A DNA stretch of 64,000 bases from positions 141,020 through 205,019 of the forward strand of contig CAZAYU010000002.1 in NCBI GenBank assembly GCA_964489445.1, written 5' to 3'. The stretch comes from an uncultured Planctomycetia bacterium (GTDB taxonomy: Bacteria > Omnitrophota > Gorgyraeia > Duberdicusellales > 4484-171). The position numbers were made by a program, and so were the translations under genes. This document shows, piece by piece, positions 1 to 64,000 of the stretch (the first letter of the stretch is position 1; every line of letters begins with the position of its first letter). The notes beneath the pieces are model-generated. The model was not told the origin of the DNA and made no database searches. It worked only from the letters and a program-made list of their open reading frames with translations.

Positions 1-1
1 T

Positions 2-1141
2 TTTTTTGATGGGTATAAAGCTAATCCCGAATACGCCTTAAAAACAGTAAAGGCTGCCTTAGATGCTGGAGCAGAAATTGTTGTTTTCTGTGATACTAAC
101 GGTGGCGCATTGCCCTGGGAAGTAAAAGAAATCTCAGAAGAAGTTAAGGAAAAAATATCTTTAAGTGGATTTGGAATACATTGCCATAATGATTTAGGAT
201 TAGCTGCGGCTAACTCCTTGATTTGCGTAGATAAAGGGTGTGTGCATATTCAAGGGACAATCAATGGCTACGGGGAAAGATGTGGTAATGCTGACTTGGT
301 AACAATTACCGGCATTTTGCAATTGAAGATGGGGAAAAAAATAATTTCCCCTAAAAAAATGGCCGGATTAGCTTATCTGTCTCATTATGTTAGCGAAGTG
401 AGTAATATGGCTCATCGTGATAACTATCCTTTGGTAGGCAGAAGCGCTTTTGCGCATAAAGGTGGAGTGCATATTGACGCGGTTACCAAAAACTCTCTTG
501 CCTACGAGCATCTTGATCCTTTATTAGTGGGGAACAATCAAAGATTTATTGTTTCCGAACTTGCGGGAAAGTCTACATTAGTGGTGAAGGCTAAGGAATT
601 AAAGTTTGATTTGGACAAGAAGTCAAGCCGGGCGAAAAAGCTTTATAAATTGCTTCAAACATTAGAAAAAAAAGGATATCAGTTTGAAGCTGCTGAGGGG
701 TCTTTTAAATTATTGTTGCAGAAAGAATTTAAAAAACATAAAAAGTTTTTTGATTTGTTAGGTTTTAAGGTAAATATTGAAAAACGTGAGAATAATAAAT
801 TGATTTCGGAAGCAACGATTAAATTAAGAGTCGGTAAAAGCTTAGAACATACAGCCGCCGAAGGTGACGGTCCGGTTAATGCTTTAGACAATGCATTGAA
901 GAAAGCTCTTTCGAAATTTTATCCTTCGGTTTTAAAAATGCATCTTACTGATTTCAAAGTGAGAGTGCTTGATGAAAAAAGCGGAACAGCGGCTAAAGTC
1001 AGAGTACTAATTCAGTCTCAAGATGAAGCTGATTGCTGGTCAACTATTGGTGTTTCTGAAAATATTATTGAAGCTTCTTGGCAGGCATTAGTAGATAGTA
1101 TTGAGTATAAACTTCTAAAAGATCGCGGGATGGCTGTTTGA
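2..1141 (+). CDS. 2-isopropylmalate/(R)-citramalate synthase family protein, C-terminal portion; 5' end lies outside the window. Probably citramalate synthase CimA, since a separate LeuA lies downstream.
   Basis: The frame is open from nt 2. It carries the HxHNDxGxAxANSL motif (GIHCHNDLGLAAANSL) and GERCGNADL of the LeuA/CimA catalytic core, plus a C-terminal LeuA-dimer regulatory domain. The ilvBNC and leuA neighbours fit this assignment. Confidence 0.75.
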   Translation, partial: FFDGYKANPEYALKTVKAALDAGAEIVVFCDTNGGALPWEVKEISEEVKEKISLSGFGIHCHNDLGLAAANSLICVDKGCVHIQGTINGYGERCGNADLVTITGILQLKMGKKIISPKKMAGLAYLSHYVSEVSNMAHRDNYPLVGRSAFAHKGGVHIDAVTKNSLAYEHLDPLLVGNNQRFIVSELAGKSTLVVKAKELKFDLDKKSSRAKKLYKLLQTLEKKGYQFEAAEGSFKLLLQKEFKKHKKFFDLLGFKVNIEKRENNKLISEATIKLRVGKSLEHTAAEGDGPVNALDNALKKALSKFYPSVLKMHLTDFKVRVLDEKSGTAAKVRVLIQSQDEADCWSTIGVSENIIEASWQALVDSIEYKLLKDRGMAV

Positions 1142-1257
1142 GCTAAACAAAAATATAGCTGCCTAGCATATAGCATCACAGAAAGCATTTTAAACATAGA
1201 ATATTAATCTTATAAAAGGAGATTGTTTTTTTCAGGAGTAATGGTATAATTTGCACT

Positions 1258-2934
1258 ATGAAAGGCGCAGATATTATAATTCAGAGTTTAATTAAAGAGG
1301 GCGTGAGTGTAATTTTTGGTTATCCCGGCGGGTCGGTTATTCCTTTTTTTGATGCTCTATATGATTCTCCGATAAAATTTATTCTTACCCGGCACGAACA
1401 AGCTGCTGCCCATGCTGCTGATGGTTATGCTCGTTCTACAGGAAAAACAGGTGTCTGCGTGGCTACTTCTGGCCCTGGAGCGACTAACTTAACCACGGGG
1501 ATTGCCACTGCATATATGGATTCAGTGCCGATAATTGCGATAACTGGACAAGTGAAAACTTCATTGATCGGTAATGATGCCTTTCAAGAGGCTGATATTA
1601 CCGGAATAACTCGGTCGATATCCAAATACAATTACTTAGTAAAAAATGTTTCGAACTTAGCATATACATTTAAAGAAGCTTTTTATTTAGCTTCTAGTGG
1701 ACGCCCTGGACCGGTGGTTATTGATGTTCCTGTAGATGTCCAGCAGCAAGAGGCAGAATTTGATTATCCGGATGCAATTGAATTAAGAAGTTATCATCCA
1801 ACATGTTTTGGGCATCCTGGGCAGGTTAAAAAAGCTTTGAGGCTTATTTATTCTTCAAAAAAACCGGTTATTCTTGCTGGTGGAGGGGTAATAATTTCTG
1901 GTGCGCATAAACAGCTTTTAGAGTTTGCCGAAAAAATAAATGCTCCGGTTACAACGACTTTATTGGGTTTAGGTGGATTTCCTTCAAATAATAAATTGTT
2001 TTTAGGGATGCCGGGAATGCATGGTACTGTTTATGCGAATATGGCGATTACTGATTCAGATTTAATAATTTCCGCTGGTTGTCGATTTGATGACCGAATT
2101 ACTGGAAAAATTTCTGCATTTGCTCCGAAAGCAAAAATAATTCATATTGACATTGATCCAACATCTATAAGTAAAAGCATAAAAGTAGATGTTCCTATTG
2201 TTGGCGATGCAAAGAATATTTTAGGCCAGCTTGTAGAAAGTGTGGACAAGACAAAACTTTTTGATTCGAAAAAATGGACTGATCAAGTAAAGAGGTGGAA
2301 AACCAAGCATCCTCTTACTTACGACAAGAAAAATTTTGGAAAAATTAAACCGCAATATGTTATTGAAGAGATTTGTTTGCAAACAAAAGGAAAGGCGATT
2401 GTTACTACAGAGGTAGGGCAAAACCAAATGTGGGCAGCTCAATTTTATAAATTTAATTACCCCAGACAGTTTCTTTCCAGCGGTGGACTAGGAACAATGG
2501 GGTATGGGTTTCCAGCAGCTATCGGGGCAAAAATAGCTAATCCTGAAAAGGAAGTAATAGTTATTGCTGGTGATGGTTCTATCCAGATGAATATCCAGGA
2601 GTTAGCCACAATAGCTACGTATGGGATAAATATAAAAATAATAATTCTGAACAATGGGTACTTAGGAATGGTTCGTCAATGGCAGGAACTATTTTATGAT
2701 CGACGTTATGCCGGGACACCTTTAAAAAATCCTAATTTTGTACAAGTAGCCAAAGGGTATGGAGTCAAAGGAATGCGAATTAAAAAGATTAGTGATGTTA
2801 AAAAAGCAATTGAAGAAATTCTTAAGTTTAAAGGTTCAGTATTGGCTGATTTTTGGATTGAAGAAGAGGAAAATGTTTTTCCGATGGTTCCAGCTGGCGA
2901 AGCAATAAACAGAATGATTGGCGGCATGGCTTAA
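1258..2934 (+). CDS. ilvB: Acetolactate synthase large (catalytic) subunit
   Basis: It has the [15 protein letters not shown]-terminal TPP-enzyme signature, a GDGS...NN ThDP-binding motif, and is 558 aa. ilvN and ilvC follow it. Confidence 0.9.
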
Positions 2935-2967
2935 TTAAAAACTAGGCATTAAAGATTAAGAGATAGC

Positions 2968-3441
2968 ATGAAACATACGATACAAGCATTAGTTGAGAAT
3001 AAATTTGGTGTTTTAGCCAGAGTTTCTTCGTTGTTTAGTGCCCGTGGATATAATATTGATTCCTTGGCAGTAGGGGAAACACAGGATGCAAAAGTTTCGT
3101 GCATGACTATTGTAGTTAATGCCGAGGATGAACGAATCTTAGAACAGATTAAAAAACAACTTCATAAACTTATTGACGTAATTACTGTTGTTGATTTTAT
3201 GCATAAAGAATACGTTAGCAGGGAATTAATTTTAACTAAAGTTAGCAAAAACAAAAACAATAAAGATAAAATAGGTAAGCTTGTGAAAAAGCATAATCTC
3301 AAAATAATTTCTGAAGGAAAAAATAATTATATTTTAGAAATTTGCGATGAATTTCATCGCGCGGAAGAAATTTTAAAAGAGCTAAAAAATGTAGGAATTA
3401 AAGAATTAATGCGGACTGGTAGATTGGCTATGGGAAAATAG
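2968..3441 (+). CDS. ilvN: Acetolactate synthase small (regulatory) subunit
   Basis: It has an ACT-domain N-terminus (ENKFGVLARVSSLFSARGYNIDSLAVGET), is 157 aa, and sits immediately downstream of ilvB. Confidence 0.85.
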   Translation: MKHTIQALVENKFGVLARVSSLFSARGYNIDSLAVGETQDAKVSCMTIVVNAEDERILEQIKKQLHKLIDVITVVDFMHKEYVSRELILTKVSKNKNNKDKIGKLVKKHNLKIISEGKNNYILEICDEFHRAEEILKELKNVGIKELMRTGRLAMGK

Positions 3442-3470
3442 AGGATAAGTAGAAGAGAAGAGGAGGCAAA

Positions 3471-4457
3471 ATGGCTAAGATGTACTATGATAATGATGCA
3501 GATTTGAATATAATCAAGGACTTTAAGGTAGCAATTATTGGTTATGGAATCCAAGGCAGGGGCCAGGCTTTAAATCTACGAGACAGTGGAGTTAAAGTTA
3601 TTGTTAGTGAGTTAGAAGGAACTCCTAATTATCAACAGGCAGAAAAAGATGGGTTTAGTGTACTTGGCGCTGAGGATGCGGCTAAGCAGGCAGATATTAT
3701 CCAGATTCTTACCCAGGATCATGTGCAGGGTGCAGTTTATAAAAAAGCAATTGAAGCTAATTTATCCGAGGGAAATGCTTTAGTCTTTTCTCACGGATTT
3801 AATATACATTTTAAACAAATTATTCCTCCGGAGAATGTCGATGTGTTTATGGTTGCCCCTAAAGGGCCGGGAGCTTTGGTGCGGGAAATGTATGACCAAG
3901 GCAAAGGTGTACCTTGTCTAATTGCCGTTTATCAGGACTATAGCGGTAAAGCTAAGGATAAAGCTTTAGCTTATGCGAAAGCAATTGGTGGAACAAGGGC
4001 TGGTGTTATTGAAACTACATTTAAAGAAGAAACAGAAACTGATCTTTTTGGAGAACAGGCAGTGCTTTGCGGAGGAGTGTCCGAGTTGATTAAAGCCGGA
4101 TTTGATACTTTAGTCGAAGCAGGTTACCAACCGGAAATTGCTTATTTTGAATGTTTGCATGAATTAAAACTAATTACTGATCTTATTTACCGTGAAGGAA
4201 TTTGTGGAATGAGAAAAAGAGTTTCGGATACTGCCGAATACGGAGATATTACCAGAGGAAAAAGAGTAATCAGCAAAGAAACTAGAGAAGTGATGAAGAA
4301 AATATTAAGCGAAGTTCAATCTGGCGAGTTTGCTCGGGAATGGATTGAGGAAAATGAAAAAGGAAGACCTGATTATAATCGGATAACCGAAGAAGAAAAA
4401 AATCATAAAATAGAGAAAGTAGGTAAAGAACTTCGGGCGATGATGCCTTGGCTATAA
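3471..4457 (+). CDS. ilvC: Ketol-acid reductoisomerase
   Basis: It has the Rossmann motif [19 protein letters not shown], is 328 aa (class I KARI size), and a GGAGG RBS lies upstream. Confidence 0.9.
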
Positions 4458-4529
4458 AAAGATTGCTAAGTAGACTATTTGTCCGCTTTTTAGTAGAAAA
4501 AATAGATAATATTTGAAAATAAAAGCCGA

Positions 4530-4730
4530 ATGAAAAAATGGTTAAACATATTTTTTATTGTAATATGTTCTGCCGGAATTTTGTTTCTTGCCTTAAAAGT
4601 ATTCTATCCGCCAAAGATGGTTGGGGCAGTAGAAGAAATTATCTCTGACCAAGCAATTACTTATCTTTACGGATACAATCTAAATGAAAAAATAAGTAAT
4701 TTTTGTAAATCAGAATTATATAAAATGTAA
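4530..4730 (+). CDS. Small hypothetical membrane protein (66 aa)
   Basis: The ORF has an N-terminal hydrophobic helix and lies between ilvC and leuA; no recognisable motif was found. Confidence 0.2.
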   Translation: MKKWLNIFFIVICSAGILFLALKVFYPPKMVGAVEEIISDQAITYLYGYNLNEKISNFCKSELYKM

Positions 4731-4830
4731 TAAATGTTTTTTAAATATGTTTATATGTTCAGGCATACGAGGTTTTTGAAACCGGAGTAATAGAAAGTAC
4801 AGGGTACATAAAAATAGAAGGATTGCAATA

Positions 4831-6342
4831 ATGAAAACAAAAAAAGAAAAAGTATTCATCTTCGACACTACATTGCGTGACGGAGAACAAGCGCCCGGAG
4901 CATCTTTAAATTCCGAGCAAAAATTAGAGATTGCTTATCAGCTGGAGAATTTAGGAGTAGATGTAATTGAGGCCGGATTTCCGATTGCCAGTCCTGATGA
5001 TTTCAAAGCGGTAGAGTTAATTTGCCGTCAGATTAAAAAAAGTATTATTTGTGGACTGGCTCGATGTTTGAAACCGGATATTGAATTTGCCCGTAATGCT
5101 TTAAAAAAAGCAAAGCGTTCTAGGATACACATATTTTTAGCCACCAGTAAAATTCATCTTAAGTATAAATTCAAAAAAGCTGAAGATGAAATTATAAATT
5201 TAGTTAAGAAATCTACAAAAATGGCTCGTAATTTATGCGGAGATATTGAATTTTCTCCCGAAGATGCTACACGCACTGATCGTAGTTTTTTATTTAAAGT
5301 AATTGAAGCTGCTATTAAAGAGGGAGCCAGGACAATAAATATTCCGGATACTGTCGGATATAGTTATCCACAAGAAGTATATTCATTAATTGTGGATATT
5401 TTTGATAATGTTCCGAATATTAATAAGGCAGTTATTTCTATCCATTGTCATGATGATTTAGGATTGTCTTCAGCTAATTCATTATCTGCCGTATTGGCTG
5501 GAGCTCGGCAAGTTCATTGTACTCTGAATGGTATTGGGGAGCGAGCGGGTAATGCTTCGCTAGAGGAAGTAGTAATGGCTATTAATACGCGCAAAGACGC
5601 ATTCAGAAAGGTATTTACTTGCGTTAAAACGAGTGAAATCTTTCGTACTTCACGTTTAGTTAGTAACCTTACTGGATTTTTAGTTCCGCCTAATAAAGCT
5701 ATTGTAGGTAAGAATGCTTTTGCGCATGAGGCTGGAATTCACCAAGATGCAATTTTGAAAAAAAGAAGTACCTATGAAATAATGGACCCTAAGGATGTGG
5801 GGATTTCGGAAAGTAAAATTGTCTTGGGAAAACATTCTGGTAGACATGGTTTAGAGAGTCGCTTGAGAAAGATAACGGGAAATAAAAATCTAAAATGTAC
5901 AGAAGCTATTTTTAAGAGGTTCAAGGAATTAGCCGACAAAAAAAAGGATGTTTTTGAAGATGATTTGGTTGCTTTGTTGGACGAAGGGACAAAGCTCAAG
6001 AAAAAAACATATGAGTTAGTATCGTTAAAAGTAGTCAGCGGAACTGGAATTATTCCTGAGGCGTCGGTCGTTATTAAGTATCAGAAAAAAAACATTAAAA
6101 CTCAGTCTACTGGTGACGGTCCGGTCGATGCTTGTTATAAAGCTGTAGATAAAAGTATTGGAATTAAGGTAAAGCTTTTAAGCTATGAGTTGGAGGCGAT
6201 TACTAAAGGCAAAGATGCACAAGGTAGAGTGCGCGTGGGAGTAATGGTCAAAGGGCAAATTACCAGCGGAAGGGGTTTTAGCACCGACATACTAGAGGCA
6301 TCGGTAAAAGCCTATCTTAGTGCTCTTAATAAACTCAAGTAA
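4831..6342 (+). CDS. leuA: 2-isopropylmalate synthase
   Basis: It carries DTTLRDGEQAPGASL, VIEAGFPIASPDDF, HCHDDLGLSSANSL, and a C-terminal LeuA-dimer domain; it is 503 aa. Confidence 0.85.
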   Translation: MKTKKEKVFIFDTTLRDGEQAPGASLNSEQKLEIAYQLENLGVDVIEAGFPIASPDDFKAVELICRQIKKSIICGLARCLKPDIEFARNALKKAKRSRIHIFLATSKIHLKYKFKKAEDEIINLVKKSTKMARNLCGDIEFSPEDATRTDRSFLFKVIEAAIKEGARTINIPDTVGYSYPQEVYSLIVDIFDNVPNINKAVISIHCHDDLGLSSANSLSAVLAGARQVHCTLNGIGERAGNASLEEVVMAINTRKDAFRKVFTCVKTSEIFRTSRLVSNLTGFLVPPNKAIVGKNAFAHEAGIHQDAILKKRSTYEIMDPKDVGISESKIVLGKHSGRHGLESRLRKITGNKNLKCTEAIFKRFKELADKKKDVFEDDLVALLDEGTKLKKKTYELVSLKVVSGTGIIPEASVVIKYQKKNIKTQSTGDGPVDACYKAVDKSIGIKVKLLSYELEAITKGKDAQGRVRVGVMVKGQITSGRGFSTDILEASVKAYLSALNKLK

Positions 6343-6364
6343 GCATTTATACTATACCTAATGA

Positions 6365-7282
6365 ATGGAAAGTAATTTCTCTCCACAAATCTATGGTTTA
6401 ATCGGCTATCCAGTAAAGCATTCTTTTTCTCCGTTAATGCATAATGCAGCTTTTAAAGAATTAGGAATTAACGCTGAATATCGTTTATTTGAAGTAAAAC
6501 CTGCCAAATTAAAAGATTTTTTGCTAACTGCTTCTAAAGAATTATCCGGGTTTAATATTACTATTCCGCACAAAGTCAGTACTAAACTAATTCTAGAAAC
6601 AAATTTTCTTCAAGCGTTGAAAGAATTATCTGGAGAACAGGCGTATCATGTGCGATTATCTGGAGCGATTAATACCGTAAAAATAGACAATGGGAGTATT
6701 TATTGCTATAACACTGATGTTAGTGGGTTTTTGACATCGTTGAAAGAAGATTTGGATTTTGAACTTACAGATAAAAATGTTTTTCTTATTGGTTGTGGTG
6801 GCGCAGGAAGAGCAGTTATTGCTGGGCTAAGTTGGAGAGATGTAAAAGTTAGAAAAGTATATGTATATGATATTCAAAGGGAAGCCGTAGAGTCTCTTAA
6901 ACAACATTTTCAAACTCTTCCTTTAGAGTGGCAAAATGTGTTGCAGGAAAAAATAGAATTCATTACTTCGGAACAAATTGCTGATAAATTAAAAAATTGT
7001 CATTTATTGGTGAATGCATCTGGATTAGGAATGAAAGATGGCGATTTGTCAGTTGTAAAGAAGAAGCTATTTCATAAAAACTTGTTTGTCTATGATTTGG
7101 TGTATAATAAGAATACGCAGCTTATTCGTGAGGCAAAAGAGTGTAGTCTTCCTGCTTGTGGTGGGTTAGGTATGCTTTTGCATCAAGGGGCAAAAGCATT
7201 TTCGATTTGGACAAATAAGCCGGCACCTATAACAATAATGAAGGAAACACTAAAGAAGGAGATGGAAAAATTATGTTTTTAA
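6365..7282 (+). CDS. aroE: Shikimate dehydrogenase
   Basis: The N-terminus reads IYGLIGYPVKHSFSPLMHNAAF, and a GCGGAGRA NADP-binding loop is present. Confidence 0.85.
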   Translation: MESNFSPQIYGLIGYPVKHSFSPLMHNAAFKELGINAEYRLFEVKPAKLKDFLLTASKELSGFNITIPHKVSTKLILETNFLQALKELSGEQAYHVRLSGAINTVKIDNGSIYCYNTDVSGFLTSLKEDLDFELTDKNVFLIGCGGAGRAVIAGLSWRDVKVRKVYVYDIQREAVESLKQHFQTLPLEWQNVLQEKIEFITSEQIADKLKNCHLLVNASGLGMKDGDLSVVKKKLFHKNLFVYDLVYNKNTQLIREAKECSLPACGGLGMLLHQGAKAFSIWTNKPAPITIMKETLKKEMEKLCF

Positions 7283-8106
7283 GTTATGCTTATGGAATAT
7301 TTATTTTGTTGCTAGGTCTATGTGTAGGTAGCTTTTTAAATGTTTGTATATACAGGCTACCTAAGAATGAATCAATTATTAAACCAAGGTCTTTTTGTCC
7401 TAAGTGTAAAGTGCCGGTTAAATGGTATGATAATATTCCGCTTGTAGGGTACATTTTATTATCCGGAAAATGCCGAGATTGCGGAGAAAAAATTTCTTTA
7501 CGATATCCTGTAGTCGAACTTATTACTGGTGCGGTGTTTTTAACGTTGTATATAGTATTAGGGCCAAGTTTAGGTTTGGCAAAATATCTTTTTTTATTTT
7601 GTTTGTTGATAGTTGTTTCTTTTATTGATATTGATTATCATGCAATACCTGCCTATCTATGTCTTATCGGAATTATTGGGGGATTAGTTTTTAGCCTAGG
7701 AGTAAGCATAAAGTTGTTTAACCAAGGTATTTTTGATATAAAAGCGATGCCGATTGTTTTTTCTCTACGGGGATTGATTTTTGGCCTCGGGTTTACTTAT
7801 TTATTTAAGTTTTTTGGTGATGCGTTTGTTGATTTTTATTTGAATATTAGAAAGAAAGAATCGATAGAAGGTGAAAGAGAGTCGTTGGGGCTAGGAGATG
7901 TAGACTTTATGGGTATGGTTGGTGTTTTTTTAGGCGTAAAAGGTGCGCTTTTGGTGTTCTTTATCGCTCCTTTTTTCGCAGTGATTTATTCGATTATTGC
8001 ATTTATTTTTAAGAAGTCACATTTAATTCCTTATTTACCTTATTTATCTTTAGCAACTATTGTGGTTTATTTTTGGGGCAATAAGATACTTAGTTTTCTT
8101 TTTTGA
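7273..8106 (+). CDS. pilD: Type IV prepilin leader peptidase (A24 family)
   Basis: The N-terminal Cys tetrad reads CPKCK...CRDCG, followed by multi-TM topology and a DIDYHAIP-type catalytic Asp region. Confidence 0.8.
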   Translation: MFLSYAYGIFILLLGLCVGSFLNVCIYRLPKNESIIKPRSFCPKCKVPVKWYDNIPLVGYILLSGKCRDCGEKISLRYPVVELITGAVFLTLYIVLGPSLGLAKYLFLFCLLIVVSFIDIDYHAIPAYLCLIGIIGGLVFSLGVSIKLFNQGIFDIKAMPIVFSLRGLIFGLGFTYLFKFFGDAFVDFYLNIRKKESIEGERESLGLGDVDFMGMVGVFLGVKGALLVFFIAPFFAVIYSIIAFIFKKSHLIPYLPYLSLATIVVYFWGNKILSFLF

Positions 8107-8118
8107 TCTGGTTTTTGA

Positions 8119-8149
8119 AAAATCTTTACCTGTTGACAGGCAAAGATTT
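8119..8149 (+). terminator. Hairpin (13-bp stem with one mismatch, loop TTGA) between pilD and aroC; possible terminator or attenuator
   Basis: AAATCTTTACCTG-TTGA-CAGGCAAAGATTT was read directly from the sequence; the T-tail is weak. Confidence 0.3.
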
Positions 8150-8199
8150 AATTGATCATTTTTCTTCGAAAACGCAAGTCCTATTTAGGAGGTAATAAC

Positions 8200-9327
8200 A
8201 TGAGAGTACTAACTGCAGGAGAGTCTCACGGAGAATCAAATTTAGTAATTGTTGAAGGATTTCCTAAAGGGGTAAAAATTGAACAAAAAATAGTAGATTC
8301 CGAGCTTAAAAAGAGAATGCTGGGCGTTGGTCGAGGAAAAAGGATGTCTATTGAAAGCGATAGTGCAGATATCTTATCCGGGTTACGCAATAAAATAACA
8401 CTAGGAAGCCCAATATCAATTATGGTAAAGAATAAAGATTTTAAAATATTTTCTCAAGGCAAGGATGATTTACCTGTCTTAAATATTCCACGTCCGGCTC
8501 ATGCTGATTTAAGTGGTGCATTGAAGTATCAAGATAAAGACGTAAGAAATATTTTAGAACGAGCTTCTGCACGAGAAACAGTTTCCCGGGTGTGTGCAGG
8601 ATCATTATGTAAACAGTTTTTGTTTAATTTTGGAATAGAATTTGGTTCTTTTGTAATAGGTGTTGGAAAGATAGAATCGAAAAAAAAACCAGATAACATG
8701 CGAGACATTGTTAATAAAACTAAAGATTCAGGGCTTAATTGTATAGATGCAGATAAAGAACGATTGATGATTAAAGAAATTGAAAACGCGAAAAGAAATA
8801 GTGACAGTGTAGGCGGCATAATTGAAGTTTGGGTAGAAGGAATTGTTCCAGGCTTAGGCAGCTTTATGCATTTTGATCGTCGGCTTGATGCTAAATTAGC
8901 GTTTTACTTAATGAGCATTCCGGCAATTAAAGGAGTTGAAGTGGGTTTAGGATTTGAGTATGCCAAGAAAAAAGGGTCTCTATCTCATGATGTAATAAGG
9001 CATTCTGCTAAAGGATTTACCAGAAAAACAAATAATTCTGGAGGCATAGAAGGAGGAATGTCAACCGGGTCTCCGATAGTGCTAAGGTTGGCAATGAAGC
9101 CGATTGCTACTCTCAAAAAAGGGCTTGATTCTGTAAATATTGTTACGAAAAAAAAGGCGAAAGCTCCGTCAGTTCGTTCCGACACTTGCGCGGTTGCTGC
9201 TTGCTGCGTGATTGCAGAAAGTATGACGGCAATTGCCATAACTGAGAGTTTTTTAGATAAATTTGGTTGCGATTCTTTGCGAGAGATAAAGGCAAACTAT
9301 CGGAGTTATTGTAAAGCACTAAAGTAG
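8200..9327 (+). CDS. aroC: Chorismate synthase
   Basis: It starts MRVLTAGESHG, with GGAGG 6 nt upstream. GRGKRMSIE and RSDTCAV motifs are present. The ORF track's 8152 start adds an unlikely 16-aa leader. Confidence 0.88.
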   Translation: MRVLTAGESHGESNLVIVEGFPKGVKIEQKIVDSELKKRMLGVGRGKRMSIESDSADILSGLRNKITLGSPISIMVKNKDFKIFSQGKDDLPVLNIPRPAHADLSGALKYQDKDVRNILERASARETVSRVCAGSLCKQFLFNFGIEFGSFVIGVGKIESKKKPDNMRDIVNKTKDSGLNCIDADKERLMIKEIENAKRNSDSVGGIIEVWVEGIVPGLGSFMHFDRRLDAKLAFYLMSIPAIKGVEVGLGFEYAKKKGSLSHDVIRHSAKGFTRKTNNSGGIEGGMSTGSPIVLRLAMKPIATLKKGLDSVNIVTKKKAKAPSVRSDTCAVAACCVIAESMTAIAITESFLDKFGCDSLREIKANYRSYCKALK

Positions 9328-9414
9328 TTAAAGTATTGATATCCACTATGGCAATCTCATGCCTAATCGGGCTTTGGAAAATAAGACATAATTATTTAAC
9401 ATAGGAGATGGAAT

Positions 9415-9570
9415 ATGTTTGATTTTAGTAAATTAGGTGATTTATCAAAAATGGCCAACCAGGCAAAACAAATTCAAGAAAAACAGGAAATTTCTCAAAA
9501 TCAGCAAATGAAGCTATTGGAAAAAATATCAAAACAGCTTCAGGAAATTATATCCTTAATAAAAAAATAA
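9415..9570 (+). CDS. Small ORF (51 aa) resembling the N-terminal half of the YbaB/EbfC nucleoid-associated protein
   Basis: MFDFSKLGDLSKMANQAKQIQEKQ parallels the YbaB MF..GLGNLMKQAQQMQEKMQ motif. An AGGAGA RBS is present. The ORF is below the ORF-track size cutoff. Confidence 0.3.
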   Translation: MFDFSKLGDLSKMANQAKQIQEKQEISQNQQMKLLEKISKQLQEIISLIKK

Positions 9571-9588
9571 CAGAATAAAGATGAATTT

Positions 9589-10686
9589 ATGAAAAAGGTA
9601 TTTTTAACCTTTTTGTGTTGTTGTTTAGTTTTTTTGTTTTCTTACTCAGATACTGTTTATCTAAAGAATGGTAAGCAAATAAAAGGGACAATAATCGAGG
9701 AGAGTAAAGAGTACGTCAAGATAGAGTTCTCAGGCGTTACCTTAACTTACTGGATGGATGAAGTATCAACGCTGAGCAAAGAAGATGTCAGTGTAGGTGT
9801 TAATGATTCTACGCATACGATATCTAATATTGCTAACAAAAGTGCGCCGATAATTTCTGTTTCTCGTTCGCAAAAACAGGGAAAAAGTTTTCTTTGGAAA
9901 GTTAAATCGCAAAATAGTACTGTATATCTTCTAGGATCAATTCATTTGGGCCGGCCTGATTTTTATCCCTTAGATAGAGTAATCGAGAGTGCGTTCTCTA
10001 AGTCGGATTTTTTAGTAGTAGAGGCAGATATTAATGCCGTTGATATCTCGACTTTGCAGTCGGTGATGGAAGAGGCTGTTTATTTTGACGGTAGTACATT
10101 AAAAGATCATTTATCTTCCAAAACTTTTAGATTGGCTGAGCAGAAGATGAATGAAATGGGTATGAGCATTGAGCAGATGATTGTTTTTAAGCCGTGGTTT
10201 CTGGCTTTAAATATAGAAATGATCGGTTACTCAAAATTAGGGCTTGATCCGACTTATGGGATAGACATCTATTTTCTAAATAAAGCAAAAAGTAACAAAA
10301 AGATTGTTGAGCTAGAAAGTGTGGAATTTCAAATCAAATTATTAGGGAGCTTTAATGAGAAAGAACAGGAAGCATTTTTACTTTCGACATTAGTTGATTT
10401 AGATATTGTCCAAGACAAAATTGATAAAATGATTGATCTTTGGAAAGTTGGAGATGCTTTAGGAATGGAACAGGTATTTCTAGAAGGTATTAAAAAAGAT
10501 CCCGATTTATTTTCCGTGTATAATAAATTACTTTTTAAAAGAAATAAAGGAATGGTCTCTACGATAAGAAATTTTTTAAATAGCCGTGATATCTATTTTG
10601 TGGTTGTGGGAGTAGCCCATTTGATTGGTGAGCAAGGAATTGTCAATATTCTAGAAAAAGAAGGGTATTCTGTAGAGCAGTTATAA
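9589..10686 (+). CDS. TraB/GumN family protein with N-terminal signal peptide and a small beta-rich domain
   Basis: The TraB/GumN core reads VYLLGSIHLGRPDFYPL...FLVVEAD and ends HLIGEQGIVNILEKEGY. Confidence 0.55.
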   Translation: MKKVFLTFLCCCLVFLFSYSDTVYLKNGKQIKGTIIEESKEYVKIEFSGVTLTYWMDEVSTLSKEDVSVGVNDSTHTISNIANKSAPIISVSRSQKQGKSFLWKVKSQNSTVYLLGSIHLGRPDFYPLDRVIESAFSKSDFLVVEADINAVDISTLQSVMEEAVYFDGSTLKDHLSSKTFRLAEQKMNEMGMSIEQMIVFKPWFLALNIEMIGYSKLGLDPTYGIDIYFLNKAKSNKKIVELESVEFQIKLLGSFNEKEQEAFLLSTLVDLDIVQDKIDKMIDLWKVGDALGMEQVFLEGIKKDPDLFSVYNKLLFKRNKGMVSTIRNFLNSRDIYFVVVGVAHLIGEQGIVNILEKEGYSVEQL

Positions 10687-10699
10687 ATAGGGTGTTTAA

Positions 10700-10963
10700 A
10701 TGATACATAAAATAGCTTTGATAGCCGCAATAATTTTACCATTTTGGAACGTTCCTCTTATCGTTCGCATAGTCAAAAGAGGAACGTCACGAGATATTAG
10801 TATTTATTGGGCAGTAGGTGTTTGGTCTTGTCTTTTGCTGATGGCTCCTTCTGGATTTATGTCTAATGAATTGCCTTGGCGGGTATTCAACATTGTGAAT
10901 TTCATCTTGTTTACTTTTGTACTTATTTTTGTGTTGATATACCGAAAAAAAAGGAGTAGATGA
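10700..10963 (+). CDS. SemiSWEET-like (PQ-loop/MtN3) 3-TM sugar transporter, 87 aa
   Basis: It has three predicted TM helices. WNVPLIVRIVKRGTSRDIS resembles the PQ-loop motif (PQ.xK.xKTKS..G.S). The size matches SemiSWEETs. Confidence 0.4.
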   Translation: MIHKIALIAAIILPFWNVPLIVRIVKRGTSRDISIYWAVGVWSCLLLMAPSGFMSNELPWRVFNIVNFILFTFVLIFVLIYRKKRSR

Positions 10964-11093
10964 TATTCGAGGACTTTGGATTAAAGAAATATACCAGAAC
11001 AGGGCAGATTTCTTAGATTAAGAAACATGTATCTATAGTTAAATATTGTTATCAGTAGGATTTTAATTTTAGAATTAAGTATGGGGTGATGAA

Positions 11094-11501
11094 ATGATGT
11101 ATATAAAGATAATTCGTTTTGTTTCTATAGCTATTGGAGTATTTCTTTTTTCTCTTACAGACATTAAAACTGAATGTTATGCAGCTGTTGATAATGCTAT
11201 AATTTCAGGGAAAGAAACAGGAAAGTCAAAGTCAGAAATAAAAATTCCCCTGGGAATGGAAAATATTAGAATAGGAAACGTTAACCATATTGTTCCCATA
11301 GGTACAAAAGTAGAAAGAAAGGGAGACATTCTAATTTTCGAAAGTCGTGGCGAATTAATGGCTCGAAAGTTTTTGGATTTTGAAGTTCGCTTTAAGAATA
11401 TTGAGGAAGAGATAAAAAAACTAAGTGAGAGTATAATCTCAATACAAGAAAAAGATCCTACAAGGCAAGAGGAAAATACAGAGGAAATACAAGTTGAGTA
11501 G
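11094..11501 (+). CDS. Hypothetical secreted protein (signal peptide)
   Basis: The ORF has an N-terminal hydrophobic leader and a Glu-rich C-terminus. Confidence 0.35.
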   Translation: MMYIKIIRFVSIAIGVFLFSLTDIKTECYAAVDNAIISGKETGKSKSEIKIPLGMENIRIGNVNHIVPIGTKVERKGDILIFESRGELMARKFLDFEVRFKNIEEEIKKLSESIISIQEKDPTRQEENTEEIQVE

Positions 11502-11507
11502 TTAATA

Positions 11508-12179
11508 GTGAAAAAGGTAGTAATTTTTCCATTAGCTTTTTTGTTTTTGGTAGGGATACTTTTTGGTGGCTATAGTTTATTAAAATTGTTTTCTGAGAAA
11601 AACATTCTGGAGCAAGTAATATCTAGATTTTCTTCTGACTCGCGCATAGCCGAAGTAATCGTTACAGACGTTAAAGGAGAAAATAGCTTTAATGAAACTT
11701 TTACAACGATAAAATTTGTTGAATATGATGCTGGGCAGAATGCTCTTCCTCCCAAATATTTTACTTTCCCTGGCAATATCATCCAATTTCAATCATTAGT
11801 TATTCGTTTTGACGATTTTTATGTTAGGACTAAAGATCGGCTAAAAGGGAAAAGTCTCTATTTTCTTTGGAAGGTATTTATGCTTAAAGGATCTGACACG
11901 GTAGAATATGAAATAATTAAAGTAAATGAAGTGCCTGCAGGATATAAGATAAAAAATACTAATAATTATTTTGAAAGAAAACTTTGGGAACGATTTTGGG
12001 AATATGCGTTGAACTCTAGTGGACAACGTAAGAACGGAGTTAAAAGTGCTCAAATAGAAGCTCCCGGAACAAGATTTATTCCTGGAATTTTGTATACTTT
12101 AAGGATAGAACACGATGGAGGAATTAGGATTGATACAGAAAATATCCCACTTATTTTAAAAGGGGAGAGGGTACTATAA
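11508..12179 (+). CDS. Hypothetical N-terminally membrane-anchored protein
   Basis: It is a 223-aa ORF whose first 25 aa form a TM anchor; no recognised motif was found. Confidence 0.4.
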   Translation: MKKVVIFPLAFLFLVGILFGGYSLLKLFSEKNILEQVISRFSSDSRIAEVIVTDVKGENSFNETFTTIKFVEYDAGQNALPPKYFTFPGNIIQFQSLVIRFDDFYVRTKDRLKGKSLYFLWKVFMLKGSDTVEYEIIKVNEVPAGYKIKNTNNYFERKLWERFWEYALNSSGQRKNGVKSAQIEAPGTRFIPGILYTLRIEHDGGIRIDTENIPLILKGERVL

Positions 12180-12230
12180 CTTAAAGGTAAAAAGTAGTTA
12201 GGGCTCAATTTTAACTAAAAGGAGGAGGGT

Positions 12231-12428
12231 ATGAAATTTACCAAGCTTGAAAAAATTATGCTTTTAGGTTGTCCTTGGTTCTTTGGCACCGTGTTAATTA
12301 TTACGCAAATACTAGGTGCAAAAACTTGCACGAATAGGCTTTATTCTCTTGTGTCCGTTGCGGCTGGGTTAATTCTCATTTCTATTTATTGTGTTTGTGC
12401 TTTATTGGCTAAGATTATTGAAAAATAG
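12231..12428 (+). CDS. Small hypothetical 2-TM protein
   Basis: A GGAGGAGGG RBS lies upstream; the product is hydrophobic. Confidence 0.3.
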   Translation: MKFTKLEKIMLLGCPWFFGTVLIITQILGAKTCTNRLYSLVSVAAGLILISIYCVCALLAKIIEK

Positions 12429-12497
12429 TTTGTTACTGAATCAAAAGAGTAGTAGCTAGAAATATTTAAAAATGTAAAATAGCAAAAGGAAAAAAAT

Positions 12498-12722
12498 ATG
12501 AAAGTAAAAACATTTTTCCAAGTTATAATGTTAATAATTTTTTCTGGTTTGTTGGTTTGGTTATTGTTTCCGCGTTGGAATTTTTATGAATCTCCTTCAT
12601 ACAAAGCTAATAAGTTCTCTGGAAAGATATATCAATACAAGAATGAAGAGTGGAAATTAATGGGGCAAAAGCAATCTTTATGGGGAAGATTTATTGAAGA
12701 AATAACCGGGGATCCGGATTGA
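12498..12722 (+). CDS. Small hypothetical membrane protein
   Basis: It has an AAAGGAAA RBS and one TM helix. Confidence 0.25.
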   Translation: MKVKTFFQVIMLIIFSGLLVWLLFPRWNFYESPSYKANKFSGKIYQYKNEEWKLMGQKQSLWGRFIEEITGDPD

Positions 12723-12782
12723 ATTTAACGAATTTCGCAATAGATTACAGAAATAGTTGCGGTGAAAGAATAGAAGCATAAA

Positions 12783-13157
12783 ATGAGTGACGTATTTAAA
12801 AACCTGTTTAGCGCAGTTGAAAAAGATAAAGTCCAACCTAAGCATAAAATTGCTAAATCGCAAACGCAGCTTAAGAGAAAACGGAGCACGTATGCTATAA
12901 TATGTATGATAAAAATTGCATGGATGTATTTAATTGTATTGATATTCTCAATAGTTAGTTATCTTTTTTATGGGATGCTAATAACTGAAGATATGCATCC
13001 TACTTTAGCTTTTGCTGGTGCCATGGTAGGTTTAATGTTTGGGGGTATATTAGCGTTGATAGTTTATTTTAAACTTTTTCCCACAAAAGAATTTCGTAAA
13101 AGCGTAGAAGCTTTTAAGAGTAACGAGGGGGAGCAAAGAAATAAGGATTTTTCTTGA
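12783..13157 (+). CDS. Hypothetical 2-TM membrane protein
   Basis: It is a 124-aa ORF with a basic N-terminus and two hydrophobic helices. Confidence 0.35.
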   Translation: MSDVFKNLFSAVEKDKVQPKHKIAKSQTQLKRKRSTYAIICMIKIAWMYLIVLIFSIVSYLFYGMLITEDMHPTLAFAGAMVGLMFGGILALIVYFKLFPTKEFRKSVEAFKSNEGEQRNKDFS

Positions 13158-13292
13158 TTGCGAAAAGTTGAAGGGAAAAATATTTAATAAAGCAGTAAAT
13201 TTTGTGATATTTCTAAGTACACTGATCTGGAAAAATTTCTTGTTTAAAATAGTCTCTATGTTATAATTTTGTAGTTATATTGATGTTTTAAT

Positions 13293-13365
13293 GCCGAGGT
13301 AGCTCAGACGGTAGAGCGAGGGACTGAAAATCCCTGCGTCAGCGGTTCGATTCCGTTCCTCGGCA
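13293..13365 (+). tRNA. tRNA-Phe (anticodon GAA)
   Basis: It folds by hand into a cloverleaf: acceptor GCCGAGG/CCTCGGC, D-stem GCTC/GAGC, anticodon stem AGGGA/TCCCT with loop CTGAAAA, T-loop TTCGATT. CCA is not encoded. Confidence 0.9.
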
Positions 13366-13480
13366 TTTTTTTATTTTGTCTACACAGCAAAGTTTTTTCT
13401 GTAAGCGAAAAGTGTGTTTTTTAGTTTAAACAATACGGGAACAGCTAATGTAGAAATTCGCCTTACGGCGAAAGCTGTTA

Positions 13481-13505
13481 CCGTTCCTCGGCATTTTTTT
13501 ATTTT
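13481..13505 (+). repeat. Exact 25-nt direct repeat of the tRNA-Phe 3' end plus its T-run (CCGTTCCTCGGCATTTTTTTATTTT); first copy at 13353-13377
   Basis: The two copies are identical and 128 bp apart start to start. A nested hairpin (TTCGCC-TTAC-GGCGAA) lies just upstream of the second copy. Confidence 0.8.
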
Positions 13506-13658
13506 TATATATACTAGATATTCTTACTAGTACATCTTACTTTCAAATACATCTTACCAAATTTCATTGTTTTGTTATACTAATAAGTATGTAAGGCAGT
13601 TTACTAGCTGGATTCTATTGATTCTTGTGAATTGTTAATTTTTAAAACAGGAGGAATA

Positions 13659-14186
13659 ATGAAGAAAACAATAACTATCGGGTTTTTGTTATTTCTAAAT
13701 TTTATTTGCATGCAGCGATTATGTCTTGCCGAAAAAGAATTGATATTAAGAGAAGGCAAACAAGTAAGAGATGATGTTGTAGCAGTAGAAGTATATGTGG
13801 TAGAAAACATTTTAGAGGTTCGTGTAGAGGTGAGGATGTATTCGCAGAGGCCAAAGATTACAAATGTAATGTTGGTAGGACCACGAATAGGTAGATTAAG
13901 CTCTGATTTAAAAGAAGAAATCCCTCTGGCGCTTAAAGAAGATGATCCTTATTTAGTTCGTAGCGAAGGTGGAGTAGTTTCAAGCGGAGAGAAGAGAAAA
14001 AAGAAAAAGCTAAAAGGAACCGTAGCGAAAGAATTATTCAAAATCAAAGTTCCTTGGGAAAAAATTGTGCCAGATAAGCGCTATCAGTTATGGGTAGATG
14101 TAGAAAGTAAAACTCGCGGGGGAGGAAGACCACAAAAATACCGGTTTAATCTAGAAAATTTTTCTCAACATGCTCTAAAGCGTTAA
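13659..14186 (+). CDS. Hypothetical secreted protein with Lys-rich patch
   Basis: The start MKKTITIGFLLFLNFICMQRLCLA lies after a CAGGAGG RBS; a signal peptide is predicted. Confidence 0.45.
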   Translation: MKKTITIGFLLFLNFICMQRLCLAEKELILREGKQVRDDVVAVEVYVVENILEVRVEVRMYSQRPKITNVMLVGPRIGRLSSDLKEEIPLALKEDDPYLVRSEGGVVSSGEKRKKKKLKGTVAKELFKIKVPWEKIVPDKRYQLWVDVESKTRGGGRPQKYRFNLENFSQHALKR

Positions 14187-14212
14187 TATTAATTAGATGT
14201 GGTAGTACATTA

Positions 14213-15271
14213 TCAGTCAACAGAAATAACAGAGTTAATTCCGCCAAACGGGTCCTTTTCTTCAAATGGGTTTTGTGGGTCTTTAAACCATTGATTGTCA
14301 GCCACAAATTTATAACGATAATTTCCTTCGGTTAGCGGAACATTGATTGACCATGTTTCTGTGTCTAATTTTTTCAATTTAAAATTATTAGTTTTTTGCC
14401 AATTATTGAACTCACCGACAACGAACACTTCGTTAAATCCATTTCCTTTAAGAGAGAAATTTATGCCTTTAGTGTGTTTATTAAGTGTCTTTTTAGAAGC
14501 AGGGTTTGTGATTTTTTCTATTTCATCGGCTAAGTGCATATAGTCTACCGAGCCACGAGAGTTATTCCGGTATTCATAGATGGTTTTTCTTTTAAATGCA
14601 GCTTCTCGTAGGGTAATATTGGTGCGGATAGTAGTAGAAAGTAAATTTTTACCCAATATTTCTTGTGCTCGCCTGAGAAACTCTTGAGAAAAACGATAAC
14701 GTTTATCAAGCTGGGTTATCAGATAGTATAATTCAGGAACATTCTTTTTATTTTGCAAAAGTAGGGAAAAAATACTTTTTAAGTTTTCCACACCTTTTAA
14801 TGATAGTTCGCATATTCCCATTGGAGCAATAGCGTAGTCGCTTGCATTGATCGCGTTTAATGTTAATAGGCCTAAATTAGGGGGGCAGTCAATAATGCAG
14901 AAATCAAAGTTTGAAGATATTGAGCTTATTATTGTTTTTAAGATTTCTAAATTTCCTTTTTTTGCTGTCAAATTATTTTCTATAGCACTTAAACCAATGC
15001 TTGAGCCGAGCACTGAAAGGTTATTTCTTTTGTTGTCCAGCGATTTTAAGATATTTTCCGGGTTTAAAGGTTTACCTTCAGAAGCATTCTCTAGTAAATC
15101 TGTAATGGTAATTAACGAGTTAGCCCCTAAAGAAAATGTTGCGTGGGCTTGCGGGTCTAAATCAATTAATAATGTTTTTTTCTTGTTTATTGCCAGAGCG
15201 GAGGCTAGATTAACTGTAGAAGTGGTTTTTCCGCATCCGCCTTTTTGGTTTATAAAAGATAACACTTTCAT
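14213..15271 (-). CDS. ParA/Soj-family partition ATPase fused to a C-terminal AMPK-beta-type glycogen-binding module (CBM48)
   Basis: It has the deviant Walker A KGGCGKTT, LIDLDPQAHAT and IIDCPPNLG (ParA hallmarks). The last ~95 aa (VVGEFNNWQK...YRYKFVADNQWFKDPQNP...GGINSVISVD) match the AMPK-beta/CBM48 GBD consensus. Its start codon overlaps the stop of the upstream gene as ATGA. Confidence 0.8.
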   Translation of the reverse strand: MKVLSFINQKGGCGKTTSTVNLASALAINKKKTLLIDLDPQAHATFSLGANSLITITDLLENASEGKPLNPENILKSLDNKRNNLSVLGSSIGLSAIENNLTAKKGNLEILKTIISSISSNFDFCIIDCPPNLGLLTLNAINASDYAIAPMGICELSLKGVENLKSIFSLLLQNKKNVPELYYLITQLDKRYRFSQEFLRRAQEILGKNLLSTTIRTNITLREAAFKRKTIYEYRNNSRGSVDYMHLADEIEKITNPASKKTLNKHTKGINFSLKGNGFNEVFVVGEFNNWQKTNNFKLKKLDTETWSINVPLTEGNYRYKFVADNQWFKDPQNPFEEKDPFGGINSVISVD

Positions 15272-15936
15272 TTTAAGGGTACCTCCTTTTTCTCTAAGAT
15301 AATATCGTTTATAATGATTGGCTCAGATCCTTTTTTGTTTTCAGAAAAGATAAGTCTTATTTGATTTATAGTGTTAATTTTTAGTCGAGGGAACGTGATT
15401 TTATTATAGTGCACAGGAACTTTTATATAGTTGGTTTTATTTACAGCAGGGGCAACAGATATCTTTAAAGGGTCTCTTGCGTTGGATCGATAGTTTTGAT
15501 CGCGGGCGACTACTTCTAAGCTGATAGTGTTTAACGGATTTTTCAAAATAAGGACAATCCGAGATGTATCTAAATTAATCGGTGTTTTAAAGTTAATGTT
15601 GACTCCGCTCTTTGTGTTTTCTGGTATGTCTAGAAAAATTACGTTTTTTGTGATTCGAGAGTTATCCCACGGGTCATTTAAAGTAATGGAAGAATTACCG
15701 GCATCTTTTAATAACGAAGTTTTACTGACATTTAAATTTTGCTTTGGCAGAATAGCAATTTGAAAATTAGCCAAGACAAATAATACTATTGCTACAAAAA
15801 CAAATAATAATAAAAATAACAGATTGAATTTCTTTTTTGTTTTTTTTGGAATTTCGCTGTCAATAGTTTGAGAGAAAAAAGAATTCTTTAGACGGACGGT
15901 ATCTTGTGTTTGAAAGGTATTATTTTTTGCAAACAT
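15268..15936 (-). CDS. Hypothetical single-pass membrane protein; first gene of the ParA-CBM48 operon
   Basis: It has a basic 40-aa cytoplasmic N-terminus, one TM helix (LLFLLLFVFVAIVLFVLANF), and a ~165-aa extracytoplasmic beta-rich domain. It is translationally coupled to the downstream ParA-like gene. Confidence 0.5.
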   Translation of the reverse strand: MFAKNNTFQTQDTVRLKNSFFSQTIDSEIPKKTKKKFNLLFLLLFVFVAIVLFVLANFQIAILPKQNLNVSKTSLLKDAGNSSITLNDPWDNSRITKNVIFLDIPENTKSGVNINFKTPINLDTSRIVLILKNPLNTISLEVVARDQNYRSNARDPLKISVAPAVNKTNYIKVPVHYNKITFPRLKINTINQIRLIFSENKKGSEPIIINDIILEKKEVPLK

Positions 15937-16035
15937 TCCACTTTATTTTTATAAATTAGTATAGCATAGCAGTATAAAAAAGCAATTGAATAATTACTTA
16001 GGAAATGATACTATATAGCATCATTGATAGCTAAC

Positions 16036-17589
16036 ATGTATTATATGGCAGAAAATAGTAGTAACCAATATATCTGTATTCATGGTCATTTTTATCAACC
16101 TCCACGAGAAAATCCTTGGGTAGGAGAAGTGGTGCGCCAAGATTCTGCATATCCTTTCCATGATTGGAATCAAAAAATAAACAAGGAATGTTACGCTGCT
16201 AACTCCAATACATCTCTTGTCAGTTCCGGGGGAAAAGTTACTAAGCATATTAATAATTATGCCCGGATTAGTTTTGATTTTGGGCCTACGCTTCTTTCTT
16301 GGTTGCAGATAAAACAGCCAGATACTTATCGTTTAATTATTCAAGCTGATCAAAGAAGTCAAAAAAACTTTAATGGGCACGGTTCAGCTATTGCTCAGTG
16401 CTATAACCATATGATTATGCCACTTGCTAACATTAAAGATAAACGTACTCAAGTTATCTGGGGGATAGCTGATTTTAAATATCGTTTTCAAAGGATGCCC
16501 GAAGGCATGTGGCTTCCGGAAACAGCAGTGGATATAGAAACATTAAGTGTATTGGCGGAGGAGGGAATAAAGTTTACGATTCTTGCACCGCACCAAGCAA
16601 AAGCTGTACGTGTAATTGGAAATAGTAGATGGAAAGATATTACGAAAAAGGGAATAAATTGTCGAGTTCCCTATCTTTGTCGTTTGCCCTCTGGCAAATC
16701 TTTGGCAATCTTTTTTTATAATGGGGCATTGTCTAGAGATGTTGCATTTGGGGATTTGTTAGATGATGGTGAACATTTTATGCAGGGTTTGCTTTCATTA
16801 TTTGTGAAAAGCCAGTCAACTAAACAGCTTGTTAGCATTGCAGTTGACGGCGAAACATTTGGGCACCATCATCGTTTTGGGAATATGGCCTTAGCTTATT
16901 GTTTAGATGATTTAGTAAAAAATAAACAAGCACTTCTTACAGTTTACGGAGAATATCTTGAAAAATTTCCACCAGTTGAAGAGGTTAAAATTATTGAGAA
17001 TTCTTCATGGAGCTGTTCGCACGGAATTAAACGGTGGCAATCAGATTGTGGTTGTAATTCTGGCACTTATCCGGGATGGAAACAAATGTGGCGTGTTGGT
17101 TTGAGAAAATCTATGGATTGGCTAAGAGATGAGTTAGCTGATATTTATGATGCTAATATGCCTAAAAGTGTTAAGGATCCCTGGAAAATGAGAAATGACT
17201 ATATTTTGATATTGTTAAACAAGTCTGATAATAGTCTAAATAAGTTTTTTAAAGATCATTTAAGACTAGATGTTCCAAAAATGGAAAAGGAAAGAATTCT
17301 AAAACTTTTAGAAATGCAACATAATACGATGTTGATGTATACTAGTTGTGGTTGGTTTTTTGATGATATCTCGGGGATTGAAGCAATCCAAGTTATTCAA
17401 TTTGCGATTAGGGCAATTCAACTAGCAGAAAAAATAAGTAGCCAACAAGTATTAAAACCATACCTGCAGTTGCTTAAGAAAGCTCCTAGCAATTCACCAG
17501 AGATAAAAAACGGACTTAATGTTTATGAGCAATTTGTCAAATTAGAAATGTTTAACTGTGCGAAAGCTAATGAATTATTTAATCTTTAA
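16036..17589 (+). CDS. Glycoside hydrolase family 57 protein (DUF3536-type group; amylase/glucanotransferase-like)
   Basis: It has the HGHFYQPPRENPW N-terminal GH57 motif and later WLPETAV and DGETFGHHH. The first in-frame ATG is at 16036; the ORF track used a TTG at 16024. Confidence 0.7.
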   Translation: MYYMAENSSNQYICIHGHFYQPPRENPWVGEVVRQDSAYPFHDWNQKINKECYAANSNTSLVSSGGKVTKHINNYARISFDFGPTLLSWLQIKQPDTYRLIIQADQRSQKNFNGHGSAIAQCYNHMIMPLANIKDKRTQVIWGIADFKYRFQRMPEGMWLPETAVDIETLSVLAEEGIKFTILAPHQAKAVRVIGNSRWKDITKKGINCRVPYLCRLPSGKSLAIFFYNGALSRDVAFGDLLDDGEHFMQGLLSLFVKSQSTKQLVSIAVDGETFGHHHRFGNMALAYCLDDLVKNKQALLTVYGEYLEKFPPVEEVKIIENSSWSCSHGIKRWQSDCGCNSGTYPGWKQMWRVGLRKSMDWLRDELADIYDANMPKSVKDPWKMRNDYILILLNKSDNSLNKFFKDHLRLDVPKMEKERILKLLEMQHNTMLMYTSCGWFFDDISGIEAIQVIQFAIRAIQLAEKISSQQVLKPYLQLLKKAPSNSPEIKNGLNVYEQFVKLEMFNCAKANELFNL

Positions 17590-17604
17590 AGAAGGAATAG
17601 CCTA

Positions 17605-19224
17605 ATGCAGTTTTCAGAAGGTAATTCTAGAGATTTTCACAAATCGTTTTCTAAAAATAGAAATTCTGTTTCTGGTTTAATTTCTGAACGAAAGATCAAA
17701 AAAATATCTAAAGGAATAAAAAAAAGAGCAAGCGGTGTGATTCTGCATATCACTTCTCTTCCTTCCGGATACGGTATTGGTGATTTTGGTCCTAAGGCTT
17801 TTCGTTTTGTTGATTTTTTGCGTGATTGCGGGCAAACGTATTGGCAGGTTTTGCCGTTGAATCCTACAGAGCAAATTTTTGGTAACTCTCCTTACAGTAG
17901 TGTTTCTGCCTATGCGGGCAATTTAAATTTAATTAGCCCGGAAATTCTTATTAATGATGGGTTTTTAAAAAAAGAGGAGTCTAGGCCCAAAGATAATTTT
18001 CCGGTAAGCTATTGCGATTATGCAAAGGTAATTCCGTTTAAGCATGAGTTATTAGAAAAAGCATACTTTAATTTTAAAAAAAATGGAAAACAAAAAAAAC
18101 AATTTCAGCAATTTTGCCTTGCCAACCATAAATGGCTCAGTGATTATGCATTATTTGTGCTGTTAAAAAAACGGTTCACAGGACAATCTTGGCATCTATG
18201 GCCGGCAAAATATAGAGATAGAAATGTGTCAGCTCTTAATAAATTGAAGAAAGATTGCGCTGAAGAGTTAGAGCGAAGTAAGTTTTTCCAATATTTATTT
18301 TTTAGTCAATGGTTTTCTTTAAAAAAATACTGTAATAAAAATAAAGTAAAATTTATTGGAGATATTCCGATTTATGTTAGTGGAGATAGTGTAGATGTCT
18401 GGGCTAATCCGGAGATTTTTAAACTGGATAAACAAAAAAAACCGCTTTTAGTTGCTGGTGTTCCTCCTGATTATTTTAGTAAGACCGGACAAAGATGGGG
18501 AAATCCAGTGTATTCTTGGCAAAAATTGAAAAAGCAGGGGTTTAAGTGGTGGCTTGATCGGTTAAGGCATAATTTTAAGTTGTTTGATGTATTGAGAATA
18601 GATCATTTTCGTGGATTTGTTGCTTTTTGGGGGATACCTGCCTCTGAAGAAACGGCAATAAATGGTAAATGGTTTAAGGCTCCAGCAGAAGAGTTTTTTT
18701 CTGCAGTAGTCAATGAATTTCCCGGACAAACAATTATTGCTGAAGATTTAGGGCATATTACTGATGACGTCAAACAGATCATAAAAGAGTTTGAATTTCC
18801 GGGGATGAAGATACTAATCTTTGCTTTTGGAGAGAATCTCAGTACTCATCCGTATCTACCACATAATTATATCAATAACTGCATAGCATATACTGGAACA
18901 CACGACAACAACACTGTTAGAGGATGGTTCGAGAATGAAGCAGGTGAATTAGAAAAAGAAAATATTATCAAATATATTGGTAAGAGAATAGCTGCTAGAC
19001 GAATTAATTGGGAGCTTATAATATTGGCAATGAATTCCCGCGCGAATACGGCAATTTTTCCTTTGCAGGATATTTTAGGTTTAGGGCAAAAAGCACGGAT
19101 GAATTTTCCTTCAAAGCCGCAAGGTAATTGGTCTTGGCGGGTTTTAAACAGTCAATTGTCTTCAACAGTATGCAAAGAGCTGCTAAAATATACACAAGAA
19201 GGAAAAAGATTCTCAAATAAATAA
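17605..19224 (+). CDS. malQ: 4-alpha-glucanotransferase (amylomaltase, GH77)
   Basis: RASGVILHITSLPSGYGIGDFG, the GDIPIYV...DVWA region, and a WGNPVYSW-type motif were seen. Confidence 0.85.
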   Translation: MQFSEGNSRDFHKSFSKNRNSVSGLISERKIKKISKGIKKRASGVILHITSLPSGYGIGDFGPKAFRFVDFLRDCGQTYWQVLPLNPTEQIFGNSPYSSVSAYAGNLNLISPEILINDGFLKKEESRPKDNFPVSYCDYAKVIPFKHELLEKAYFNFKKNGKQKKQFQQFCLANHKWLSDYALFVLLKKRFTGQSWHLWPAKYRDRNVSALNKLKKDCAEELERSKFFQYLFFSQWFSLKKYCNKNKVKFIGDIPIYVSGDSVDVWANPEIFKLDKQKKPLLVAGVPPDYFSKTGQRWGNPVYSWQKLKKQGFKWWLDRLRHNFKLFDVLRIDHFRGFVAFWGIPASEETAINGKWFKAPAEEFFSAVVNEFPGQTIIAEDLGHITDDVKQIIKEFEFPGMKILIFAFGENLSTHPYLPHNYINNCIAYTGTHDNNTVRGWFENEAGELEKENIIKYIGKRIAARRINWELIILAMNSRANTAIFPLQDILGLGQKARMNFPSKPQGNWSWRVLNSQLSSTVCKELLKYTQEGKRFSNK

Positions 19225-19264
19225 TAGAATTTGAGCATCAGCATTTTTTAAATTAAAGTTAAAC

Positions 19265-19981
19265 ATGCCTAACAGTAAAGAACATCATTTTCAATTTAAG
19301 GAAGTTGAATTGGACGGTGAATTGAAAAATAGTTTTCAATTTTGCCGGAAGATATTAATGGCCCATGAAGAAGAGAAAAAAAGAATATCTAGGGATTTGC
19401 ATGACGAAAGTGGACAGATTGTTATTGGCTTAAGTACGACGTTTAATGTTATTGAGAAGGAAATACGTTCTGGCAATACAGGAAAAGCGTTGCAATTGAT
19501 CGATGATACTAGGGGGTTAATAAAAACTTTATCAGTTCGAATGAAATCATTGGCATTAATTTTAAGGCCTCCGGCATTAGATGTTTTAGGGTTGTCTGCT
19601 GTATTGAGAGAATATTTTTGGCAGTGCAGTAAAAATAATGAAATCAAGATCGAATTTAACGAAAATTTAAAAGATAGGAAAATTGAACCTGGGTTAGAAA
19701 TAACTATTTACCGTATAGTTCAAGAAGCGTTAAACAATGTCTTAAAGCATTCAAAAGCATCATTAGTTATGGTTAGCCTACTTATCAAGAAAAACAAAAT
19801 TCAATTAATAATTGAAGATAACGGACAGGGTTTTGATTTTAAAAATCTTAAAAATGGTATACATACTGAAAAGTTAGGATTGAGTGGAATTAATGAAAGA
19901 GTATCGGCGTTTAATGGTAAATTTTTTATTGATTCAGTTTTAAAAAAAGGGACAACATTAATAATAAGTCTTCCGCTTTAG
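19265..19981 (+). CDS. Cytoplasmic sensor histidine kinase, HisKA_3 family, no TM or sensor domain
   Basis: The H-box reads EEEKKRISRDLHDESGQ, followed by HATPase_c motifs (NNVLKHS, EDNGQGF, GLSGINER). It is 238 aa. Confidence 0.75.
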   Translation: MPNSKEHHFQFKEVELDGELKNSFQFCRKILMAHEEEKKRISRDLHDESGQIVIGLSTTFNVIEKEIRSGNTGKALQLIDDTRGLIKTLSVRMKSLALILRPPALDVLGLSAVLREYFWQCSKNNEIKIEFNENLKDRKIEPGLEITIYRIVQEALNNVLKHSKASLVMVSLLIKKNKIQLIIEDNGQGFDFKNLKNGIHTEKLGLSGINERVSAFNGKFFIDSVLKKGTTLIISLPL

Positions 19982-19991
19982 TGAGGTATCT

Positions 19992-20648
19992 ATGGCAATA
20001 AATGTGATGTTGGTTGATGACCACCCGATTGTACTTCAGGGAATAGAATCAGTGTTGTCTCTAGAAGAAGATATTAAAGTAGTGGCTAAGGCGGCTAATG
20101 GAAGAGAAGCGGTTTCTTTGGTGGTAAAGCATAATCTTGATGTTGTGGTGATGGATATTTCACTTCCCGGATTAAATGGTTTGGAAGCTACCCAAAAAAT
20201 ATTAAAACAGAATAAGCATATTAAAGTGTTGATTCTAAGCATGCATGAAAATAGAGTATTTATTGAAAAAGCACTTAGCTATGGAGCTAAAGGGTATGTT
20301 CTAAAAGAGTCGGCATCTGAAGAGATTATTCAGGCAATTCGAGAAGTTTATAATGGTAGGTATTTTTTAAGTGCAAAAATATCTTCTTTTGTGATTAATG
20401 ATTTCATCGTGCAGAAACATAAAACCTTAAAACTAAGAAGTATTTCTATTTTAACTAATAGAGAAAGAGAAATCTTACAACTCATTGTCGAAGGAATGAG
20501 TAATAAAAAAATAGCGCAGAGCTTAAATATTTCCTTAAAAACTGCTTTGGTCCATCGTAATAATATTATGCATAAACTAGATATGCATAATGAGGCGCAA
20601 CTAGTAAGATTTGCCCTAGCTGAAGGTATTTCCGGACCCTTACCTTAG
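19992..20648 (+). CDS. NarL/LuxR-family response regulator (REC + HTH_LuxR)
   Basis: VMLVDDHPIV, the D54-region VVVMDISLPG, and C-terminal REREILQLIVEGMSNKKIAQSLNISLKTALVHRNNIMHKL were seen. Confidence 0.85.
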   Translation: MAINVMLVDDHPIVLQGIESVLSLEEDIKVVAKAANGREAVSLVVKHNLDVVVMDISLPGLNGLEATQKILKQNKHIKVLILSMHENRVFIEKALSYGAKGYVLKESASEEIIQAIREVYNGRYFLSAKISSFVINDFIVQKHKTLKLRSISILTNREREILQLIVEGMSNKKIAQSLNISLKTALVHRNNIMHKLDMHNEAQLVRFALAEGISGPLP

Positions 20649-20738
20649 AAACAATTATTGTAATTGGTTGTTCTACAGTAGTTTATCCGCATATTTATTA
20701 TATTTTCTGATATTTAAAGGAAATAAAAAAAATTTCAA

Positions 20739-20775
20739 AAATAAGCAGTTCTGCTTATTTACATTTTTTATTTTC
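20739..20775 (+). terminator. Perfect 10-bp inverted repeat (AAATAAGCAG-TT-CTGCTTATTT) followed by a T-run; terminator for the two-component operon and/or an operator
   Basis: The palindrome was read directly; downstream is ACATTTTTTATTTTCT. Confidence 0.45.
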
Positions 20776-20829
20776 TAGTATATATTACTTCTTCAATAAA
20801 TTATAATTATAAATCAAAGGAGGTGGGAG

Positions 20830-21150
20830 ATGATAATGAGAGGGCAAAAAAATAAGAAAAAGGTTGTGAAAAAAATAAAAAAGCCAGTGCTTAAAAAAGT
20901 TAAGTTTGTGTTTGATTCTTTCGAGGCAAACCAAGTTGCAGTTGCCGGTGATTTTAATGATTGGGACGCAGGTAGCTTACCGATGAGGAAAGACAGAAAG
21001 AAAATATGGGAAAAGGGAATCACATTGAAACCTGGACGCTATGAATATAAATTTGTTGTGGATGGTAATTGGACAAGTGATCCGAAAAATGACAATCGGA
21101 CTGTAAATAGCATGGGATCAGAAAATTCAGTTATTGAAGTAAAGAAATAA
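20830..21150 (+). CDS. Stand-alone glycogen-binding CBM48 (AMPK-beta GBD-like) protein with Lys-rich N-terminal tail
   Basis: VAGDFNDWDAGSLPMRKD...YEYKFVVDGNWTSDPKND...NSVIEVKK matches the AMPK-beta GBD consensus. The N-terminus KNKKKVVKKIKKPVLKKVK is strongly basic. A GGAGGTG RBS is present. Confidence 0.75.
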   Translation: MIMRGQKNKKKVVKKIKKPVLKKVKFVFDSFEANQVAVAGDFNDWDAGSLPMRKDRKKIWEKGITLKPGRYEYKFVVDGNWTSDPKNDNRTVNSMGSENSVIEVKK

Positions 21151-21169
21151 AATAGGTAAAAAACAATTT

Positions 21170-22330
21170 ATGCGGATTGCATTTTTTTCTTGGGAGTCTG
21201 TCCATTCGGTAGCTGTAGGAGGAGTAGCGTTGCATGTTACGGAATTAGCATGTGCACTAGAACGAAAAGGGCATGAAGTCCATATTTTTACGCGATTAGG
21301 CAATTCTTCGCAGCCTTGGTGTGAAAAAATTCACGGAGTCTACTATCATCGCTGCTCGTTTGCCTCTAATTATGATTTTGTTGAAGAAGTAAATAATATG
21401 TGTCGGGCTTTTGTTAGCGTGTTTTTAGATACCGAAAATCACATAGGTCGTTTTGATATTATACACGCACATGATTGGCTAGCTTCTAACGCGGTAGTTT
21501 GGATTAAAGAGGCAAGGAACCATAAATCTGTTTTAACAGTGCATTCTACTGAATACGGAAGGTGCGGAAATAATTTTTTCGGTGGTAATTCGGCAAGAGT
21601 TCGCGATCATGAACGTCATGGAACATTTTGTGCTGATAAAGTCATTACAGTATCTAATGCTCTAAAAAATGAAATAATGTGGATGTATAATACTCCGGAA
21701 TGGAAAACTTTTTCGATTTATAATGGGGTAAATTATTGTAATTATGATGGATGGATAGACTCAGATAGTGTACGAAATTATTATGATATTTCTCCTATGG
21801 ATCCTTTGGTCTTGTTTGTGGGAAGAATGGTATACCAAAAAGGTCCGGATCTATTAGTAGAAGCTATACCGCATATCTTGAAATACCACAATAATGCCAA
21901 GTTTGTATTCGTTGGAGATGGTGAAATGCGCTGGGGCGTTGAAGAACAGGCAAGGCATTTAGGTGTCAGCCATGCTACCCGGTTTTTAGGCCATCATAAT
22001 GGCTGGAAGTTAGTCGATCTTTATAAAGCAGCAGATGTAGTTTGTGTGCCGAGTCGGAATGAACCGTTCGGAATTGTTATTTTAGAAGCTTGGAGCGCGG
22101 GAAAACCGGTAGTTGCTAGCATGAATGGAGGTCCAGGGGAAATTATTTGGCACGAAATTAACGGGCTTAAAATTTGGCCTAATTCTGATTCAATTGCTTG
22201 GGGACTTGGAACTCTTTTTGAAGATTTTGAACATGCTCGTTGGATGGGGAAAAACGGAAGAATTGCCGTAGAAACCGCATTTTCCTGGGACGCGATAGCC
22301 GATCAAACTTTGGCAGCTTATGTAAGCTAA
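21170..22330 (+). CDS. GT4/GT1-group glycosyltransferase, putative alpha-glucan (glycogen) synthase
   Basis: The N-terminus reads MRIAFFSWE...VGGVA, and the C-terminal E-x7-E region reads VPSRNEPFGIVILEAWSAGKPVV. The call is supported by its position inside the glycogen cluster. Confidence 0.55.
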   Translation: MRIAFFSWESVHSVAVGGVALHVTELACALERKGHEVHIFTRLGNSSQPWCEKIHGVYYHRCSFASNYDFVEEVNNMCRAFVSVFLDTENHIGRFDIIHAHDWLASNAVVWIKEARNHKSVLTVHSTEYGRCGNNFFGGNSARVRDHERHGTFCADKVITVSNALKNEIMWMYNTPEWKTFSIYNGVNYCNYDGWIDSDSVRNYYDISPMDPLVLFVGRMVYQKGPDLLVEAIPHILKYHNNAKFVFVGDGEMRWGVEEQARHLGVSHATRFLGHHNGWKLVDLYKAADVVCVPSRNEPFGIVILEAWSAGKPVVASMNGGPGEIIWHEINGLKIWPNSDSIAWGLGTLFEDFEHARWMGKNGRIAVETAFSWDAIADQTLAAYVS

Positions 22331-22356
22331 CTATTTTTGTTAGCCAAAAAAAAATT

Positions 22357-23673
22357 ATGGCTCAAAAGAGAAAAGTGATAAAAAGAGTTTACGAAAAAGG
22401 ACGGGAGATGACTCTTTCAGCGAAGAAAAGAGTATTAACAAAAAACCAGGTTGTTTCCAAAACAAAAACAGCCAAGAAGATTTCTCCGAAAAATATAAAG
22501 CCAAGGGCACCGATTAAAGTTGGTGCAGGGCAAGTAAGTGACAATCAGCATCTTCTTAATACCGGGGTTGACCAGTATTCGGAAAAGAGTTTTTTCCCAG
22601 AAAATGATTATCTTCCTTCTAACTATGGAATAACTCGTTGTGTTCTTTTGGTAAGAGATCCTTATTGGGTTTATGCTTATTGGGAAGTTGAAGAAGGACA
22701 TATTGATAAAATTAAAAGAAATATTTCTGAAAGTCAGGTTGCTACTGCAAAGTTTGTATTGCGTATTTATGATGTTAGTTTGGTTGACTTTAATGGGATA
22801 AATGCCAATTTTTTCTTCGATATTGAACCGAATATATTCACTAACAGTTGGCATATTAAGCTTTTTCATGATGGAGGTTCATTCGTTGGTGAGATAGGGC
22901 TAAGAACTTCTGATGGGAGATTCTTTGCGCTAAGCCGGTCTAATTATGTGCAGACTCCTCGGGTTAGTTATTCATCTCGATCTGAGCAAATTTGGATGGA
23001 AGTTACTGATGATGACCATTCTGCGCCTTTTGTTCTTCCCAAAAAAGTTAATACTGTCTTAAACGATAAAAAAAAATCTGTTCAAAATATTAAATCTTAC
23101 GCAAACCCACCTAAACGGAAAAGACTCTATATTACTGAAGAAGAGATAAGAAGATATTATTCTCGGTTGAACCCTTTGTTAAAGGATATTATTGAATCTC
23201 GGCTTGAATCTTTCTATACTAATAAAACTAAAAAATATTCTGTAGTTATTGAAGGAATATCTGAACAAGATCGTCAGGCGATGCTTTCTCGATTGCCCAA
23301 GGGTTATTTTGTTAAAGAAGTACTATTAGGCGCATCAGAAAACTTAGTTGTGCTTGGTGAAGGAGCCAGCGAAAAACAAATTTCTAGTGATTCAACATCT
23401 AGCAACTTTGTTGTGGAAAAAATTAAATCCCGGAACTTTTTCTTTGAGCTAAATACGGAATTAATTGTTTATGGACGAACAGAACCGGACGCTGAAGTTT
23501 GGTTAGCTGACAAACGTGTTCCTCTACGTAGTGATGGGACTTTTAGCCTAAGATTTGCCTTGCCGGATGGAAATATTCCTCTAGAGTTTAAAGCGATATC
23601 CAACGATAAGCTTGATTGTAAAAGAATAAATACCTATGTAGATCGTCACACCAACCATGAGCAGAAAAGATAA
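22357..23673 (+). CDS. DUF4912-family protein (unknown function, recurrently linked to GH57 glycogen loci)
   Basis: The DPYWVYAYWEV motif is present. It has a basic N-terminus and is 438 aa from the first ATG after the upstream stop. Confidence 0.55.
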   Translation: MAQKRKVIKRVYEKGREMTLSAKKRVLTKNQVVSKTKTAKKISPKNIKPRAPIKVGAGQVSDNQHLLNTGVDQYSEKSFFPENDYLPSNYGITRCVLLVRDPYWVYAYWEVEEGHIDKIKRNISESQVATAKFVLRIYDVSLVDFNGINANFFFDIEPNIFTNSWHIKLFHDGGSFVGEIGLRTSDGRFFALSRSNYVQTPRVSYSSRSEQIWMEVTDDDHSAPFVLPKKVNTVLNDKKKSVQNIKSYANPPKRKRLYITEEEIRRYYSRLNPLLKDIIESRLESFYTNKTKKYSVVIEGISEQDRQAMLSRLPKGYFVKEVLLGASENLVVLGEGASEKQISSDSTSSNFVVEKIKSRNFFFELNTELIVYGRTEPDAEVWLADKRVPLRSDGTFSLRFALPDGNIPLEFKAISNDKLDCKRINTYVDRHTNHEQKR

Positions 23674-25351
23674 TAATCACAAAGGGTATCTGTGTTTAAT
23701 GCTTCATGCTCATCTTCCGTTTGTTCGCCATCCGGAAAATGAGTATTATTTAGAAGAAAACTGGCTATATGAAGCTATTACTGAAACATATATTCCTTTA
23801 ATCCAGGCCTTTGAGCGTTTGGTTAACGACGGAGTGGATTTTCGCATTACAATGTCGGTGACTCCCACGTTAGCTTCTATGCTTCAGGATTCTCTTTTGC
23901 AGGATAGATATCTTCGGCACATTAACAAGCTGTTAGAGTTATCCGACAAGGAAGTAGAGAGAACTGGGTATCATACAAGTTTTCACGGTTTGGCTTTAAT
24001 GTACAGAAGAAAATTTACCGAAGCTAAGAAATTGTTTGTTGACCAATACGGAAAAAACTTAATTTCTGCATTTAAAAAATTTCAAGATATGGGTTATTTG
24101 GAAATAATTGGTTCTTGCGCGACCCATGGTTTTTTACCGTTATTAAATATAAACCCTTCCGATGTTCGAGGGCAAATACATATTGGGGTGGAGAATTATA
24201 CTAAAACATTTGGTCGTCCTCCTAGAGGTTTTTGGCTTCCGGAGTGTGGATATTATCCCGGCGTTGACAAAGTGTTAAAAGAAGCAGGAATAAGATATTT
24301 CTTTGTAGACTCTCACAGCATCATTAATGCTGACCCAATGCCTCGGTATAGTGTTCATGCACCTCTTTATTGTCCTTCAGGTGTAGCTGCATTTGGTCGT
24401 GACTGGGAGTCGTCAAAACAAGTTTGGAGTTCTAAAGAAGGTTATCCTGGTGACGCTGACTATCGGGAATACTACAAAGATATTGGATATGAGCTAGATT
24501 TTGACTATATAAAAGATTACATTCACCCTGACGGAATCAGAGTTAATACTGGCATGAAATACTGGCGGATAACCGGTGAAACAGGTTATAAAGAGCCGTA
24601 TGTTCCTGATTGGGCCAGAGAAAAAGCAGCAATGCATGCAGGAAATTTTATGTTTAACCGGGGGAAGCAGATAGAACATATAGCTTATCATATGGACAGG
24701 AAACCAATAGTTGTTGCCCCTTATGATGCAGAGCTTTTTGGTCATTGGTGGTATGAAGGTCCGATGTGGATAGAGTTTCTAGCTCGAAAAATATTTTATG
24801 ATCAAGAAATAGTTAAGATGGTTACCCCTAGTGAATATCTTCGTGAATATCCGGTCAATCAAGTAGCGCTGCCTTCAGCTTCTAGCTGGGGGCATAAAGG
24901 ATATAATGAATTTTGGGTAGAGGGAAGTAATGACTGGATTTATCGACATATTCATGAAGCAGGGGTACGAATGAAAGAAATGGCTGATAAATTTTCTTAT
25001 TTGTTTGGCAAGTCCTACAAAACAAGCATTTATCGCCGGGCTTTAAATCAAGCTGCTAGAGAGTTAGTGCTGGTTCAGTCGAGTGATTGGCCATTTATCA
25101 TGAGAACCGGAACCATGGTTCCTTATGCCCATCGCCGGGCAAAAACTCACATAAATAGATTTTTACGCATTTATAAACAGGTAATGAATCAATGTGTTGA
25201 TGAAGCGTGGTTGACAGAGGTAGAAAAAAAAGATAATATATTTTTAAATATAGATTGTGGAAAATATTATATTTCCGAAAGTGCTACACCTAAGTGTTCG
25301 CTTATTAAAAAAAAGAAAAGGAGTGGAAAGAAAATAAAATGCAGAACATAA
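23657..25351 (+). CDS. GH57-type 1,4-alpha-glucan branching enzyme
   Basis: LHAHLPFVRHPE...ENWLYEAITETYIPL, WLPECGY and ELFGHWW were seen (GH57 branching-enzyme signatures). It is 564 aa. Confidence 0.75.
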   Translation: MSRKDNNHKGYLCLMLHAHLPFVRHPENEYYLEENWLYEAITETYIPLIQAFERLVNDGVDFRITMSVTPTLASMLQDSLLQDRYLRHINKLLELSDKEVERTGYHTSFHGLALMYRRKFTEAKKLFVDQYGKNLISAFKKFQDMGYLEIIGSCATHGFLPLLNINPSDVRGQIHIGVENYTKTFGRPPRGFWLPECGYYPGVDKVLKEAGIRYFFVDSHSIINADPMPRYSVHAPLYCPSGVAAFGRDWESSKQVWSSKEGYPGDADYREYYKDIGYELDFDYIKDYIHPDGIRVNTGMKYWRITGETGYKEPYVPDWAREKAAMHAGNFMFNRGKQIEHIAYHMDRKPIVVAPYDAELFGHWWYEGPMWIEFLARKIFYDQEIVKMVTPSEYLREYPVNQVALPSASSWGHKGYNEFWVEGSNDWIYRHIHEAGVRMKEMADKFSYLFGKSYKTSIYRRALNQAARELVLVQSSDWPFIMRTGTMVPYAHRRAKTHINRFLRIYKQVMNQCVDEAWLTEVEKKDNIFLNIDCGKYYISESATPKCSLIKKKKRSGKKIKCRT

Positions 25352-26778
25352 TTGATGACCTACCGGTAATATGTAGTAAAGAAAAAACCAGTAGCAAGCT
25401 TGGCTTGTTTAAAAAAGACATCTATTCTTCTGTTTCTGATATTTATTTTGATAGGGTTCGTTCTTCTTTCGGAATTGCATTGCATATGCACCAGCCGACA
25501 ATTCTTTCTAATCCGGATGACTTACAAAATTCGTTTTTTATTAGTAATATTCAAAGCATGTTAGAGCATCAGGGTGTTGGTGATAATCATAATGCGCCTG
25601 TATTTATGCAGTGCTATCGGCGGATATCGCAATTTATTCGGGACCTTGTGAATACAGGATGTAGTCCTCGGGTTATGCTTGATTATTCAGGAAATTTACT
25701 TTGGGGGCTAAGCCAAGTAGAAAATGGTGAGGTGCTAGAAGATCTAAAACTGGTTACTAAAAATAAAAAATATTATCATAATGTTGAGTGGCTGGGAACA
25801 ATGTGGTCACACGCTGTGGTTCCTTCAACGCCTGTGCCGGATATTGCGCTTCATATAAAGGCATGGCAGAATCAATTTTCAGCTATTTTTGGAAAAGAGG
25901 CTTTATCTAGGGTTAAAGGTTTTTCACCTCCAGAAATGCATTTACCAATTCATCCGGATATTTGCTATCATTATGTAAAAACATTAAAAGAATGCGGGTA
26001 TCAATGGTTAATGGTTCAGGAGCATACAATTGAAAACTTGGATGGTTCTTCAATACAACGGCCGCATTTTCCACATAAGCTTGTTGCTAAAAATTCTCTA
26101 GGACAAACCGAAGAGATAAGCATTTTAATTAAAACGCAAGGGTCAGATACAAAATTAGTTGCTCAGATGCAACCTTATTACGAAGCCCAATCTCTCCAGA
26201 GGCAGGATTATCAAGGTAAAAACGTACCGCCGTTTGTTTTGCAAATAAGCGATGGAGAAAACGGGGGCGTGATGATGAATGAATTTCCTTCCAAATATTT
26301 AAGTGTAATGAAAGAGGTAGGCTCTAACGGGGTGTTTGCGCTTAATGGTTCGGAATATTTAGAATTTATTAAAAAAAGCGGTCTTAAAGAAAAAGATTTT
26401 ATTCCGGTTCAATCTGTATCTCAAAGTAAAATTTGGGAATTCATTGGCAACTATGGTCCAAAAGCAGTTGACCAGGCAATTGATGAAGCTCGAAAGAAAT
26501 ACGGAGGATTTAATTTGGATAAAGGTTCTTGGACTAGCGACAAAGATTGGGTTAAGGGCTATGAGGATGTTTTAGATCCTATAAATAAGTTAAGTGTGGA
26601 ATTTCATCGGTATTTTGATGGTAAAAAAAATAATCAATCTTCTTCAGCATATCAAGAAGCACTGCTCTATTTATTGCTTTCTCAGACAAGTTGCTTTCGT
26701 TATTGGGGATCTGGCTTGTGGACTGAATATGCGAAAGAAATTTGTCGTAGAGGATTTGCCATACTTAAAAAATCATAA
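25339..26778 (+). CDS. Glycoside hydrolase family 57 protein (third paralog)
   Basis: It has the ALHMHQPT GH57 region-I motif and is 479 aa. Confidence 0.5.
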   Translation: MQNIIDDLPVICSKEKTSSKLGLFKKDIYSSVSDIYFDRVRSSFGIALHMHQPTILSNPDDLQNSFFISNIQSMLEHQGVGDNHNAPVFMQCYRRISQFIRDLVNTGCSPRVMLDYSGNLLWGLSQVENGEVLEDLKLVTKNKKYYHNVEWLGTMWSHAVVPSTPVPDIALHIKAWQNQFSAIFGKEALSRVKGFSPPEMHLPIHPDICYHYVKTLKECGYQWLMVQEHTIENLDGSSIQRPHFPHKLVAKNSLGQTEEISILIKTQGSDTKLVAQMQPYYEAQSLQRQDYQGKNVPPFVLQISDGENGGVMMNEFPSKYLSVMKEVGSNGVFALNGSEYLEFIKKSGLKEKDFIPVQSVSQSKIWEFIGNYGPKAVDQAIDEARKKYGGFNLDKGSWTSDKDWVKGYEDVLDPINKLSVEFHRYFDGKKNNQSSSAYQEALLYLLLSQTSCFRYWGSGLWTEYAKEICRRGFAILKKS

Positions 26779-26846
26779 GTTTTTACAATAGCAGTACGTG
26801 TGTAAGGACAGTATTTATTGATTATTATACCTAACACTTTAACACA

Positions 26847-29324
26847 ATGAAGCAATATAAAAATGCTCCAAAATACAGAATTTCCCGAGTAGGAATGGAC
26901 AAAAAAAGTATCCGAAAGTCGTTCAAGAATAATCTTTTGTGTACTTTGGCCAAAGATAAATTTACAGCGACATATCGTGATAATTTTATGGCTTTAGCGA
27001 TTGCTATCAGAGATCGGCTGGCAAAACGTTGGATTGCGACTCAGCAGAGGTATCATCGAAAAAATAAAAAAAGAGTATACTACCTCTCAATGGAGTTTTT
27101 AATTGGCCGCCTTTTAGGGAATAATCTCCTAAATTTAGGAATTTGGGATGAGGCTGAGGAAGTTTTAAATGAGCTAGGGCTTGATTTTGAAGAAGTACGG
27201 AAGCAGGAAACAGATGCTGGGCTAGGAAATGGCGGGTTAGGAAGGTTGGCGGCTTGTTTTCTAGATTCTCTGGCAACCTTAAATATACCTGCACATGGGT
27301 ATGGTATTCGATATGATTACGGAATGTTTCATCAGAAAATTAAAGATGGACGTCAAATTGAACTTCCGGATGAATGGCTTAAGTTTGGATATCCTTGGGA
27401 GTTTGAGAGGCCGGAGTATAACGTAAGGATACAATTTTATGGCAACATTGAATTCTCTGATTCTGAAAACGGAGGAAAAAATATTAAGTGGGTAAATACT
27501 GATGATGTTTTGGCGATTCCTTATGATGTTCCTGTGTCCGGGTACAAAAATAATATTGTAAATACGCTTCGCCTTTGGTCAGCAAGGGGCACAGAAGAGT
27601 TTGATTTTAACTATTTTAATCATGGTGATTACGGAAAAGCGGTAGAAGATAAGATTTTTTCTGAAAATATTTCAAAAATACTATATCCTGACGACAGCAT
27701 GAGCAGGGGCAAGGAGCTAAGGCTAAAACAAGAGTATTTTTTTACTGCAGCTTCCTTAGCGGATATTATTCGAAGATTTAAAGAAGAAAATTCTGATTTA
27801 AGGAATTTACCAAAAAAAGCGGTCATCCAACTTAATGATACTCATCCGGCTTTGGCGATTCCGGAGTTAATGAGAATATTAATTGATCAGGAGAATTTGA
27901 CTTGGGATGTTGCATGGAAGATATGCTCCAAGACTTTTGCGTATACCAACCATACAATTATGCCTGAAGCTCTAGAAAGTTGGTCGGTAATATTGTTTGA
28001 AAAAGTTCTTCCTCGCCATTTACAGATAATTTATGAGATTAATTTTAAATTTCTCAAATATGTGGCAAAGCAATTTCCCCAAGACGAAAGTAAATTAGGA
28101 AGAGTATCGATTATTGAAGAGGGAGAAGTGAAAAATGTATGCATGGCTCATTTATGTATAGTAGGTAGTTATTCTGTAAACGGAGTTTCAGAAATTCATA
28201 CCAGTTTGCTAAAGACTAGGGTATTCAAAGATTTTTATGATATTTTCCCCAATAAATTTAATAATAAAACTAATGGAGTAACTCACAGAAGGTGGCTTTT
28301 GAAATCAAACCATGGTTTATCTGCTTTGATTACAGATACTATCGGAGACAGTTGGATTACCAATCTTAATCATTTAAAAAAGCTACTTCCTTACAAAGAT
28401 GACTGTAATTTTCAGAAAGAATGGTCTAAAGTAAAGAAAGCTAACAAGAAGATTTTAGCTGAACACATCAAAAATACTCAAGGAATTATTGTGAATCCGG
28501 AATCATTATTTGATGTACATATTAAGCGAATTCATGAGTATAAACGGCAGGTGTTGTTTGGGCTGTATATTATTTCTGAATATCTAAGTGCAACCCGAAA
28601 AATAAAAAAAGATATTCTGCCCCGAACTTTTTTATTGGCTGGAAAAGCAGCTCCAGGGTATTTTATGGCTAAGCTAATTATTAAATTTATTAATAATATT
28701 GCGAGAACAATTAACAATGATAAAAGTGTTAAGAATTTATTTAAGGTAGTCTTTTTAGAAAATTATCGCGTTTCCTTAGCAGAAAAAATATTTCCGGCTA
28801 GTGATTTATCAGAGCAAATATCTACTGCTGGAACAGAGGCATCTGGTACTGGATGTATGAAATTTATGCTTAATGGTGCCTTGACGATTGGTACTCTAGA
28901 TGGAGCGAATATTGAAATGGCCCAGGAATGCGGTGCAGAAAACATATTTATGTTTGGGCTAAGCGCAGAAAAGATTTCACAATTAAAGAATGAAGGATAC
29001 AATCCTAACCAATATATTGAGAAATATCCGTTGTTGAAGGAAATTATTAATCTAATTCGTAGCGATTTCTTTTCTCCTAGCGAACGTGGAATTTTTGAAC
29101 CTATTATTCAGTCGTTAATAACGCAGGATCCGTTTTTTGTCTGTGCTGACTTTAGTGCTTATCTTGAAGCGCAGAATAAAGCCACAAAATCATATTGTGC
29201 TAAGCCTGGCTGGATTTCCAAGTCAATAGTTAATACTGCTACCTCTGGAAAGTTTTCTAGTGATCGGACTATTCAAGAATATGCAACGCAAATTTGGCAT
29301 GCACCTTTCAAGCCGAGCGAGTAA
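26847..29324 (+). CDS. glgP: Glycogen/alpha-glucan phosphorylase (GT35)
   Basis: EFLIGRLLGNN, the LGNGGLGRLAACFLDS GT35 signature, and the PLP site EASGTGCMKFMLNGALTIGTLDGANIEM were seen. It is 825 aa. Confidence 0.9.
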   Translation: MKQYKNAPKYRISRVGMDKKSIRKSFKNNLLCTLAKDKFTATYRDNFMALAIAIRDRLAKRWIATQQRYHRKNKKRVYYLSMEFLIGRLLGNNLLNLGIWDEAEEVLNELGLDFEEVRKQETDAGLGNGGLGRLAACFLDSLATLNIPAHGYGIRYDYGMFHQKIKDGRQIELPDEWLKFGYPWEFERPEYNVRIQFYGNIEFSDSENGGKNIKWVNTDDVLAIPYDVPVSGYKNNIVNTLRLWSARGTEEFDFNYFNHGDYGKAVEDKIFSENISKILYPDDSMSRGKELRLKQEYFFTAASLADIIRRFKEENSDLRNLPKKAVIQLNDTHPALAIPELMRILIDQENLTWDVAWKICSKTFAYTNHTIMPEALESWSVILFEKVLPRHLQIIYEINFKFLKYVAKQFPQDESKLGRVSIIEEGEVKNVCMAHLCIVGSYSVNGVSEIHTSLLKTRVFKDFYDIFPNKFNNKTNGVTHRRWLLKSNHGLSALITDTIGDSWITNLNHLKKLLPYKDDCNFQKEWSKVKKANKKILAEHIKNTQGIIVNPESLFDVHIKRIHEYKRQVLFGLYIISEYLSATRKIKKDILPRTFLLAGKAAPGYFMAKLIIKFINNIARTINNDKSVKNLFKVVFLENYRVSLAEKIFPASDLSEQISTAGTEASGTGCMKFMLNGALTIGTLDGANIEMAQECGAENIFMFGLSAEKISQLKNEGYNPNQYIEKYPLLKEIINLIRSDFFSPSERGIFEPIIQSLITQDPFFVCADFSAYLEAQNKATKSYCAKPGWISKSIVNTATSGKFSSDRTIQEYATQIWHAPFKPSE

Positions 29325-29352
29325 GCTTTACTTATTCGCCGCTAATCTTTTA
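29317..29352 (+). terminator. Hairpin overlapping the glgP stop (GCGAGTAAG-CTTTA-CTTATTCGC), T-containing tail
   Basis: It was read directly: a 9-bp stem with one mismatch. Confidence 0.3.
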
Positions 29353-29409
29353 GTTGAAAATCACTTTAAAAAGAGGTAGTATTTATTTATCTAAAAGGTA
29401 AAAATAAAA

Positions 29410-30900
29410 ATGAAAAAAATAAGTTTCATTCTATTATTGTTTTTGCTTTTTCCTTTCTTTAATGTGTTTGCTGTTTTCCAACCGGTTGCCGGGATTGAAA
29501 GTGCTAACATTAAGAAAGTCGCTGTTTCTAAATTGAATCCACTGTCTATCTCTGTAGTTTCTGATAACTGCTTGTATAAAAGTAAAGACAGCGGAAAAGA
29601 ATTTAAAAAAATAGCGGTATTCAAAGATGAGAAAATTCAACAGATATTTTTTGATTGCTGTTTAGTGGATATTTTATATGTTGTTACCAGCCGGCACCTT
29701 TACAAAGTGACAGGTGAAACGCTAAGCAAGCTGTATTCTGTTTTGCCGGAGCAGGTTATTTATAGCGCTTTGAAACATAAAGGTGAGCTTTACATTGGAA
29801 CTAATTCTGGCCTTTATCATACATTGGCAGATAATTTAATTTGGAATAAAGTAAAAAGTGCTAATGAGCTTTCCATATATTATATTGAAGCAGGTAAAAA
29901 GAATGTTTACTTAGCAACGGATAGAGGCGTTTATGTCTTGAAAGCAAATTGGCGGGCGGAAAGATTGTTTGTAATAAGAAAAACTGACTTAAGTGAACAA
30001 GAAAGACAGGATATTGAATTAGAGGATTTTTCGGAAGGACTAACAGCTAAAGTAATTAAGCAAGATATTTTTGAAGAAGACCGTTTTTGGCTAGGTACAA
30101 ATAATGGGCTATATATTTCTGATAATTCCGGAAATACATGGAGAAAGGTTTATTTAACTTCGCTAATGGATATCTCGGTTAATTGTCTAGAGCAGACTAT
30201 CCTTGAGAGGGAAACATTATACGTGGGTTCAGACAGTGGATTTTTTGTGGTAGACATAGGGAAAGAAACAGCTCGGGAGATTTTTGAAGGACTCTCTGCT
30301 AATGATATCTCCGGGATAGCTTTTACCGATAAAGGGATAATATATTTGGCTTCTTCTGGCGGGCTGTTTAAAAGTGTTTATTTTTCGTATTCTTCTTCGG
30401 GTGATCTAGAAAATATTTTAAAAGGTGAGCCATCGATCCAAGAAGTCCAAAATCGGGTGATGCGCTATAATCAGGTTCATCCAGAAAAGATAAAAAAATG
30501 GCGTGATGCTTTGAAATATCGAGCGCTTTTTCCGGATGTAAGCCTAGATTACGATAAGACAATTTGGGGGTCATACACTGGTGGAGGATCACATTATGTC
30601 GGTCCTCGTGATTGGGGCGTATCATTTTCTTGGGATACCGGAGACTTACTTTGGAATTCTTATGAAGATGACGTGGATACTCGAGCAAGGCTGAATACCC
30701 AGCTTCGATTAGATATACTTGATGAAATTAACCGTATATATTTTGAACGGCTGCGCTTGAAGAAAGAAATTATAGATCGTTCTTTTAACGAAGAAGAATT
30801 ATTCAATAAGCAGTTAAGACTTGAAGAACTAACTGCAGCTCTTGATGGATATACCGGAGGTTTCTTTTCTAAAAGAATTGGGGAATTGAGTGAAGAATAA
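29410..30900 (+). CDS. Secreted beta-propeller protein with BNR/Reg_prop-like repeats
   Basis: It has a signal peptide. Repeats of L(Y/W)(I/V)GTxxGL(Y/F) occur (LYIGTNSGLYH, WLGTNNGLYISDNSGNTW, LYVGSDSGFFV); SDNSGNTW is a BNR Asp-box. Confidence 0.5.
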   Translation: MKKISFILLLFLLFPFFNVFAVFQPVAGIESANIKKVAVSKLNPLSISVVSDNCLYKSKDSGKEFKKIAVFKDEKIQQIFFDCCLVDILYVVTSRHLYKVTGETLSKLYSVLPEQVIYSALKHKGELYIGTNSGLYHTLADNLIWNKVKSANELSIYYIEAGKKNVYLATDRGVYVLKANWRAERLFVIRKTDLSEQERQDIELEDFSEGLTAKVIKQDIFEEDRFWLGTNNGLYISDNSGNTWRKVYLTSLMDISVNCLEQTILERETLYVGSDSGFFVVDIGKETAREIFEGLSANDISGIAFTDKGIIYLASSGGLFKSVYFSYSSSGDLENILKGEPSIQEVQNRVMRYNQVHPEKIKKWRDALKYRALFPDVSLDYDKTIWGSYTGGGSHYVGPRDWGVSFSWDTGDLLWNSYEDDVDTRARLNTQLRLDILDEINRIYFERLRLKKEIIDRSFNEEELFNKQLRLEELTAALDGYTGGFFSKRIGELSEE

Positions 30901-31909
30901 ACCGCTAATATTAATTATGTGTGGAGGCAGGTCTCTGCGGCTTTGGCCGTTATCTTGCTATAAAAGTAAAAACTTTTTTGATGTTTTTGGTTTCTCACCG
31001 TTAGAGTTAACTATTAAACGGTTTTTGAAAATAACTGATGCTTCAAATATCTTTTTGGTTGCCAATGAAAAAGAAAAAAAGTCACTGGAGAAAATAAAAT
31101 TAATTAATAAGCAGAATATTTTTTATGAACCGCAGAGTAAAAATACTGCTGCTGCTATTTTATTGTCGTTATGGAAGTTAAAAAAATTTATTGACCGTGA
31201 TTTAATTATTTCTCCCGTAGACCAATTAATTAAAAAAGAAAAATATTTTTATTCTAGTTTAAAGAATGCTTTAGAGGTATCCCAATCAGGAGGAATATGC
31301 ACTTTGGGTATTAAGCCGGATAAACCTGTTTCCGGGTTTGGGTATATTCAATCTGGCAAAAAAGAATGCAGAAATGTATTTGCTGTTAAAAAATTTATTG
31401 AAAAGCCTAGCATAACAAGGGCTCGCCGGTTTATTAAAAGCGGTGATTATTTTTATAACAGTGGAATGTTTATTGCTTCTGTGGGCACGCTACTTGATGA
31501 ATATCAGAAATATTATTCTGACTATTATTATTTTTTTGATAGAGTCGAAAAAAACAAAATTAATGAGTGCTATCGCAAAATCAAGAATGATCCTTTTGAT
31601 AAGGCAATAATTGAAAAAAGTAAAAGAGTAAAATTAATTAAAGGACGTTTTGTCTGGAAAGATTTTGGAAGTTGGCAGGCAATTCATGAGATCTTGACAA
31701 AGGATAAGTTAGGGAATACAAAGATTGCTAATGGTGTTTTTTGTCAGAGCAGAAGTAATCTTCTTTATCTTGGTAATAAGAGAAAAAAGGTATTAGTAGT
31801 AGGCGCTAATAATTTATCGATTATTGATACTGAAAATTACATGCTGGTTGCTAACAATGATTGTTTAGATGACCTTAAGCTATTTCTAAAAAAAGCTAAA
31901 TTAATATGA
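30890..31909 (+). CDS. Sugar-1-phosphate nucleotidyltransferase, mannose-1-phosphate guanylyltransferase-like (no cupin domain)
   Basis: LILIMCGGRSLRLWPLS parallels the ManC GGxGTRLWPLS motif; KPDKPVSGFGYI and NSGMFI were also seen. Confidence 0.55.
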   Translation: MKNKPLILIMCGGRSLRLWPLSCYKSKNFFDVFGFSPLELTIKRFLKITDASNIFLVANEKEKKSLEKIKLINKQNIFYEPQSKNTAAAILLSLWKLKKFIDRDLIISPVDQLIKKEKYFYSSLKNALEVSQSGGICTLGIKPDKPVSGFGYIQSGKKECRNVFAVKKFIEKPSITRARRFIKSGDYFYNSGMFIASVGTLLDEYQKYYSDYYYFFDRVEKNKINECYRKIKNDPFDKAIIEKSKRVKLIKGRFVWKDFGSWQAIHEILTKDKLGNTKIANGVFCQSRSNLLYLGNKRKKVLVVGANNLSIIDTENYMLVANNDCLDDLKLFLKKAKLI

Positions 31910-32838
31910 GCTATTTTTATGGCCCGGTTCCTTCACGGAGGCTAGGGTTTTCTTTAGGCGTAGATTTAACAAGGAAAAGAGTTTGCTCTTTTGATTGTGT
32001 TTATTGTCAATTAGGAAAAAATAAGAGTAAAACTTTCAGAAGGTTTACGGAGATTAATTTACCAGTCTTTAAAAAAGAATTAGCGAAAGTTGTAAAAGAA
32101 TCTGTAAAGATTGACTACATAACAATTTCTGGGCAAGGTGAACCGACTTTGCATAAAGGCTTAGATGAAATTATTAAAGTAATAAAAAAAATTACTGCTA
32201 ATAAATACCCAGTATGTGTTATCACTAATTCTTCATTTTTGCATCGGAAAAATTTACGCAAAGAGTTAAAACAGGCTGATTTGATAGTTCCTTCTTTAGA
32301 TGCTCCGGATGAAAAAACTTTTTTAATGATAAACCGTCCACACGCAAATATTAGTTATAAAAAAATTATAACCGGACTAATTGATTTAAGGAAAGAGTTC
32401 AGAGGGCAGATTTGGTTGGAAATAATGCTTTTGAAGGGGGTTAATGACAGCATTCAGACAGCAAAAAAATTTAAAACAATTATCAAAAAAATTAATCCAG
32501 ATAAAATACAACTGAATATTCCGGTGCGTCCGGCTTTTGAGAAAGTGTATCTGCCGGATTCAAAACAAATAAGTGCAGTTGCGGATATTATCGGAGGAGG
32601 AGCTGGTGTAGTCTTAAAACCTCAAGTATCAAAGATGGCCAAAGGTTTACGCAAGGATCTAAAAAAGAAAATTATTTCTTTTTTAAGCGTACGCCCGGCA
32701 AGTTTAGTTGATTTGACAAGTGCCTTGGGAGCAAATCCTAACGAAGTAATTAAATATCTGTATATTTTATTGGAAGATAAATCTGTCAAAACAGTTGGTA
32801 GCGGGCAGAGCAAGTATTTTTTAATTAATGATTGCTAA
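31906..32838 (+). CDS. Radical SAM domain protein
   Basis: It has the CSFDCVYC (Cx3Cx2C) cluster motif after GPVPSRRLGFSLGVDL; a GQGEPT glycine-rich SAM motif follows. Confidence 0.6.
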   Translation: MSYFYGPVPSRRLGFSLGVDLTRKRVCSFDCVYCQLGKNKSKTFRRFTEINLPVFKKELAKVVKESVKIDYITISGQGEPTLHKGLDEIIKVIKKITANKYPVCVITNSSFLHRKNLRKELKQADLIVPSLDAPDEKTFLMINRPHANISYKKIITGLIDLRKEFRGQIWLEIMLLKGVNDSIQTAKKFKTIIKKINPDKIQLNIPVRPAFEKVYLPDSKQISAVADIIGGGAGVVLKPQVSKMAKGLRKDLKKKIISFLSVRPASLVDLTSALGANPNEVIKYLYILLEDKSVKTVGSGQSKYFLINDC

Positions 32839-33484
32839 AAATATTGATAATATTCTAAAGAGCATATCGCCGAAAGTTCAAGTTGAAGCAGCGGTAAAGC
32901 AGCAGAGCATTGGGGATGTTCAGAAAGCTATTCTTGCTGGAATTAAAATAATTGGCGATAATTATGTAAAAGAGGCAAAAGAAAAATTTACAATAATTGG
33001 GAAAAAAGTTCAACACCACTTTATTGGGTATCTGCAAAAAAATAAGGTTAAAACGGCAGTTGAGATATTTGATATGATCGAGACAATTGATTCTCTAGGG
33101 TTGGCAGAAATTTTAGATAAACAGTGCAAAAGTTCAAGTAAGATTATGCCTATATTAATTGAAGTAAATTCTGGTCGAGAGGCACAAAAGCATGGGCTTT
33201 TACCGGAGAATGTAGAAGAATTTTTAGAAAAAATAATCGAATTTACTAATTTGAGAGTAATGGGTTTAATGACTATGGGGCCTTGGTTGGATGATCCAGA
33301 GTGTTTGCGCCCGCATTTCAAAAAAACAAAAGAACTGTTTGATAGCATCCGGAAAAAATATTGTGATATTTTAGATTGGCGCTATCTTTCTATGGGGATG
33401 AGCAATTCATATAAAGTAGCGATTGAAGAAGGCGCAAATATTGTGCGAATCGGAGAGGGTATTTTTGGTAAACGGCAAAAGTAG
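32828..33484 (+). CDS. YggS/PLPHP-family pyridoxal-phosphate homeostasis protein
   Basis: The HFIGYLQKNK signature is present, with LIEVNSGRE...HGL and MGLMTMGP; it is 218 aa. Confidence 0.75.
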   Translation: MIAKNIDNILKSISPKVQVEAAVKQQSIGDVQKAILAGIKIIGDNYVKEAKEKFTIIGKKVQHHFIGYLQKNKVKTAVEIFDMIETIDSLGLAEILDKQCKSSSKIMPILIEVNSGREAQKHGLLPENVEEFLEKIIEFTNLRVMGLMTMGPWLDDPECLRPHFKKTKELFDSIRKKYCDILDWRYLSMGMSNSYKVAIEEGANIVRIGEGIFGKRQK

Positions 33485-33500
33485 GTGTTAAATAATATTT

Positions 33501-34391
33501 ATGAAGACTCATCTAGATTGTATTCCTTGTTTTTTTAAGCAAGCTTTGGAAGCATCTAAATTAGCGGGTGCCGGGAAGCATCAGCAAAAAAAGATTTTAG
33601 ACAAAGTATGCCGAGCAGTGCTAAAGTTTTCTTTGAATTTAGCTCCTCCGCACATGGGTAGGAAAATATATAAAATTGTAATTAACGAAACTAAAAATAA
33701 AGATCCATTCTATGCAGTTAAACAAAAGAGCAATAATTTGGCACTCAAACTATATCCGAAACTAAAACGAAAAATAGTTCACTCCCGTGACAGAATATTT
33801 ACAGCGGTAGAGTTAGCAATTGCTGGAAATATTATTGATTTTGGTGTTAAAAATTCGTATAAAGTAGAAGAAGAATTGCAGGAATTTTTAAAGGGTAATT
33901 TTAATGTTCACTCGAAACATTCTCGAGAGGTATTTTCTTATCAGGATTTCAAACGCGATTTAAAAAAGGCGAAGTTAATTCTTTATTTAGGAGATAATGC
34001 CGGAGAGGTTGTTTTTGATAAATTATTAATTGAAGAGATTAAGAGAGCCTGGCCGAATAAAGAAGTTGTTTATGCTGTAAAGAAGAGCCCGATTATTAAT
34101 GATGCTCTAGAGGAAGATGCTTATTTCTGTGGTCTTGATAAATATGCTGAAATTATTTCTAGCGGATCAGATGCTCCGGGAACATTTTTAAGTCTTTGTT
34201 CAGCTAATTTCAAGAAACTATGTAAAAAGGCAGACATGATTATTAGTAAGGGGCAGGGGAATTTTGAAAGTTTATCCGGAGAGAATGTCTCGATATATTT
34301 TTTATTTAAGGCAAAATGTCCTATGGTTGCTAAGGAAGTAGGATGTTGTCTGTCAGATGTAGTATTAAAACACCAACTAAAAGATGGCTGA
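33501..34391 (+). CDS. DUF89 (ARMT1-like) family protein, putative damage-control phosphatase
   Basis: CIPCFFKQAL N-terminal motif, GDNAGEVVFD and KGQGNFE motifs characteristic of DUF89. Confidence 0.6.
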   Translation: MKTHLDCIPCFFKQALEASKLAGAGKHQQKKILDKVCRAVLKFSLNLAPPHMGRKIYKIVINETKNKDPFYAVKQKSNNLALKLYPKLKRKIVHSRDRIFTAVELAIAGNIIDFGVKNSYKVEEELQEFLKGNFNVHSKHSREVFSYQDFKRDLKKAKLILYLGDNAGEVVFDKLLIEEIKRAWPNKEVVYAVKKSPIINDALEEDAYFCGLDKYAEIISSGSDAPGTFLSLCSANFKKLCKKADMIISKGQGNFESLSGENVSIYFLFKAKCPMVAKEVGCCLSDVVLKHQLKDG

Positions 34392-34423
34392 TGGTTAAAG
34401 TCTAATGCAGGAGCAAAAATTAA

Positions 34424-35131
34424 ATGAAGGTTAGGGTAATTTTTGAGAGAGAAAAAATTAACAAGAATTTTTTCTCCGGTTGGGGTAATTCTTATTTGGT
34501 AGGAGAAGAAGTTTTATTTGATACTGGAGAAAAATCAGAGTATATTTTGAATAATCTAAAGATGCTCAACGTTAATATATTGGATGTAAAAACAATAGTT
34601 ATTTCTCATAATCATTGGGACCATAAGGGAGGTCTTTGGCAATTGTTAGAAATTAACCCTAAGATTAAAGTGGTTGGCTGTATGGACTTTTTGAATAACT
34701 GTCAAAATAGAAATGCTTCTTTTTGTTTGCAGCAGGCGATTCCTTCGCAAAAAATAGCGGAAGGCATCTATACTACAGGATGTATTAAAACTGTTTATAA
34801 AGGTAATAATTTAGAGGAACAGGCCTTAGTTGTGCGTGGGGTGGAAGGGGTTTTTGTATTGTGTGGGTGTGCCCATTCCGGGATTTTGCAATTTATTAAC
34901 GAAGCAAAAAAAATTTTTCCCCAAGAAAAAGTTTATGCAATTATTGGAGGGTTCCATCTTATTAATGAAAATATCCGAGTTGTTCGGCATTTAGTCGAAG
35001 AGGTGAAGAAGCAGGGAATTAAAAAAATTGGTCCTGCTCATTGTACCGGGTTTGAGGCAGAGCAAATATTTAAAGAAGCCTACGGTAATGACTTTTTAAA
35101 TGTAAAAGCCGGAGCAGTATTTGAGTTATAA
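34424..35131 (+). CDS. MBL-fold metallo-hydrolase
   Basis: It has the HNHWDHKGG (HxHxDH) motif, with downstream His and Asp ligands. Confidence 0.7.
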   Translation: MKVRVIFEREKINKNFFSGWGNSYLVGEEVLFDTGEKSEYILNNLKMLNVNILDVKTIVISHNHWDHKGGLWQLLEINPKIKVVGCMDFLNNCQNRNASFCLQQAIPSQKIAEGIYTTGCIKTVYKGNNLEEQALVVRGVEGVFVLCGCAHSGILQFINEAKKIFPQEKVYAIIGGFHLINENIRVVRHLVEEVKKQGIKKIGPAHCTGFEAEQIFKEAYGNDFLNVKAGAVFEL

Positions 35132-35204
35132 ATGAGCAATGCAAAAAAGCGGTATCTCAAAAACTAAGATACTCACAAGGAGAGAAGCTTTAGCGTTTTA
35201 AGTC

Positions 35205-35828
35205 ATGTTAAAGATAATATATGCTGAGCTGAAACATCATGCTCCCTTTACTATATTGGGGGCAGTAAGTGGAATAGCTATTATGGCTATTTCCCGAAAA
35301 ATTTCTTCTGAGCTATCGTATAATATTTTTTATGTTCTTCATCCTGCGCATGTTTTTTTAAGCGCGCTTGTTACTGCTTCAATGTATGAGCTTCATAAAA
35401 AAGGTTGTTTTCGGGGTAGATGTAACCTTTGGGTGCTATTATTTATTGGGTATGTTGGTTCAGTAGGAATAGCTACATTAAGTGATTCGTTAATTCCTTA
35501 TTTAGGAGAAGTATTGCTTAATCTTCCTAATCGTGGTCTTCATTTGGGATTTATTGAGAAATGGTGGCTAATCAACCCACTGGCTATTTTAGGGGTTGCT
35601 GTTGCCTACTTTAAGCCGATGACAAAATTTCCTCATGCTGGACATGTGTTGTTAAGTACTTGGGCGTCGTTATTTCATATGATTATGGCTGCTGGTGAAA
35701 GTTTTAATTGGTTTTCTTATTTGGCAGTGTTTGTATTTTTATTTATAGCTGTATGGTTTCCCTGTTGTTTGAGTGACGTAATATTTCCGCTTCTTTTTGT
35801 GAAAGAAAAGAATAGAGGCCATGAATAG
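35205..35828 (+). CDS. Hypothetical polytopic membrane protein with conserved-looking His motifs (HPAH, HAGH)
   Basis: It has six predicted TM helices and no recognised family. Confidence 0.4.
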   Translation: MLKIIYAELKHHAPFTILGAVSGIAIMAISRKISSELSYNIFYVLHPAHVFLSALVTASMYELHKKGCFRGRCNLWVLLFIGYVGSVGIATLSDSLIPYLGEVLLNLPNRGLHLGFIEKWWLINPLAILGVAVAYFKPMTKFPHAGHVLLSTWASLFHMIMAAGESFNWFSYLAVFVFLFIAVWFPCCLSDVIFPLLFVKEKNRGHE

Positions 35829-35852
35829 TTTTAGATATGTGAGGATTACGCA

Positions 35853-37225
35853 ATGATTGATAATTTAATAGTTTTATTATATTTGGCTGGGGTATTGTTT
35901 TTGGGGCTATGGTCTGGCAGAGGGGTTAAAAGCTTAAGAGAATATTCTGTTGCAAGTCGTTCTTATACTACATTTTTTATTTTTGCAACTCTTTCTGCAT
36001 CGTTTATTGGTGGTGGGTTTTCATTGGGAAATGCGGAAAAGGTTTTTGTTTTTGGAATTATAAATATAGTTGCTCTCTGGGGATTTAGCGTGAAAGAAAT
36101 CTTGGTGGCTAAATTTATTGCTCCGCGAATGGATAACTTTCCCGATGTTATTTCTGCTGGAGACATAATGCAACAAGCATACGGAAGACAAAGCAAAGTG
36201 GTTACTGGATTTTTTTCTATAATTTTGTGTGCCGGTATAGTTGGAGCTCAAGTAGGGGCAATGGGATATATATTTAATGTGTTTACCGGAATTCCCCAAA
36301 TTTGGGGTATTACAATCGGGTGTGGAATTGTTATTGCATATTCGACATTAGGTGGAATAAAAGCTGTAGTGGTAACTGATATAGTACAGTTTTTAATATT
36401 AGGTATTGGATTACCGTTGGTTCTTTTTTTGGTATTAAATATGTTGGAGGAGTCAGCATGCTAAAGTCTTCTGTTCCTGCTGGCTATTTTTCACTTTCTT
36501 CGCAACAAATATTTTCTTGGAGTTTCTTATCTTTATTTTTCACCTTTCTCCTGGGAGAGACTTTAGTTCCTCCTTATGTCCAAAGGCTGCTTATTGGAAA
36601 AAACGCAAAATGTACGGCAAGGGGTACTTTGTTTAGCGGATTATTTTCTATTCCTTTCTTTGTGGTTACCGGGTTGATAGGTTTAATTGCTTTATCTTTA
36701 GATAGCAATTTAAATCCTAACCTGGCTATGCCTTACGTTATTAAAACAGTACTTCCTGTGGGTGTAAAAGGATTAGTCATCGCTGGTATGGTTTCAATTG
36801 TCATGTCGTCGGCAGATTCCTTTTTAAATTCTGCGGCGATTAGTTTTATGAATGATTTAGTAATTCCTTTTAAAAGTTCGGTTTTGTCTGAAAAAAATAG
36901 GCTGAAAATGGCTAAAGTTGTTACTTTATTTACGGGTATTTTGGCAGTAGTATTCGCTGTGAAGATAAAGAATGTTTTAGACATTCTTATTTATGCTTAT
37001 AATTTTTGGGCTCCAATTATTATGGTTCCTTTGGCGGCAGCTATTTTAGGGGTAAAAGGTAAGGCGGATAGCTTTTTTATCCCGGCGGTTTTTGGAATAT
37101 TAGGTGTCTTAGTGTGGAATTACTTGCTTAAGAAACCAGGTGGTGTTGACGGTTTGGTGGTGGGGGTATTTTGTAATTTTATTGTTTTTTTATTTTTGTG
37201 TAAAGTAAAAAGGAGGAAGGTATGA
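35853..37225 (+). pseudogene. Sodium:solute symporter (SSF) family transporter interrupted by a frameshift in a T7 homopolymer (36424-36430); two ORFs 35853-36464 and 36458-37225
   Basis: The N-terminal ORF has SSF TM1-TM6 architecture (GGGFSLGNAEK...). The second ORF continues the fold. Inserting one T into the T7 run fuses the frames into a single ~460-aa protein. Confidence 0.6.
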
Positions 37226-37575
37226 AGGCGTCTAAGAGCATTTTATGGTTTATGGGATTATTTTCATGTATACTTTCAGGGTGCGTACAAGTTAGAGATT
37301 ATGTAGGGACAAAAGAAGGTGCTTTTGGCTTGAATGTGCAACAAGGATTTGACAAAGGAGAAGTTAAAAAAGATTATTACCTAACTAAAAGCGGAGAGAG
37401 CTTAAATATTCGGGACACTAAGAATGAAATTATTGGTAAAATTGGTTCTCCGGATACCATAAAAACAACCTTAGCCGGTTATGAACAATGGGTGTATAAA
37501 AACATAAATCTAGAACTATTTTTTGAAAATGATAAATTAAACAGTTTTAACGTTATTAAGAATGGCGGTGAATAG
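37222..37575 (+). CDS. Hypothetical lipoprotein
   Basis: It has a signal peptide with the lipobox ILSGC. Confidence 0.45.
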   Translation: MKASKSILWFMGLFSCILSGCVQVRDYVGTKEGAFGLNVQQGFDKGEVKKDYYLTKSGESLNIRDTKNEIIGKIGSPDTIKTTLAGYEQWVYKNINLELFFENDKLNSFNVIKNGGE

Positions 37576-38167
37576 TACATTGAAGAGAAGAAGCAGGATT
37601 TTTTTCAGAAAATCAGCTGAATATGTAGGAAAGAATATTCTGGGGGATTTAATAGTTGTCAGGCGCAACAAAAAGTTATTAGCTGGAAAGATTGTTGAAA
37701 CCGAAAGCTATTTGGGGATAAAAGATGACGCTTCTCATAGCTTTCAAGGAAAAGTGACCCCCCGCAACAAAATTACCTATGGAGATGGTGGATTTATCTA
37801 TGTTTATCTTATCTATGGAAAATATTGGTGCTTCAATATTGTTGTTTCAAAAGAAAATGATCCGCAAACAGTATTTATTCGAGCAATTGAGCCTTTAGAG
37901 GGAATTAATGTTATGAGAAAAAGAAGAGGAACCGATGATATCCATAAACTAACCAATGGTCCTTGTCGGTGGACGCAAAGCTTTGGTATTGACCGTTCTT
38001 TTTTCGGAAAAGATATCACTTTAAATACAATCCTTATTGTCCCTCAAAAGCATAAGAATTTCGAGATTGTTCAGACCAAAAGAGTAGGCGTAGATTACGC
38101 ACGTAATGCTAAAAATTGGCCATTGCGTTTTTATGTAAAGGATAGTCTTTTTATTTCTAAACGGTAG
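37562..38167 (+). CDS. mpg: DNA-3-methyladenine glycosylase (Mpg/AAG family)
   Basis: ETESYLG, GDGGFIYVYLIYGKYWCFNIV and FIRAIEPLEG are characteristic of this family. Confidence 0.75.
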   Translation: MAVNSTLKRRSRIFFRKSAEYVGKNILGDLIVVRRNKKLLAGKIVETESYLGIKDDASHSFQGKVTPRNKITYGDGGFIYVYLIYGKYWCFNIVVSKENDPQTVFIRAIEPLEGINVMRKRRGTDDIHKLTNGPCRWTQSFGIDRSFFGKDITLNTILIVPQKHKNFEIVQTKRVGVDYARNAKNWPLRFYVKDSLFISKR

Positions 38168-39446
38168 TATTTTGCGGTTGGAATTGTTTATTTAATTTGC
38201 GCGCGTAGTTTTTTATTTCCCAAAATGATTTTATTTCTTTGTTTTCAAATAATCCAAAAGTAGAATTGTTGTGAAGAATCGGGTCTTTCAACTTGTGTTT
38301 ATATTCTTGAAATATTTTTGTTCCGGGAACAGGAGAAAATTCCGCCAAGGACACCTTTGCTCCTTGATGGTTAAGGAAGTGTAAATGTTGTTTTAGCTTT
38401 TGTAAATCTTGCTTTGGGTGGCCCAATAATAAGTATACGCTAAACTCTCCTTTATTAAATCCTCCTTGGCGTAAATATTTTATTCCGTTTATTAGATCAT
38501 CTCTATTTACCTTGTCTCCCCAGAGTGCTTGGAGGCTGGAATCCATTGTTTCTAGCCCGAAATGCGGGTTAATAAAGCCCGCAGATTTAAGCAAGGAAGC
38601 TATTTCTTGGTCTAAAAATCTTAAGTGAAGGGCGTTAGGAGTGTGAAAATTAATATTAAGTTTTAGGGAAACTATTTTTAACAGTAATTCTTTTGCATAT
38701 TCTGGTTGGTAAAGGAATGCATCATCGTATAAAATAAAGTTTTTTATTCCTTTTTTGGCATATCCGGCAATAAATTTTACGACGACATCAACAGGTATTC
38801 GGAAAAAACAATTGGATAATTGCTTAATTGCGCAAAAGCTACAGCTAAATGGACATCCCCAGGAAGTTCTTAAGACAATATATTCGTTTTGTTTGTAAAA
38901 ATGTTCGTAGTTTGGCAGTGTCGAATAGAGATCTTTAAAGCTGATTTTTATTTCTAACAACTTAGACAATTCCTTCAAGTAATTTTTTCCAAATACAAAA
39001 TCGCATCCGCTTGTTTTTTTAGCATGATTTAAACATAACGTTGCGTAAGTTCCACCGAGCACTAGTGGGGTAGAGGGAAATTTGGCTTTTAATATCTTTA
39101 CTGCTTCAACTATGCCTGGATACCAGTAGGTCATTGAAGAAGTTATCAGGATATAGTCAGGTTTCTTCCCCTCTAAGCGTTTTTTGAATTCGATAGGGGT
39201 GATTCCATAACGCTTAAAATGGCGCGGAATTTTTTGGTGTAATTCTGGTTTTTTAATTATTTGGGAGTAGTATTTTCCTCTGCCAAATGTAGTATTTGAT
39301 ATTTTTTTATCTAGGCAATCCAGGTAGTCAACTTTTATTCCTCGATCTATTAATAGAGTTAGAATTGCTAAAAAGCCATAGGGTTTAAGCCAAAAATCAT
39401 ATGCGGCATAGTCGGTTATCCAGGGGTTTATTGCTAAGATATGCAT
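38157..39446 (-). CDS. B12-binding-domain radical SAM protein
   Basis: The N-terminal region is cobalamin-binding-like (ILAINPW...YGFLAIL). The CPFSCSFC radical SAM cluster motif is present. It is 429 aa and is the only minus-strand gene in this stretch. Confidence 0.65.
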   Translation of the reverse strand: MHILAINPWITDYAAYDFWLKPYGFLAILTLLIDRGIKVDYLDCLDKKISNTTFGRGKYYSQIIKKPELHQKIPRHFKRYGITPIEFKKRLEGKKPDYILITSSMTYWYPGIVEAVKILKAKFPSTPLVLGGTYATLCLNHAKKTSGCDFVFGKNYLKELSKLLEIKISFKDLYSTLPNYEHFYKQNEYIVLRTSWGCPFSCSFCAIKQLSNCFFRIPVDVVVKFIAGYAKKGIKNFILYDDAFLYQPEYAKELLLKIVSLKLNINFHTPNALHLRFLDQEIASLLKSAGFINPHFGLETMDSSLQALWGDKVNRDDLINGIKYLRQGGFNKGEFSVYLLLGHPKQDLQKLKQHLHFLNHQGAKVSLAEFSPVPGTKIFQEYKHKLKDPILHNNSTFGLFENKEIKSFWEIKNYARKLNKQFQPQNTTV

Positions 39447-39570
39447 AAAATTATTATAGCAAATGTGTTATAATAAAACAGCTAAATTAGCTAATAGTGT
39501 TAAATTAATAGGTAATGGTAAAGTATGGATATTTGTCATTTAACAAGATAGATAAGGAATTAGCAATATT

Positions 39571-40557
39571 ATGGTTGAAGATACTTTTAAAATAAGTATT
39601 AAAAAATATGGTTTGTTAAAAAAGAAAGATAAAGTAATTTTAGGGATTTCTGGAGGGCCGGATTCAATATGTATGCTTTATCAGTTTTTAAATATAAGAG
39701 AGGAATACAAGCTTTATCTTGTTTGTGCGCATTTTAACCATGGGCTGCGTAAAGAATCAGATGCCGAAGAAGAATTTGTTAAGCGATTGTGCGGAAAACT
39801 AAAAATTAAATTAATCAGCGAAAAGAAAAGTGTTGGTAATTTTTTCTGTGGTGATTCGTTAGAACAGACAGCTCGGAATTTACGTTTTGATTTTTTTTTG
39901 AAATGCTTCCGTCAGCTTAAGATTAAGAACATTGCACTGGCACATCATAAGGATGATTTAGCTGAAACAGTGTTGATGCGTCTTATAAGGGGAGCGGGCC
40001 TTAAAGGTTTAAGGGGTTTTCTGCCAAAGTCAAAATTCAAAAAACTGACGGTTGTTCGTCCGTTGATTGATTTAAGTAAGCAGGAAATTATTAATTGGGT
40101 AAAAAATAAAAAAGTAAAATATTGTATTGATCAAAGTAATTTTGAGCAAAAGTTTTTTCGTAATCATACGAGAATAACGTTGTTGCCCTTGTTGAAAAAG
40201 CTAAATCCCAATATTATTAATACTTTAAGTAGCTTATCTCGTAATTTGGCTTTGGACTATGATTTTATTTCTTTGTATGCTCGAGAACAATTTTTTTTAA
40301 TAAAAGAACGAGAAACTGCAAGGAAAATCTATTTAAATTTAAGAAAGCTTCAAATATTACACAGAGCGGTATTTAATAATGTGATTCGTTTTGCGGTTTG
40401 CGAATTAAAAGGAAATACTAGAAATTTTGATTCCCGTCATCTGGGTGAGCTCTATGATTTAATATTTAACAGGCCAGTAGGTAGTGTGGTGGACTTACCC
40501 GAATTTACTGCTAAAAAAGAAGAAAAAACTCTTCTGATTCAATCCTTGATTTTGTAA
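39571..40557 (+). CDS. tilS: tRNA(Ile)-lysidine synthetase
   Basis: It has the PP-loop ILGISGGPDSICML and lies upstream of ftsH (conserved synteny). Confidence 0.8.
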   Translation: MVEDTFKISIKKYGLLKKKDKVILGISGGPDSICMLYQFLNIREEYKLYLVCAHFNHGLRKESDAEEEFVKRLCGKLKIKLISEKKSVGNFFCGDSLEQTARNLRFDFFLKCFRQLKIKNIALAHHKDDLAETVLMRLIRGAGLKGLRGFLPKSKFKKLTVVRPLIDLSKQEIINWVKNKKVKYCIDQSNFEQKFFRNHTRITLLPLLKKLNPNIINTLSSLSRNLALDYDFISLYAREQFFLIKERETARKIYLNLRKLQILHRAVFNNVIRFAVCELKGNTRNFDSRHLGELYDLIFNRPVGSVVDLPEFTAKKEEKTLLIQSLIL

Positions 40558-40582
40558 AGCATTAAAGTATAATAGCCTCAAT

Positions 40583-42481
40583 ATGAATCAAGAAAGTAAT
40601 AAAAAAAATAAACCAAAAGTGCCAAATCCTATTTTTTTGCGTAAGGCATTTTTGTTAATTGCAATTACTCTGGGTCTAGTCTGGATTATTAATATGTTTA
40701 ACACTAGCATGGGTGGTTTAGTAGAGAAATTAACCTACAACGAATTTTATTATTTGCTGGAAAACAATTTGCAAGATCCGACGATAGAATGGGTTAAGCT
40801 AACAGACAATGTAATTCAGGGTGGTAAAACTACAGATAAGGGTAGTGGTCGGTTTTATCTTTACCTTCCTCCCAACGATAAGGATATCATTGCCTTATTA
40901 CGAAAGAATGTAAGTAAATTTGAAGTTGAGCCTCCCAAAACTTTTTTGGCTAATTTGTTCTATTCCTTGGGGCCAATGATTATTTTTATTCTTTTTCTGT
41001 GGTATTTTTCACGCAAAGGAAATCAAATGGGGTCTAAAGTTTGGGGTTTTGGCAAATCGAGAGCGGTATGCCTAGATAAGGACAAAAAGACAAAAGTTAC
41101 CTTTAGTGATGTTGCGGGCATAGATGAAGCAAAGGAAGAGTTACAAGAGATAATTGAATTTTTAAAAGACCCCAAAAAATTTCAGCGTTTAGGGGGAAGA
41201 TTTCCCAAAGGTGTTTTATTGGTAGGACCTCCGGGATGTGGAAAAACTTTATTGGCAAAAGCAGTAGCCGGTGAGGCAGAAGTACCTTTCTATAGTATTA
41301 GTGGTTCTGATTTTGTGGAGATGTTTGTTGGTGTGGGTGCTTCAAGGGTGCGCGATCTTTTTGAAAAAGCTAAAAAAGCAGCAAAAACGGAAAATAAAGG
41401 GTGTATTATCTTTATTGATGAAATTGATGCTGTGGGTAGGCAACGTTTTTCCGGTTTAGGTGGTGGACATGATGAACGAGAACAAACATTAAATCAACTA
41501 CTTACGGAAATGGATGGTTTTCACACTGAAGTGGGGATAATTGTTATTGCGGCGACTAATCGGCCGGATGTCTTGGATCCGGCATTGTTGAGACCAGGAA
41601 GATTTGATCGGCATATTGTCATTTATGCCCCAGATATTAAGGGGAGGGAAGAAATATTAAGAGTCCATACCAAAAAAATAAAGATGTCCAAGAATGCTAA
41701 TTTAGAAGCCTTATCGAAAAAAACTCCCGGATTCTCCGGAGCAGACCTAGAAAACCTGTGCAATGAAGCTGCTCTATTAGCAGCACGACACAACAAAGAA
41801 GAAGTAGAAAATTCAGAATTAGAAGAATCCGTAGAGCGGGTCCTTATGGGTCCGGAGAAAAAAAGCCGAATTATTTCTAAGCATGAGAAAGAGCTGACTG
41901 CTTTTCATGAAGCTGGACATGCTTTGCTATCATTATTAATTACAGAAGTAGATTCTATGTCAAAGGTGTCAATAATTCCTCGGGGAATGGCCGGAGGCTA
42001 TACTTTTATACCTCCCAAAGAAGATCGGAGATATCGCTCTCGCAATGAGTTATTAGGGGATATAACTGTTGCCTTGGGGGGCAGGGCTTCAGAAGAAATT
42101 AATTTAAAAGATGTTACCACCGGGGCAATGAATGATTTAAGCCAAGTTACCCGTATCGCCAGGAGCATGGTGTGCAATTATGGGATGAGCAAACGTTTAG
42201 GCAATTATGCTTTAGGTGAAAGCCGAGGTCCGGTATTCTTGGGGCGTGATTTGGTGCAAGAGAAAGATTATAGTGAAGATACAGCCAAGATTATTGACGA
42301 AGAAGTTAAATTGATTATTGATGAGTGCTATGCCAGAGCAATACAGATAATTAATGAAAACAAAGATAAAATAAAAATATTAGCTGATGTTTTACTTGAA
42401 AAAGAAGTATTAAGCGTGGAAGAAGTTAAGAAAATAACCGGCCTTGAGGATGAGAATAACCCCTGTAAAGATAAGCAGTAA
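40583..42481 (+). CDS. ftsH: ATP-dependent zinc metalloprotease FtsH
   Basis: It has two N-terminal TM helices, Walker A GPPGCGKT, the SRH region, and the HEAGHAL zinc site. Confidence 0.95.
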
Positions 42482-42500
42482 ACAATCGGCGGCTAAATTA

Positions 42501-43658
42501 ATGTCTTCCTTAGGTGTAAGCGAAGAAGGTGTTAAGATTATGTCTCCTAAAAGTGTTTATTATGCTTTTAAAATTGAAGGCATAAGGTCCTGCGAAGCGA
42601 ATATTATTAAGCAGTGTTTATTGTCTTTAGGGTCAGATGCTGCGGTTGAAAGAGCAGCCCTGACTAAAGATGTCCAAACTTCAGCGTTAATATTCGGGAG
42701 CTTGAAGCAGTTAAATACTTTTTGCCAAAAATTAAACAATCAGCCTTTTGGTCTTAAGGAAGTATCTCGAAAGCTTTCTTTATGTCTCAGTGCTGTACTC
42801 AGTGAGCGATTAGTGTTTTGGGCACGAGATAAAAAATTAAATATAAATAATCCGGTTGTTTGTGGAATTATAAATATAACAAATGATTCATTTTCCGGTG
42901 ATGGATTGATTAGTAATTTAAAGGGTAGTATTGAGCATTCCGCCTTAGACAAAGCAGAGAAAATGGTTAAGAATGGGGCAAAAATTATTGATGTGGGGGG
43001 TGAGTCAACTCGTCCAGGTTCTATCCCGATTAATGAAAAAGAAGAAATAAGAAGAGTGATTCCGGTTTTGAAACTCTTAAGAAAAAGGTTTAAGAAGGTA
43101 CTACTCTCGGTAGATACATATAAGTATAAAGTAGCTAAAAGTGCGGTAGACGAAGGAGTAGACATAATAAATGATATAACCGGGCTAAGAGGCAGCTCGA
43201 AGATTGCTTCGTTAGTCAAAAAGTATAAATTAGGGTGCATATTAATGCATATGAAAGGAAATCCTCAAAATATGCAGATAAAACCGAACTACCATGATGT
43301 AGTGGAGGAAGAACTAGATTTTTTTAAGGAACGTTTGCAATTTTGTGCTAAGATGGGTATAGAGCGCAAACAGATATCAATTGACCCGGGGATTGGGTTT
43401 GGCAAGCGATTAAGAGATAATATGAAAATAATTAATGAATTAGCAAAATTCAGGATTTTTAAGATGCCAATTTTTCTAGGAGTATCGCGGAAATCATTTA
43501 TCGGTGAAGTACTTAAAACCGGGGTAAACGATCGACTTCTTGGAACAGTTGCCGCAGAAGTTATTTCTTTTCTTAACGGAGCGGATATTTTAAGGACACA
43601 TGATGTTAAAGAAACAGTGCAAGCGCTGAGAGTTGCTTCAATACTAAAAAATAACTAA
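42501..43658 (+). CDS. folP: Dihydropteroate synthase with ~125-aa N-terminal extension of unknown function
   Basis: The pterin-binding core starts at GIINITNDSFSGDG and includes GADIIDVGGESTRPG and DPGIGFGK. The start was taken as the ATG at 42501, just after the ftsH stop. Confidence 0.8.
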   Translation: MSSLGVSEEGVKIMSPKSVYYAFKIEGIRSCEANIIKQCLLSLGSDAAVERAALTKDVQTSALIFGSLKQLNTFCQKLNNQPFGLKEVSRKLSLCLSAVLSERLVFWARDKKLNINNPVVCGIINITNDSFSGDGLISNLKGSIEHSALDKAEKMVKNGAKIIDVGGESTRPGSIPINEKEEIRRVIPVLKLLRKRFKKVLLSVDTYKYKVAKSAVDEGVDIINDITGLRGSSKIASLVKKYKLGCILMHMKGNPQNMQIKPNYHDVVEEELDFFKERLQFCAKMGIERKQISIDPGIGFGKRLRDNMKIINELAKFRIFKMPIFLGVSRKSFIGEVLKTGVNDRLLGTVAAEVISFLNGADILRTHDVKETVQALRVASILKNN

Positions 43659-44417
43659 ATGGAAATTACTGGGTTATTAAACTGGAAAGTAATTGTTGAG
43701 ATTTTAATTCTCTGGCTTGTAGTTTATCGGATTTTCCTGTTTCTCAAAGGAACAAAAGCAGTCTATCTTTTACGAGGAATAATTACTCTGGTAATTGCTC
43801 TTTTAGTATTCCAGACTTTAGGGCTGCCGGTATTAACTAAATTGCTGACTTATTTTTTTGCTTTTTTCTTAATATTAGTAGTTATAATTTTTCAACCGGA
43901 GTTAAGAGAAGGGCTAATTCATTTAGGACAAAGGCATATTTTTTATCTTGAACCGAAAAAAGAAGAAATTGAAAAAACATTAAAGGAAATTGTTGCTGCG
44001 GCAGGTGTGCTTTCCCGCAAAAAGCATGGCGCTCTTATTGCGGTCAAACGAGAAATTGGTTTACGTAAATATATTGAAAGTGGAGTTATCCTAAAAGCAG
44101 ATTTAAGCGCAGAATTGTTACAAAATATTTTTTATCCTTCAACTGCTTTGCATGATGGAGGAGTAATCGTAGACGGTACAAAAATAATAGCTGCAGCTTG
44201 TCTTTTTCCGTTAAGCGATAATCCGAGGTTAGAGAAAGCTTTGGGTATGCGTCATCGAGCAGGAGTTGGTCTTTCTGGAAATTCTGATGCTGTGGTCATT
44301 ATTATTTCTGAGGAAAACGGCTCTATTTCGTTAGCGATTAATGAGCAGCTAACACGCAATTTGACACCCAATGACTTGTTTACTATATTAAAAGGGCAGC
44401 TAACAAGATCTCGTTAG
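43659..44417 (+). CDS. cdaA: Diadenylate cyclase (c-di-AMP synthase), membrane-anchored CdaA type
   Basis: Three N-terminal TM helices precede a DAC domain with ALHDGGVIV and GMRHRAGVGLS. Confidence 0.85.
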   Translation: MEITGLLNWKVIVEILILWLVVYRIFLFLKGTKAVYLLRGIITLVIALLVFQTLGLPVLTKLLTYFFAFFLILVVIIFQPELREGLIHLGQRHIFYLEPKKEEIEKTLKEIVAAAGVLSRKKHGALIAVKREIGLRKYIESGVILKADLSAELLQNIFYPSTALHDGGVIVDGTKIIAAACLFPLSDNPRLEKALGMRHRAGVGLSGNSDAVVIIISEENGSISLAINEQLTRNLTPNDLFTILKGQLTRSR

Positions 44418-44573
44418 AACAAAAATAAGTCATAGGAGGCTAATGCGGATTTTTAAAATAATTAACATAAAAAAAGCCATTTTTTATAATTTTTGGCTTA
44501 AAATAGTTTCGTTGGTGATTGCGGTAATTATCTGGTTTTATTTTAGCGGAGGAATAACTCAGGGGATAAAAGT

Positions 44574-45317
44574 ATGAAATTAGGTGTTAATGTTGATCAT
44601 GTTGCAACATTAAGAGAGGCACGTGGAACAACCTATCCTGATCCGGTAGTTATTGCGATGCTTGCCGAATATGCCGGGTGTAACTCAATAGTAATGCATT
44701 TAAGAGAAGATCGTCGGCACGTAAAAGAACGTGATGTATTGTTAGCCAAGAAAGCTTTAAAAGTACCTTTAAATTTAGAGATGTCGGTAAACAAGAATAT
44801 TGTTGATTTTGCAGTTGATTTTAAGCCAGAGCAAGTAACTTTAGTTCCGGAAAAGCGTAAGGAACTTACCACAGAAGGTGGTTTAGATCTTGCAAAGCAT
44901 TATAAAAAAATTGATAAGGCTATTTGTCGGTTAAAAGCAATTGGAGCAAAAGTTAGTTTATTTGTCGATCCATTCAAGCACGCAATTAATATAGCTAAAA
45001 AAATGTCGATTGATATTATTGAAATAAATACTGGTAAATATTCTGAAGCAAAAACAACAATCTCCTTGGAGAGAGAACTGAAAAAAATAAAAGGAGCGGT
45101 AGACTTTGCTAAGCAAAAAGGATTTTTTGTGGCTGCGGGCCATGGAATTGATTATGCTAATATAAAGGGTATTGCTAAGATAAAAGGCATAGATGAGTTA
45201 AACATTGGACATTCAATCATTTGTCGTTCTGTCGGGACGGGCATGGTTTTAGCAGTGGAGGAGATGATTTCTTTGGTTGAGGAAAATAGTAAAAAATGTT
45301 GTTTAGGAGATAAATAA
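44574..45317 (+). CDS. pdxJ: Pyridoxine 5'-phosphate synthase
   Basis: KLGVNVDHVATLREARG...YPDPV and the HLREDRRH motif were seen. Confidence 0.85.
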   Translation: MKLGVNVDHVATLREARGTTYPDPVVIAMLAEYAGCNSIVMHLREDRRHVKERDVLLAKKALKVPLNLEMSVNKNIVDFAVDFKPEQVTLVPEKRKELTTEGGLDLAKHYKKIDKAICRLKAIGAKVSLFVDPFKHAINIAKKMSIDIIEINTGKYSEAKTTISLERELKKIKGAVDFAKQKGFFVAAGHGIDYANIKGIAKIKGIDELNIGHSIICRSVGTGMVLAVEEMISLVEENSKKCCLGDK

Positions 45318-45318
45318 A

Positions 45319-45672
45319 ATGGTTGTTGGTGTAGGAATAGACATAATTAAAATAGCCAAGATTAAAAATTCCATAAAAAAATGGGGAGATAGTTTTTTGA
45401 ATCGTGTGTTTAACCCTGAAGAGGTAGATCACATTCTTGAAGGTAAAATGTATTATCAACGTCTGGCTGCACGGTTTGCGGCTAAAGAAGCGGTGATTAA
45501 AGTGATTTCGAAGGAAGAACCGTTGGCATTAAGAGATGTTATAATCCTTAATCGCAAAAATGGTGCTCCTTATTGTAAGCTTAAGAAAAATTTATCGGTA
45601 AATATTTTTCTTTCTATAAGTCATATTGAAGATTATGCAGTTGCCTGTGCGGTTGCGGAAAAGAAAGTCTGA
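45319..45672 (+). CDS. acpS: Holo-[acyl-carrier-protein] synthase
   Basis: It starts VGVGIDIIKIAKI, has FAAKEAV and ISISHIEDYAVA, and is 117 aa. Confidence 0.8.
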   Translation: MVVGVGIDIIKIAKIKNSIKKWGDSFLNRVFNPEEVDHILEGKMYYQRLAARFAAKEAVIKVISKEEPLALRDVIILNRKNGAPYCKLKKNLSVNIFLSISHIEDYAVACAVAEKKV

Positions 45673-46498
45673 TCTTCATAAAGGAGATTGTGGACATGTT
45701 TTAGTTATTGGGGGCTCAAAAGGTCTCACAGGGGCTGTTTGTTTGTCGGCAGAAACAGCTTTAAAAGCTGGAGCAGGGTTAGTAACCGCGGGGATTCCTC
45801 GATCTTTAAATGATATCTTTGAAATTAAACTTACTGAAGTTATGAGCTTGCCATTAGCCGACAATAAAGGGAGCCTTTCTTTAAAGGCTTTTGAACAAAT
45901 TAAACGCTTTTTAAATAAGATTGATGTTATTGTTTTGGGGCCGGGAGCATCTCGTTTGAAAGATACAGAGAATCTAATTATTAAAATTATAAAAGAAATT
46001 GATAAGCCGATGGTTATTGATGCTGATGCTTTAAACGCATTAGCTGATAATCTTGATGTGTTAGACATACGGAAAACAAAACAAATAGTTTTAACACCAC
46101 ATTTGGGTGAATTCTCTCGGTTAATTAACACAGAAAAGGAAGCGATAAAAAAAATAAAGAGAGAGCTTGTAAAAGAGTTCGCACTTCGCTATAATCTAAT
46201 TCTTGTGTTAAAGGGCCATGCGACATTAGTTACTGACGGAAAGAAGATATATAAAAATTGCACTGGTAATCCTGGTATGGCTACGGCTGGCACGGGGGAT
46301 GTTTTGTGCGGTATGATTGCTGGAGTTATTTCTCAAGGTGTTCATTGCCTGGAAGCTGCTAAATTTGGCGTTTATTTGCATGGGCTATGTGGCGATTTAG
46401 CAGCGAAGAAAAAAACAGAAACCTGTTTATTGGCTTCTGATTTAATTGAGTGTCTACCAGAAGCTGTAAAAAAAGCAAGAAAATTTCTGCCGGCGTAG
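45626..46498 (+). CDS. nnr: ADP-dependent NAD(P)H-hydrate dehydratase (YjeF C-terminal/Nnr)
   Basis: HKGDCGHVLVIGGSKGLTGAV, TPHLGEFSRL and GNPGMATAGTGDVLCGMIAG were seen. The start is uncertain (it overlaps acpS), and the stop lies inside tRNA-Thr. Confidence 0.75.
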   Translation: MKIMQLPVRLRKRKSDLHKGDCGHVLVIGGSKGLTGAVCLSAETALKAGAGLVTAGIPRSLNDIFEIKLTEVMSLPLADNKGSLSLKAFEQIKRFLNKIDVIVLGPGASRLKDTENLIIKIIKEIDKPMVIDADALNALADNLDVLDIRKTKQIVLTPHLGEFSRLINTEKEAIKKIKRELVKEFALRYNLILVLKGHATLVTDGKKIYKNCTGNPGMATAGTGDVLCGMIAGVISQGVHCLEAAKFGVYLHGLCGDLAAKKKTETCLLASDLIECLPEAVKKARKFLPA

Positions 46499-46561
46499 CT
46501 CAATTGGCAGAGCACCTCACTTGTAATGAGGATGTTGGGGGTTCAATTCCTCTCGCCGGCT
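46489..46561 (+). tRNA. tRNA-Thr (anticodon TGT)
   Basis: It folds by hand: acceptor GCCGGCG/CGCCGGC, anticodon stem CCTCA/TGAGG with loop CTTGTAA, T-loop TTCAATT. Confidence 0.8.
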
Positions 46562-46657
46562 TATAAAGCTGGTAAGATTTCTGCATAGTTTAAGTTTGGG
46601 CTCTCTGAAATTCAAGTTGAACTATAATATATTGAGTAAGAGTTATATGCCAGTAAC

Positions 46658-46740
46658 GGGCAGGTTCCTGAGTGGTCAAAGGGGACAGACTGTAAATCTG
46701 TTGCGCTTGCGCTTCGGGGGTTCAAATCCTCCCCTGCCCA
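46658..46740 (+). tRNA. tRNA-Tyr (anticodon GTA), type II with long variable arm
   Basis: It matches the bacterial tRNA-Tyr pattern (GG.CAGGTTCC.GAG.GG.CAAAGG..CAGACTGTAAATCTG..long arm..GGTTCAAATCC). The anticodon loop is CTGTAAA. Confidence 0.85.
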
Positions 46741-47075
46741 TACTTTTAGTTAGTGAGTGAAGTTATTTGACAGTAAGTAGGGGAATGGTAGTTACAAAGC
46801 AACATTCATTTGGATGCAACAGTCAATTCTGTTTAACTTCGCCTTTGGCGAAGGTTGCATACAAATTCTCCCCTGCCTATACTTTTACCTGGTACGTAAA
46901 GTTGTTTGACAGTAAGTAGGGGAATGGTAGTTACAAAGCAACATTCATTTGGATGCAACAGTTAATTCTGGTTAATTCCGCCTTTGGCGGAAGTTGCACG
47001 CAAATCCTCCCCTGCTCATACTATTTTCGTGTGTGAAGCTATTTTTGAGAATAGAGGGTAGTAACTAATTAGAGG
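46739..47075 (+). repeat. Two complete plus one partial tandem 139-bp repeats derived from tRNA-Tyr
   Basis: Unit 1 is 46739-46877 and unit 2 is 46878-47016, at ~90% identity. Each ends in a tRNA-Tyr 3'-end-like CAAAT(C/T)CTCCCCTGC(C/T)(C/T)A. The internal 7-bp hairpin CTTCGCC-TTT-GGCGAAG becomes TTCCGCC-TTT-GGCGGAA in unit 2 through two compensatory pair changes. Confidence 0.7.
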
Positions 47076-47082
47076 ACAATAA

Positions 47083-47439
47083 ATGACAGACAATACTAAA
47101 GATGTGCGGCGATTCTTAAGAATTCCGAAATCTTTATTAGTACAGTATAAGCTGCTGAACACTAGCTTATTTAAAGAATTTAACACTGCTGATATTAGCC
47201 AAGGAGGAGTACGATTCTTTGTTAAGGGCCAGGTTTTAGAAAATGCTTTATTGATAATCAGCATTCGTTTGGAAAAGATTGCTTATCCTTTGAACGCGAT
47301 GGTAAGAGTAAAATGGGTTAAAAAAGTGCTCGATAACAATTATTGCGAAGTAGGAGCAGAATTTATTAATTTACCTCCGGAATCTTTTGCAGAGCTTAAT
47401 AGATATTTAGAAAATGCTAACATCAATAAAGAAGGGTAA
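47083..47439 (+). CDS. Stand-alone PilZ-domain protein (c-di-GMP effector candidate)
   Basis: It has RRFLRIP (RxxxR) and DISQGGVRF (DxSxxG) and is 118 aa. Confidence 0.65.
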   Translation: MTDNTKDVRRFLRIPKSLLVQYKLLNTSLFKEFNTADISQGGVRFFVKGQVLENALLIISIRLEKIAYPLNAMVRVKWVKKVLDNNYCEVGAEFINLPPESFAELNRYLENANINKEG

Positions 47440-47494
47440 TAATTGTTTTAAGTTGTTAGGTGTAGTTTATTTCTTTGATAAAATTGTAAATTAT

Positions 47495-47565
47495 GCGGGC
47501 GTAGTTCAGCGGCAGAACACAGGCCTTCCAAGCCTGTTACGGCGGTTCGATTCCGCTCGCCCGCT
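47495..47565 (+). tRNA. tRNA-Gly (anticodon TCC)
   Basis: It folds by hand: acceptor GCGGGCG/CGCCCGC, anticodon stem CAGGC/GCCTG with loop CTTCCAA, T-loop TTCGATT. Confidence 0.85.
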
Positions 47566-47570
47566 TTAAT

Positions 47571-47598
47571 CTTCCGATGATGATCGGAAGATAATCTT
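47571..47598 (+). terminator. Rho-independent terminator after tRNA-Gly (CTTCCGAT-GATG-ATCGGAAG + AT/T-rich tail)
   Basis: It is a perfect 8-bp stem read directly from the sequence. Confidence 0.5.
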
Positions 47599-47648
47599 TA
47601 GCTGCGGAAAGCCGAAGAGCTAATGTGATAAACTTCTAATAAAAAAAT

Positions 47649-48653
47649 ATGTCAAAATTAATTTCGATAATTGGCGCTGGAGGCTGGGGGACAACTTTAG
47701 CAGTTTGCTTGTCACGCGTAGGAAGAAATGTTCAACTTTGTAGTATGTTTCCAGAGCACAATAAAGAAATGGCAAGGTTAAAGGAAAATAAAGATTTTCT
47801 TCCGGAAATAAGTTTTCCTGATTCCTTAGGAGTAAGTTTTTCTTTAAAGGAAGCGTTGAATAGCGAAGTAATTGTGATTGCTGTTCCGGTAAAGTTTTTA
47901 AGGAGTGCTTTAAAAATAATTAAGAAACAAGGCATTCTACTTTGCGATAAATTATTTGTTAGTGTTAGTAAAGGAATTGAGCCAAAGTCATTAAAACGGG
48001 CATCTGAAATAGTCCAAGAAGAACTAGGAATTTCTAATATTGCTGTTTTATCTGGACCGAATATTGCTAAAGAAGTAGCCAGAGGTATTCCTTCTACATC
48101 CATTCTAGCTTGTAAAAATAAAAAAGTTGGTGAAAAATTACAGGTTTTATTCAATAATTCTAGTTTTCGTGTTTATTTGCATAATGATCTTGTTGGGGTA
48201 GAACTAGGAGGAGCATTAAAGAATATAATTGCTCTTTCGTGTGGTATTTCTGACGGTTTAGGATTTGGCACTAATACAAAAGCAAGCTTGGTAACCAGGG
48301 GGCTGGCGGAAATCACTCGTTTAGGGCAGAAATTAGGTGCTCATCCGTCTACTTTTTGGGGAATTAGTGGGCTAGGTGATTTAGTAACTACTTGCTTTTC
48401 TGATTATTCTCGCAATCGGATTGTGGGGGAGCAGATAGGCAAAGGAATACCTATCTCAGAAATTGTTAAACAGATGAAAATGGTTGCCGAAGGTGTAGGA
48501 ACTGTAAAATCTGCGTATTCTTTAAGCAAAAAATTTAATATTGAAATGCCAATTACCAAAGAAGTTTATTCCGTTGTTTACCGAAATAAATCCCCTAAAA
48601 AAGCAGTAACTGATTTGATGTCCCGGTCTTTAAAGAAAGAAGATTTAAAATAA
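47649..48653 (+). CDS. gpsA: NAD(P)H-dependent glycerol-3-phosphate dehydrogenase
   Basis: ISIIGAGGWGTTLA and the GLGDLVTTC region were seen; it is 334 aa. Confidence 0.85.
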   Translation: MSKLISIIGAGGWGTTLAVCLSRVGRNVQLCSMFPEHNKEMARLKENKDFLPEISFPDSLGVSFSLKEALNSEVIVIAVPVKFLRSALKIIKKQGILLCDKLFVSVSKGIEPKSLKRASEIVQEELGISNIAVLSGPNIAKEVARGIPSTSILACKNKKVGEKLQVLFNNSSFRVYLHNDLVGVELGGALKNIIALSCGISDGLGFGTNTKASLVTRGLAEITRLGQKLGAHPSTFWGISGLGDLVTTCFSDYSRNRIVGEQIGKGIPISEIVKQMKMVAEGVGTVKSAYSLSKKFNIEMPITKEVYSVVYRNKSPKKAVTDLMSRSLKKEDLK

Positions 48654-48670
48654 GAATAAAAAGATAAGAC

Positions 48671-48698
48671 AGGGGGTTCTTCACCCCCTTGGTTTGTT
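48671..48698 (+). terminator. Rho-independent terminator after gpsA (AGGGGGT-TCTTC-ACCCCCT + TGGTTTGTT)
   Basis: It is a GC-rich 7-bp stem with a T-rich tail. Confidence 0.55.
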
Positions 48699-48879
48699 AA
48701 ATCTCAAAACCCTCATGTATTTAAAATATAACATGTTAAAAGTATTTTTTCAAGTCGTTGACTCTAAATTATTGTAAAAATTATTTTTTGTTTATCTTGA
48801 TACATTGTTTTGCCCGTGATAGAATTTTTTCGGTTATTATTGGTGGGAATAAAAGGTAAAAAAGGAGGTGTTTGTGAGG

Positions 48880-49725
48880 ATGCAGAAAAGTATGAAAGTT
48901 TTTGTGTTTTTTTTAGCGATTATTTCTTTTGTTTTTTTAGCAGAAGCAAAACCGAATAAAGGTGGATCTCGCTCAAAAGGTGGACGAAAAAATAAACAAT
49001 CTAGTTCGCGAAGCAAACAGCAAGGAAAATCCGGTGGAAGTAAAGGCAAATCAAGCAATTTTAAAAGAGGTAAGCAGGAAGAAGCTGCAGGTAGACGGAG
49101 TAGTTCAAGCAATTCTAGGGGCGGACAGCATGGTGGCCCGGGAAGCCCAAAAGGCAACAAGCAAGACAATTCAGGCAGGCCTAAAGATTCAAGAAGAGGG
49201 CAATCTGGCAGTATGGATGAGTCATCGCAGGGAGGAAGATTCAAACAAGGCGATCGCAATAGTGATGGCTCTATAGATAAAAAAGAGATGCGGATGGATA
49301 AAAAGCGAGAGCAAAATCAGAGATCGCAAGTAAATACTTCTTGGGAGAAAAGAGCAGATCGCAACCAAGATGGACAGGTAGACAGAAAAGAAATGCAGAT
49401 GCGTAAAGAAAAAATGCAGGAGCGTTCTCAAGTAGATAAACCCTGGGAAGAAAGAGCTGATCACAATCAAGATGGAGTAGTTGATAAAAATGAAATGGAC
49501 ATGCATAAACAGAAAATGCAGGAACATTCCCAAGTAGATAAACCAGGTGGAGAAAGAGCTGATCGCAATCAGGATGGAGAGGTAGACAAGAAAGAAACTA
49601 ATATGCAGAAAGAGCATATGCGGGAAAAATCAAAAGTAGATAAGCCTTGGGAAAAAAAGGCAGATCGTAATCAGGATGGGCAAGTAGATAAAAAAGAAAT
49701 AAACATGTGGAAAGAAAGAAAGTAG
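48880..49725 (+). CDS. Secreted, low-complexity (S/G/K/R-rich) protein with five tandem canonical EF-hand Ca2+-binding loops
   Basis: It has a signal peptide (MQKSMKVFVFFLAIISFVFLAEA) after GGAGGTG. The 12-residue loops DRNSDGSIDKKE, DRNQDGQVDRKE, DHNQDGVVDKNE, DRNQDGEVDKKE and DRNQDGQVDKKE each sit inside a ~37-aa repeat. The DNA shows a matching ~111-bp tandem periodicity. Confidence 0.65.
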   Translation: MQKSMKVFVFFLAIISFVFLAEAKPNKGGSRSKGGRKNKQSSSRSKQQGKSGGSKGKSSNFKRGKQEEAAGRRSSSSNSRGGQHGGPGSPKGNKQDNSGRPKDSRRGQSGSMDESSQGGRFKQGDRNSDGSIDKKEMRMDKKREQNQRSQVNTSWEKRADRNQDGQVDRKEMQMRKEKMQERSQVDKPWEERADHNQDGVVDKNEMDMHKQKMQEHSQVDKPGGERADRNQDGEVDKKETNMQKEHMREKSKVDKPWEKKADRNQDGQVDKKEINMWKERK

Positions 49726-49790
49726 ATTTGTCTAAATAAGGTATATGCGCAGTTAGTAGATAAAGTTATATTTAAAACAAGGAGGTTTGC

Positions 49791-50651
49791 GTGGTAGGAT
49801 TATTTTTTATTTTAATGGCAATAGTATTTGTTTTTTTTCTGGGTATTCGCATTATTCGTCCGACTCATAGGGGGCTACTAGAAAGGTTGGGGAAGTATAA
49901 TCGTTTTGCCAATCCGGGATTTCATTGGATTATCCCGATAGTAGAAAACATGTATATTGTTAATGTAACTGAACAGATGGTTGATGCTGAACCTCAGGAA
50001 ATAATTACTAATGATAATTTGAATGCTCGAGTTGATGCCCAAGTTTATTTTAAGGTTAAACTTGATGAACAAAACGTTAAGAGTTCCCAGTATCACGTAA
50101 ATAATTATCAATGGCAGATAGTAAATCTTGCTCGTACTACACTAAGGAATATTATTGGTACATTAACTTTAAAATCAGCAAATAGCGAACGAGGAAAAAT
50201 TAATTCCGAATTACATAGAACACTTCGTGATGAGACTCAAAGTTGGGGAATTGAAATTGTGCGTACGGAATTAAAAGAGATTGACCCGCCAAAAGACGTT
50301 CAAGATACAATGAATAAGGTAGTAAAAGCGGAAAATGAGAAGATTGCAGCAATTGATTTTGCTACTGCTCGGGAAACTGTTGCTGATGGTGAGAAACGAG
50401 CAAAGATTAAAGAAGCCGAAGGCGTAAAACGGGCTAGAATATTGCAGGCTGAAGGCGAATCCGAAGCAATTAAGCTAGTTAATGAAGCTGCTGATAAGTA
50501 TTTTGTTGGAAATGCTCAGGTGCTAAGAAAATTACAGGCAGTGGAGTCGGCTTTAGAAGATAATGCAAAGATTGTAGTCCCGGCTGGTTCGGATTTAGTT
50601 AATGTAATTGGGGAAATGGCTGGTATTATTCCGTTAAAAAAAGATAAGTAG
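49791..50651 (+). CDS. SPFH/band-7 (stomatin/prohibitin-like) membrane protein
   Basis: An N-terminal TM helix is followed by GLLERLGKYNRFANPGFHWIIP...ITNDNLNARVDAQVYFKV and a coiled-coil C-terminus. Confidence 0.8.
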   Translation: MVGLFFILMAIVFVFFLGIRIIRPTHRGLLERLGKYNRFANPGFHWIIPIVENMYIVNVTEQMVDAEPQEIITNDNLNARVDAQVYFKVKLDEQNVKSSQYHVNNYQWQIVNLARTTLRNIIGTLTLKSANSERGKINSELHRTLRDETQSWGIEIVRTELKEIDPPKDVQDTMNKVVKAENEKIAAIDFATARETVADGEKRAKIKEAEGVKRARILQAEGESEAIKLVNEAADKYFVGNAQVLRKLQAVESALEDNAKIVVPAGSDLVNVIGEMAGIIPLKKDK

Positions 50652-50697
50652 GACAAAATTAAGACGATAAAGATATATAAGTAGTAATTTTTTAATT

Positions 50698-51102
50698 ATG
50701 TTCGGGAGAAAAAAAAGAAAAATTATTGGCTACGAATTTGCTTTAGATTTGCAGGAAAAAGCCGAAGAGGTTTGTCGAATGTTATTTCCGCATATTAAAT
50801 TAGGATTTTTTAAGTGTTTTCGTAGTTCTGGCTCTGTTTCAAGACGGACAATTGCTCGATGCCACGGATTGGCTAAAATAATGCAAAAAACCATTGGCTG
50901 CCCGGCTCATTATGGAATCGAATTCATTTCTGAGCGGTTTGATAAGCTTTCTGAAGAAGACCGAATAAAGGTAATTATTCATGAGTTAATGCACATTCCG
51001 CTTAATTTCGGCGGTGGATTTAAACATCATGACTATGTTAATGAGGGCAATGTGGAAAGAATGTATAAGAATTACAAAAAACACAAAGACCACAAGAGGT
51101 AA
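50698..51102 (+). CDS. Putative zincin-like metallopeptidase-fold protein (HExxH)
   Basis: IIHELMHIP holds the HExxH motif near the C-terminus. It is 134 aa and its family is uncertain. Confidence 0.35.
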   Translation: MFGRKKRKIIGYEFALDLQEKAEEVCRMLFPHIKLGFFKCFRSSGSVSRRTIARCHGLAKIMQKTIGCPAHYGIEFISERFDKLSEEDRIKVIIHELMHIPLNFGGGFKHHDYVNEGNVERMYKNYKKHKDHKR

Positions 51103-51108
51103 ACCAAA

Positions 51109-51417
51109 ATGAAAAAGTGTCCCTATTGTGCCGAGGAAATACAGGATCAAGCAATCAAATGTAGACATTGTGGTGAATTTTTAAATAAAAAACCAAAAGT
51201 TAAGTGGTATTTTAAGCCTTATTGGTTGGTGGTTGGATTTTTATGTGTTGGCCCGTTAATTCTTCCGTTGGTTTGGTTCAACCCTGAATACAACCGACAA
51301 AGAAAGATAATTTTTAGCACTATAATCATAATTATTAGTTATTTTGTTGGTTCATTAATGCTAAATGCTATAAATTCCATTCAAGATTATTATCATCTAT
51401 TGTTTCAACAATTTTAG
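51109..51417 (+). CDS. Zinc-ribbon (CPYC...CRHC) protein with two C-terminal TM helices
   Basis: The N-terminus reads [24 protein letters not shown], and two hydrophobic helices follow. Confidence 0.5.
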
Positions 51418-51674
51418 GGTGTTGAAATTTAAAATTTCAGGATAGATAAAAAGCGTTAAAACTGATGGCCAGAGAGAGAGTTACTAAAAGGCAGAAAAAT
51501 GTATCAAAGTTTACTTCGGGAAAGAAAACAAGTACATAAGGATAAATTGAAGACTTCCAAGAAAAGGTAACTTTAGCGGAAAGGTTCGCGCTTAATTATA
51601 ATAGAAAAAGATTAATTAACCTAAATATTGCAAGGTCAATGTTGTGTACATTTTTATTCACGGAGGTGTGAGTG

Positions 51675-52490
51675 ATGACGAGTAAATGTAGTTTTATCTT
51701 GTTAGTACTAAGCTTAATATTTTTTTGTTTTACTATTTATGCAGAAGAGGCAAGTGAAACAAAAAATAATAATTTAAAGGAGAATATTATAAGCGATTCA
51801 GGTTTTAGTATGGATAGTCAGCAATACCTATGTATTTCAGGATATGCTAAATATCCCAAAGATAAGGATTTTATTATCGCGGATTTATTTATTTTGGATT
51901 ATTCTTTATTCGATTTTCCAGTTGGAAAAGGTCCGTATATAATTAAGCTTCTAGATAGAAAAGATCGCATAGTCGCAAAATATAATTTTAATACAAGCAC
52001 AATGCGTGTTTCTACAGATAAGGGGGATAGAGTGCAGGATAGCGGGATGTTTGCCTTTTCTATTCCTGTTTCTTCAGAAGTAAATAAGGTGGTAATAAAA
52101 AAAGGAAAAATTGTCTTAACAGAAAGAATGCGCAGCTTGAATTCTCCTAAGGTGGAGTTTGTAAGACCAAGAAATAATTCAAAAATATCGGGCACTGTTG
52201 AAATTGAATGGATTGGTACTGATCCAGATGGAGATGATTTAGTCTATCGATTGGAATCTAGTGATGATTGCGGAAAGAACTGGTCTCCGGAAACAGGGTT
52301 TATTTCAGCAAAGACAATAGAAAAAAAAATGAAGTATCTTTGCGGCAATGATGCCAGTTTTATTGCGATGTCTGGAGGAGATTTAGAAAATGATTGTGGC
52401 AATAAAGACGTTCTTTTACGTATTCTTTGCTCAGATGGCTTTGATGCATCTAGGGATGAAATGAAATTTATTGTTTCCAACGATGAGTAA
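51675..52490 (+). CDS. Hypothetical secreted protein
   Basis: It has a GGAGGTG RBS and a signal peptide (MTSKCSFILLVLSLIFFCFTIYA); a C-terminal DPDGDD motif is present. Confidence 0.45.
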   Translation: MTSKCSFILLVLSLIFFCFTIYAEEASETKNNNLKENIISDSGFSMDSQQYLCISGYAKYPKDKDFIIADLFILDYSLFDFPVGKGPYIIKLLDRKDRIVAKYNFNTSTMRVSTDKGDRVQDSGMFAFSIPVSSEVNKVVIKKGKIVLTERMRSLNSPKVEFVRPRNNSKISGTVEIEWIGTDPDGDDLVYRLESSDDCGKNWSPETGFISAKTIEKKMKYLCGNDASFIAMSGGDLENDCGNKDVLLRILCSDGFDASRDEMKFIVSNDE

Positions 52491-52701
52491 TCTTTTTGGT
52501 ATCGCTGAAAGAAGTAGAGGAATATTAGTAGACGTCCTACTTGGGTGTATTTTGCAAGGGAGTTAACTTCAGATTTTCTTCGTATCTTTTTCTTTGATTC
52601 TTAAAAGTGTTTGGTATAATGATATCGCTCAAGATGCTCTGCCGGCATTGGCTTGATGTTGATGAAAATTAAATAATAATCCTAAATAGTTATTTTTTGT
52701 T

Positions 52702-52780
52702 CGGGAGGTGGCGCAGCCTGGATTAGCGCACTTGAATGGGGTTCAAGGGGTCGCGGGTTCGAATCCCGCTCTCCCGACCA
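52702..52780 (+). tRNA. tRNA-Pro (anticodon GGG), 3' CCA encoded
   Basis: It folds by hand: acceptor CGGGAGG/TCTCCCG, anticodon stem CTTGA/TCAAG with loop ATGGGGT, T-loop TTCGAAT, discriminator A followed by CCA. Confidence 0.85.
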
Positions 52781-53019
52781 AATGAGACTATTAGCATTTT
52801 TTGGCTAACTTTATTGTAGCTATCTTTGTATTGTAGGATTCATCAGAACAGCTTCCTAAAATTCAAAATAAATCTGTTACCAGTAATACTCTACTTTTCT
52901 TATCTAAATTTTTCTTATTTCGTAATTGGGCATAGAGTTCTATTGACAAAGGGTCAATATTATGGTACATAGGGTTAAGAGAGTTAATATAAGTTAATAT
53001 ACGTTAATATAAGGAATAA

Positions 53020-53718
53020 ATGAAAGAAGTTCCTGTTTTAACCACGCAAGAATTGTCTAAGTATCTCAAGTTAAATGAAAAAACTATCCTAAAAATGGCT
53101 CAAACAAGGGCATTACCGGGATTTAAAATAGCTAATCAGTGGCGTTTTTATCTTTCAGCGATTGATGAGTATTTACAGGACAGGATAGTTAAATCTCCAA
53201 ACTACGATTTTAGTAAGCTCTATACTACCAGCGATATTATGCCATTGTCGCGGTTGGTTGATAAATCATACATAAATGTAGATCTGAAGTCAAGCAATCG
53301 AGATGATGTTCTTTTTGAATTAGCAAATATTGCTCGGGACTCCGGATTAACTAATTCATCCGAGGAGTTATTTAAACAGTTGCAAAAAAGGGAGTTAATG
53401 CTAAGTACAGCGGTGGGGAACGGTTTAGCTATTCCTCATCCACGTAATCCTAGCGATGAATTATTTAGCCAGCCAGGAATAATTATTGCTCGCTCAATAA
53501 ACGGGATAGAATTCTCGTCCCCTGATCAGAAAAAGATACATTTATTCTTTATGGTTTGTGCTCCTGATGTGGTTTTGCATTTAAAGCTGTTATCAAAGAT
53601 AGCTAAGTTGTTTAAGCGTAAAGATGTGTCTAGAAAGCTCATGAAAGCAGAGTCAAAAGATGAAGTAATAAAAATATTACTGGAAGATGAAAGGTTTAGC
53701 CTAAGGATAGCCGAATAA
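53020..53718 (+). CDS. Excisionase-family HTH (HTH_17) fused to a PTS EIIA type-2 (PtsN/EIIA-Ntr-like) domain
   Basis: The N-terminus LTTQELSKYLKLNEKTILKMAQTRALPGFKIANQWRF matches the HTH_17 pattern. The C-terminus has GNGLAIPHPRN with the phosphorylatable His. Confidence 0.65.
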   Translation: MKEVPVLTTQELSKYLKLNEKTILKMAQTRALPGFKIANQWRFYLSAIDEYLQDRIVKSPNYDFSKLYTTSDIMPLSRLVDKSYINVDLKSSNRDDVLFELANIARDSGLTNSSEELFKQLQKRELMLSTAVGNGLAIPHPRNPSDELFSQPGIIIARSINGIEFSSPDQKKIHLFFMVCAPDVVLHLKLLSKIAKLFKRKDVSRKLMKAESKDEVIKILLEDERFSLRIAE

Positions 53719-53747
53719 ATATTTATTTGGAAAAAGGAGGATTAAAG

Positions 53748-54206
53748 ATGAAAATTGCCGATTATCTTAAAAAAAGTCAAATAAACCTAGATTTGATAGC
53801 TTGCAACAAGGAGGAGGCTATTAAAAAAATGATAGGGTTATTAAAGAATGCAGAAGAAATAACGGACCATAATAAATTTATGGATGATATCTTCGAGAGA
53901 GAGTCATTGGGTACTACAGGCATTGGCCACGATATTGCTATTCCGCATGCTCGTAGCGATGCTGTGAATGATTTTGTTATTGTTTTTGGTAGAGTTACTT
54001 GTGGCTTAGAGTTTGACGCGCTTGATAAAAAACCGGTTAAACTAATATTCTTAATGGGAACCCCGAAAGAGAAAAGGCTAAGTGGTTATTTAGAAATTTT
54101 ATCTTCTCTTAATAGGCGGCTAAATAAAGAATCTTTCAGAAACCAGCTATTAAGCGCCTCGGCTGCAGAAGAAATTATTGAAATATTTAAAAAAGTAGAA
54201 CACTAA
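53748..54206 (+). CDS. ptsN: PTS EIIA type-2 protein (nitrogen-regulatory PtsN-like)
   Basis: TGIGHDIAIPHARSD was seen. It is 152 aa from the ATG after the GGAGG RBS. Confidence 0.65.
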   Translation: MKIADYLKKSQINLDLIACNKEEAIKKMIGLLKNAEEITDHNKFMDDIFERESLGTTGIGHDIAIPHARSDAVNDFVIVFGRVTCGLEFDALDKKPVKLIFLMGTPKEKRLSGYLEILSSLNRRLNKESFRNQLLSASAAEEIIEIFKKVEH

Positions 54207-54225
54207 TTGTAAGGGTCATTGCACT

Positions 54226-55422
54226 ATGGAAATTTTATTTTTTGTTGGATTAATGATTGGCGGCGGGTTTATAGGGGGAAAGATAAGCAATTATCTAAAA
54301 TTTCCTTCTGTTGTTGGGTATCTTATTGCTGGGCTATTCATGGGTCCTTCTTTTCTTAATATTTTTAATGCTGAGTTATTAGGGAACATGGATACATTTA
54401 ATGATCTGGCCATGAGTATTGTTGCTTTTATTATTGGTAGCGAAATGCGCTTAGGTGCATTGCGAAAAATGGGCAAAAGTATTGTAATTATTATTTTTTC
54501 TGAATCTTTTGGAGCTTTTATAATGGTATTTTGTGGGGTTTACTTGTTAACTCGTAAGTTGTATTTAGCGTTAATATTTGGAGCCATGGCTCCGGCGAGT
54601 GCTCCTGCAGGAACGGCGATAGTTTTGCAAGAGTATAAGGCAAAAGGGCCATTGACTAATGCCTTATATGCGGTGGTAGGCTTAGATGATGGGTTAGCAA
54701 TCATGATTTATGCTTTTGCTGCAGCATTGGCTAAGATATCGATAACCGGATCTAGCGAATCATTTTTACACATAATAAAAGGACCAGTAATTGAAATTAT
54801 GGGGGCTATTATACTGGGGGGATTATTTGGTCTTATCTTAGGTTATGTTACAAAAAAAATACATAACAAAAAAGAGATATTAGCGATTTCCTTGTCTGCA
54901 GTTATGATTTGCTCAGGGCTATCAAATCATTTTCATTTTTCTCTTATTTTGGCTAATTTAAGCCTGGGAATAGTATTTGCTAATCTTTATTTGTATGCTA
55001 ATCGTAGATCAATGGAGGCAGTTAATTTCATTACGCTACCAATATACACTATTTTTTTTGTTATTGCTGGCGCGCATTTACGAATTTCTCTTCTTCCGGC
55101 TATGGGATTGTTAGGTATAATATATATTATCTGTCGTAGTGTAGGATTAATAGGTGGTTCTTTTTTTGGTGCTGTAGTTTCAAAATCAAATCCTGTTTTG
55201 AGGAAATATTTAGGATTGGGAATATTATCTCAAGCTGGCGTAGCCGTAGGCTTAGCTATTATGGCTACACGTGATTTTTCAATGTTAGGCCAGGTTGGAA
55301 GAGATTTATCCGTTTTAGTAATAAATACTATTGCAGCAACCACAATAGTATTTGAAATAATTGGTCCTCTAGCGACTAAATTCGCGATTAATAAGGCAGG
55401 AGAAATTGGAAAAGCAAAATAA
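54226..55422 (+). CDS. Monovalent cation:proton antiporter (CPA2/Kef-type Na+/H+ exchanger family), no KTN domain
   Basis: It has twelve predicted TM helices, and the N-terminus FPSVVGYLIAGLFMGPS is typical of CPA2. Confidence 0.65.
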   Translation: MEILFFVGLMIGGGFIGGKISNYLKFPSVVGYLIAGLFMGPSFLNIFNAELLGNMDTFNDLAMSIVAFIIGSEMRLGALRKMGKSIVIIIFSESFGAFIMVFCGVYLLTRKLYLALIFGAMAPASAPAGTAIVLQEYKAKGPLTNALYAVVGLDDGLAIMIYAFAAALAKISITGSSESFLHIIKGPVIEIMGAIILGGLFGLILGYVTKKIHNKKEILAISLSAVMICSGLSNHFHFSLILANLSLGIVFANLYLYANRRSMEAVNFITLPIYTIFFVIAGAHLRISLLPAMGLLGIIYIICRSVGLIGGSFFGAVVSKSNPVLRKYLGLGILSQAGVAVGLAIMATRDFSMLGQVGRDLSVLVINTIAATTIVFEIIGPLATKFAINKAGEIGKAK

Positions 55423-55449
55423 TATTTGGCTATTTAAGAGGAGGGAAAA

Positions 55450-55791
55450 ATGAATTTTTTAGTTATTATTCTTAATAAAGAAGAATATTTTGAAAAAATA
55501 ACGTCTTTACTTGCAGAAGCAGGCATCGGCGGAGCTACTATTATAAACAGTGAATGTATTGGTCATTATCTAGCGTATGAAGTTCCTATATTTGCTGGAT
55601 TAAGGCAATTAGTAGGAGAAGGCAAGGCTACCAATAAAACTATATTGGCGGCACTAGATAGCGATAAAGTTTTTATTAAATTTAAGGAACTGCTTGTCGA
55701 AGAGGACATAGATTTTACTAAGCCAGGAGTAGGCGCAATAGTTGTAATTCCAGCAAACGAAGTTATAAAATCAAAAGAAGAAAGTGAATAA
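55450..55791 (+). CDS. PII-like (GlnB-fold) signalling protein
   Basis: MNFLVIILNKEEYFEKITSLLAEAGIGGATII mirrors the GlnB beta-alpha-beta start (IEAIIKP...AL...G..GMTV). It is 113 aa and adjacent to the antiporter. Confidence 0.4.
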   Translation: MNFLVIILNKEEYFEKITSLLAEAGIGGATIINSECIGHYLAYEVPIFAGLRQLVGEGKATNKTILAALDSDKVFIKFKELLVEEDIDFTKPGVGAIVVIPANEVIKSKEESE

Positions 55792-55805
55792 ATTTATAGC
55801 TTAAT

Positions 55806-56018
55806 GTGTGTGATGATATTTTCGAATCCTTTCTGATTAATCTTTATAGCAAATATTATAGTGGATATAAGCAAAATAATGCTACATCAAAGATGGCTAT
55901 TGCTTGGAAAATGTTTGACAGCATCCTAAAAGATGGTATATTTTTTCCAGAAAAGGTAAGAGAGGTAATTAAATTATTGGCGTTTAAAAGAGAACTGATA
56001 AATTTTAATGGTTTGTAA
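55806..56018 (+). CDS. Small hypothetical protein (70 aa)
   Basis: It is an ORF only, with no motif. Confidence 0.2.
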   Translation: MCDDIFESFLINLYSKYYSGYKQNNATSKMAIAWKMFDSILKDGIFFPEKVREVIKLLAFKRELINFNGL

Positions 56019-56039
56019 AAAATAAGAAGGAGAAGAATA

Positions 56040-57890
56040 ATGGAAGAGAAAGATGTTCAGACGTATGAGTACAAGGCAGAAATGAAGCAATTGCTTAACT
56101 TGATTGTGCACTCTCTTTATACACATCCCGAAATATTTTTAAGAGAGTTGATATCCAATGCTTCGGATGCGTTGAATAAAGTTCGCTATCAGCAGTTAAC
56201 AGATGATAATGTCCTTGATAAGGATAGCAAACTGGAGATTAAAATTGATGTGGAGGAAAAGGAAAAAACTTTTTCTATTGAAGATAATGGCATTGGAATG
56301 ACAAAGGAAGATTTAACAGAAAGTATCGGTATAGTAGCTCGCTCTGGAACGCTTGAATTCTTGCAGAAGCTAAAAGAAGAAGAGAAAAGTGCGGGAGATT
56401 TAATTGGGCAATTTGGAGTTGGTTTTTATTCTGTATTTATGGTAGCAGATAAAGTTACTATTGAAACGCGTCAAGCCAGCAAAGACTCTAAAGGTTATAG
56501 GTGGGTTTCTTCAGGAGAAGGAAGCTATACAATCGAAGAAATCGATAAACAAAAACGCGGCACTAAAATAAGTTTTGTATTCAAAGACAGCGCCAAGGAA
56601 TTTTCCGAAGAATCTCGGATTAAACAAATTATTAAAAAATATTCTAATTTTGCTGATTTTCCGATTATTGTTGGCAAAGATAAGGTAAATATCGTTGAGG
56701 CGCTATGGCGTAAGCGTGAAGGTGAGGTTACGGGTGTTCAGCGTAATGAATTTTACAAATTTATTACTAATGATTATGAAGATCCGTTAAGCTATCTTCA
56801 TTTATCTATTGAAGGAGCCGAAGTTGATTTTAAGGCGTTATTGTTTATTCCGCGTAAGGCTCCCTTTGATTTAATACGCGCGCAGCAGCATAAGACGCTA
56901 CAATTATACTCTAACAAAATAATGATAATGGATGATTGTAAAGATTTACTGCCTGAATATCTTCAATTTATCCGCGGTGTTGTTGATACGAGCGATTTAC
57001 CTCTTAATGTGTCTCGAGAGATGGTCCAATCATCTTCTGTTACAACAAAAATTAAAGGAATGCTAACCGCGAAGATTATCCAATGGCTAGAAAAAATGGC
57101 GGATAAAGAACAAGATAATTACTTGTCTTTCTATAAAGCTTTTGGTCCTTTATTTAAAATGGGTCTAAACAGTGATTTTTCTAACCGCGAAAAATTGATC
57201 GAATTGCTAAGATTTGAAACATCGCTTATGGAATCCGGGACAATGTCCTCGTTAAAGGATTATGTCGGGCGGATGAGAGAGAATCAAAAAGAAATTTATT
57301 ATCTTGCTGGTGATGGTCGAAAGCAAGTTGAACTAAATCCGAATTTAGAGTATTTTCAAAAAAATAGTATTGAAGTGCTTCTTTTACTTGAGCCTATAGA
57401 TGTATTCATTGTTCCTTCGATAAATGAATATGAAAAAAAGCCTCTAAAAGCTATTGATAAGGGTGATATTAACTTAGAGTCATCAGACAGCAAAAGCGAT
57501 AAAGGGGACGATAATCTTTCTAAATCGCTTATTGGGTTGTTTAGAGATGTCTTGAAGGACCAGGTTGAAGATGTAAAAGTTTCTAAGCGTTTAGTTAATT
57601 CCGCCGTTACCTTAGTAACTGGCGATAAAGGGGTTGACCGTCAAACAGAACGTTTAATGAAAATGATGGGTCAAAATTCTCCTGAATCTAAAAGAATAAT
57701 GGAGGTGAATATTGATCATCCAGTTATTAAGAATTTGTCTAGGCGGTATTTGGCAAGCCCGTCTGATACTTTTATAAGTAAGTGTGTTACTCAGCTTTAT
57801 GAAAGTGCCGAGCTTATTGACGGTGAGCTTCATTCAAAGACCGATTATGTTAAGCGGATGATGGAGATTATGGAAGAAGCGACGAAATAA
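56040..57890 (+). CDS. htpG: Chaperone HtpG (Hsp90)
   Basis: It has the HSLYTHPEIFLRELISNASDA GHKL ATPase signature and is 616 aa. Confidence 0.9.
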   Translation: MEEKDVQTYEYKAEMKQLLNLIVHSLYTHPEIFLRELISNASDALNKVRYQQLTDDNVLDKDSKLEIKIDVEEKEKTFSIEDNGIGMTKEDLTESIGIVARSGTLEFLQKLKEEEKSAGDLIGQFGVGFYSVFMVADKVTIETRQASKDSKGYRWVSSGEGSYTIEEIDKQKRGTKISFVFKDSAKEFSEESRIKQIIKKYSNFADFPIIVGKDKVNIVEALWRKREGEVTGVQRNEFYKFITNDYEDPLSYLHLSIEGAEVDFKALLFIPRKAPFDLIRAQQHKTLQLYSNKIMIMDDCKDLLPEYLQFIRGVVDTSDLPLNVSREMVQSSSVTTKIKGMLTAKIIQWLEKMADKEQDNYLSFYKAFGPLFKMGLNSDFSNREKLIELLRFETSLMESGTMSSLKDYVGRMRENQKEIYYLAGDGRKQVELNPNLEYFQKNSIEVLLLLEPIDVFIVPSINEYEKKPLKAIDKGDINLESSDSKSDKGDDNLSKSLIGLFRDVLKDQVEDVKVSKRLVNSAVTLVTGDKGVDRQTERLMKMMGQNSPESKRIMEVNIDHPVIKNLSRRYLASPSDTFISKCVTQLYESAELIDGELHSKTDYVKRMMEIMEEATK

Positions 57891-57936
57891 AAGAAGAAAC
57901 ATAGTGTTAATTATAATTTAAAAAAGAGTTGGGGCA

Positions 57937-57945
57937 TGGTATAAT
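57937..57945 (+). promoter_or_regulatory. Extended -10 promoter element TGgTATAAT upstream of the PilZ-hom-thrC-argS gene string
   Basis: TGGTATAAT was read directly, ~80 nt upstream of the PilZ start; no clear -35 was found. Confidence 0.35.
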
Positions 57946-58026
57946 ATTTTGGATTTATAAGTTGAATCTTAAAATATACGGTGCTTAACCAAAATTTATT
58001 TTATGCATAATTAGCTAGGAGGAATA

Positions 58027-58371
58027 ATGGTAAAGGGTAGCCTAGAGCGCAGACGTTATTCAAGGTTAAAAGGCAATTTTATTGTGAGCTATCGGATTAA
58101 GGAATTGCCTGGCAATTACGATCTTTCCCAAACAAAGGATGTTAATCAGGGTGGAATGATGCTGACTACAAACCAGATATTCGAAAATGGTACCTGCTTG
58201 ATGATGATTATTAGATTGCCTTTCGTTTCTAAAAAAATAGAAGTTCTTGGCGAAGTTGTTAGTTCTAAGAAGGTAGTAAGAAATTTAATTTATGAAACTA
58301 GAATAAAATTTTTAAATTTAAATAAAGATTTTTTTAAAAAATTAGGGAAGTTTATCGAGGATAATCTGTAA
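58027..58371 (+). CDS. Stand-alone PilZ-domain protein (second copy)
   Basis: RRYSRLKGNF (RxxxR) and DVNQGGMML (D/NxSxxG-like) were seen. It is 114 aa, and its stop abuts the hom start. Confidence 0.6.
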   Translation: MVKGSLERRRYSRLKGNFIVSYRIKELPGNYDLSQTKDVNQGGMMLTTNQIFENGTCLMMIIRLPFVSKKIEVLGEVVSSKKVVRNLIYETRIKFLNLNKDFFKKLGKFIEDNL

Positions 58372-59642
58372 TGAGTATTAAGAAAATAGGGATAATTGGG
58401 TTGGGAACTGTGGGGGAGGCGGTTGTAGAATTGCTAAGAAAGCATTCTTCGCTAGTTAATAAACGGTCCGCTGTTAAAATTGCTATAAAAAAAGTTTGTG
58501 ATTTGAACAAAGCAAAACGAAAGATTGCTGATCGTTTTTCTTTATCGTTTACGTCTGACCCTGACCAGATTATAAATGATCCAGATATTGATATTGTTGT
58601 TGAGTTAATTGGCGGATTGAATCCAGCGTATAATCTTATTAGTCGGTCCTTAAAAAATGGAAAAAGTGTAGTAACAGCGAATAAAGCTTTGTTAGCGCAT
58701 TGTGGCAGTAAGATTTTTTCTTTAGCTGAAGAAAAAAATAAATTTATCGGCTTCGAAGCATCTGTTTGTGGAGCGATACCGTTGATAAAAAGCATATCTC
58801 AAGGGTTAGTTGGCTGTGATGTAAAGAAGATTTATGGCATACTTAACGGCACGACTAACTATATTCTTTATAAGATGCATAAAGAAAAACTTGATTTTTC
58901 TTCTGTTTTAAAAGAGGCACAGAAGAGGGGCTTAGCTGAAAAAAATCCTCGATTGGATATTGAAGGTATTGATGCATTACATAAACTATGTATTTTGAGT
59001 TATTTATGTTATGGAGTCTGGCCTTCGTTGGATAAAGTCTATAGTGAGGGGATATCTAAAATTTCTTTATTGGACATTTTGTATGCTGAAGAATTGAATT
59101 ACCGGATTAAACTTCTAAGTATTGCCAGGAAGAAAGAGAATTATCTTGACTTAAGGGTACATCCAGTATTAGTTCCGGTTGAACATCCTTTAGCACAAGT
59201 TTCTTTGGCTTATAATGCTGTGCATTTAGATACTTATCCTGCCGGAGAGCTTCTTTTCTATGGAGAAGGAGCAGGAGGAGTTCCTACTTCTTCTTCGGTG
59301 TTGTCTGACATAGTTAGCATTGCTTCTGGCATTGGAGGAACTATAAGGAAAAAAGAAAATATGGCCACAGGAAATATAAATGACATTAAAGTAAGATATT
59401 ATATAAGGTTTATGGCGCAGGATGCTTCAGGCGTATTAGCGAAAATTGCAAAAATTCTTGCTTTTTTTAATATTAGTATTGCTTCAGTGACTCAAAAGCA
59501 AATAAAGAAAGGAAGATTTGTTCCGATTGTTATGATCACTCACAAAGCAAAAGAAGAAGATGTCAAAAAGGCACTTAAAGATATTGATAAGTCAAGGTTA
59601 ATTAAAAGTCCAACTCAGTTAATAAGGATTGAAGACCTATGA
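58371..59642 (+). CDS. hom: Homoserine dehydrogenase with C-terminal ACT domain
   Basis: IGIIGLGTVGEAVVELL and the ACT-like C-terminus were seen; it is 423 aa. Confidence 0.85.
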   Translation: MSIKKIGIIGLGTVGEAVVELLRKHSSLVNKRSAVKIAIKKVCDLNKAKRKIADRFSLSFTSDPDQIINDPDIDIVVELIGGLNPAYNLISRSLKNGKSVVTANKALLAHCGSKIFSLAEEKNKFIGFEASVCGAIPLIKSISQGLVGCDVKKIYGILNGTTNYILYKMHKEKLDFSSVLKEAQKRGLAEKNPRLDIEGIDALHKLCILSYLCYGVWPSLDKVYSEGISKISLLDILYAEELNYRIKLLSIARKKENYLDLRVHPVLVPVEHPLAQVSLAYNAVHLDTYPAGELLFYGEGAGGVPTSSSVLSDIVSIASGIGGTIRKKENMATGNINDIKVRYYIRFMAQDASGVLAKIAKILAFFNISIASVTQKQIKKGRFVPIVMITHKAKEEDVKKALKDIDKSRLIKSPTQLIRIEDL

Positions 59643-60706
59643 AATATGAAGGGGTAATAAGGCGGTATAAACAATATTTACCGGTAAGTAGTAAAACTCC
59701 GATAATTTCCTTAAATGAGGGCAATACCCCGTTGATATTTTCTCCGAAAGTGTCTGAATGTTTAGGAAAAAACTTTAGAGTTTATCTTAAATATGAGGGC
59801 TTGAATCCTACAGGATCATTTAAGGACCGAGGAATGACTCTGGCTATATCTAAGGCTAAGGAAGAAGGAATGCGTGCGGTTATTTGTGCTTCTACTGGGA
59901 ATACTTCTGCTTCTGCTTCTGCTTTTTCGGCAAGGGCAGGTTTAAAATGTATAGTGGTGATACCTGAAGGAGCAATTGCTTTGGGAAAGTTAGCGCAAGC
60001 ATTGATTCATAATGCCAAAGTGATAGCTGTAAAAGGAAATTTTGATGATGCCTTGAACGTGGTTAGGGAAATATCCGCTCATTATCAGGTAAGGCTGGTG
60101 AATTCTGTTAATCCCCACAGGATTGAAGGGCAAAAAACAGCAGCTTTTGAAATTTGCGATTTTTTAACAGTAGCACCTGATTTTCATTGTTTGCCAGTGG
60201 GGAATGCCGGCAATATTACTGCATATTGGAAAGGATATAAAGAGTATTATGCTTATAAAAAAATAAAAAAGCTTCCGGTTATGCTCGGTTTTCAAGCTAA
60301 AGGATCTTCGCCGATTGTTAAAGGCTATCCTATCAAAAACCCGAAAACAATCGCGACAGCGATTAAGATCGGAAATCCTGCTAGCTGGCAGCAGGCTTTA
60401 GAGGCCGAAGATGAATCTTGCGGATTGATTGATGCAGTTTCTGATAGCCAAATAATTTCTGCCTATAAGTTTTTAGCTAAAGAAGAAGGAGTATTTGTTG
60501 AACCGGCATCTGCAGCATCAGTTGCCGGATTATTTCTCTTAAAAAAACAAGATTTTTTTAAGCGGCTTAAGGATAAAACAACTATAGTCTGCACACTTAC
60601 TGGTCATGGCCTTAAAGATCCTCAAATTGCAATTAGCAATATAAAATCTCCGCCGGTTGTTCAACCAACAGTTAAAGCAGTCCTAAGAGCGTCAGGAATT
60701 TCATAA
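59639..60706 (+). CDS. thrC: Threonine synthase
   Basis: It has the PLP-lysine motif GSFKDRGMT and the TGNTSASASAF region. Confidence 0.85.
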   Translation: MKYEGVIRRYKQYLPVSSKTPIISLNEGNTPLIFSPKVSECLGKNFRVYLKYEGLNPTGSFKDRGMTLAISKAKEEGMRAVICASTGNTSASASAFSARAGLKCIVVIPEGAIALGKLAQALIHNAKVIAVKGNFDDALNVVREISAHYQVRLVNSVNPHRIEGQKTAAFEICDFLTVAPDFHCLPVGNAGNITAYWKGYKEYYAYKKIKKLPVMLGFQAKGSSPIVKGYPIKNPKTIATAIKIGNPASWQQALEAEDESCGLIDAVSDSQIISAYKFLAKEEGVFVEPASAASVAGLFLLKKQDFFKRLKDKTTIVCTLTGHGLKDPQIAISNIKSPPVVQPTVKAVLRASGIS

Positions 60707-60710
60707 TAAA

Positions 60711-62312
60711 ATGAAAAGTTTTTACAGCAAAGTTGCTGGCGTATTAGAAAATGTAATCAATGATAATTACAAGTTGGACATTGATTATCCTTTGTGGGAG
60801 GTTCCGTCAAAGCAATCATTTGGTGACTTATCTTCAATGGTTGCCTTAAAAATTGCTTCCAAACTAAAAAGAGATCCTTTAGAAATAGCTAATGAGATTA
60901 AAAGAATCTTAGAGAAGAAAATAGAGGGTGATTTTGATAAAATTGAGATCCTAAGGCCGGGGTTTATAAATATTTTTATTGCGCAGAAGATACTAGTTGA
61001 TTCGCTGAATGATATTATTCGTGATAAAGATAAATTTTTTTCCGGAAATATTGGGCAAAAAATATTAATTGAATTCCTTAGTGCTAACCCTACGGGGCCT
61101 CTTTCGATAGCTCATGGGCGGCAGGCAGTAGTTGGAGACGTGATTGCGAATATTTTAGAGTTTTGTGGTAGCGATGTTACCCGTGAATATTATGTCAATG
61201 ATGCTGGCAGGCAGTTAGAGCTATTTGGTGTTTCGGTTGAAGCAGCTGTGGAGTCGCTAAATAATAATACAGAGTTTTTACCTCCAGAAGGTGGATATAA
61301 GGGCGGATACATAAAAGATATTGCACAAGAATACATTGATAAAAAAAAGAATATTGACATCAAAACTTTTTCGGTTAACAAGATGCTTTTATCGATCAAG
61401 GATGATTTAGCACTTTTGGATATAAAATTTGATAATTGGGTCAGCCAGGAAGAGATTATTGCCAGGAAAGAGGTTGAGGGGGCAATTAAATTCTTGGAGG
61501 ACAAAAAGCTAATTTACAAGAAAGAAGGAGCCCTTTGGTTTGCAGCGAGTAATTTCGGTGATGATAAAGACAGGGTAATAAAAAAAGTTGATGGAGAACT
61601 AACTTATTTTGCTTCAGATATTGCTTATCATCAAAAAAAATGTAAAGGCGAATATGATAAACTAATTAATTTATGGGGGCCGGATCATCACGGATATATT
61701 AAAAGAGTTGAGTCAGCTATTGCGGCTTTAGGGTATAACCAAACAATACTTAAAATAATTATTATTCAGCTAGTTACTTTAAAGACTAAGGAGCGAATGT
61801 CTAAGCGGGCGGGGAATATATTTCGTCTTTCTGATTTGGTCAATGATGTCGGAAAAGATACAGCAAGATTTTATTACTTGACCCGAAAAAACTCGTCTCA
61901 TTTAGAGTTTGACATTGATTTAGCTAAGAAAGCTTCGTTTGATAATCCGTTGTACTATATTCAATATGTTTGCGCGCGAATTGAAAGTATTTTTAAAAAA
62001 ACAGAGATTACAGCATTCAACCAGGAATATAGCAAATTTTTAATTGAAGAAGAAGAAACAGACTTATTAAGAATAATGTTACAATTTAGCCATTACATAG
62101 AAAAAGCTTATCATTCTTTAGAACCGGTGTTTATTGTTGAGTTTCTAAAGAGCCTGGCCGCTGGTTTCCATAAATTTTATGAGAAAAAAAGAGTGTTGGT
62201 TGAGGAAGATAAAAATGTTACTCAGGCAAGAATTAATCTTTTAGCAGGCGTGAGGATAATTTGCCATTGCGCTTTGCGTCTTTTGGGTATTACTCCTGTC
62301 GAGAAAATGTAA
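60711..62312 (+). CDS. argS: Arginine--tRNA ligase
   Basis: SANPTGPLSIAHGR (the HIGH-region variant of ArgS), the DALLFT-like anticodon-binding C-terminus and a KMSK-like MSKR motif were seen. Confidence 0.85.
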   Translation: MKSFYSKVAGVLENVINDNYKLDIDYPLWEVPSKQSFGDLSSMVALKIASKLKRDPLEIANEIKRILEKKIEGDFDKIEILRPGFINIFIAQKILVDSLNDIIRDKDKFFSGNIGQKILIEFLSANPTGPLSIAHGRQAVVGDVIANILEFCGSDVTREYYVNDAGRQLELFGVSVEAAVESLNNNTEFLPPEGGYKGGYIKDIAQEYIDKKKNIDIKTFSVNKMLLSIKDDLALLDIKFDNWVSQEEIIARKEVEGAIKFLEDKKLIYKKEGALWFAASNFGDDKDRVIKKVDGELTYFASDIAYHQKKCKGEYDKLINLWGPDHHGYIKRVESAIAALGYNQTILKIIIIQLVTLKTKERMSKRAGNIFRLSDLVNDVGKDTARFYYLTRKNSSHLEFDIDLAKKASFDNPLYYIQYVCARIESIFKKTEITAFNQEYSKFLIEEEETDLLRIMLQFSHYIEKAYHSLEPVFIVEFLKSLAAGFHKFYEKKRVLVEEDKNVTQARINLLAGVRIICHCALRLLGITPVEKM

Positions 62313-62367
62313 AATTTAAAAAACTGTTGTATGCCAGGGCTTAGTTTCTGCCTTAGAGAAGATAAGA

Positions 62368-64000
62368 ATGAAAAAAAATAATTGGAATATTAAACCGTTA
62401 GATCTTCAGGCTAAAGAATTGGCACAGAAACATGCTATTTCTGTTTTTCTAGTGCAAATTCTTATAAATCGAGGTATCAAAGAAGAAGACTTTAATGATT
62501 TTTTGGATGCTGATTTATCAAAGCTGCATGATCCTTTTCTGTTGCCGGATTTGGATAAGGCTGTTAGAAGGATATTCCAGGCGATAGAGAAAAAAGAAAA
62601 AGTACTGGTATTTGGAGATTATGATGTTGATGGAATTATTTCTTTGGCAATATTTAATGAGTTCGCTCGAGATTTTCCAAATATTTTTTCTTTTCATATT
62701 CCTCATCGTGTGAATGAAGGATATGGATTAAATAAAGAGGCGGTAACTAGGGCCAAGGAAAAAGGAGAAAGTTTAATTATTGCCTTTGATTGCGGAACAA
62801 ACGCAGAAGAAGAGATAAAATTGACTAATTTGTTTAACATCGATTTAGTCGTGATTGACCATCATCATTGTCAAAGTAGCAATTGCTTGCCATTTGCCTT
62901 GGTTAATCCGAAAAGGGAAGATTCTGCTTATCCGTTTTCAGAATTAACTGCGGGCGCTCTTTCATTTAAGTTGCTCCAAGTATTAAAAAATGATGATTGT
63001 TTTCAAGCTTTGGATTTATTAGCTTTATCTTTAGTTTGCGATGTCGCGTTGCTCAAAGGCGAAAATAGGTTATTACTCAAAGAGGGCCTTAAGATAATAC
63101 GTCAGAGTAAACGTCTCTCCATAAAGGCGCTTTGTGAAACAGGGTCGTTAAGACAAGAACAAATTGATGTATTTCATATCGGTTATATTATTGGCCCGAG
63201 AATTAATGCGTCAGGAAGAGTTGCTGATCCTTATCATTCGTTTGAGCTTTTTTTAACTGATGACTGGGAAAAGGCGAGACTACTGTCTTGTAGATTAACT
63301 GAATATAATCGGTTGCGGAAGAGTATTGAAGGGAAGATTTTAAAAAAAGCCGAAACAATAATTCAGGGCAACACGAATAACGATCACGCTATCGTTGTTT
63401 TTGGTGAGAATTGGCATCCAGGTGTGTTGGGTATTGTTGCTTCGCGCTTAGCAGATAAATATTGTCGTCCGTCTTTTGTTATTTCTTTGAATGGTGATAT
63501 CGGAAAGGGGTCAGCACGTTCTGCATGCAATGTCAACTTAATAGATATTTTAGATGAATGCGCGAGCTCGCTTTTGGTGTATGGTGGCCACAGTAAGGCA
63601 GCTGGTGTTCAAATTGCCAAGCAAGAGTTAACCAATTTTAAAAATAAAGTTAATTCAATTGTGGAATCTGAGTTAACCCTGAAAGCTTTTGTTCCAGTGA
63701 GCGAAATAGACGCAGAGTTAACTTTTTCGGATATTACTATCGACTTTTTAAATAGTTTGGAGAAGCTAAAGCCTTATGGAGAAGGTAATGCTTGCCCGGT
63801 TTTTATTGCGCGTAATATTTTTAAAAAAACTTTTCCCAAAAAAATAAGAACGCGGTTTTCAATTTGGCTTAGCGACAAAAGTATGACTCTCGAGGGGCTT
63901 ATTGCAGATAAAGATATCTTAGGAATTATTAATGATACGGTAAGTTTCGATTTAATTTTCTCTGTAGAGAAAAATTTTTATTATAATATTCCAAGATTAA
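62368..64000 (+). CDS. recJ: Single-stranded-DNA-specific exonuclease RecJ; 3' end outside the window
   Basis: The DHH motifs FGDYDVDGI and DHHH are present, with DHHA1-type GGHSKAAG. The ORF runs off the window end. Confidence 0.8.
   Translation, partial: MKKNNWNIKPLDLQAKELAQKHAISVFLVQILINRGIKEEDFNDFLDADLSKLHDPFLLPDLDKAVRRIFQAIEKKEKVLVFGDYDVDGIISLAIFNEFARDFPNIFSFHIPHRVNEGYGLNKEAVTRAKEKGESLIIAFDCGTNAEEEIKLTNLFNIDLVVIDHHHCQSSNCLPFALVNPKREDSAYPFSELTAGALSFKLLQVLKNDDCFQALDLLALSLVCDVALLKGENRLLLKEGLKIIRQSKRLSIKALCETGSLRQEQIDVFHIGYIIGPRINASGRVADPYHSFELFLTDDWEKARLLSCRLTEYNRLRKSIEGKILKKAETIIQGNTNNDHAIVVFGENWHPGVLGIVASRLADKYCRPSFVISLNGDIGKGSARSACNVNLIDILDECASSLLVYGGHSKAAGVQIAKQELTNFKNKVNSIVESELTLKAFVPVSEIDAELTFSDITIDFLNSLEKLKPYGEGNACPVFIARNIFKKTFPKKIRTRFSIWLSDKSMTLEGLIADKDILGIINDTVSFDLIFSVEKNFYYNIPRL

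What the first reader, a model, noticed from the sequence alone, without database searches (positions are those of the whole stretch)
16036..29324. Alpha-glucan island built entirely from non-classical families: three GH57 paralogs, GH77, GT35, GT4 and DUF4912, with no GH13 GlgB, GT5 GlgA or GlgC
The window holds three distinct GH57 proteins: an HGHFYQPPRE type, an LHAHLPFV branching-enzyme type and an HMHQP type. It also has MalQ, GlgP, a GT4 synthase-like enzyme and a DUF4912 protein with the DPYWVYAYWE motif. The classical glgBXCAP set is missing from this stretch. DUF4912 is uncharacterised but recurrently sits next to GH57 branching enzymes. The nucleotide-sugar donor for the GT4 enzyme is unresolved. 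A ManC-like nucleotidyltransferase lies 0.6 kb past the island at 30890.
Basis: partly seen in the sequence, partly recalled or inferred. Interest (0 to 1): 0.55.

Follow-up and report, generated by a model that had tools for sequence, protein, structure and literature searches.

The report
Omnitrophota glycogen gene cluster with accessory proteins
This is a real 15-kb glycogen-type sugar-storage gene cluster typical of the uncultured phylum Omnitrophota; its enzymes are mostly of recognisable kinds, but it also encodes uncharacterised helper proteins, including a ParA-type positioning ATPase fused to a glycogen-binding module.

Summary
Window 16045-29324 encodes GH57+DUF3536, GH77 MalQ, a GT4, a DUF4912 protein, a GH57 branching enzyme, a third very divergent GH57-like protein and GT35 GlgP. 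It also missed a divergent operon at 14213-15936 (membrane protein plus ParA/MinD ATPase fused to CBM48).

The organism is an Omnitrophota bacterium from Ace Lake, probably Ca. Aceula lacicola. Across 80 related loci the order CBM48-GT4-DUF4912-GBE-GH57-like is conserved, and DUF4912 sits directly upstream of the branching enzyme in 75 of 76.

No GH13, GT5 or GlgC lies within about 79 kb. However, the published annotation of that species lists GlgC, GlgB and GlgA on other contigs. An unrelated contig places GH57-DUF4912-GBE in one run with GT5 GlgA and GlgC. So this is probably not a stand-alone replacement pathway, and GT35 and GH77 are classical families anyway. The ManC-like gene is 1.6 kb away, not 0.6, and is not syntenic.

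Verdict: a new variant of a known kind. The most novel lead is the unreported ParA-CBM48 fusion, which may position glycogen granules.

The parts
14213..15271 (-). ParA/MinD-family ATPase (deviant Walker A KGGCGKTT) fused to a C-terminal CBM48/AMPK-beta-type glycogen-binding module, 352 aa
   Evidence: AAA_31 E 5e-43, CbiA, and AMPK1_CBM E 4e-14 at residues 278-351. The C-terminal domain aligns to AMPK beta1/beta2 CBM structures at E 3e-9, with FNNW, YKF, QW and IN conserved. At least 120 homologous clusters exist; every one that carries a source name is Omnitrophota, and all carry PF16561.
15268..15936 (-). 222-aa partner of the ParA-CBM48 gene. It has a conserved N-terminal peptide (D..R[LI]...FF[ST]), a Lys-rich stretch, one transmembrane helix and a beta-rich C-terminal domain. 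Its stop overlaps the ParA start by 4 nt.
   Evidence: No Pfam or NCBIfam hit. A homolog of 219-236 aa directly precedes ParA-CBM48 in 5 other genomes. Alignments A3 and A5 show 27-37% identity.
16045..17589 (+). GH57 enzyme with a DUF3536 C-terminal domain (PoGH57 type). Candidate catalytic residues are E159 and D268. An alternative TTG start lies at 16024.
   Evidence: PF03065 plus PF12055. Motifs HGHFY and GETFGHH match the CSR-I and CSR-IV of the characterised Pontibacter PoGH57 (PMC11206854). hhalign to the GBE family gives 95.7% probability and aligns E159 with E195 and D268 with D357.
17605..19224 (+). GH77 4-alpha-glucanotransferase (MalQ)
   Evidence: PF02446 599 bits; NF011080 693 bits, above its cutoff of 477.
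19265..19981 (+). Soluble histidine kinase of 238 aa, with HisKA_3 and HATPase_c only and no sensor or membrane domain
   Evidence: It is conserved between MalQ and the CBM48 gene in the 12 closest loci and in L090.
20007..20648 (+). NarL/FixJ-type response regulator (receiver domain plus GerE helix-turn-helix)
   Evidence: Response_reg E 1e-29 and GerE E 2e-20; gene call.
20830..21150 (+). Stand-alone CBM48 protein of 106 aa with a strongly basic N-terminal tail (MIMRGQKNKKKVVKKIKKPVLKK)
   Evidence: AMPK1_CBM E 5e-16 and CBM_48 E 7e-10. A homolog is found in 41 of the 80 loci, in most cases just upstream of the GT4. Basic tails recur in homologs.
21170..22330 (+). GT4 retaining glycosyltransferase of 386 aa, a candidate alpha-1,4-glucosyltransferase with unknown donor and acceptor
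   Evidence: Glycos_transf_1, Glyco_transf_4 and Glyco_transf_5 (79 bits). The best curated family is glgA_Coryne/GlgM TIGR02149 at 153 bits, below its cutoff of 302. PDB hits MshA, SPS, archaeal GlgA and GlgM are all weak. Identity across Omnitrophota is 62-78%.
22357..23673 (+). DUF4912 protein of 438 aa: a basic disordered N-terminus with a conserved KxIKRVYEKGRE motif, an FN3-like DUF4912 beta-sandwich (about residues 90-200), a linker, and a small C-terminal beta domain (about 368-430). Its stop overlaps the GBE start by 17 nt.
   Evidence: PF16258. AF2 model with pLDDT >90 in both beta domains. Foldseek top hits are FN3 domains. The N-terminal region has a median net charge of +11 in 73 homologs.
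23657..25351 (+). GH57 glycogen branching enzyme of 564 aa, with E195 as nucleophile and D357 as acid/base candidates
   Evidence: PF03065 E 1e-43 plus BE_C E 5e-34. NCBIfam GBE models score 347 and 322 bits. Both GBE fingerprints, HAHLP and ELFGHW, are present.
25339..26778 (+). Divergent GH57-like enzyme of 479 aa (HMHQP type). H49-P53, E199 and D305-G-E307 are invariant. Its start overlaps the GBE stop by 13 nt.
   Evidence: No Pfam or PDB sequence hit. The AF2 model has pLDDT 85 and pTM 0.91. Foldseek top hits are GH57 structures 1ufa, 5wu7, 3n8t, 4cmr and 2b5d at E 1e-9 to 5e-7. BLASTP gives E 4e-13 to a Pfam-positive GH57 next to DUF4912-GBE in Nitrospinota. More than 8000 homologs exist, and the top 120 are 62-82% identical to it.
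26847..29324 (+). GT35 glycogen/maltodextrin phosphorylase (GlgP), 825 aa
   Evidence: PF00343 1094 bits; TIGR02093 1198 bits.

Best explanation
This is the intracellular branched alpha-glucan (glycogen-type) metabolism cluster of an Omnitrophota bacterium. It is vertically conserved in the phylum, not a mobile island.

Shown:
- A conserved five-gene core in fixed order: basic-tailed CBM48 protein, GT4, DUF4912, GH57 branching enzyme, divergent GH57-like enzyme.
- Upstream, a remodelling and regulation block: PoGH57-type GH57, MalQ, a sensor-less kinase and a NarL-type regulator.
- Downstream, GlgP.
- On the other strand, a membrane protein plus a ParA/MinD ATPase carrying a glycogen-binding CBM48.

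Inferred mechanism:
- The GT4 extends alpha-1,4 chains from an NDP-glucose. ADP-glucose from a GlgC encoded elsewhere is the most likely donor.
- The GH57 GBE adds alpha-1,6 branches.
- DUF4912 is a non-catalytic beta-sandwich accessory of the GBE, probably translationally coupled to it. It recruits or tethers the enzyme or its product.
- The two other GH57 proteins trim or disproportionate chains.
- GlgP and MalQ mobilise the polymer.
- The CBM48 proteins bind the granule.
- The cluster works alongside, not instead of, classical GlgC/GlgA/GlgB genes reported elsewhere in the probable source genome.
For: - The GBE fingerprints and the PoGH57 type come from PMC11206854.
- Synteny over 80 genome loci: DUF4912 in 76, GBE in 75, GT4 in 55, GH57-like in 51, CBM48 in 41, kinase and regulator in 12 each. 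The order is the same throughout.
- L090 reproduces the whole arrangement, including the divergent ParA-CBM48 operon, at 55% ParA identity.
- DUF4912-GBE occurs as a bare two-gene unit among housekeeping genes in L073. It also occurs as GH57-DUF4912-GBE in Nitrospinota.
- One contig, L097, encodes on one strand and in this order a partial non-orthologous GT4, GH77, GH57, DUF4912, GBE, GT5 GlgA, GlgC and GlgP. This places DUF4912 inside a complete glycogen gene set.
- None of the cluster enzymes has a signal peptide on inspection of the translated N-termini. The next gene, a beta-propeller, does.
- GC content in the cluster is 0.33-0.38, against about 0.35 for the window.
- Ace Lake Omnitrophota were already inferred to make glycogen (PMC8542988).
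Against: - No activity was measured for any protein here.
- The GT4 falls below every curated family cutoff, and its donor and acceptor are unknown.
- The L097 gene run contains both a GT4 (26% identical over the C-terminal half, not orthologous) and a GT5 GlgA. A GT4 next to GH57 genes therefore need not be the polymerising synthase.
- Assignment of the window to Ca. Aceula lacicola is inferred from the metagenome ID and phylum only. The GH13 and GT5 nature of its listed GlgB and GlgA is inferred from gene length only.
- The DUF4912 fold match is to generic FN3 domains, not to starch-binding modules.
Confidence: 0.7

Rival explanations
1. The non-catalytic proteins form a glycogen-granule organising system. 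The ParA/MinD ATPase binds granules directly through its fused CBM48. The N-terminal peptide of its membrane-anchored partner engages or cycles it. The Lys-rich tails of the CBM48 protein and of DUF4912 tether granules or enzymes to a polyanionic surface such as the nucleoid. Together they control granule number, position and inheritance. This extends the best explanation rather than contradicting it.
For: - The fusion is conserved in at least 120 protein clusters; every one that carries a source name is Omnitrophota.
- The Walker A signature lysine is intact, and the AMPK-beta carbohydrate-contact motifs are conserved.
- A conserved partner is always upstream.
- The operon lies within 10 kb of DUF4912, GBE or GH57 genes in the window, L090, L089, L093 and L094. 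ParA-CBM48 homologs also lie close to DUF4912/GBE in L074, L076 and L081. This holds even though other neighbours differ.
- The basic tails are conserved in charge but not in sequence.
- Rho_N or histone-H1-like domains occur on 6 of 98 diverse DUF4912 proteins.
- A 2025 review of bacterial organelle positioning lists no glycogen system.
Against: - There are no data on DNA, membrane or glycogen binding.
- The partner is membrane-anchored and unlike McdB or ParB.
- Some of the neighbourhood conservation (PCMT, phosphomutase, LpxA in L088, L089, L093, L094) looks like inherited synteny rather than functional linkage.
- L088 keeps the operon next to only a remnant of a GH57 gene.
- Basic tails are common in small proteins.
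Confidence: 0.3
2. The GT4 is a GlgM-like maltose-1-phosphate (or other primer) synthase. The tightly co-occurring divergent GH57-like enzyme is the transferase that polymerises its product. This would be a GH57 analogue of the GlgM/GlgE route.
For: - GT4 and the GH57-like gene are present together in 36 loci and absent together in 8. Only 1 locus has GT4 alone and none has the GH57-like gene alone (Fisher p 4e-8, not corrected for phylogeny).
- The best curated family for the GT4 is the GlgM family TIGR02149.
- GT4 'GlgA' proteins that accompany GlgE are GlgM enzymes (PMC11046441).
- No GH13_3 GlgE is present in the window.
- GH57, like GH13, uses a retaining mechanism (established knowledge).
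Against: - The GT4 scores half the TIGR02149 cutoff. By phmmer it is closer to MshA than to GlgM structure 6tvp.
- No GH57 enzyme is known to use a sugar phosphate donor.
- The 8 loci lacking both genes form a single GBE clade, so the co-occurrence may reflect one or two evolutionary events.
- HMHQP-type GH57 genes also accompany DUF4912-GBE without any adjacent GT4 (L096).
Confidence: 0.1
3. The cluster is a catabolic maltodextrin or exogenous-glycogen utilisation locus. MalQ, GlgP and GH57 hydrolases are the working parts, and GT4 and GBE play minor roles.
For: MalQ plus a phosphorylase is the classical maltodextrin route. Two of the three GH57 proteins are of types with hydrolytic or disproportionating activity. 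The Ace Lake Omnitrophota are described as sugar fermenters.
Against: - No transporter, binding protein or secreted amylase lies in or beside the cluster.
- The most conserved genes are the GT4, GBE and DUF4912, not MalQ or GlgP. MalQ occurs in 5 and GlgP in 4 of the 80 loci.
- A branching enzyme and a glycosyltransferase are anabolic.
Confidence: 0.1
4. GT4 plus the GH57 GBE make a specialised small alpha-glucan, not bulk glycogen. A model is the mycobacterial methylglucose lipopolysaccharide made with Rv3032 (GT4) and Rv3031 (GH57).
For: GT4 and a GH57 branching-type enzyme are adjacent, as in the Rv3030-Rv3037c locus (my knowledge of that locus; not tested here).
Against: No methyltransferase or acyltransferase lies in the cluster. 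Three glycogen-binding CBM48-type or beta-sandwich proteins and a glycogen phosphorylase accompany it. In L097 the same GH57-DUF4912-GBE module sits with GlgA, GlgC and GlgP.
Confidence: 0.07

Closest known systems
Classical bacterial glycogen operon glgBXCAP (E. coli type)
   Same: It makes and degrades an alpha-1,4/alpha-1,6 glucan. It uses a GT35 GlgP, and a GH77 MalQ does the disproportionation.
   Different: The cluster and 79 kb around it contain no GlgC, no GT5 GlgA and no GH13 GlgB or GlgX. The synthase candidate is a GT4 and branching is by GH57. The cluster adds DUF4912, CBM48 proteins, a two-component system and ParA-CBM48.
Contig L097 glycogen gene run (Logan SRR29093000; source organism not identified): (partial non-orthologous GT4)-GH77-GH57-DUF4912-GBE-GlgA(GT5)-GlgC-GlgP, all on one strand
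   Same: It has the same GH57-DUF4912-GBE module, flanked by MalQ and GlgP.
   Different: It carries the classical GT5 GlgA and GlgC in the same run. It lacks the CBM48 protein, the two-component system, ParA-CBM48 and an orthologous GT4.
PoGH57 of Pontibacter sp. SGAir0037 (DUF3536-containing GH57; PMC11206854)
   Same: It shares HGHFY in CSR-I and ET[FY]GHH in CSR-IV with the 16045-17589 protein, and it carries a DUF3536 domain.
   Different: PoGH57 sits in a GlgE/TreS-type locus of a Bacteroidota. Its measured activity was low (chain trimming and 4-alpha-glucanotransfer). The identity to the window protein was not measured.
Mycobacterial Rv3032 (GT4) / Rv3031 (GH57) methylglucose-lipopolysaccharide locus, and GlgM (GT4)
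   Same: A GT4 alpha-glucosyltransferase sits next to a GH57 branching-type enzyme. GlgM is the best-scoring curated family for the GT4.
   Different: There are no methyl- or acyltransferases here. The GT4 is below the GlgM family cutoff. No GlgE is present.
ParA/MinD cargo-positioning systems (McdAB for carboxysomes) and nucleoid tethers PhaM, PhaF and AlgP (PMC13052382)
   Same: A deviant-Walker-A ATPase is encoded with a small adjacent partner gene. Lys-rich tails sit on the granule-associated proteins.
   Different: The cargo-binding module is fused directly to the ATPase. The partner is a membrane protein with no similarity to McdB or ParB. The cargo would be a polysaccharide granule, for which no such system is described.
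CBM48 scaffold proteins: AMPK beta subunit, plant PTST and SEX4/LSF1
   Same: The CBM48/AMPK1_CBM fold and the conserved carbohydrate-contact motifs match. The module is used non-catalytically.
   Different: Here it is bacterial. It stands alone with a basic tail or is fused to an ATPase. There is no kinase, phosphatase or coiled-coil partner.

Membership tests
GH57 glycogen branching enzyme (protein 23657-25351) | GH57 catalytic domain plus C-terminal BE_C domain | tested here: met
   PF03065 E 1e-43 and PF09210 E 5e-34.
GH57 glycogen branching enzyme (protein 23657-25351) | GBE fingerprints HxHLP (x = A/S/T) in CSR-I and ELF(Y)GHW in CSR-IV (Xiang et al. 2021, as quoted in PMC11206854) | tested here: met
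   HAHLP at residues 17-21 and ELFGHW at 359-364 (criteria).
GH57 glycogen branching enzyme (protein 23657-25351) | NCBIfam equivalog cutoffs for the Thermococcales and Thermus branching enzymes | tested here: not met
   347 and 322 bits against cutoffs of 1000 and 920. These cutoffs define narrow lineage-specific equivalogs, so missing them does not argue against membership of the broader GBE group.
GH57 glycogen branching enzyme (protein 23657-25351) | Alpha-1,6 branching activity | not testable with these tools
   This needs an enzyme assay.
GH57, DUF3536 / PoGH57 type (protein 16045-17589) | GH57 domain plus DUF3536, with HGHFY in CSR-I and ET[FY]GHH in CSR-IV | tested here: met
   The catalytic Glu and Asp align with those of the GBE at 95.7% hhalign probability.
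GH57 (protein 25339-26778) | Significant match to Pfam PF03065 | tested here: not met
   No hit at E<=0.001 or at E<=10. About half of its close homologs carry a precomputed PF03065 hit, and NCBI names them GH57.
GH57 (protein 25339-26778) | GH57-type (beta/alpha)7 fold | tested here: met
   The five best Foldseek PDB hits are GH57 enzymes at E 1e-9 to 2e-8 with TM about 0.5. GH38 and CE4 structures follow. The model has pLDDT 85 and pTM 0.91.
GH57 (protein 25339-26778) | Conserved sequence regions with the nucleophile Glu (CSR-3) and acid/base Asp (CSR-4) | tested here: inconclusive
   HMHQP, E199 (GFSPPEM) and D305 (SDGENGG) are invariant in 49 homologs. They align with HMHQP, GFWPPEM and SDGENGG of a Pfam-positive GH57. 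The direct profile alignment to the GBE is weak (E 0.018).
Classical GlgC-GlgA-GlgB pathway | GlgC (NTP_transferase plus LbH_GLGC), GT5 GlgA and GH13_9 GlgB encoded in the cluster | tested here: not met
   None is present in window coordinates -6.5 kb to +72.3 kb. The only NTP-transferase is ManC-like (TIGR01479 209 bits, below its cutoff of 373). Genes annotated GlgC, GlgB and GlgA are reported elsewhere in the probable source species. I could not verify those by sequence.
GlgM / GlgE pathway | GT4 reaching the TIGR02149 (glgA_Coryne/GlgM) cutoff | tested here: not met
   153.5 bits against a cutoff of 302.4. GlgM structure 6tvp matches at only 63 bits.
GlgM / GlgE pathway | GH13_3 GlgE maltosyltransferase present | tested here: not met
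   No GH13 domain lies in the region surveyed. Table S5 lists GlgE only for Ca. Zapsychrus.
ParA/MinD positioning ATPases (protein 14213-15271) | Deviant Walker A KGGxxGK[ST] with the signature lysine, and a ParA/MinD-family domain | tested here: met
   The sequence reads NQKGGCGKTT. AAA_31 E 5e-43 and CbiA E 1e-17. ParA_partition, MinD and BcsQ models match below their cutoffs.
ParA/MinD positioning ATPases (protein 14213-15271) | A cognate partner or adaptor gene adjacent | tested here: met
   A conserved 219-236-aa protein is always directly upstream. It is unrelated to ParB, McdB or MinE at the Pfam level and has a transmembrane helix.
ParA/MinD positioning ATPases (protein 14213-15271) | ATP-dependent binding to nucleoid or membrane and cargo movement | not testable with these tools
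   This needs biochemistry and imaging.
CBM48 / AMPK-beta glycogen-binding module (20830-21150 and the C-terminus of 14213-15271) | Pfam match above the gathering score and conserved carbohydrate-contact residues | tested here: met
   PF16561 scores 59 and 52.9 bits against a cutoff of 26.8. The alignment to 4y0g, 2f15 and 1z0m keeps FNNW, YKF, QW and IN. That these are the contact residues is from my memory of the AMPK beta1 work.
Mycobacterial MGLP locus | Methyltransferase and acyltransferase genes beside the GT4 and GH57 genes | tested here: not met
   None is present in the cluster.

The most novel reading that the evidence does not exclude
Omnitrophota encode a dedicated glycogen-granule organising apparatus. 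It consists of a ParA/MinD ATPase that grips the granule through a fused CBM48, a membrane-anchored partner whose conserved N-terminal peptide controls the ATPase, and Lys-tailed CBM48 and DUF4912 proteins that tether the granule and its branching enzyme. This would be the first ATP-driven positioning system for a polysaccharide storage granule.
Probability: 0.25. Interest if true: 0.75.

Novelty: new variant of a known kind. Interest (0 to 1): 0.52.

Why it matters
- Glycogen is the most widespread bacterial carbon store, yet nothing is known about how bacteria control granule number, position or inheritance. The roles of GT4 enzymes and of most GH57 subfamilies in glucan metabolism are flagged as open in the 2024 Chem Rev review (PMC11046441).
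- This cluster supplies concrete, testable candidates:
  - a protein family (DUF4912; 3344 representative clusters at 50% identity, with no functional study found in the paper library) that is almost always the upstream neighbour of a GH57 branching enzyme;
  - a highly conserved, unclassified GH57-like enzyme;
  - a phylum-wide ParA-CBM48 fusion.
- About 1% of a genome of roughly 1.5 Mb is devoted to this locus. Storage-glucan handling therefore appears important for these small-celled, uncultured bacteria.
- If it turns out to be only a glycogen operon with lineage-specific accessory genes, it still corrects the view that GH57/GT4 clusters replace the GlgC-GlgA pathway.

Tried and rejected
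- **PDB sequence and profile searches.** Searches for the 479-aa protein, for DUF4912 and for GH57-DUF3536 found nothing useful.
- **Profile-profile alignment.** The alignment of the 479-aa family to the GBE family was only marginal (E 0.018). GH57 membership had to be argued from fold and from an intermediate sequence.
- **Coordinate coincidence.** Table S5 lists PfkA at 170-1141 on a contig, and a window ORF runs 110-1141. This suggested the window might be the start of a published contig with GlgA 8 kb beyond its end. I rejected this: the ORF is the C-terminal part of citramalate synthase, and no glycosyltransferase lies within 10 kb downstream.
- **Tying the window to Table S5.** I searched the table for other window genes and found none listed.
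- **Promoter and terminator scan.** Counts were at or below shuffled expectation, so operon boundaries rest on gene spacing only.
- **Rfam.** Only five tRNAs were found, and nothing regulatory in the cluster.
- **ManC-like transferase.** It is not conserved with the cluster. It is separated from the cluster by a secreted propeller gene.
- **L097 GT4.** It is not an ortholog of the window GT4, at 26% identity over the C-terminal half.
- **Horizontal transfer.** Not supported by composition or by the phylum-wide synteny.

Full report
**What is there**

ORF listing and Pfam/NCBIfam scans, together with gene calls on the parent contig, give twelve genes.

On the minus strand:
- A 222-aa protein with one transmembrane helix (15268-15936).
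- A 352-aa ParA/MinD-type ATPase with a C-terminal CBM48/AMPK1_CBM module (14213-15271). Its start overlaps the stop of the 222-aa gene by 4 nt.

On the plus strand, starting 109 bp away:
- GH57+DUF3536 (16045-17589).
- GH77 MalQ (17605-19224).
- A 238-aa HisKA_3 kinase with no sensor domain (19265-19981).
- A NarL-type response regulator (20007-20648).
- After a 182-bp gap, a 106-aa CBM48 protein (20830-21150).
- A GT4 (21170-22330).
- A 438-aa DUF4912 protein (22357-23673).
- A GH57 branching enzyme (23657-25351), overlapping DUF4912 by 17 nt.
- A 479-aa protein (25339-26778), overlapping the branching enzyme by 13 nt.
- GT35 GlgP (26847-29324).

The next gene (29410-30900) encodes a beta-propeller with a clear signal peptide.

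**Source**

Homologs of the DUF4912 protein, the 479-aa protein and the ParA fusion are almost all from Candidatus Omnitrophota. The exact proteins occur on a 300,815-bp contig of JGI metagenome 3300023244. That metagenome is Ace Lake #93.

The only Omnitrophota MAG reported from it is 3300023244_9, Ca. Aceula lacicola, with a size of about 1.5 Mb (PMC8542988 Table S1). A 69-82% identical second copy of the cluster proteins (P0002, P0122, P0241) fits the sister species, whose overall amino-acid identity to A. lacicola is about 68%. The species assignment is an inference, not a sequence match to a listed gene.

**Typing the three GH57 proteins**

- **Branching enzyme.** It carries both published GBE fingerprints, HAHLP and ELFGHW. 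It also has BE_C and the Glu195/Asp357 pair.
- **16045-17589 protein.** It has HGHFY and GETFGHH plus DUF3536. This is the type of Pontibacter PoGH57, a weakly active chain-trimming 4-alpha-glucanotransferase-like enzyme. Its profile aligns to the GBE family at 95.7% probability, with the catalytic residues in register.
- **479-aa protein.** It is not recognised by Pfam-A even at E<=10, nor by PDB sequence or profile searches.
  - Its family is very large and highly conserved. More than 8000 hits were scored, and the listed top 120 are 62-82% identical to it.
  - A confident AlphaFold model (pLDDT 85, pTM 0.91) finds GH57 structures as its five best PDB matches. GH38 and CE4 structures follow.
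  - HMHQP, Glu199 and Asp305-Gly-Glu are invariant.
  - BLASTP aligns it end to end (E 4e-13) with a Pfam-positive GH57 from a Nitrospinota contig. That protein shares HMHQP, GFxPPEM and SDGENGG.
  - I therefore accept it as a divergent GH57-like enzyme of unknown specificity.

**Conservation**

A pattern scan of one genome per species returned 80 loci, 76 of which had a DUF4912 hit of adequate coverage. tblastn with the window proteins gave these counts:

| Gene | Loci with a hit |
|---|---|
| GBE | 75 |
| GT4 | 55 |
| 479-aa GH57-like | 51 |
| CBM48 | 41 |
| Kinase and regulator | 12 each |
| MalQ | 5 |
| GlgP | 4 |
| GH57-DUF3536 | 3 |

The order is always the same. Among 45 loci with enough flank, GT4 and the GH57-like gene are both present in 36 and both absent in 8. 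Only 1 locus has GT4 alone, and none has the GH57-like gene alone. The eight loci lacking both belong to one GBE clade, so this may represent few evolutionary events.

In that clade DUF4912-GBE stands alone among housekeeping genes (L073). The pair therefore appears to be the basic unit.

The pairing extends beyond the phylum:
- A Nitrospinota MAG has GH57-DUF4912-GBE.
- An unclassified contig encodes, all on one strand, a partial GT4, GH77, GH57, DUF4912, GBE, GT5 GlgA, GlgC and GlgP.

The second case is the strongest evidence that DUF4912 is a glycogen-metabolism accessory. It also shows that the GH57 module is used together with ADP-glucose-based synthesis.

**DUF4912**

The paper library holds no functional study of it. 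The model shows two confident beta domains, at residues 90-200 and 368-430, separated by disordered segments. The first domain matches FN3 domains.

The N-terminal 80 residues vary in sequence but are consistently basic. The median net charge is +11 in 73 homologs, after a conserved KxIKRVYEKGRE motif.

The domain family has 3344 representative clusters at 50% identity. Among 98 diverse members, 13 have a Glucodextran_B-like domain, 5 have Rho_N and 1 has a histone-H1-like region. Six, including some of the multi-repeat proteins, carry PBP-like domains.

I infer a non-catalytic adaptor of the branching enzyme. Whether it binds glucan, protein or nucleic acid is open.

**The ParA-CBM48 operon**

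- The ATPase has the deviant Walker A motif with the signature lysine.
- Its C-terminal 90 residues align to AMPK beta carbohydrate-binding modules at E 3e-9, with the aromatic and Lys/Asn motifs conserved.
- All 120 listed homologs carry the same fusion. Those with a source name are annotated only as 'AAA family ATPase', 'ParA family protein' or 'chromosome partitioning protein'.
- In five other genomes a homolog of the 222-aa membrane protein directly precedes it. That protein has an invariant N-terminal D..R...FF motif, a Lys-rich stretch, a transmembrane helix and a beta-rich domain.
- L090 reproduces the window's entire divergent arrangement.
- In L089, L093 and L094 the operon lies 1-10 kb from DUF4912-GBE and two further GH57 genes.
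- In L074, L076 and L081 it lies just upstream of a CBM48 gene and DUF4912-GBE.
- L088, a 1.27-Mb genome, keeps only a GH57 remnant nearby.
- No paper in the library describes such a fusion or any glycogen-positioning system.

**The 'missing classical genes' claim**

No GH13, GT5 or GlgC domain occurs from about 6.5 kb before the window to 8.3 kb after it.

However, Table S5 of PMC8542988 lists three genes for Ca. Aceula lacicola on three other contigs: GlgC (1221 bp), GlgB (1926 bp) and GlgA (1365 bp). Their lengths differ from every gene in this cluster. They fit GlgC, a GH13 GlgB and a GT5 GlgA, but I could not fetch the sequences.

The ManC-like transferase (330 aa; TIGR01479 209 bits, below its cutoff) is not syntenic with the core.

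**Interpretation**

The cluster is best read as the Omnitrophota version of a glycogen synthesis, remodelling and mobilisation locus that operates with ADP-glucose made elsewhere. The role of the GT4 is the weakest link:
- It is below all curated cutoffs.
- It is only distantly similar to MshA, SPS, archaeal GlgA and GlgM.
- GT4 genes nested among GH57 genes are an acknowledged open question.

Rival readings are scored in the structured fields.

Composition and phylum-wide synteny argue against a mobile island. Promoter and terminator scans and Rfam added nothing.

Noticed in passing
window 35853-36464 and 36458-37225 (+): Two adjacent ORFs of 203 and 255 aa overlap by 7 nt. Both hit the sodium:solute symporter family PF00474. 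This looks like one transporter gene split by a frameshift, either a pseudogene or an assembly error.
   Followed up: no
window 30917-31909 and 31906-32838 (+): The ManC-like nucleotidyltransferase lacks the isomerase/cupin half. Its stop overlaps the start of a radical SAM gene. The best NCBIfam hit for that gene is prokaryotic viperin, at 55 bits against a cutoff of 180, so it is not a member. A YggS gene follows. A nucleotide-sugar enzyme paired with a radical SAM enzyme may form a small modification unit unrelated to the glucan cluster.
   Followed up: partly
window 29410-30900 (+): A 496-aa protein has a signal peptide, BNR/Reg_prop-like beta-propeller repeats and a charged, helical-looking C-terminus. 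It is wedged between GlgP and the ManC-like gene and is absent from related clusters.
   Followed up: partly
window 43659-44417; 47083-47439; 58027-58371 (+): The window holds a diadenylate cyclase (DAC domain) and two small stand-alone PilZ-domain proteins. Cyclic-dinucleotide signalling genes are therefore dense in this small genome.
   Followed up: no
window 50698-51102 and 51109-51417 (+): A PhageMetallopep-domain protein is followed by a zinc-ribbon protein. This may be a remnant of phage or defence-related genes.
   Followed up: no
window 38157-39446 (-): This is the only minus-strand gene in a long plus-strand run. It encodes a B12-binding radical SAM protein with weak similarity to PhpK-type P-methyltransferases, at 60 bits against a cutoff of 600.
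   Followed up: no
window 13293-13365, 46489-46561, 46658-46740, 47495-47565, 52702-52777 (+): Rfam finds five tRNA genes. One lies about 850 bp beyond the 3' end of the ParA-CBM48 gene, with a 158-184-aa ORF between them.
   Followed up: no
L089 12017-16045; L093 15433-19292; L094 15351-19438: In another Omnitrophota lineage DUF4912-GBE is followed by a 510-541-aa GH57, a 680-693-aa GH57 4-alpha-glucanotransferase (AmyA-type middle and C-terminal domains) and a small DUF2934 protein. No GT4 lies in the roughly 10 kb examined on either side of the ParA-CBM48 gene. This is a second cluster architecture.
   Followed up: partly
L090 11155-13040: Next to the ParA-CBM48 gene in the closest syntenic genome lie a TreT-type GT4 (trehalose synthase family PF21269) and a DUF5752 protein. 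Trehalose and glycogen genes are neighbours there but not in the window.
   Followed up: no
proteins P0365 (1471 aa), P0421 (1541 aa), P0471, P0476, P0486: Some DUF4912 family members are very long, with up to 10 DUF4912 repeats. Six of the 98 diverse members scanned, which include these long proteins, carry PBP_like_2 (phosphate-binding-protein-like) domains. This architecture is hard to reconcile with a simple GBE-accessory role.
   Followed up: no
PMC8542988 Table S5, Ca. Tantalella remota contig 042834: The published table lists a 1010-aa 'GH57 + glycogen synthase' fusion directly followed by a 528-aa GlgB and a GlgC. Such a GH57-glycosyltransferase fusion would support functional coupling of the two enzyme types in this phylum.
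   Followed up: no

What the first reader, a model, noticed from the sequence alone, without database searches (positions are those of the whole stretch)
46658..47075. tRNA-Tyr followed by two and a half tandem 139-bp tRNA-Tyr-derived units whose internal hairpin is kept by compensatory substitutions
Each unit ends with a copy of the tRNA-Tyr 3' end (CAAATYCTCCCCTGCYYA). Each also retains recognisable D-arm (TGGTAGTTACAAAG), anticodon-arm-like (AACAG-TCAATT-CTGTT) and variable-arm-like segments, so the units are degenerate tRNA-Tyr duplicates. Notably the 7-bp variable-arm hairpin differs between units by two coordinated changes that preserve pairing (C-G to T-A and T-A to C-G). This hints at selection on RNA structure rather than decay. 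The units could be tRNA-like ncRNAs, serial att-site duplications at a tRNA integration hotspot, or a processing or regulatory element for the tRNA cluster.
Basis: seen in the sequence. Interest (0 to 1): 0.6.

Follow-up and report, generated by a model that had tools for sequence, protein, structure and literature searches.

The report
tRNA-linked repeats in an Omnitrophota genome
The two-and-a-bit 139-bp repeats after tRNA-Tyr are real. They are not decayed tRNA copies but members of a conserved family of branched-hairpin elements, each ending in a copy of the upstream tRNA's last 13-18 bases. They are a distant counterpart of the poorly understood "tRNA-linked repeats" (RtT) of E. coli.

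Summary
tRNA-Tyr(GTA) lies at 46658-46740, followed by two full 139-bp units (46741-46879 and 46880-47018, 87% identical) and a ~57-nt partial third. Each unit ends in a near-copy of the tRNA's last 18 nt, and the two compensatory changes in the 7-bp hairpin are real.

The "degenerate tRNA-Tyr copy" reading is not supported. The unit body resembles the tRNA no more than shuffled sequence does, and no tRNA model detects it.

The units belong to a family present in at least 14 Candidatus Omnitrophota-like lineages, always directly downstream of a tRNA (Tyr, Pro, Thr or Phe, including tRNA-Phe in this window). Every member is a long branched hairpin. A 5' segment pairs with the tRNA-derived 3' strand, then come helices P1, P2 and P3. 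Across 15 units, 14 of 19 pairs show double substitutions, and 92% of cells pair against 26-47% in slid controls.

The 3' copy follows each genome's own tRNA variant. This matches the hallmark and architecture of E. coli tRNA-linked repeats (RtT, RF00391), but that model does not match these units.

Most likely the units are co-transcribed and cut out by tRNA 3'-end processing. They appear to multiply by insertion or unequal crossover at the repeated tRNA end. Transcription, processing and function are inferred, not shown.

The parts
46489..46561 (+). tRNA-Thr(TGT), first gene of the Thr-Tyr-(units)-PilZ-Gly cluster. It has no linked unit in this genome, but does in relatives L055 and L069.
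   Evidence: ARAGORN; Rfam 68.6 bits; Thr-linked units in L055 and L069
46605..46633 (+). Promoter-like site upstream of tRNA-Tyr (weak consensus match only). No promoter-like site lies inside the units, and no + strand terminator-like site lies between 46300 and 47700.
46658..46740 (+). Intact tRNA-Tyr(GTA) with no encoded CCA. Its last 18 nt (C56-A73, 46723-46740) are the sequence repeated at the end of each unit.
46741..46879 (+). Unit 1 (139 nt), made of a 5' part (46741-46807) and a core (46808-46879).
46777..46784 (+). Unit 1 basal-stem 5' strand GTAGGGGA. It pairs with the tRNA-derived TCCCCTGC at 46869-46876.
   Evidence: MFE folds; duplex energy z = -3.1 against shuffles
46808..46820 (+). 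Unit 1 5' strands of P1 (ATTTGGATG) and P2 (GCAAC). The partners are GTTGC and CATACAAAT at 46854-46866. CAAAT is the 3' half of the tRNA T-loop.
   Evidence: RNAalifold consensus and covariation counts; coordinates
46837..46853 (+).
46862..46879 (+). Unit 1 copy of the tRNA-Tyr 3' end (16 of 18 nt identical).
46880..47018 (+). Unit 2 (139 nt) with the same parts shifted by 139 nt: basal 5' strand 46916-46923, P1/P2 46947-46959, P3 46976-46992, tRNA 3'-end copy 47001-47018 (17 of 18 nt identical).
47019..47075 (+). Diverged partial third copy (5' part only, about 65% identical). It runs into the ribosome-binding site of the PilZ-domain ORF.
47083..47439 (+). PilZ-domain ORF (118 aa) embedded between the units and tRNA-Gly. 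This is context, probably in the same transcript.
   Evidence: Pfam PF07238, E = 2e-12; no terminator-like site on the + strand
47495..47565 (+). tRNA-Gly(TCC), the downstream end of the cluster. In relatives the unit sits directly between tRNA-Tyr and this gene.
13293..13365 (+). tRNA-Phe(GAA), a second tRNA in this window that carries a linked unit.
13366..13493 (+). tRNA-Phe-linked unit (128 nt, short type). Layout: ACGG (13435-13438), G, AACAGC, TAATGTAGAAA, hairpin TTCGCC TTAC GGCGAA (13457-13472), A, GCTGTT, A, then an exact copy of the last 13 nt of tRNA-Phe (13481-13493). The same 12-nt trailer follows it.

Best explanation
The 139-bp units are tRNA-linked repeats: a family of 120-145-nt modules, rarely longer, that sit directly after a tRNA gene in the same orientation. 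Each module folds into one long branched hairpin.

Its 3' strand is a copy of the upstream tRNA's 3' end (T-loop 3' half, T-stem 3' strand, acceptor 3' strand and discriminator). This strand is held in a basal helix by a complementary 5' segment. Above it sit P1, P2, a purine-rich linker or an extra hairpin, and a GC-rich P3 hairpin.

Proposed working, all inferred: the units have no promoter or terminator of their own, so they are transcribed with the tRNA cluster. The enzyme that trims the CCA-less tRNA-Tyr after its discriminator base (RNase Z type) would then also cut after each tRNA-end copy. That would release discrete hairpin RNAs of about 139 nt, as reported for rtT RNA of the E. coli tyrT operon.

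At the DNA level, units enter and multiply through the repeated tRNA end. Entry looks like an insertion between the discriminator and the ancestral CCA/trailer. Copy number then changes by unequal crossover. This window carries 2.4 copies where its closest relative carries 1.3.

What the released RNA does is unknown. Near-invariance of the part of P1 that does not come from the tRNA suggests a sequence-specific partner.
For: Shown directly:
1. Homologous units follow tRNA-Tyr in 12 of 19 Omnitrophota-like lineages sampled, in the conserved order nnr (the NAD(P)H-hydrate dehydratase gene upstream of tRNA-Thr) - tRNA-Thr - tRNA-Tyr - unit - tRNA-Gly - gpsA.
2. Units of the same build follow tRNA-Pro (L058, L059, L004), tRNA-Thr (L055, L069) and tRNA-Phe (this window, 13366-13493).
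3. The 3' identity with the upstream tRNA is exactly 18 nt in 11 units and 13 nt in the 3 short-type units. It carries each genome's own tRNA variant (CCTTCC, CTGTCC, CCTTCTC, and the Pro variants).
4. RNAalifold on an unfitted MAFFT alignment of 15 cores predicts P1-P2-P3. In that structure 92.3% of cells pair against 26-47% when partners are slid. Fourteen of 19 pairs and 45 cells carry double changes, and 0 of 500 shuffles reach the score (13-sequence version).
5. The P1 5' strand covaries with the T-loop: AUUUG/CAAAU for Tyr and UUCG/CGAA for Pro.
6. The 5' flank is complementary to the tRNA-derived strand in 13 of 15 units, mean z = -1.8 against shuffles, and MFE folds of all units give the same layout.
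7. No promoter-like site lies in the units, and no + strand terminator-like site lies between 46300 and 47700.
8. E. coli RtT repeats have the same logic. They have a 178-bp period with 3.1 copies. A 19-nt 3' run is identical to tRNA-Tyr and the trailer is repeated. The Rfam consensus has a basal stem whose 3' strand is the tRNA 3' end and two internal hairpins. rttR is annotated as a 171-nt RNA abutting tyrV.
9. PMC8144298 describes the TLR class by this hallmark. It reports that three TLRs downstream of rRNA operons are transcribed and processed, and it suggests that the repeated end is recognised by the processing enzyme.
10. Insertion signature: the distal copy keeps the CCA and the ancestral trailer while the tRNA itself lacks CCA (L002, L059 Pro, L062). 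Unit-free relatives encode CCA, and the trailer after the L059 unit matches this window's tRNA-Pro trailer CCAAATG.
11. Copy number differs between relatives. L055 has 1 unit plus a partial. A contig differing by one SNP (L048) has a single clean unit1/unit2 chimera.
Against: - There are no expression data, so transcription, cleavage after the tRNA-end copy and RNA stability are all inferred.
- Helices P1-P3 vary almost only between Watson-Crick pairs: 1 G-U cell among about 263 paired cells.
- The two strands fold equally well, with summed MFE of -539 against -546 kcal/mol. The constraint could therefore act on DNA hairpins or on both strands.
- Presence is patchy even between close relatives, and 7 of 19 lineages have no unit at tRNA-Tyr. 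This fits a dispensable or selfish element as well as a useful RNA.
- The basal stem usually leaves 2-6 nt unpaired before the discriminator and is not in tRNA register. Whether RNase Z or RNase P would accept it is unknown.
- The window's own units have 1-2 mutations in the tRNA-end copy.
- In a fold of the whole 418-nt array, alternative pairings between neighbouring units compete with the local hairpins.
- In E. coli, tRNA-operon TLRs still have no demonstrated function, and the original rtT phenotype was retracted (PMC8144298).
Confidence: 0.55

Rival explanations
1. The units are DNA-level insertion elements or footprints. Either a miniature non-autonomous element inserts at tRNA gene 3' ends and duplicates 13-18 bp of target, or it is the residue of integrase-mediated integrations (serial att sites). 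The hairpin would be kept because the mobility machinery recognises it as DNA, and any RNA would be a by-product.
For: - A direct repeat of the tRNA 3' end flanks a roughly 110-nt insert, and the ancestral CCA/trailer sits after the distal copy. Filled sites (L059, L002) can be compared with empty sites (window tRNA-Pro, L003).
- The repeat starts in the T-loop, a classic integrase crossover position (from memory: Williams 2002).
- Distribution among close relatives is patchy, and the same module type sits on different tRNAs: Phe here but Thr in L055, and a Tyr-type module on Pro in L058, where the 5' flank still fits the Tyr end better than its own (-12.5 against -8.5 kcal/mol).
- Covariation is almost purely Watson-Crick and the two strands fold equally well.
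- The Tyr-Gly spacer is an insertion hotspot: a group I intron, extra ORFs and PilZ are found there.
Against: - No integrase or transposase lies next to any unit. The only nearby candidate is a Y1 transposase gene beside tRNA-Pro in L062, which carries no unit.
- The insert is far too small to carry cargo.
- There are no dispersed copies. The covariance model finds nothing away from tRNA ends in 265 kb.
- Nothing matches in viral contigs, phage records or plasmid records.
- An att remnant gives no reason for a 5' segment to stay complementary to the tRNA-derived strand, or for the P1 5' strand to covary with the T-loop 50-60 nt away.
- This reading and the best explanation are not mutually exclusive: it may describe the origin rather than the present role.
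Confidence: 0.22
2. One reading: the units are tandem duplicates of the whole tRNA-Tyr gene (with leader) that have decayed into pseudo-tRNAs or tRNA-like ncRNAs.
For: - The 3' 18 nt are tRNA-derived.
- In this window the unit's 5' part resembles the 27 nt upstream of tRNA-Tyr (score 27 against 14 +/- 2.6, p about 0.001-0.003).
- In L036 and L002 the basal 5' strand resembles the acceptor 5' strand (GGCAG.., GGCAAGG).
- An origin from an ancient tRNA-Tyr duplication cannot be excluded.
Against: - ARAGORN gives no tRNA call, and Rfam gives no tRNA hit on the units at E <= 10.
- Similarity of the unit body to the tRNA body is no better than for shuffles.
- Leader similarity is absent in 15 of 18 units tested.
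- The same P2-linker-P3 core is attached to Phe, Thr and Pro ends.
- The pairing register of the basal stem straddles the T-stem/acceptor junction, so it is not a cloverleaf.
Confidence: 0.08
3. The units act only in cis and release no useful RNA. One version is a spacer that insulates tRNA folding or helps 3' maturation of the upstream tRNA, with pairing of the extra tRNA-end copy selected so that it cannot mispair with the tRNA's 5' half. Another version is a terminator for antisense transcription into the tRNA genes.
For: - Rfam classifies RtT as cis-regulatory.
- Sequestering the duplicated 3' strand in a helix would prevent interference with tRNA folding, which explains the basal-stem complementarity.
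- On the minus strand, P3 followed by the complement of the purine-rich linker looks like an intrinsic terminator in some members: L042 CTTCGGCGAAGCCGAAG-TTTTTCTTT, plus the L069 Tyr unit and the L055 Thr unit.
Against: - The minus-strand T-run is missing in this window's units and in most two-hairpin members.
- No + strand terminator is found.
- Insulation alone does not explain the invariant P1 sequence or the conserved P2/P3.
- Many relatives manage without any unit.
Confidence: 0.12

Closest known systems
E. coli tRNA-linked repeats (TLRs), in particular the RtT repeats of the tyrT-tyrV operon (Rfam RF00391; rttR; Egan & Landy 1978, Rudd 1999 and Bosl & Kersten 1991, as cited in PMC8144298)
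   Same: - The repeats lie directly downstream of a tRNA in the same orientation, singly or in short tandem arrays. E. coli has 178 bp x 3.1 after tyrV plus one copy between tyrT and tyrV; this window has 139 bp x 2.4.
- The last 18-19 nt are identical to the 3' end of the upstream tRNA, the identity starts inside the T-loop, and the trailer is repeated too.
- The consensus fold has a basal stem whose 3' strand is the tRNA-derived sequence, plus internal hairpins.
- In both organisms the class is attached to several different tRNAs. PMC8144298 reports 22 TLRs at 10 E. coli loci; here the tRNAs are Tyr, Pro, Thr and Phe.
- Function is unknown in both.
   Different: - There is no detectable sequence or model similarity. 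RF00391 does not hit any unit at E <= 10.
- The phylum is different (Candidatus Omnitrophota against Enterobacteria).
- The repeated end lacks CCA here because the tRNA gene does not encode it.
- The units are shorter and have their own conserved P1 motif (AUAUUUGGAUG...CAUAC).
- Homology or convergence cannot be decided.
RrA/RrB/RrF, the TLR-family small RNAs downstream of 5S rRNA in E. coli rrn operons (PMC8144298)
   Same: They are made by read-through of a stable-RNA operon. They end in a copy of the upstream stable RNA's 3' end, which the authors propose directs the same processing enzyme.
   Different: They are linked to 5S rRNA, lie between two terminators, and bind Hfq and CsrA through GGA motifs. 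Nothing comparable was tested here. A GGAUG is conserved in P1, but it is base-paired.
tRNA 3'-end direct repeats left by integrative elements (attL/attR at tRNA genes; tycheposon-type islands) - from memory
   Same: Both show a direct repeat of the tRNA 3' part that starts in the T-loop or T-stem and flanks inserted DNA. In both, the original 3' end and trailer are displaced to the distal copy.
   Different: The insert is only about 110 nt and carries neither integrase nor cargo. It has a conserved, covarying hairpin that uses the repeat itself as one strand, and it has no relatives in viral, phage or plasmid collections.
RNAs released from longer transcripts by tRNA-processing enzymes (mascRNA from MALAT1; the 3'ETS-leuZ spacer RNA of the E. 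coli glyW-cysT-leuZ operon) - from memory
   Same: The concept is shared: a non-tRNA RNA is defined by tRNA-type processing signals, or derives from a tRNA-operon spacer.
   Different: mascRNA is a full cloverleaf mimic, and its Rfam model gives only chance-level hits on the true tRNAs here. 3'ETS-leuZ has no tRNA-end copy.

Membership tests
tRNA-linked repeats (TLR class, as defined in PMC8144298) | [quoted passage not shown] | tested here: met
   There is an exact 18-nt run in 11 units from other genomes, and 16/18 and 17/18 in this window's two units. The Phe and Thr units have an exact 13-nt run. The E. coli control gives 19 nt.
tRNA-linked repeats (TLR class, as defined in PMC8144298) | Located within a tRNA or rRNA operon, directly downstream of the gene and in the same orientation, with one to five copies per locus. 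| tested here: met
   All 20 units listed start at the base after the discriminator of a tRNA or of a previous unit. There are 1-2 full copies per locus, plus partial copies.
tRNA-linked repeats (TLR class, as defined in PMC8144298) | Transcribed with the operon and processed to a discrete RNA (shown for rtT and RrA/B/F). | not testable with these tools
   No expression data are available. The only indirect evidence is that the units have no promoter-like site and no + strand terminator-like site.
RtT RNA (Rfam RF00391) | Match to the family covariance model. | tested here: not met
   RF00391 scores 133-138 bits on the four E. coli copies. It is absent from all hit lists at E <= 10 for the Tyr, Thr and Phe units.
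RtT RNA (Rfam RF00391) | A basal helix formed between a 5' segment and the tRNA-derived 3' strand, enclosing internal hairpins. | tested here: met
   The RtT consensus structure is shown. The same layout appears in the MFE folds of all units. The duplex test gives a mean z of -1.8 over 15 units.
tRNA / tRNA pseudogene (RF00005) | A cloverleaf detectable by tRNA models, or sequence similarity to the parent tRNA beyond the 3' end. | tested here: not met
   ARAGORN gives no call and Rfam gives no tRNA hit on the units. The alignment score of unit body against tRNA body equals the shuffle mean.
Integrated mobile element / att-site remnant | A direct repeat of the tRNA 3' part flanking inserted DNA. 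| tested here: met
Integrated mobile element / att-site remnant | An integrase or other element genes between or beside the repeats, or similarity to phages or plasmids. | tested here: not met
   The gene tables of 14 loci show no integrase next to a unit. Viral, phage and plasmid searches give no real match.
MITE / dispersed palindromic repeat | Many copies dispersed in non-tRNA contexts. | tested here: not met
   The covariance model R1 and nhmmer find copies only at tRNA 3' ends in the 64-kb window and about 200 kb of related loci.
Intrinsic terminator | A GC-rich hairpin immediately followed by a U-tract on the transcribed strand. | tested here: not met
   No + strand terminator-like site lies between 46300 and 47700. 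P3 is followed by the P2 3' strand.

The most novel reading that the evidence does not exclude
tRNA-linked repeats would be a general class of self-propagating modules spanning phyla, not an E. coli curiosity. In this reading a structured scaffold captures the 3' end of whichever tRNA it lands behind. It uses that end both to spread at the DNA level (insertion and recombination at the repeated end, hopping between tRNA-Tyr, Pro, Thr and Phe) and to have itself cut out by the tRNA-maturation enzymes as a stable RNA. The invariant P1 motif would be the binding site for an unknown partner. A more extreme version is that the 3' tRNA-identical 13-18 nt act as a guide for an RNA-guided insertion or homing system.
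Probability: 0.25. Interest if true: 0.75.

Novelty: new variant of a known kind. Interest (0 to 1): 0.55.

Why it matters
tRNA-linked repeats have been known in E. coli since 1978, yet the tRNA-operon members still have no function. In the literature I could search they are described only from E. coli and other enterobacteria.

Finding the same design in a distant, uncultivated phylum changes that picture. The design is a copy of the tRNA 3' end locked into the base of a branched hairpin, placed directly after the tRNA. Here it comes with strong covariation, with adaptation to four different tRNAs and with an insertion-like footprint. Together these show that the architecture is under selection and recurs.

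The finding also gives a comparative data set and concrete, testable predictions: RNA ends at the discriminator of each copy, and dependence on RNase Z. In addition, it flags a class of intergenic repeats that genome annotation of candidate phyla currently ignores.

Tried and rejected
- **Known RNA families.** Rfam with permissive thresholds found only the true tRNAs on the Tyr, Thr and Phe units, so no known RNA family, ribozyme or RtT matches.
- **Whole-tRNA pseudogene.** Rejected because unit body and tRNA body are no more similar than shuffles.
- **Whole-gene duplication as a general origin.** Similarity between the unit's 5' part and the tRNA leader is significant only in the window, L002 and L058.
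- **Strand assignment by folding energy and G-U count.** Inconclusive.
- **Own promoter.** TTGACA occurs in the window units, but no acceptable -10 follows it and the motif is not conserved in relatives.
- **Plus-strand terminator.** None found.
- **Minus-strand terminator.** It fits only some members.
- **Pairing of the purine-rich linker with the U-rich trailer.** Complementarity is seen in L041, L042 and L043, but both sequences are low-complexity and it is absent in the window units. I did not pursue it.
- **Phage or plasmid origin.** No real hits. The single viral-contig pattern match (L071) lies in a GC-rich stretch with no tRNA and none of the element's hairpin.
- **Chance hits of the metagenome pattern scan.** L037, L038, L039 and L044 have no adjacent tRNA-Tyr and none of the element's context, and were discarded.
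- **Copy-number variation from L048.** L048 is a clean unit1/unit2 chimera in a contig that differs from the window by one SNP. Assembly collapse of the repeat cannot be excluded.
- **Fold of the whole 418-nt array.** Neighbouring units can pair with each other, so this fold is not informative about the local structure.
Full report
**1. The observation**

ARAGORN and Rfam place an intact tRNA-Tyr(GTA) at 46658-46740. Tandem Repeats Finder reports a 139-bp period with 2.2 copies and 87% matches at 46723-47022.

Read from the tRNA's discriminator base, unit 1 is 46741-46879 and unit 2 is 46880-47018. They differ at 18 of 139 positions. A diverged partial copy of the first 55-60 nt follows, up to about 47075.

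Each unit ends in a near-copy of the tRNA's last 18 nt. The 7-bp hairpin (46837-46853 in unit 1, 46976-46992 in unit 2) differs by exactly two double changes that keep pairing. Placing 18 random differences gives P = 0.004 for hitting both sides of two or more of the seven pairs, before also requiring that the new bases pair.

**2. The units are not decayed tRNA copies**

- No tRNA model sees the units, even at E <= 10.
- The unit body aligns to the tRNA body no better than shuffled sequence does: 12-13 against 13.1 +/- 2.1.
- The "anticodon-like" hairpin is missing or broken in most relatives.
- The "variable-arm-like" hairpin also occurs in units attached to tRNAs without a long variable arm (section 3).
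- Only the last 18 nt are clearly tRNA-derived. In this window a 27-nt stretch also resembles the tRNA-Tyr leader. That similarity is not general: 3 of 18 units reach p < 0.05, and the other 15 have p of 0.37 or more.

**3. A family in Candidatus Omnitrophota**

The upstream NAD(P)H-hydrate dehydratase gene (nnr) identifies the organism as a relative of Candidatus Omnitrophota MAGs, with best protein identities of 65-80%.

I fetched syntenic loci through this gene and ran one metagenome pattern scan. These show the conserved order nnr - tRNA-Thr - tRNA-Tyr - tRNA-Gly - gpsA. In 12 of 19 lineages a homologous unit lies directly after tRNA-Tyr.

Units of the same build also follow other tRNAs:
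- tRNA-Pro in L058, L059 and L004;
- tRNA-Thr in L055 and L069;
- tRNA-Phe in this window at 13366-13493.

The 3' identity with the upstream tRNA is exactly 18 nt (C56 to A73) in 11 units and exactly 13 nt in the three short-type units. It always carries that genome's own tRNA variant.

**4. Structure**

Every unit folds into one long branched hairpin:
- a 5' segment pairs with the tRNA-derived 3' strand to form a basal stem;
- P1 follows (AUUUG-G-AUG with CAU-A-CAAAU), and its 3' strand includes the T-loop remnant;
- then come P2 (5 bp), a purine-rich linker or an extra hairpin, and a GC-rich P3 hairpin stacked directly on P2.

The evidence for this structure is as follows.
- RNAalifold predicts P1-P2-P3 on a plain MAFFT alignment of 15 cores.
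- On the same alignment 92.3% of cells pair, against 26-47% with slid partners.
- Fourteen of 19 pairs and 45 cells carry changes on both sides, and no shuffle out of 500 reaches the covariation score (for the 13-sequence set).
- The P1 5' strand changes from AUUUG to UUCG where the T-loop is CGAAU instead of CAAAU, in the Pro units.
- The basal 5' strand is complementary to whichever tRNA end is present: GGGGA for Tyr, GGAGGGC for Pro in L059, ACGG for Phe and CGAGGG for Thr. The mean z is -1.8 over 15 units.
Across the close relatives (unit 1, unit 2, L055, L064) the same two P3 pairs switch independently.

**5. Caveats on the structure**

P1-P3 contain almost no G-U pairs, only 1 cell in about 263. 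The reverse strand folds equally well. The data therefore do not prove that the constraint acts on RNA rather than on DNA hairpins.

The part of P1 that does not derive from the tRNA (AUAUUUGGAUG...CAUAC, with a conserved purine-purine mismatch) is nearly invariant. This holds across lineages whose flanking protein is only 60-67% identical. It points to sequence-specific recognition by an unknown partner.

**6. Origin and dynamics**

In L002, L062 and L059 (Pro) the distal tRNA-end copy is followed by CCA, while the functional tRNA lacks CCA. Unit-free relatives encode CCA at the tRNA itself. In L059 the sequence after the unit (CCAAATG) is the same trailer that follows this window's unit-free tRNA-Pro.

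This is a filled-site against empty-site pattern. The unit entered between the discriminator and the old CCA/trailer or, indistinguishably, in the T-loop.

Other signs of turnover:
- Module types sit on different tRNAs in different genomes. The short type is on Phe here and on Thr in L055 and L069.
- A Tyr-type module is on Pro in L058, and its basal strand still fits the Tyr end better than its own.
- Presence is patchy.
- The closest relative (L055, 80% protein identity) has one full unit plus a 47-nt partial, against 2.4 here.
- A contig differing by one SNP (L048) has a single clean chimera of units 1 and 2. It is either an unequal-crossover product or an assembly collapse.
- No copies occur away from tRNA ends, and none occur in viral, phage or plasmid collections.

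**7. Comparison with known elements**

The E. coli tyrT-tyrV locus has a 178-bp repeat in 3.1 copies and four RtT (RF00391) matches.

- Each RtT copy ends in a 19-nt run identical to tRNA-Tyr, starting in the T-loop, and is followed by the same trailer as the tRNA.
- The Rfam consensus structure has a basal stem whose 3' strand is that tRNA-derived run, and it encloses two hairpins.
- PMC8144298 describes the class as "tRNA-linked repeats": 22 copies at ten E. coli loci. Their hallmark is an 18-19-bp 3' end identical to the upstream tRNA or rRNA gene.
- According to that paper the class has no known function, apart from three rRNA-linked members that are transcribed and processed and that bind Hfq and CsrA. 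The early rtT phenotype was later retracted.

The Omnitrophota units meet the hallmark, the position and the architecture. They do not match the RtT model and share no evident sequence with it. I therefore file them as a new variant of this known kind, with homology against convergence left undecided. A full-text search for "tRNA-linked repeats" returned only that paper and an editorial.

**8. Mechanism**

Shown:
- the anatomy, the covariation, the tracking of each genome's own tRNA end and the insertion footprint;
- the absence of promoter-like sites in the units, and of + strand terminator-like sites between 46300 and 47700.

Inferred:
- The units are transcribed with tRNA-Thr/Tyr, and probably on through the PilZ ORF and tRNA-Gly.
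- The endonuclease that matures the CCA-less tRNA-Tyr after its discriminator also cuts after each copy, which would release hairpin RNAs of about 139 nt, by analogy with rtT and RrB.
- Copy number changes by unequal crossover.

The role of the RNA is unknown. The main rival is a purely DNA-level insertion element. It may well describe how the units arise, but it does not explain why the captured tRNA strand is kept paired. My confidence in the layered best explanation is 0.55. About 0.85 of that applies to "TLR-like structured element family" and about 0.5 to "processed RNA".

**9. Verdict**

This is a real feature of moderate interest. It is not categorically new, but it extends an obscure and unsolved E. 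coli element class to a distant phylum. It adds the first comparative evidence I found that the architecture is under selection, and it gives clear experimental predictions.

Noticed in passing
window 13293-13493: tRNA-Phe(GAA) is followed by a 128-nt unit of the same family (short type). The unit ends in an exact copy of the tRNA's last 13 nt plus the same 12-nt T-rich trailer. The first-stage finding did not cover it.
   Followed up: yes
L009 4608-4941; L040 (minus strand); L062 11598-11931; L069 ~11820-12181: In four Omnitrophota lineages tRNA-Tyr is split in the anticodon loop (CTGT|...G|AAATC) by a group I intron; Rfam Intron_gpI scores 84.7 bits in L062. An ORF of roughly 200-280 aa with no significant Pfam match lies just upstream and reads into the 5' exon. 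In L069 the ORF is flanked by a duplicated tRNA D-arm segment.
   Followed up: partly
L068 11113-11234; L002 7187-7383: Mirror-image units lie upstream of tRNA-Gly. Each is a ~125-nt repeat that starts with a copy of the leader plus the first 21 nt of tRNA-Gly (GYGGGTGTAGTTCAATGGTAG). A stem follows (CAAUAAU/AUUAUUG in L068, CAACGAU/AUCGUUG in L002) that encloses the hairpin CUCGCC-GAA(A)-GGCGAG. This may be a 5'-end-capped counterpart of the 3' units.
   Followed up: partly
window 47083-47439: A PilZ-domain ORF (118 aa) sits inside the tRNA cluster between the repeats and tRNA-Gly, with no + strand terminator-like site around it. It occupies this position only in this lineage and L055. Other lineages have different insertions, or none, in the Tyr-Gly spacer, which looks like an insertion hotspot.
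   Followed up: partly
L004 9652-9825: tRNA-Pro is followed by two shorter units (90 and 84 nt) with a different interior: a hairpin CCGCC...GGCGG, then UCAGnn...nnCUGA. They still have a basal stem complementary to the Pro 3' strand and end in slightly diverged tRNA-Pro ends.
   Followed up: partly
window 48868-49725: This ORF encodes a 285-aa protein with a signal-like N-terminus and about five tandem repeats that resemble calcium-binding loops (D-R-N-Q-D-G-x-V-D-K-K-E). Gene callers give 281 aa in some near-identical contigs (L047, L048, L050).
   Followed up: no
window 46489-46498: The stop codon and last codons of the NAD(P)H-hydrate dehydratase gene (ending at 46498) overlap the first 10 nt of tRNA-Thr.
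   Followed up: no
L062 15241-15915 (minus strand): A Y1 (IS200/IS605-type or REP-associated) transposase gene lies about 80 nt downstream of tRNA-Pro, in a genome whose tRNA-Pro has no linked unit. It is probably unrelated, but it is the only recombinase-like gene seen near any of these tRNAs.
   Followed up: no
units in window, L002, L004, L041, L042, L055, L058 and the window Phe unit: The short motif UUUUAGUU(U/A)G recurs in the 5' part of units attached to Tyr, Pro and Phe. It sits right after the tRNA in most Tyr units and 25-55 nt further in for the Pro and Phe units. Its meaning is unknown.
   Followed up: no
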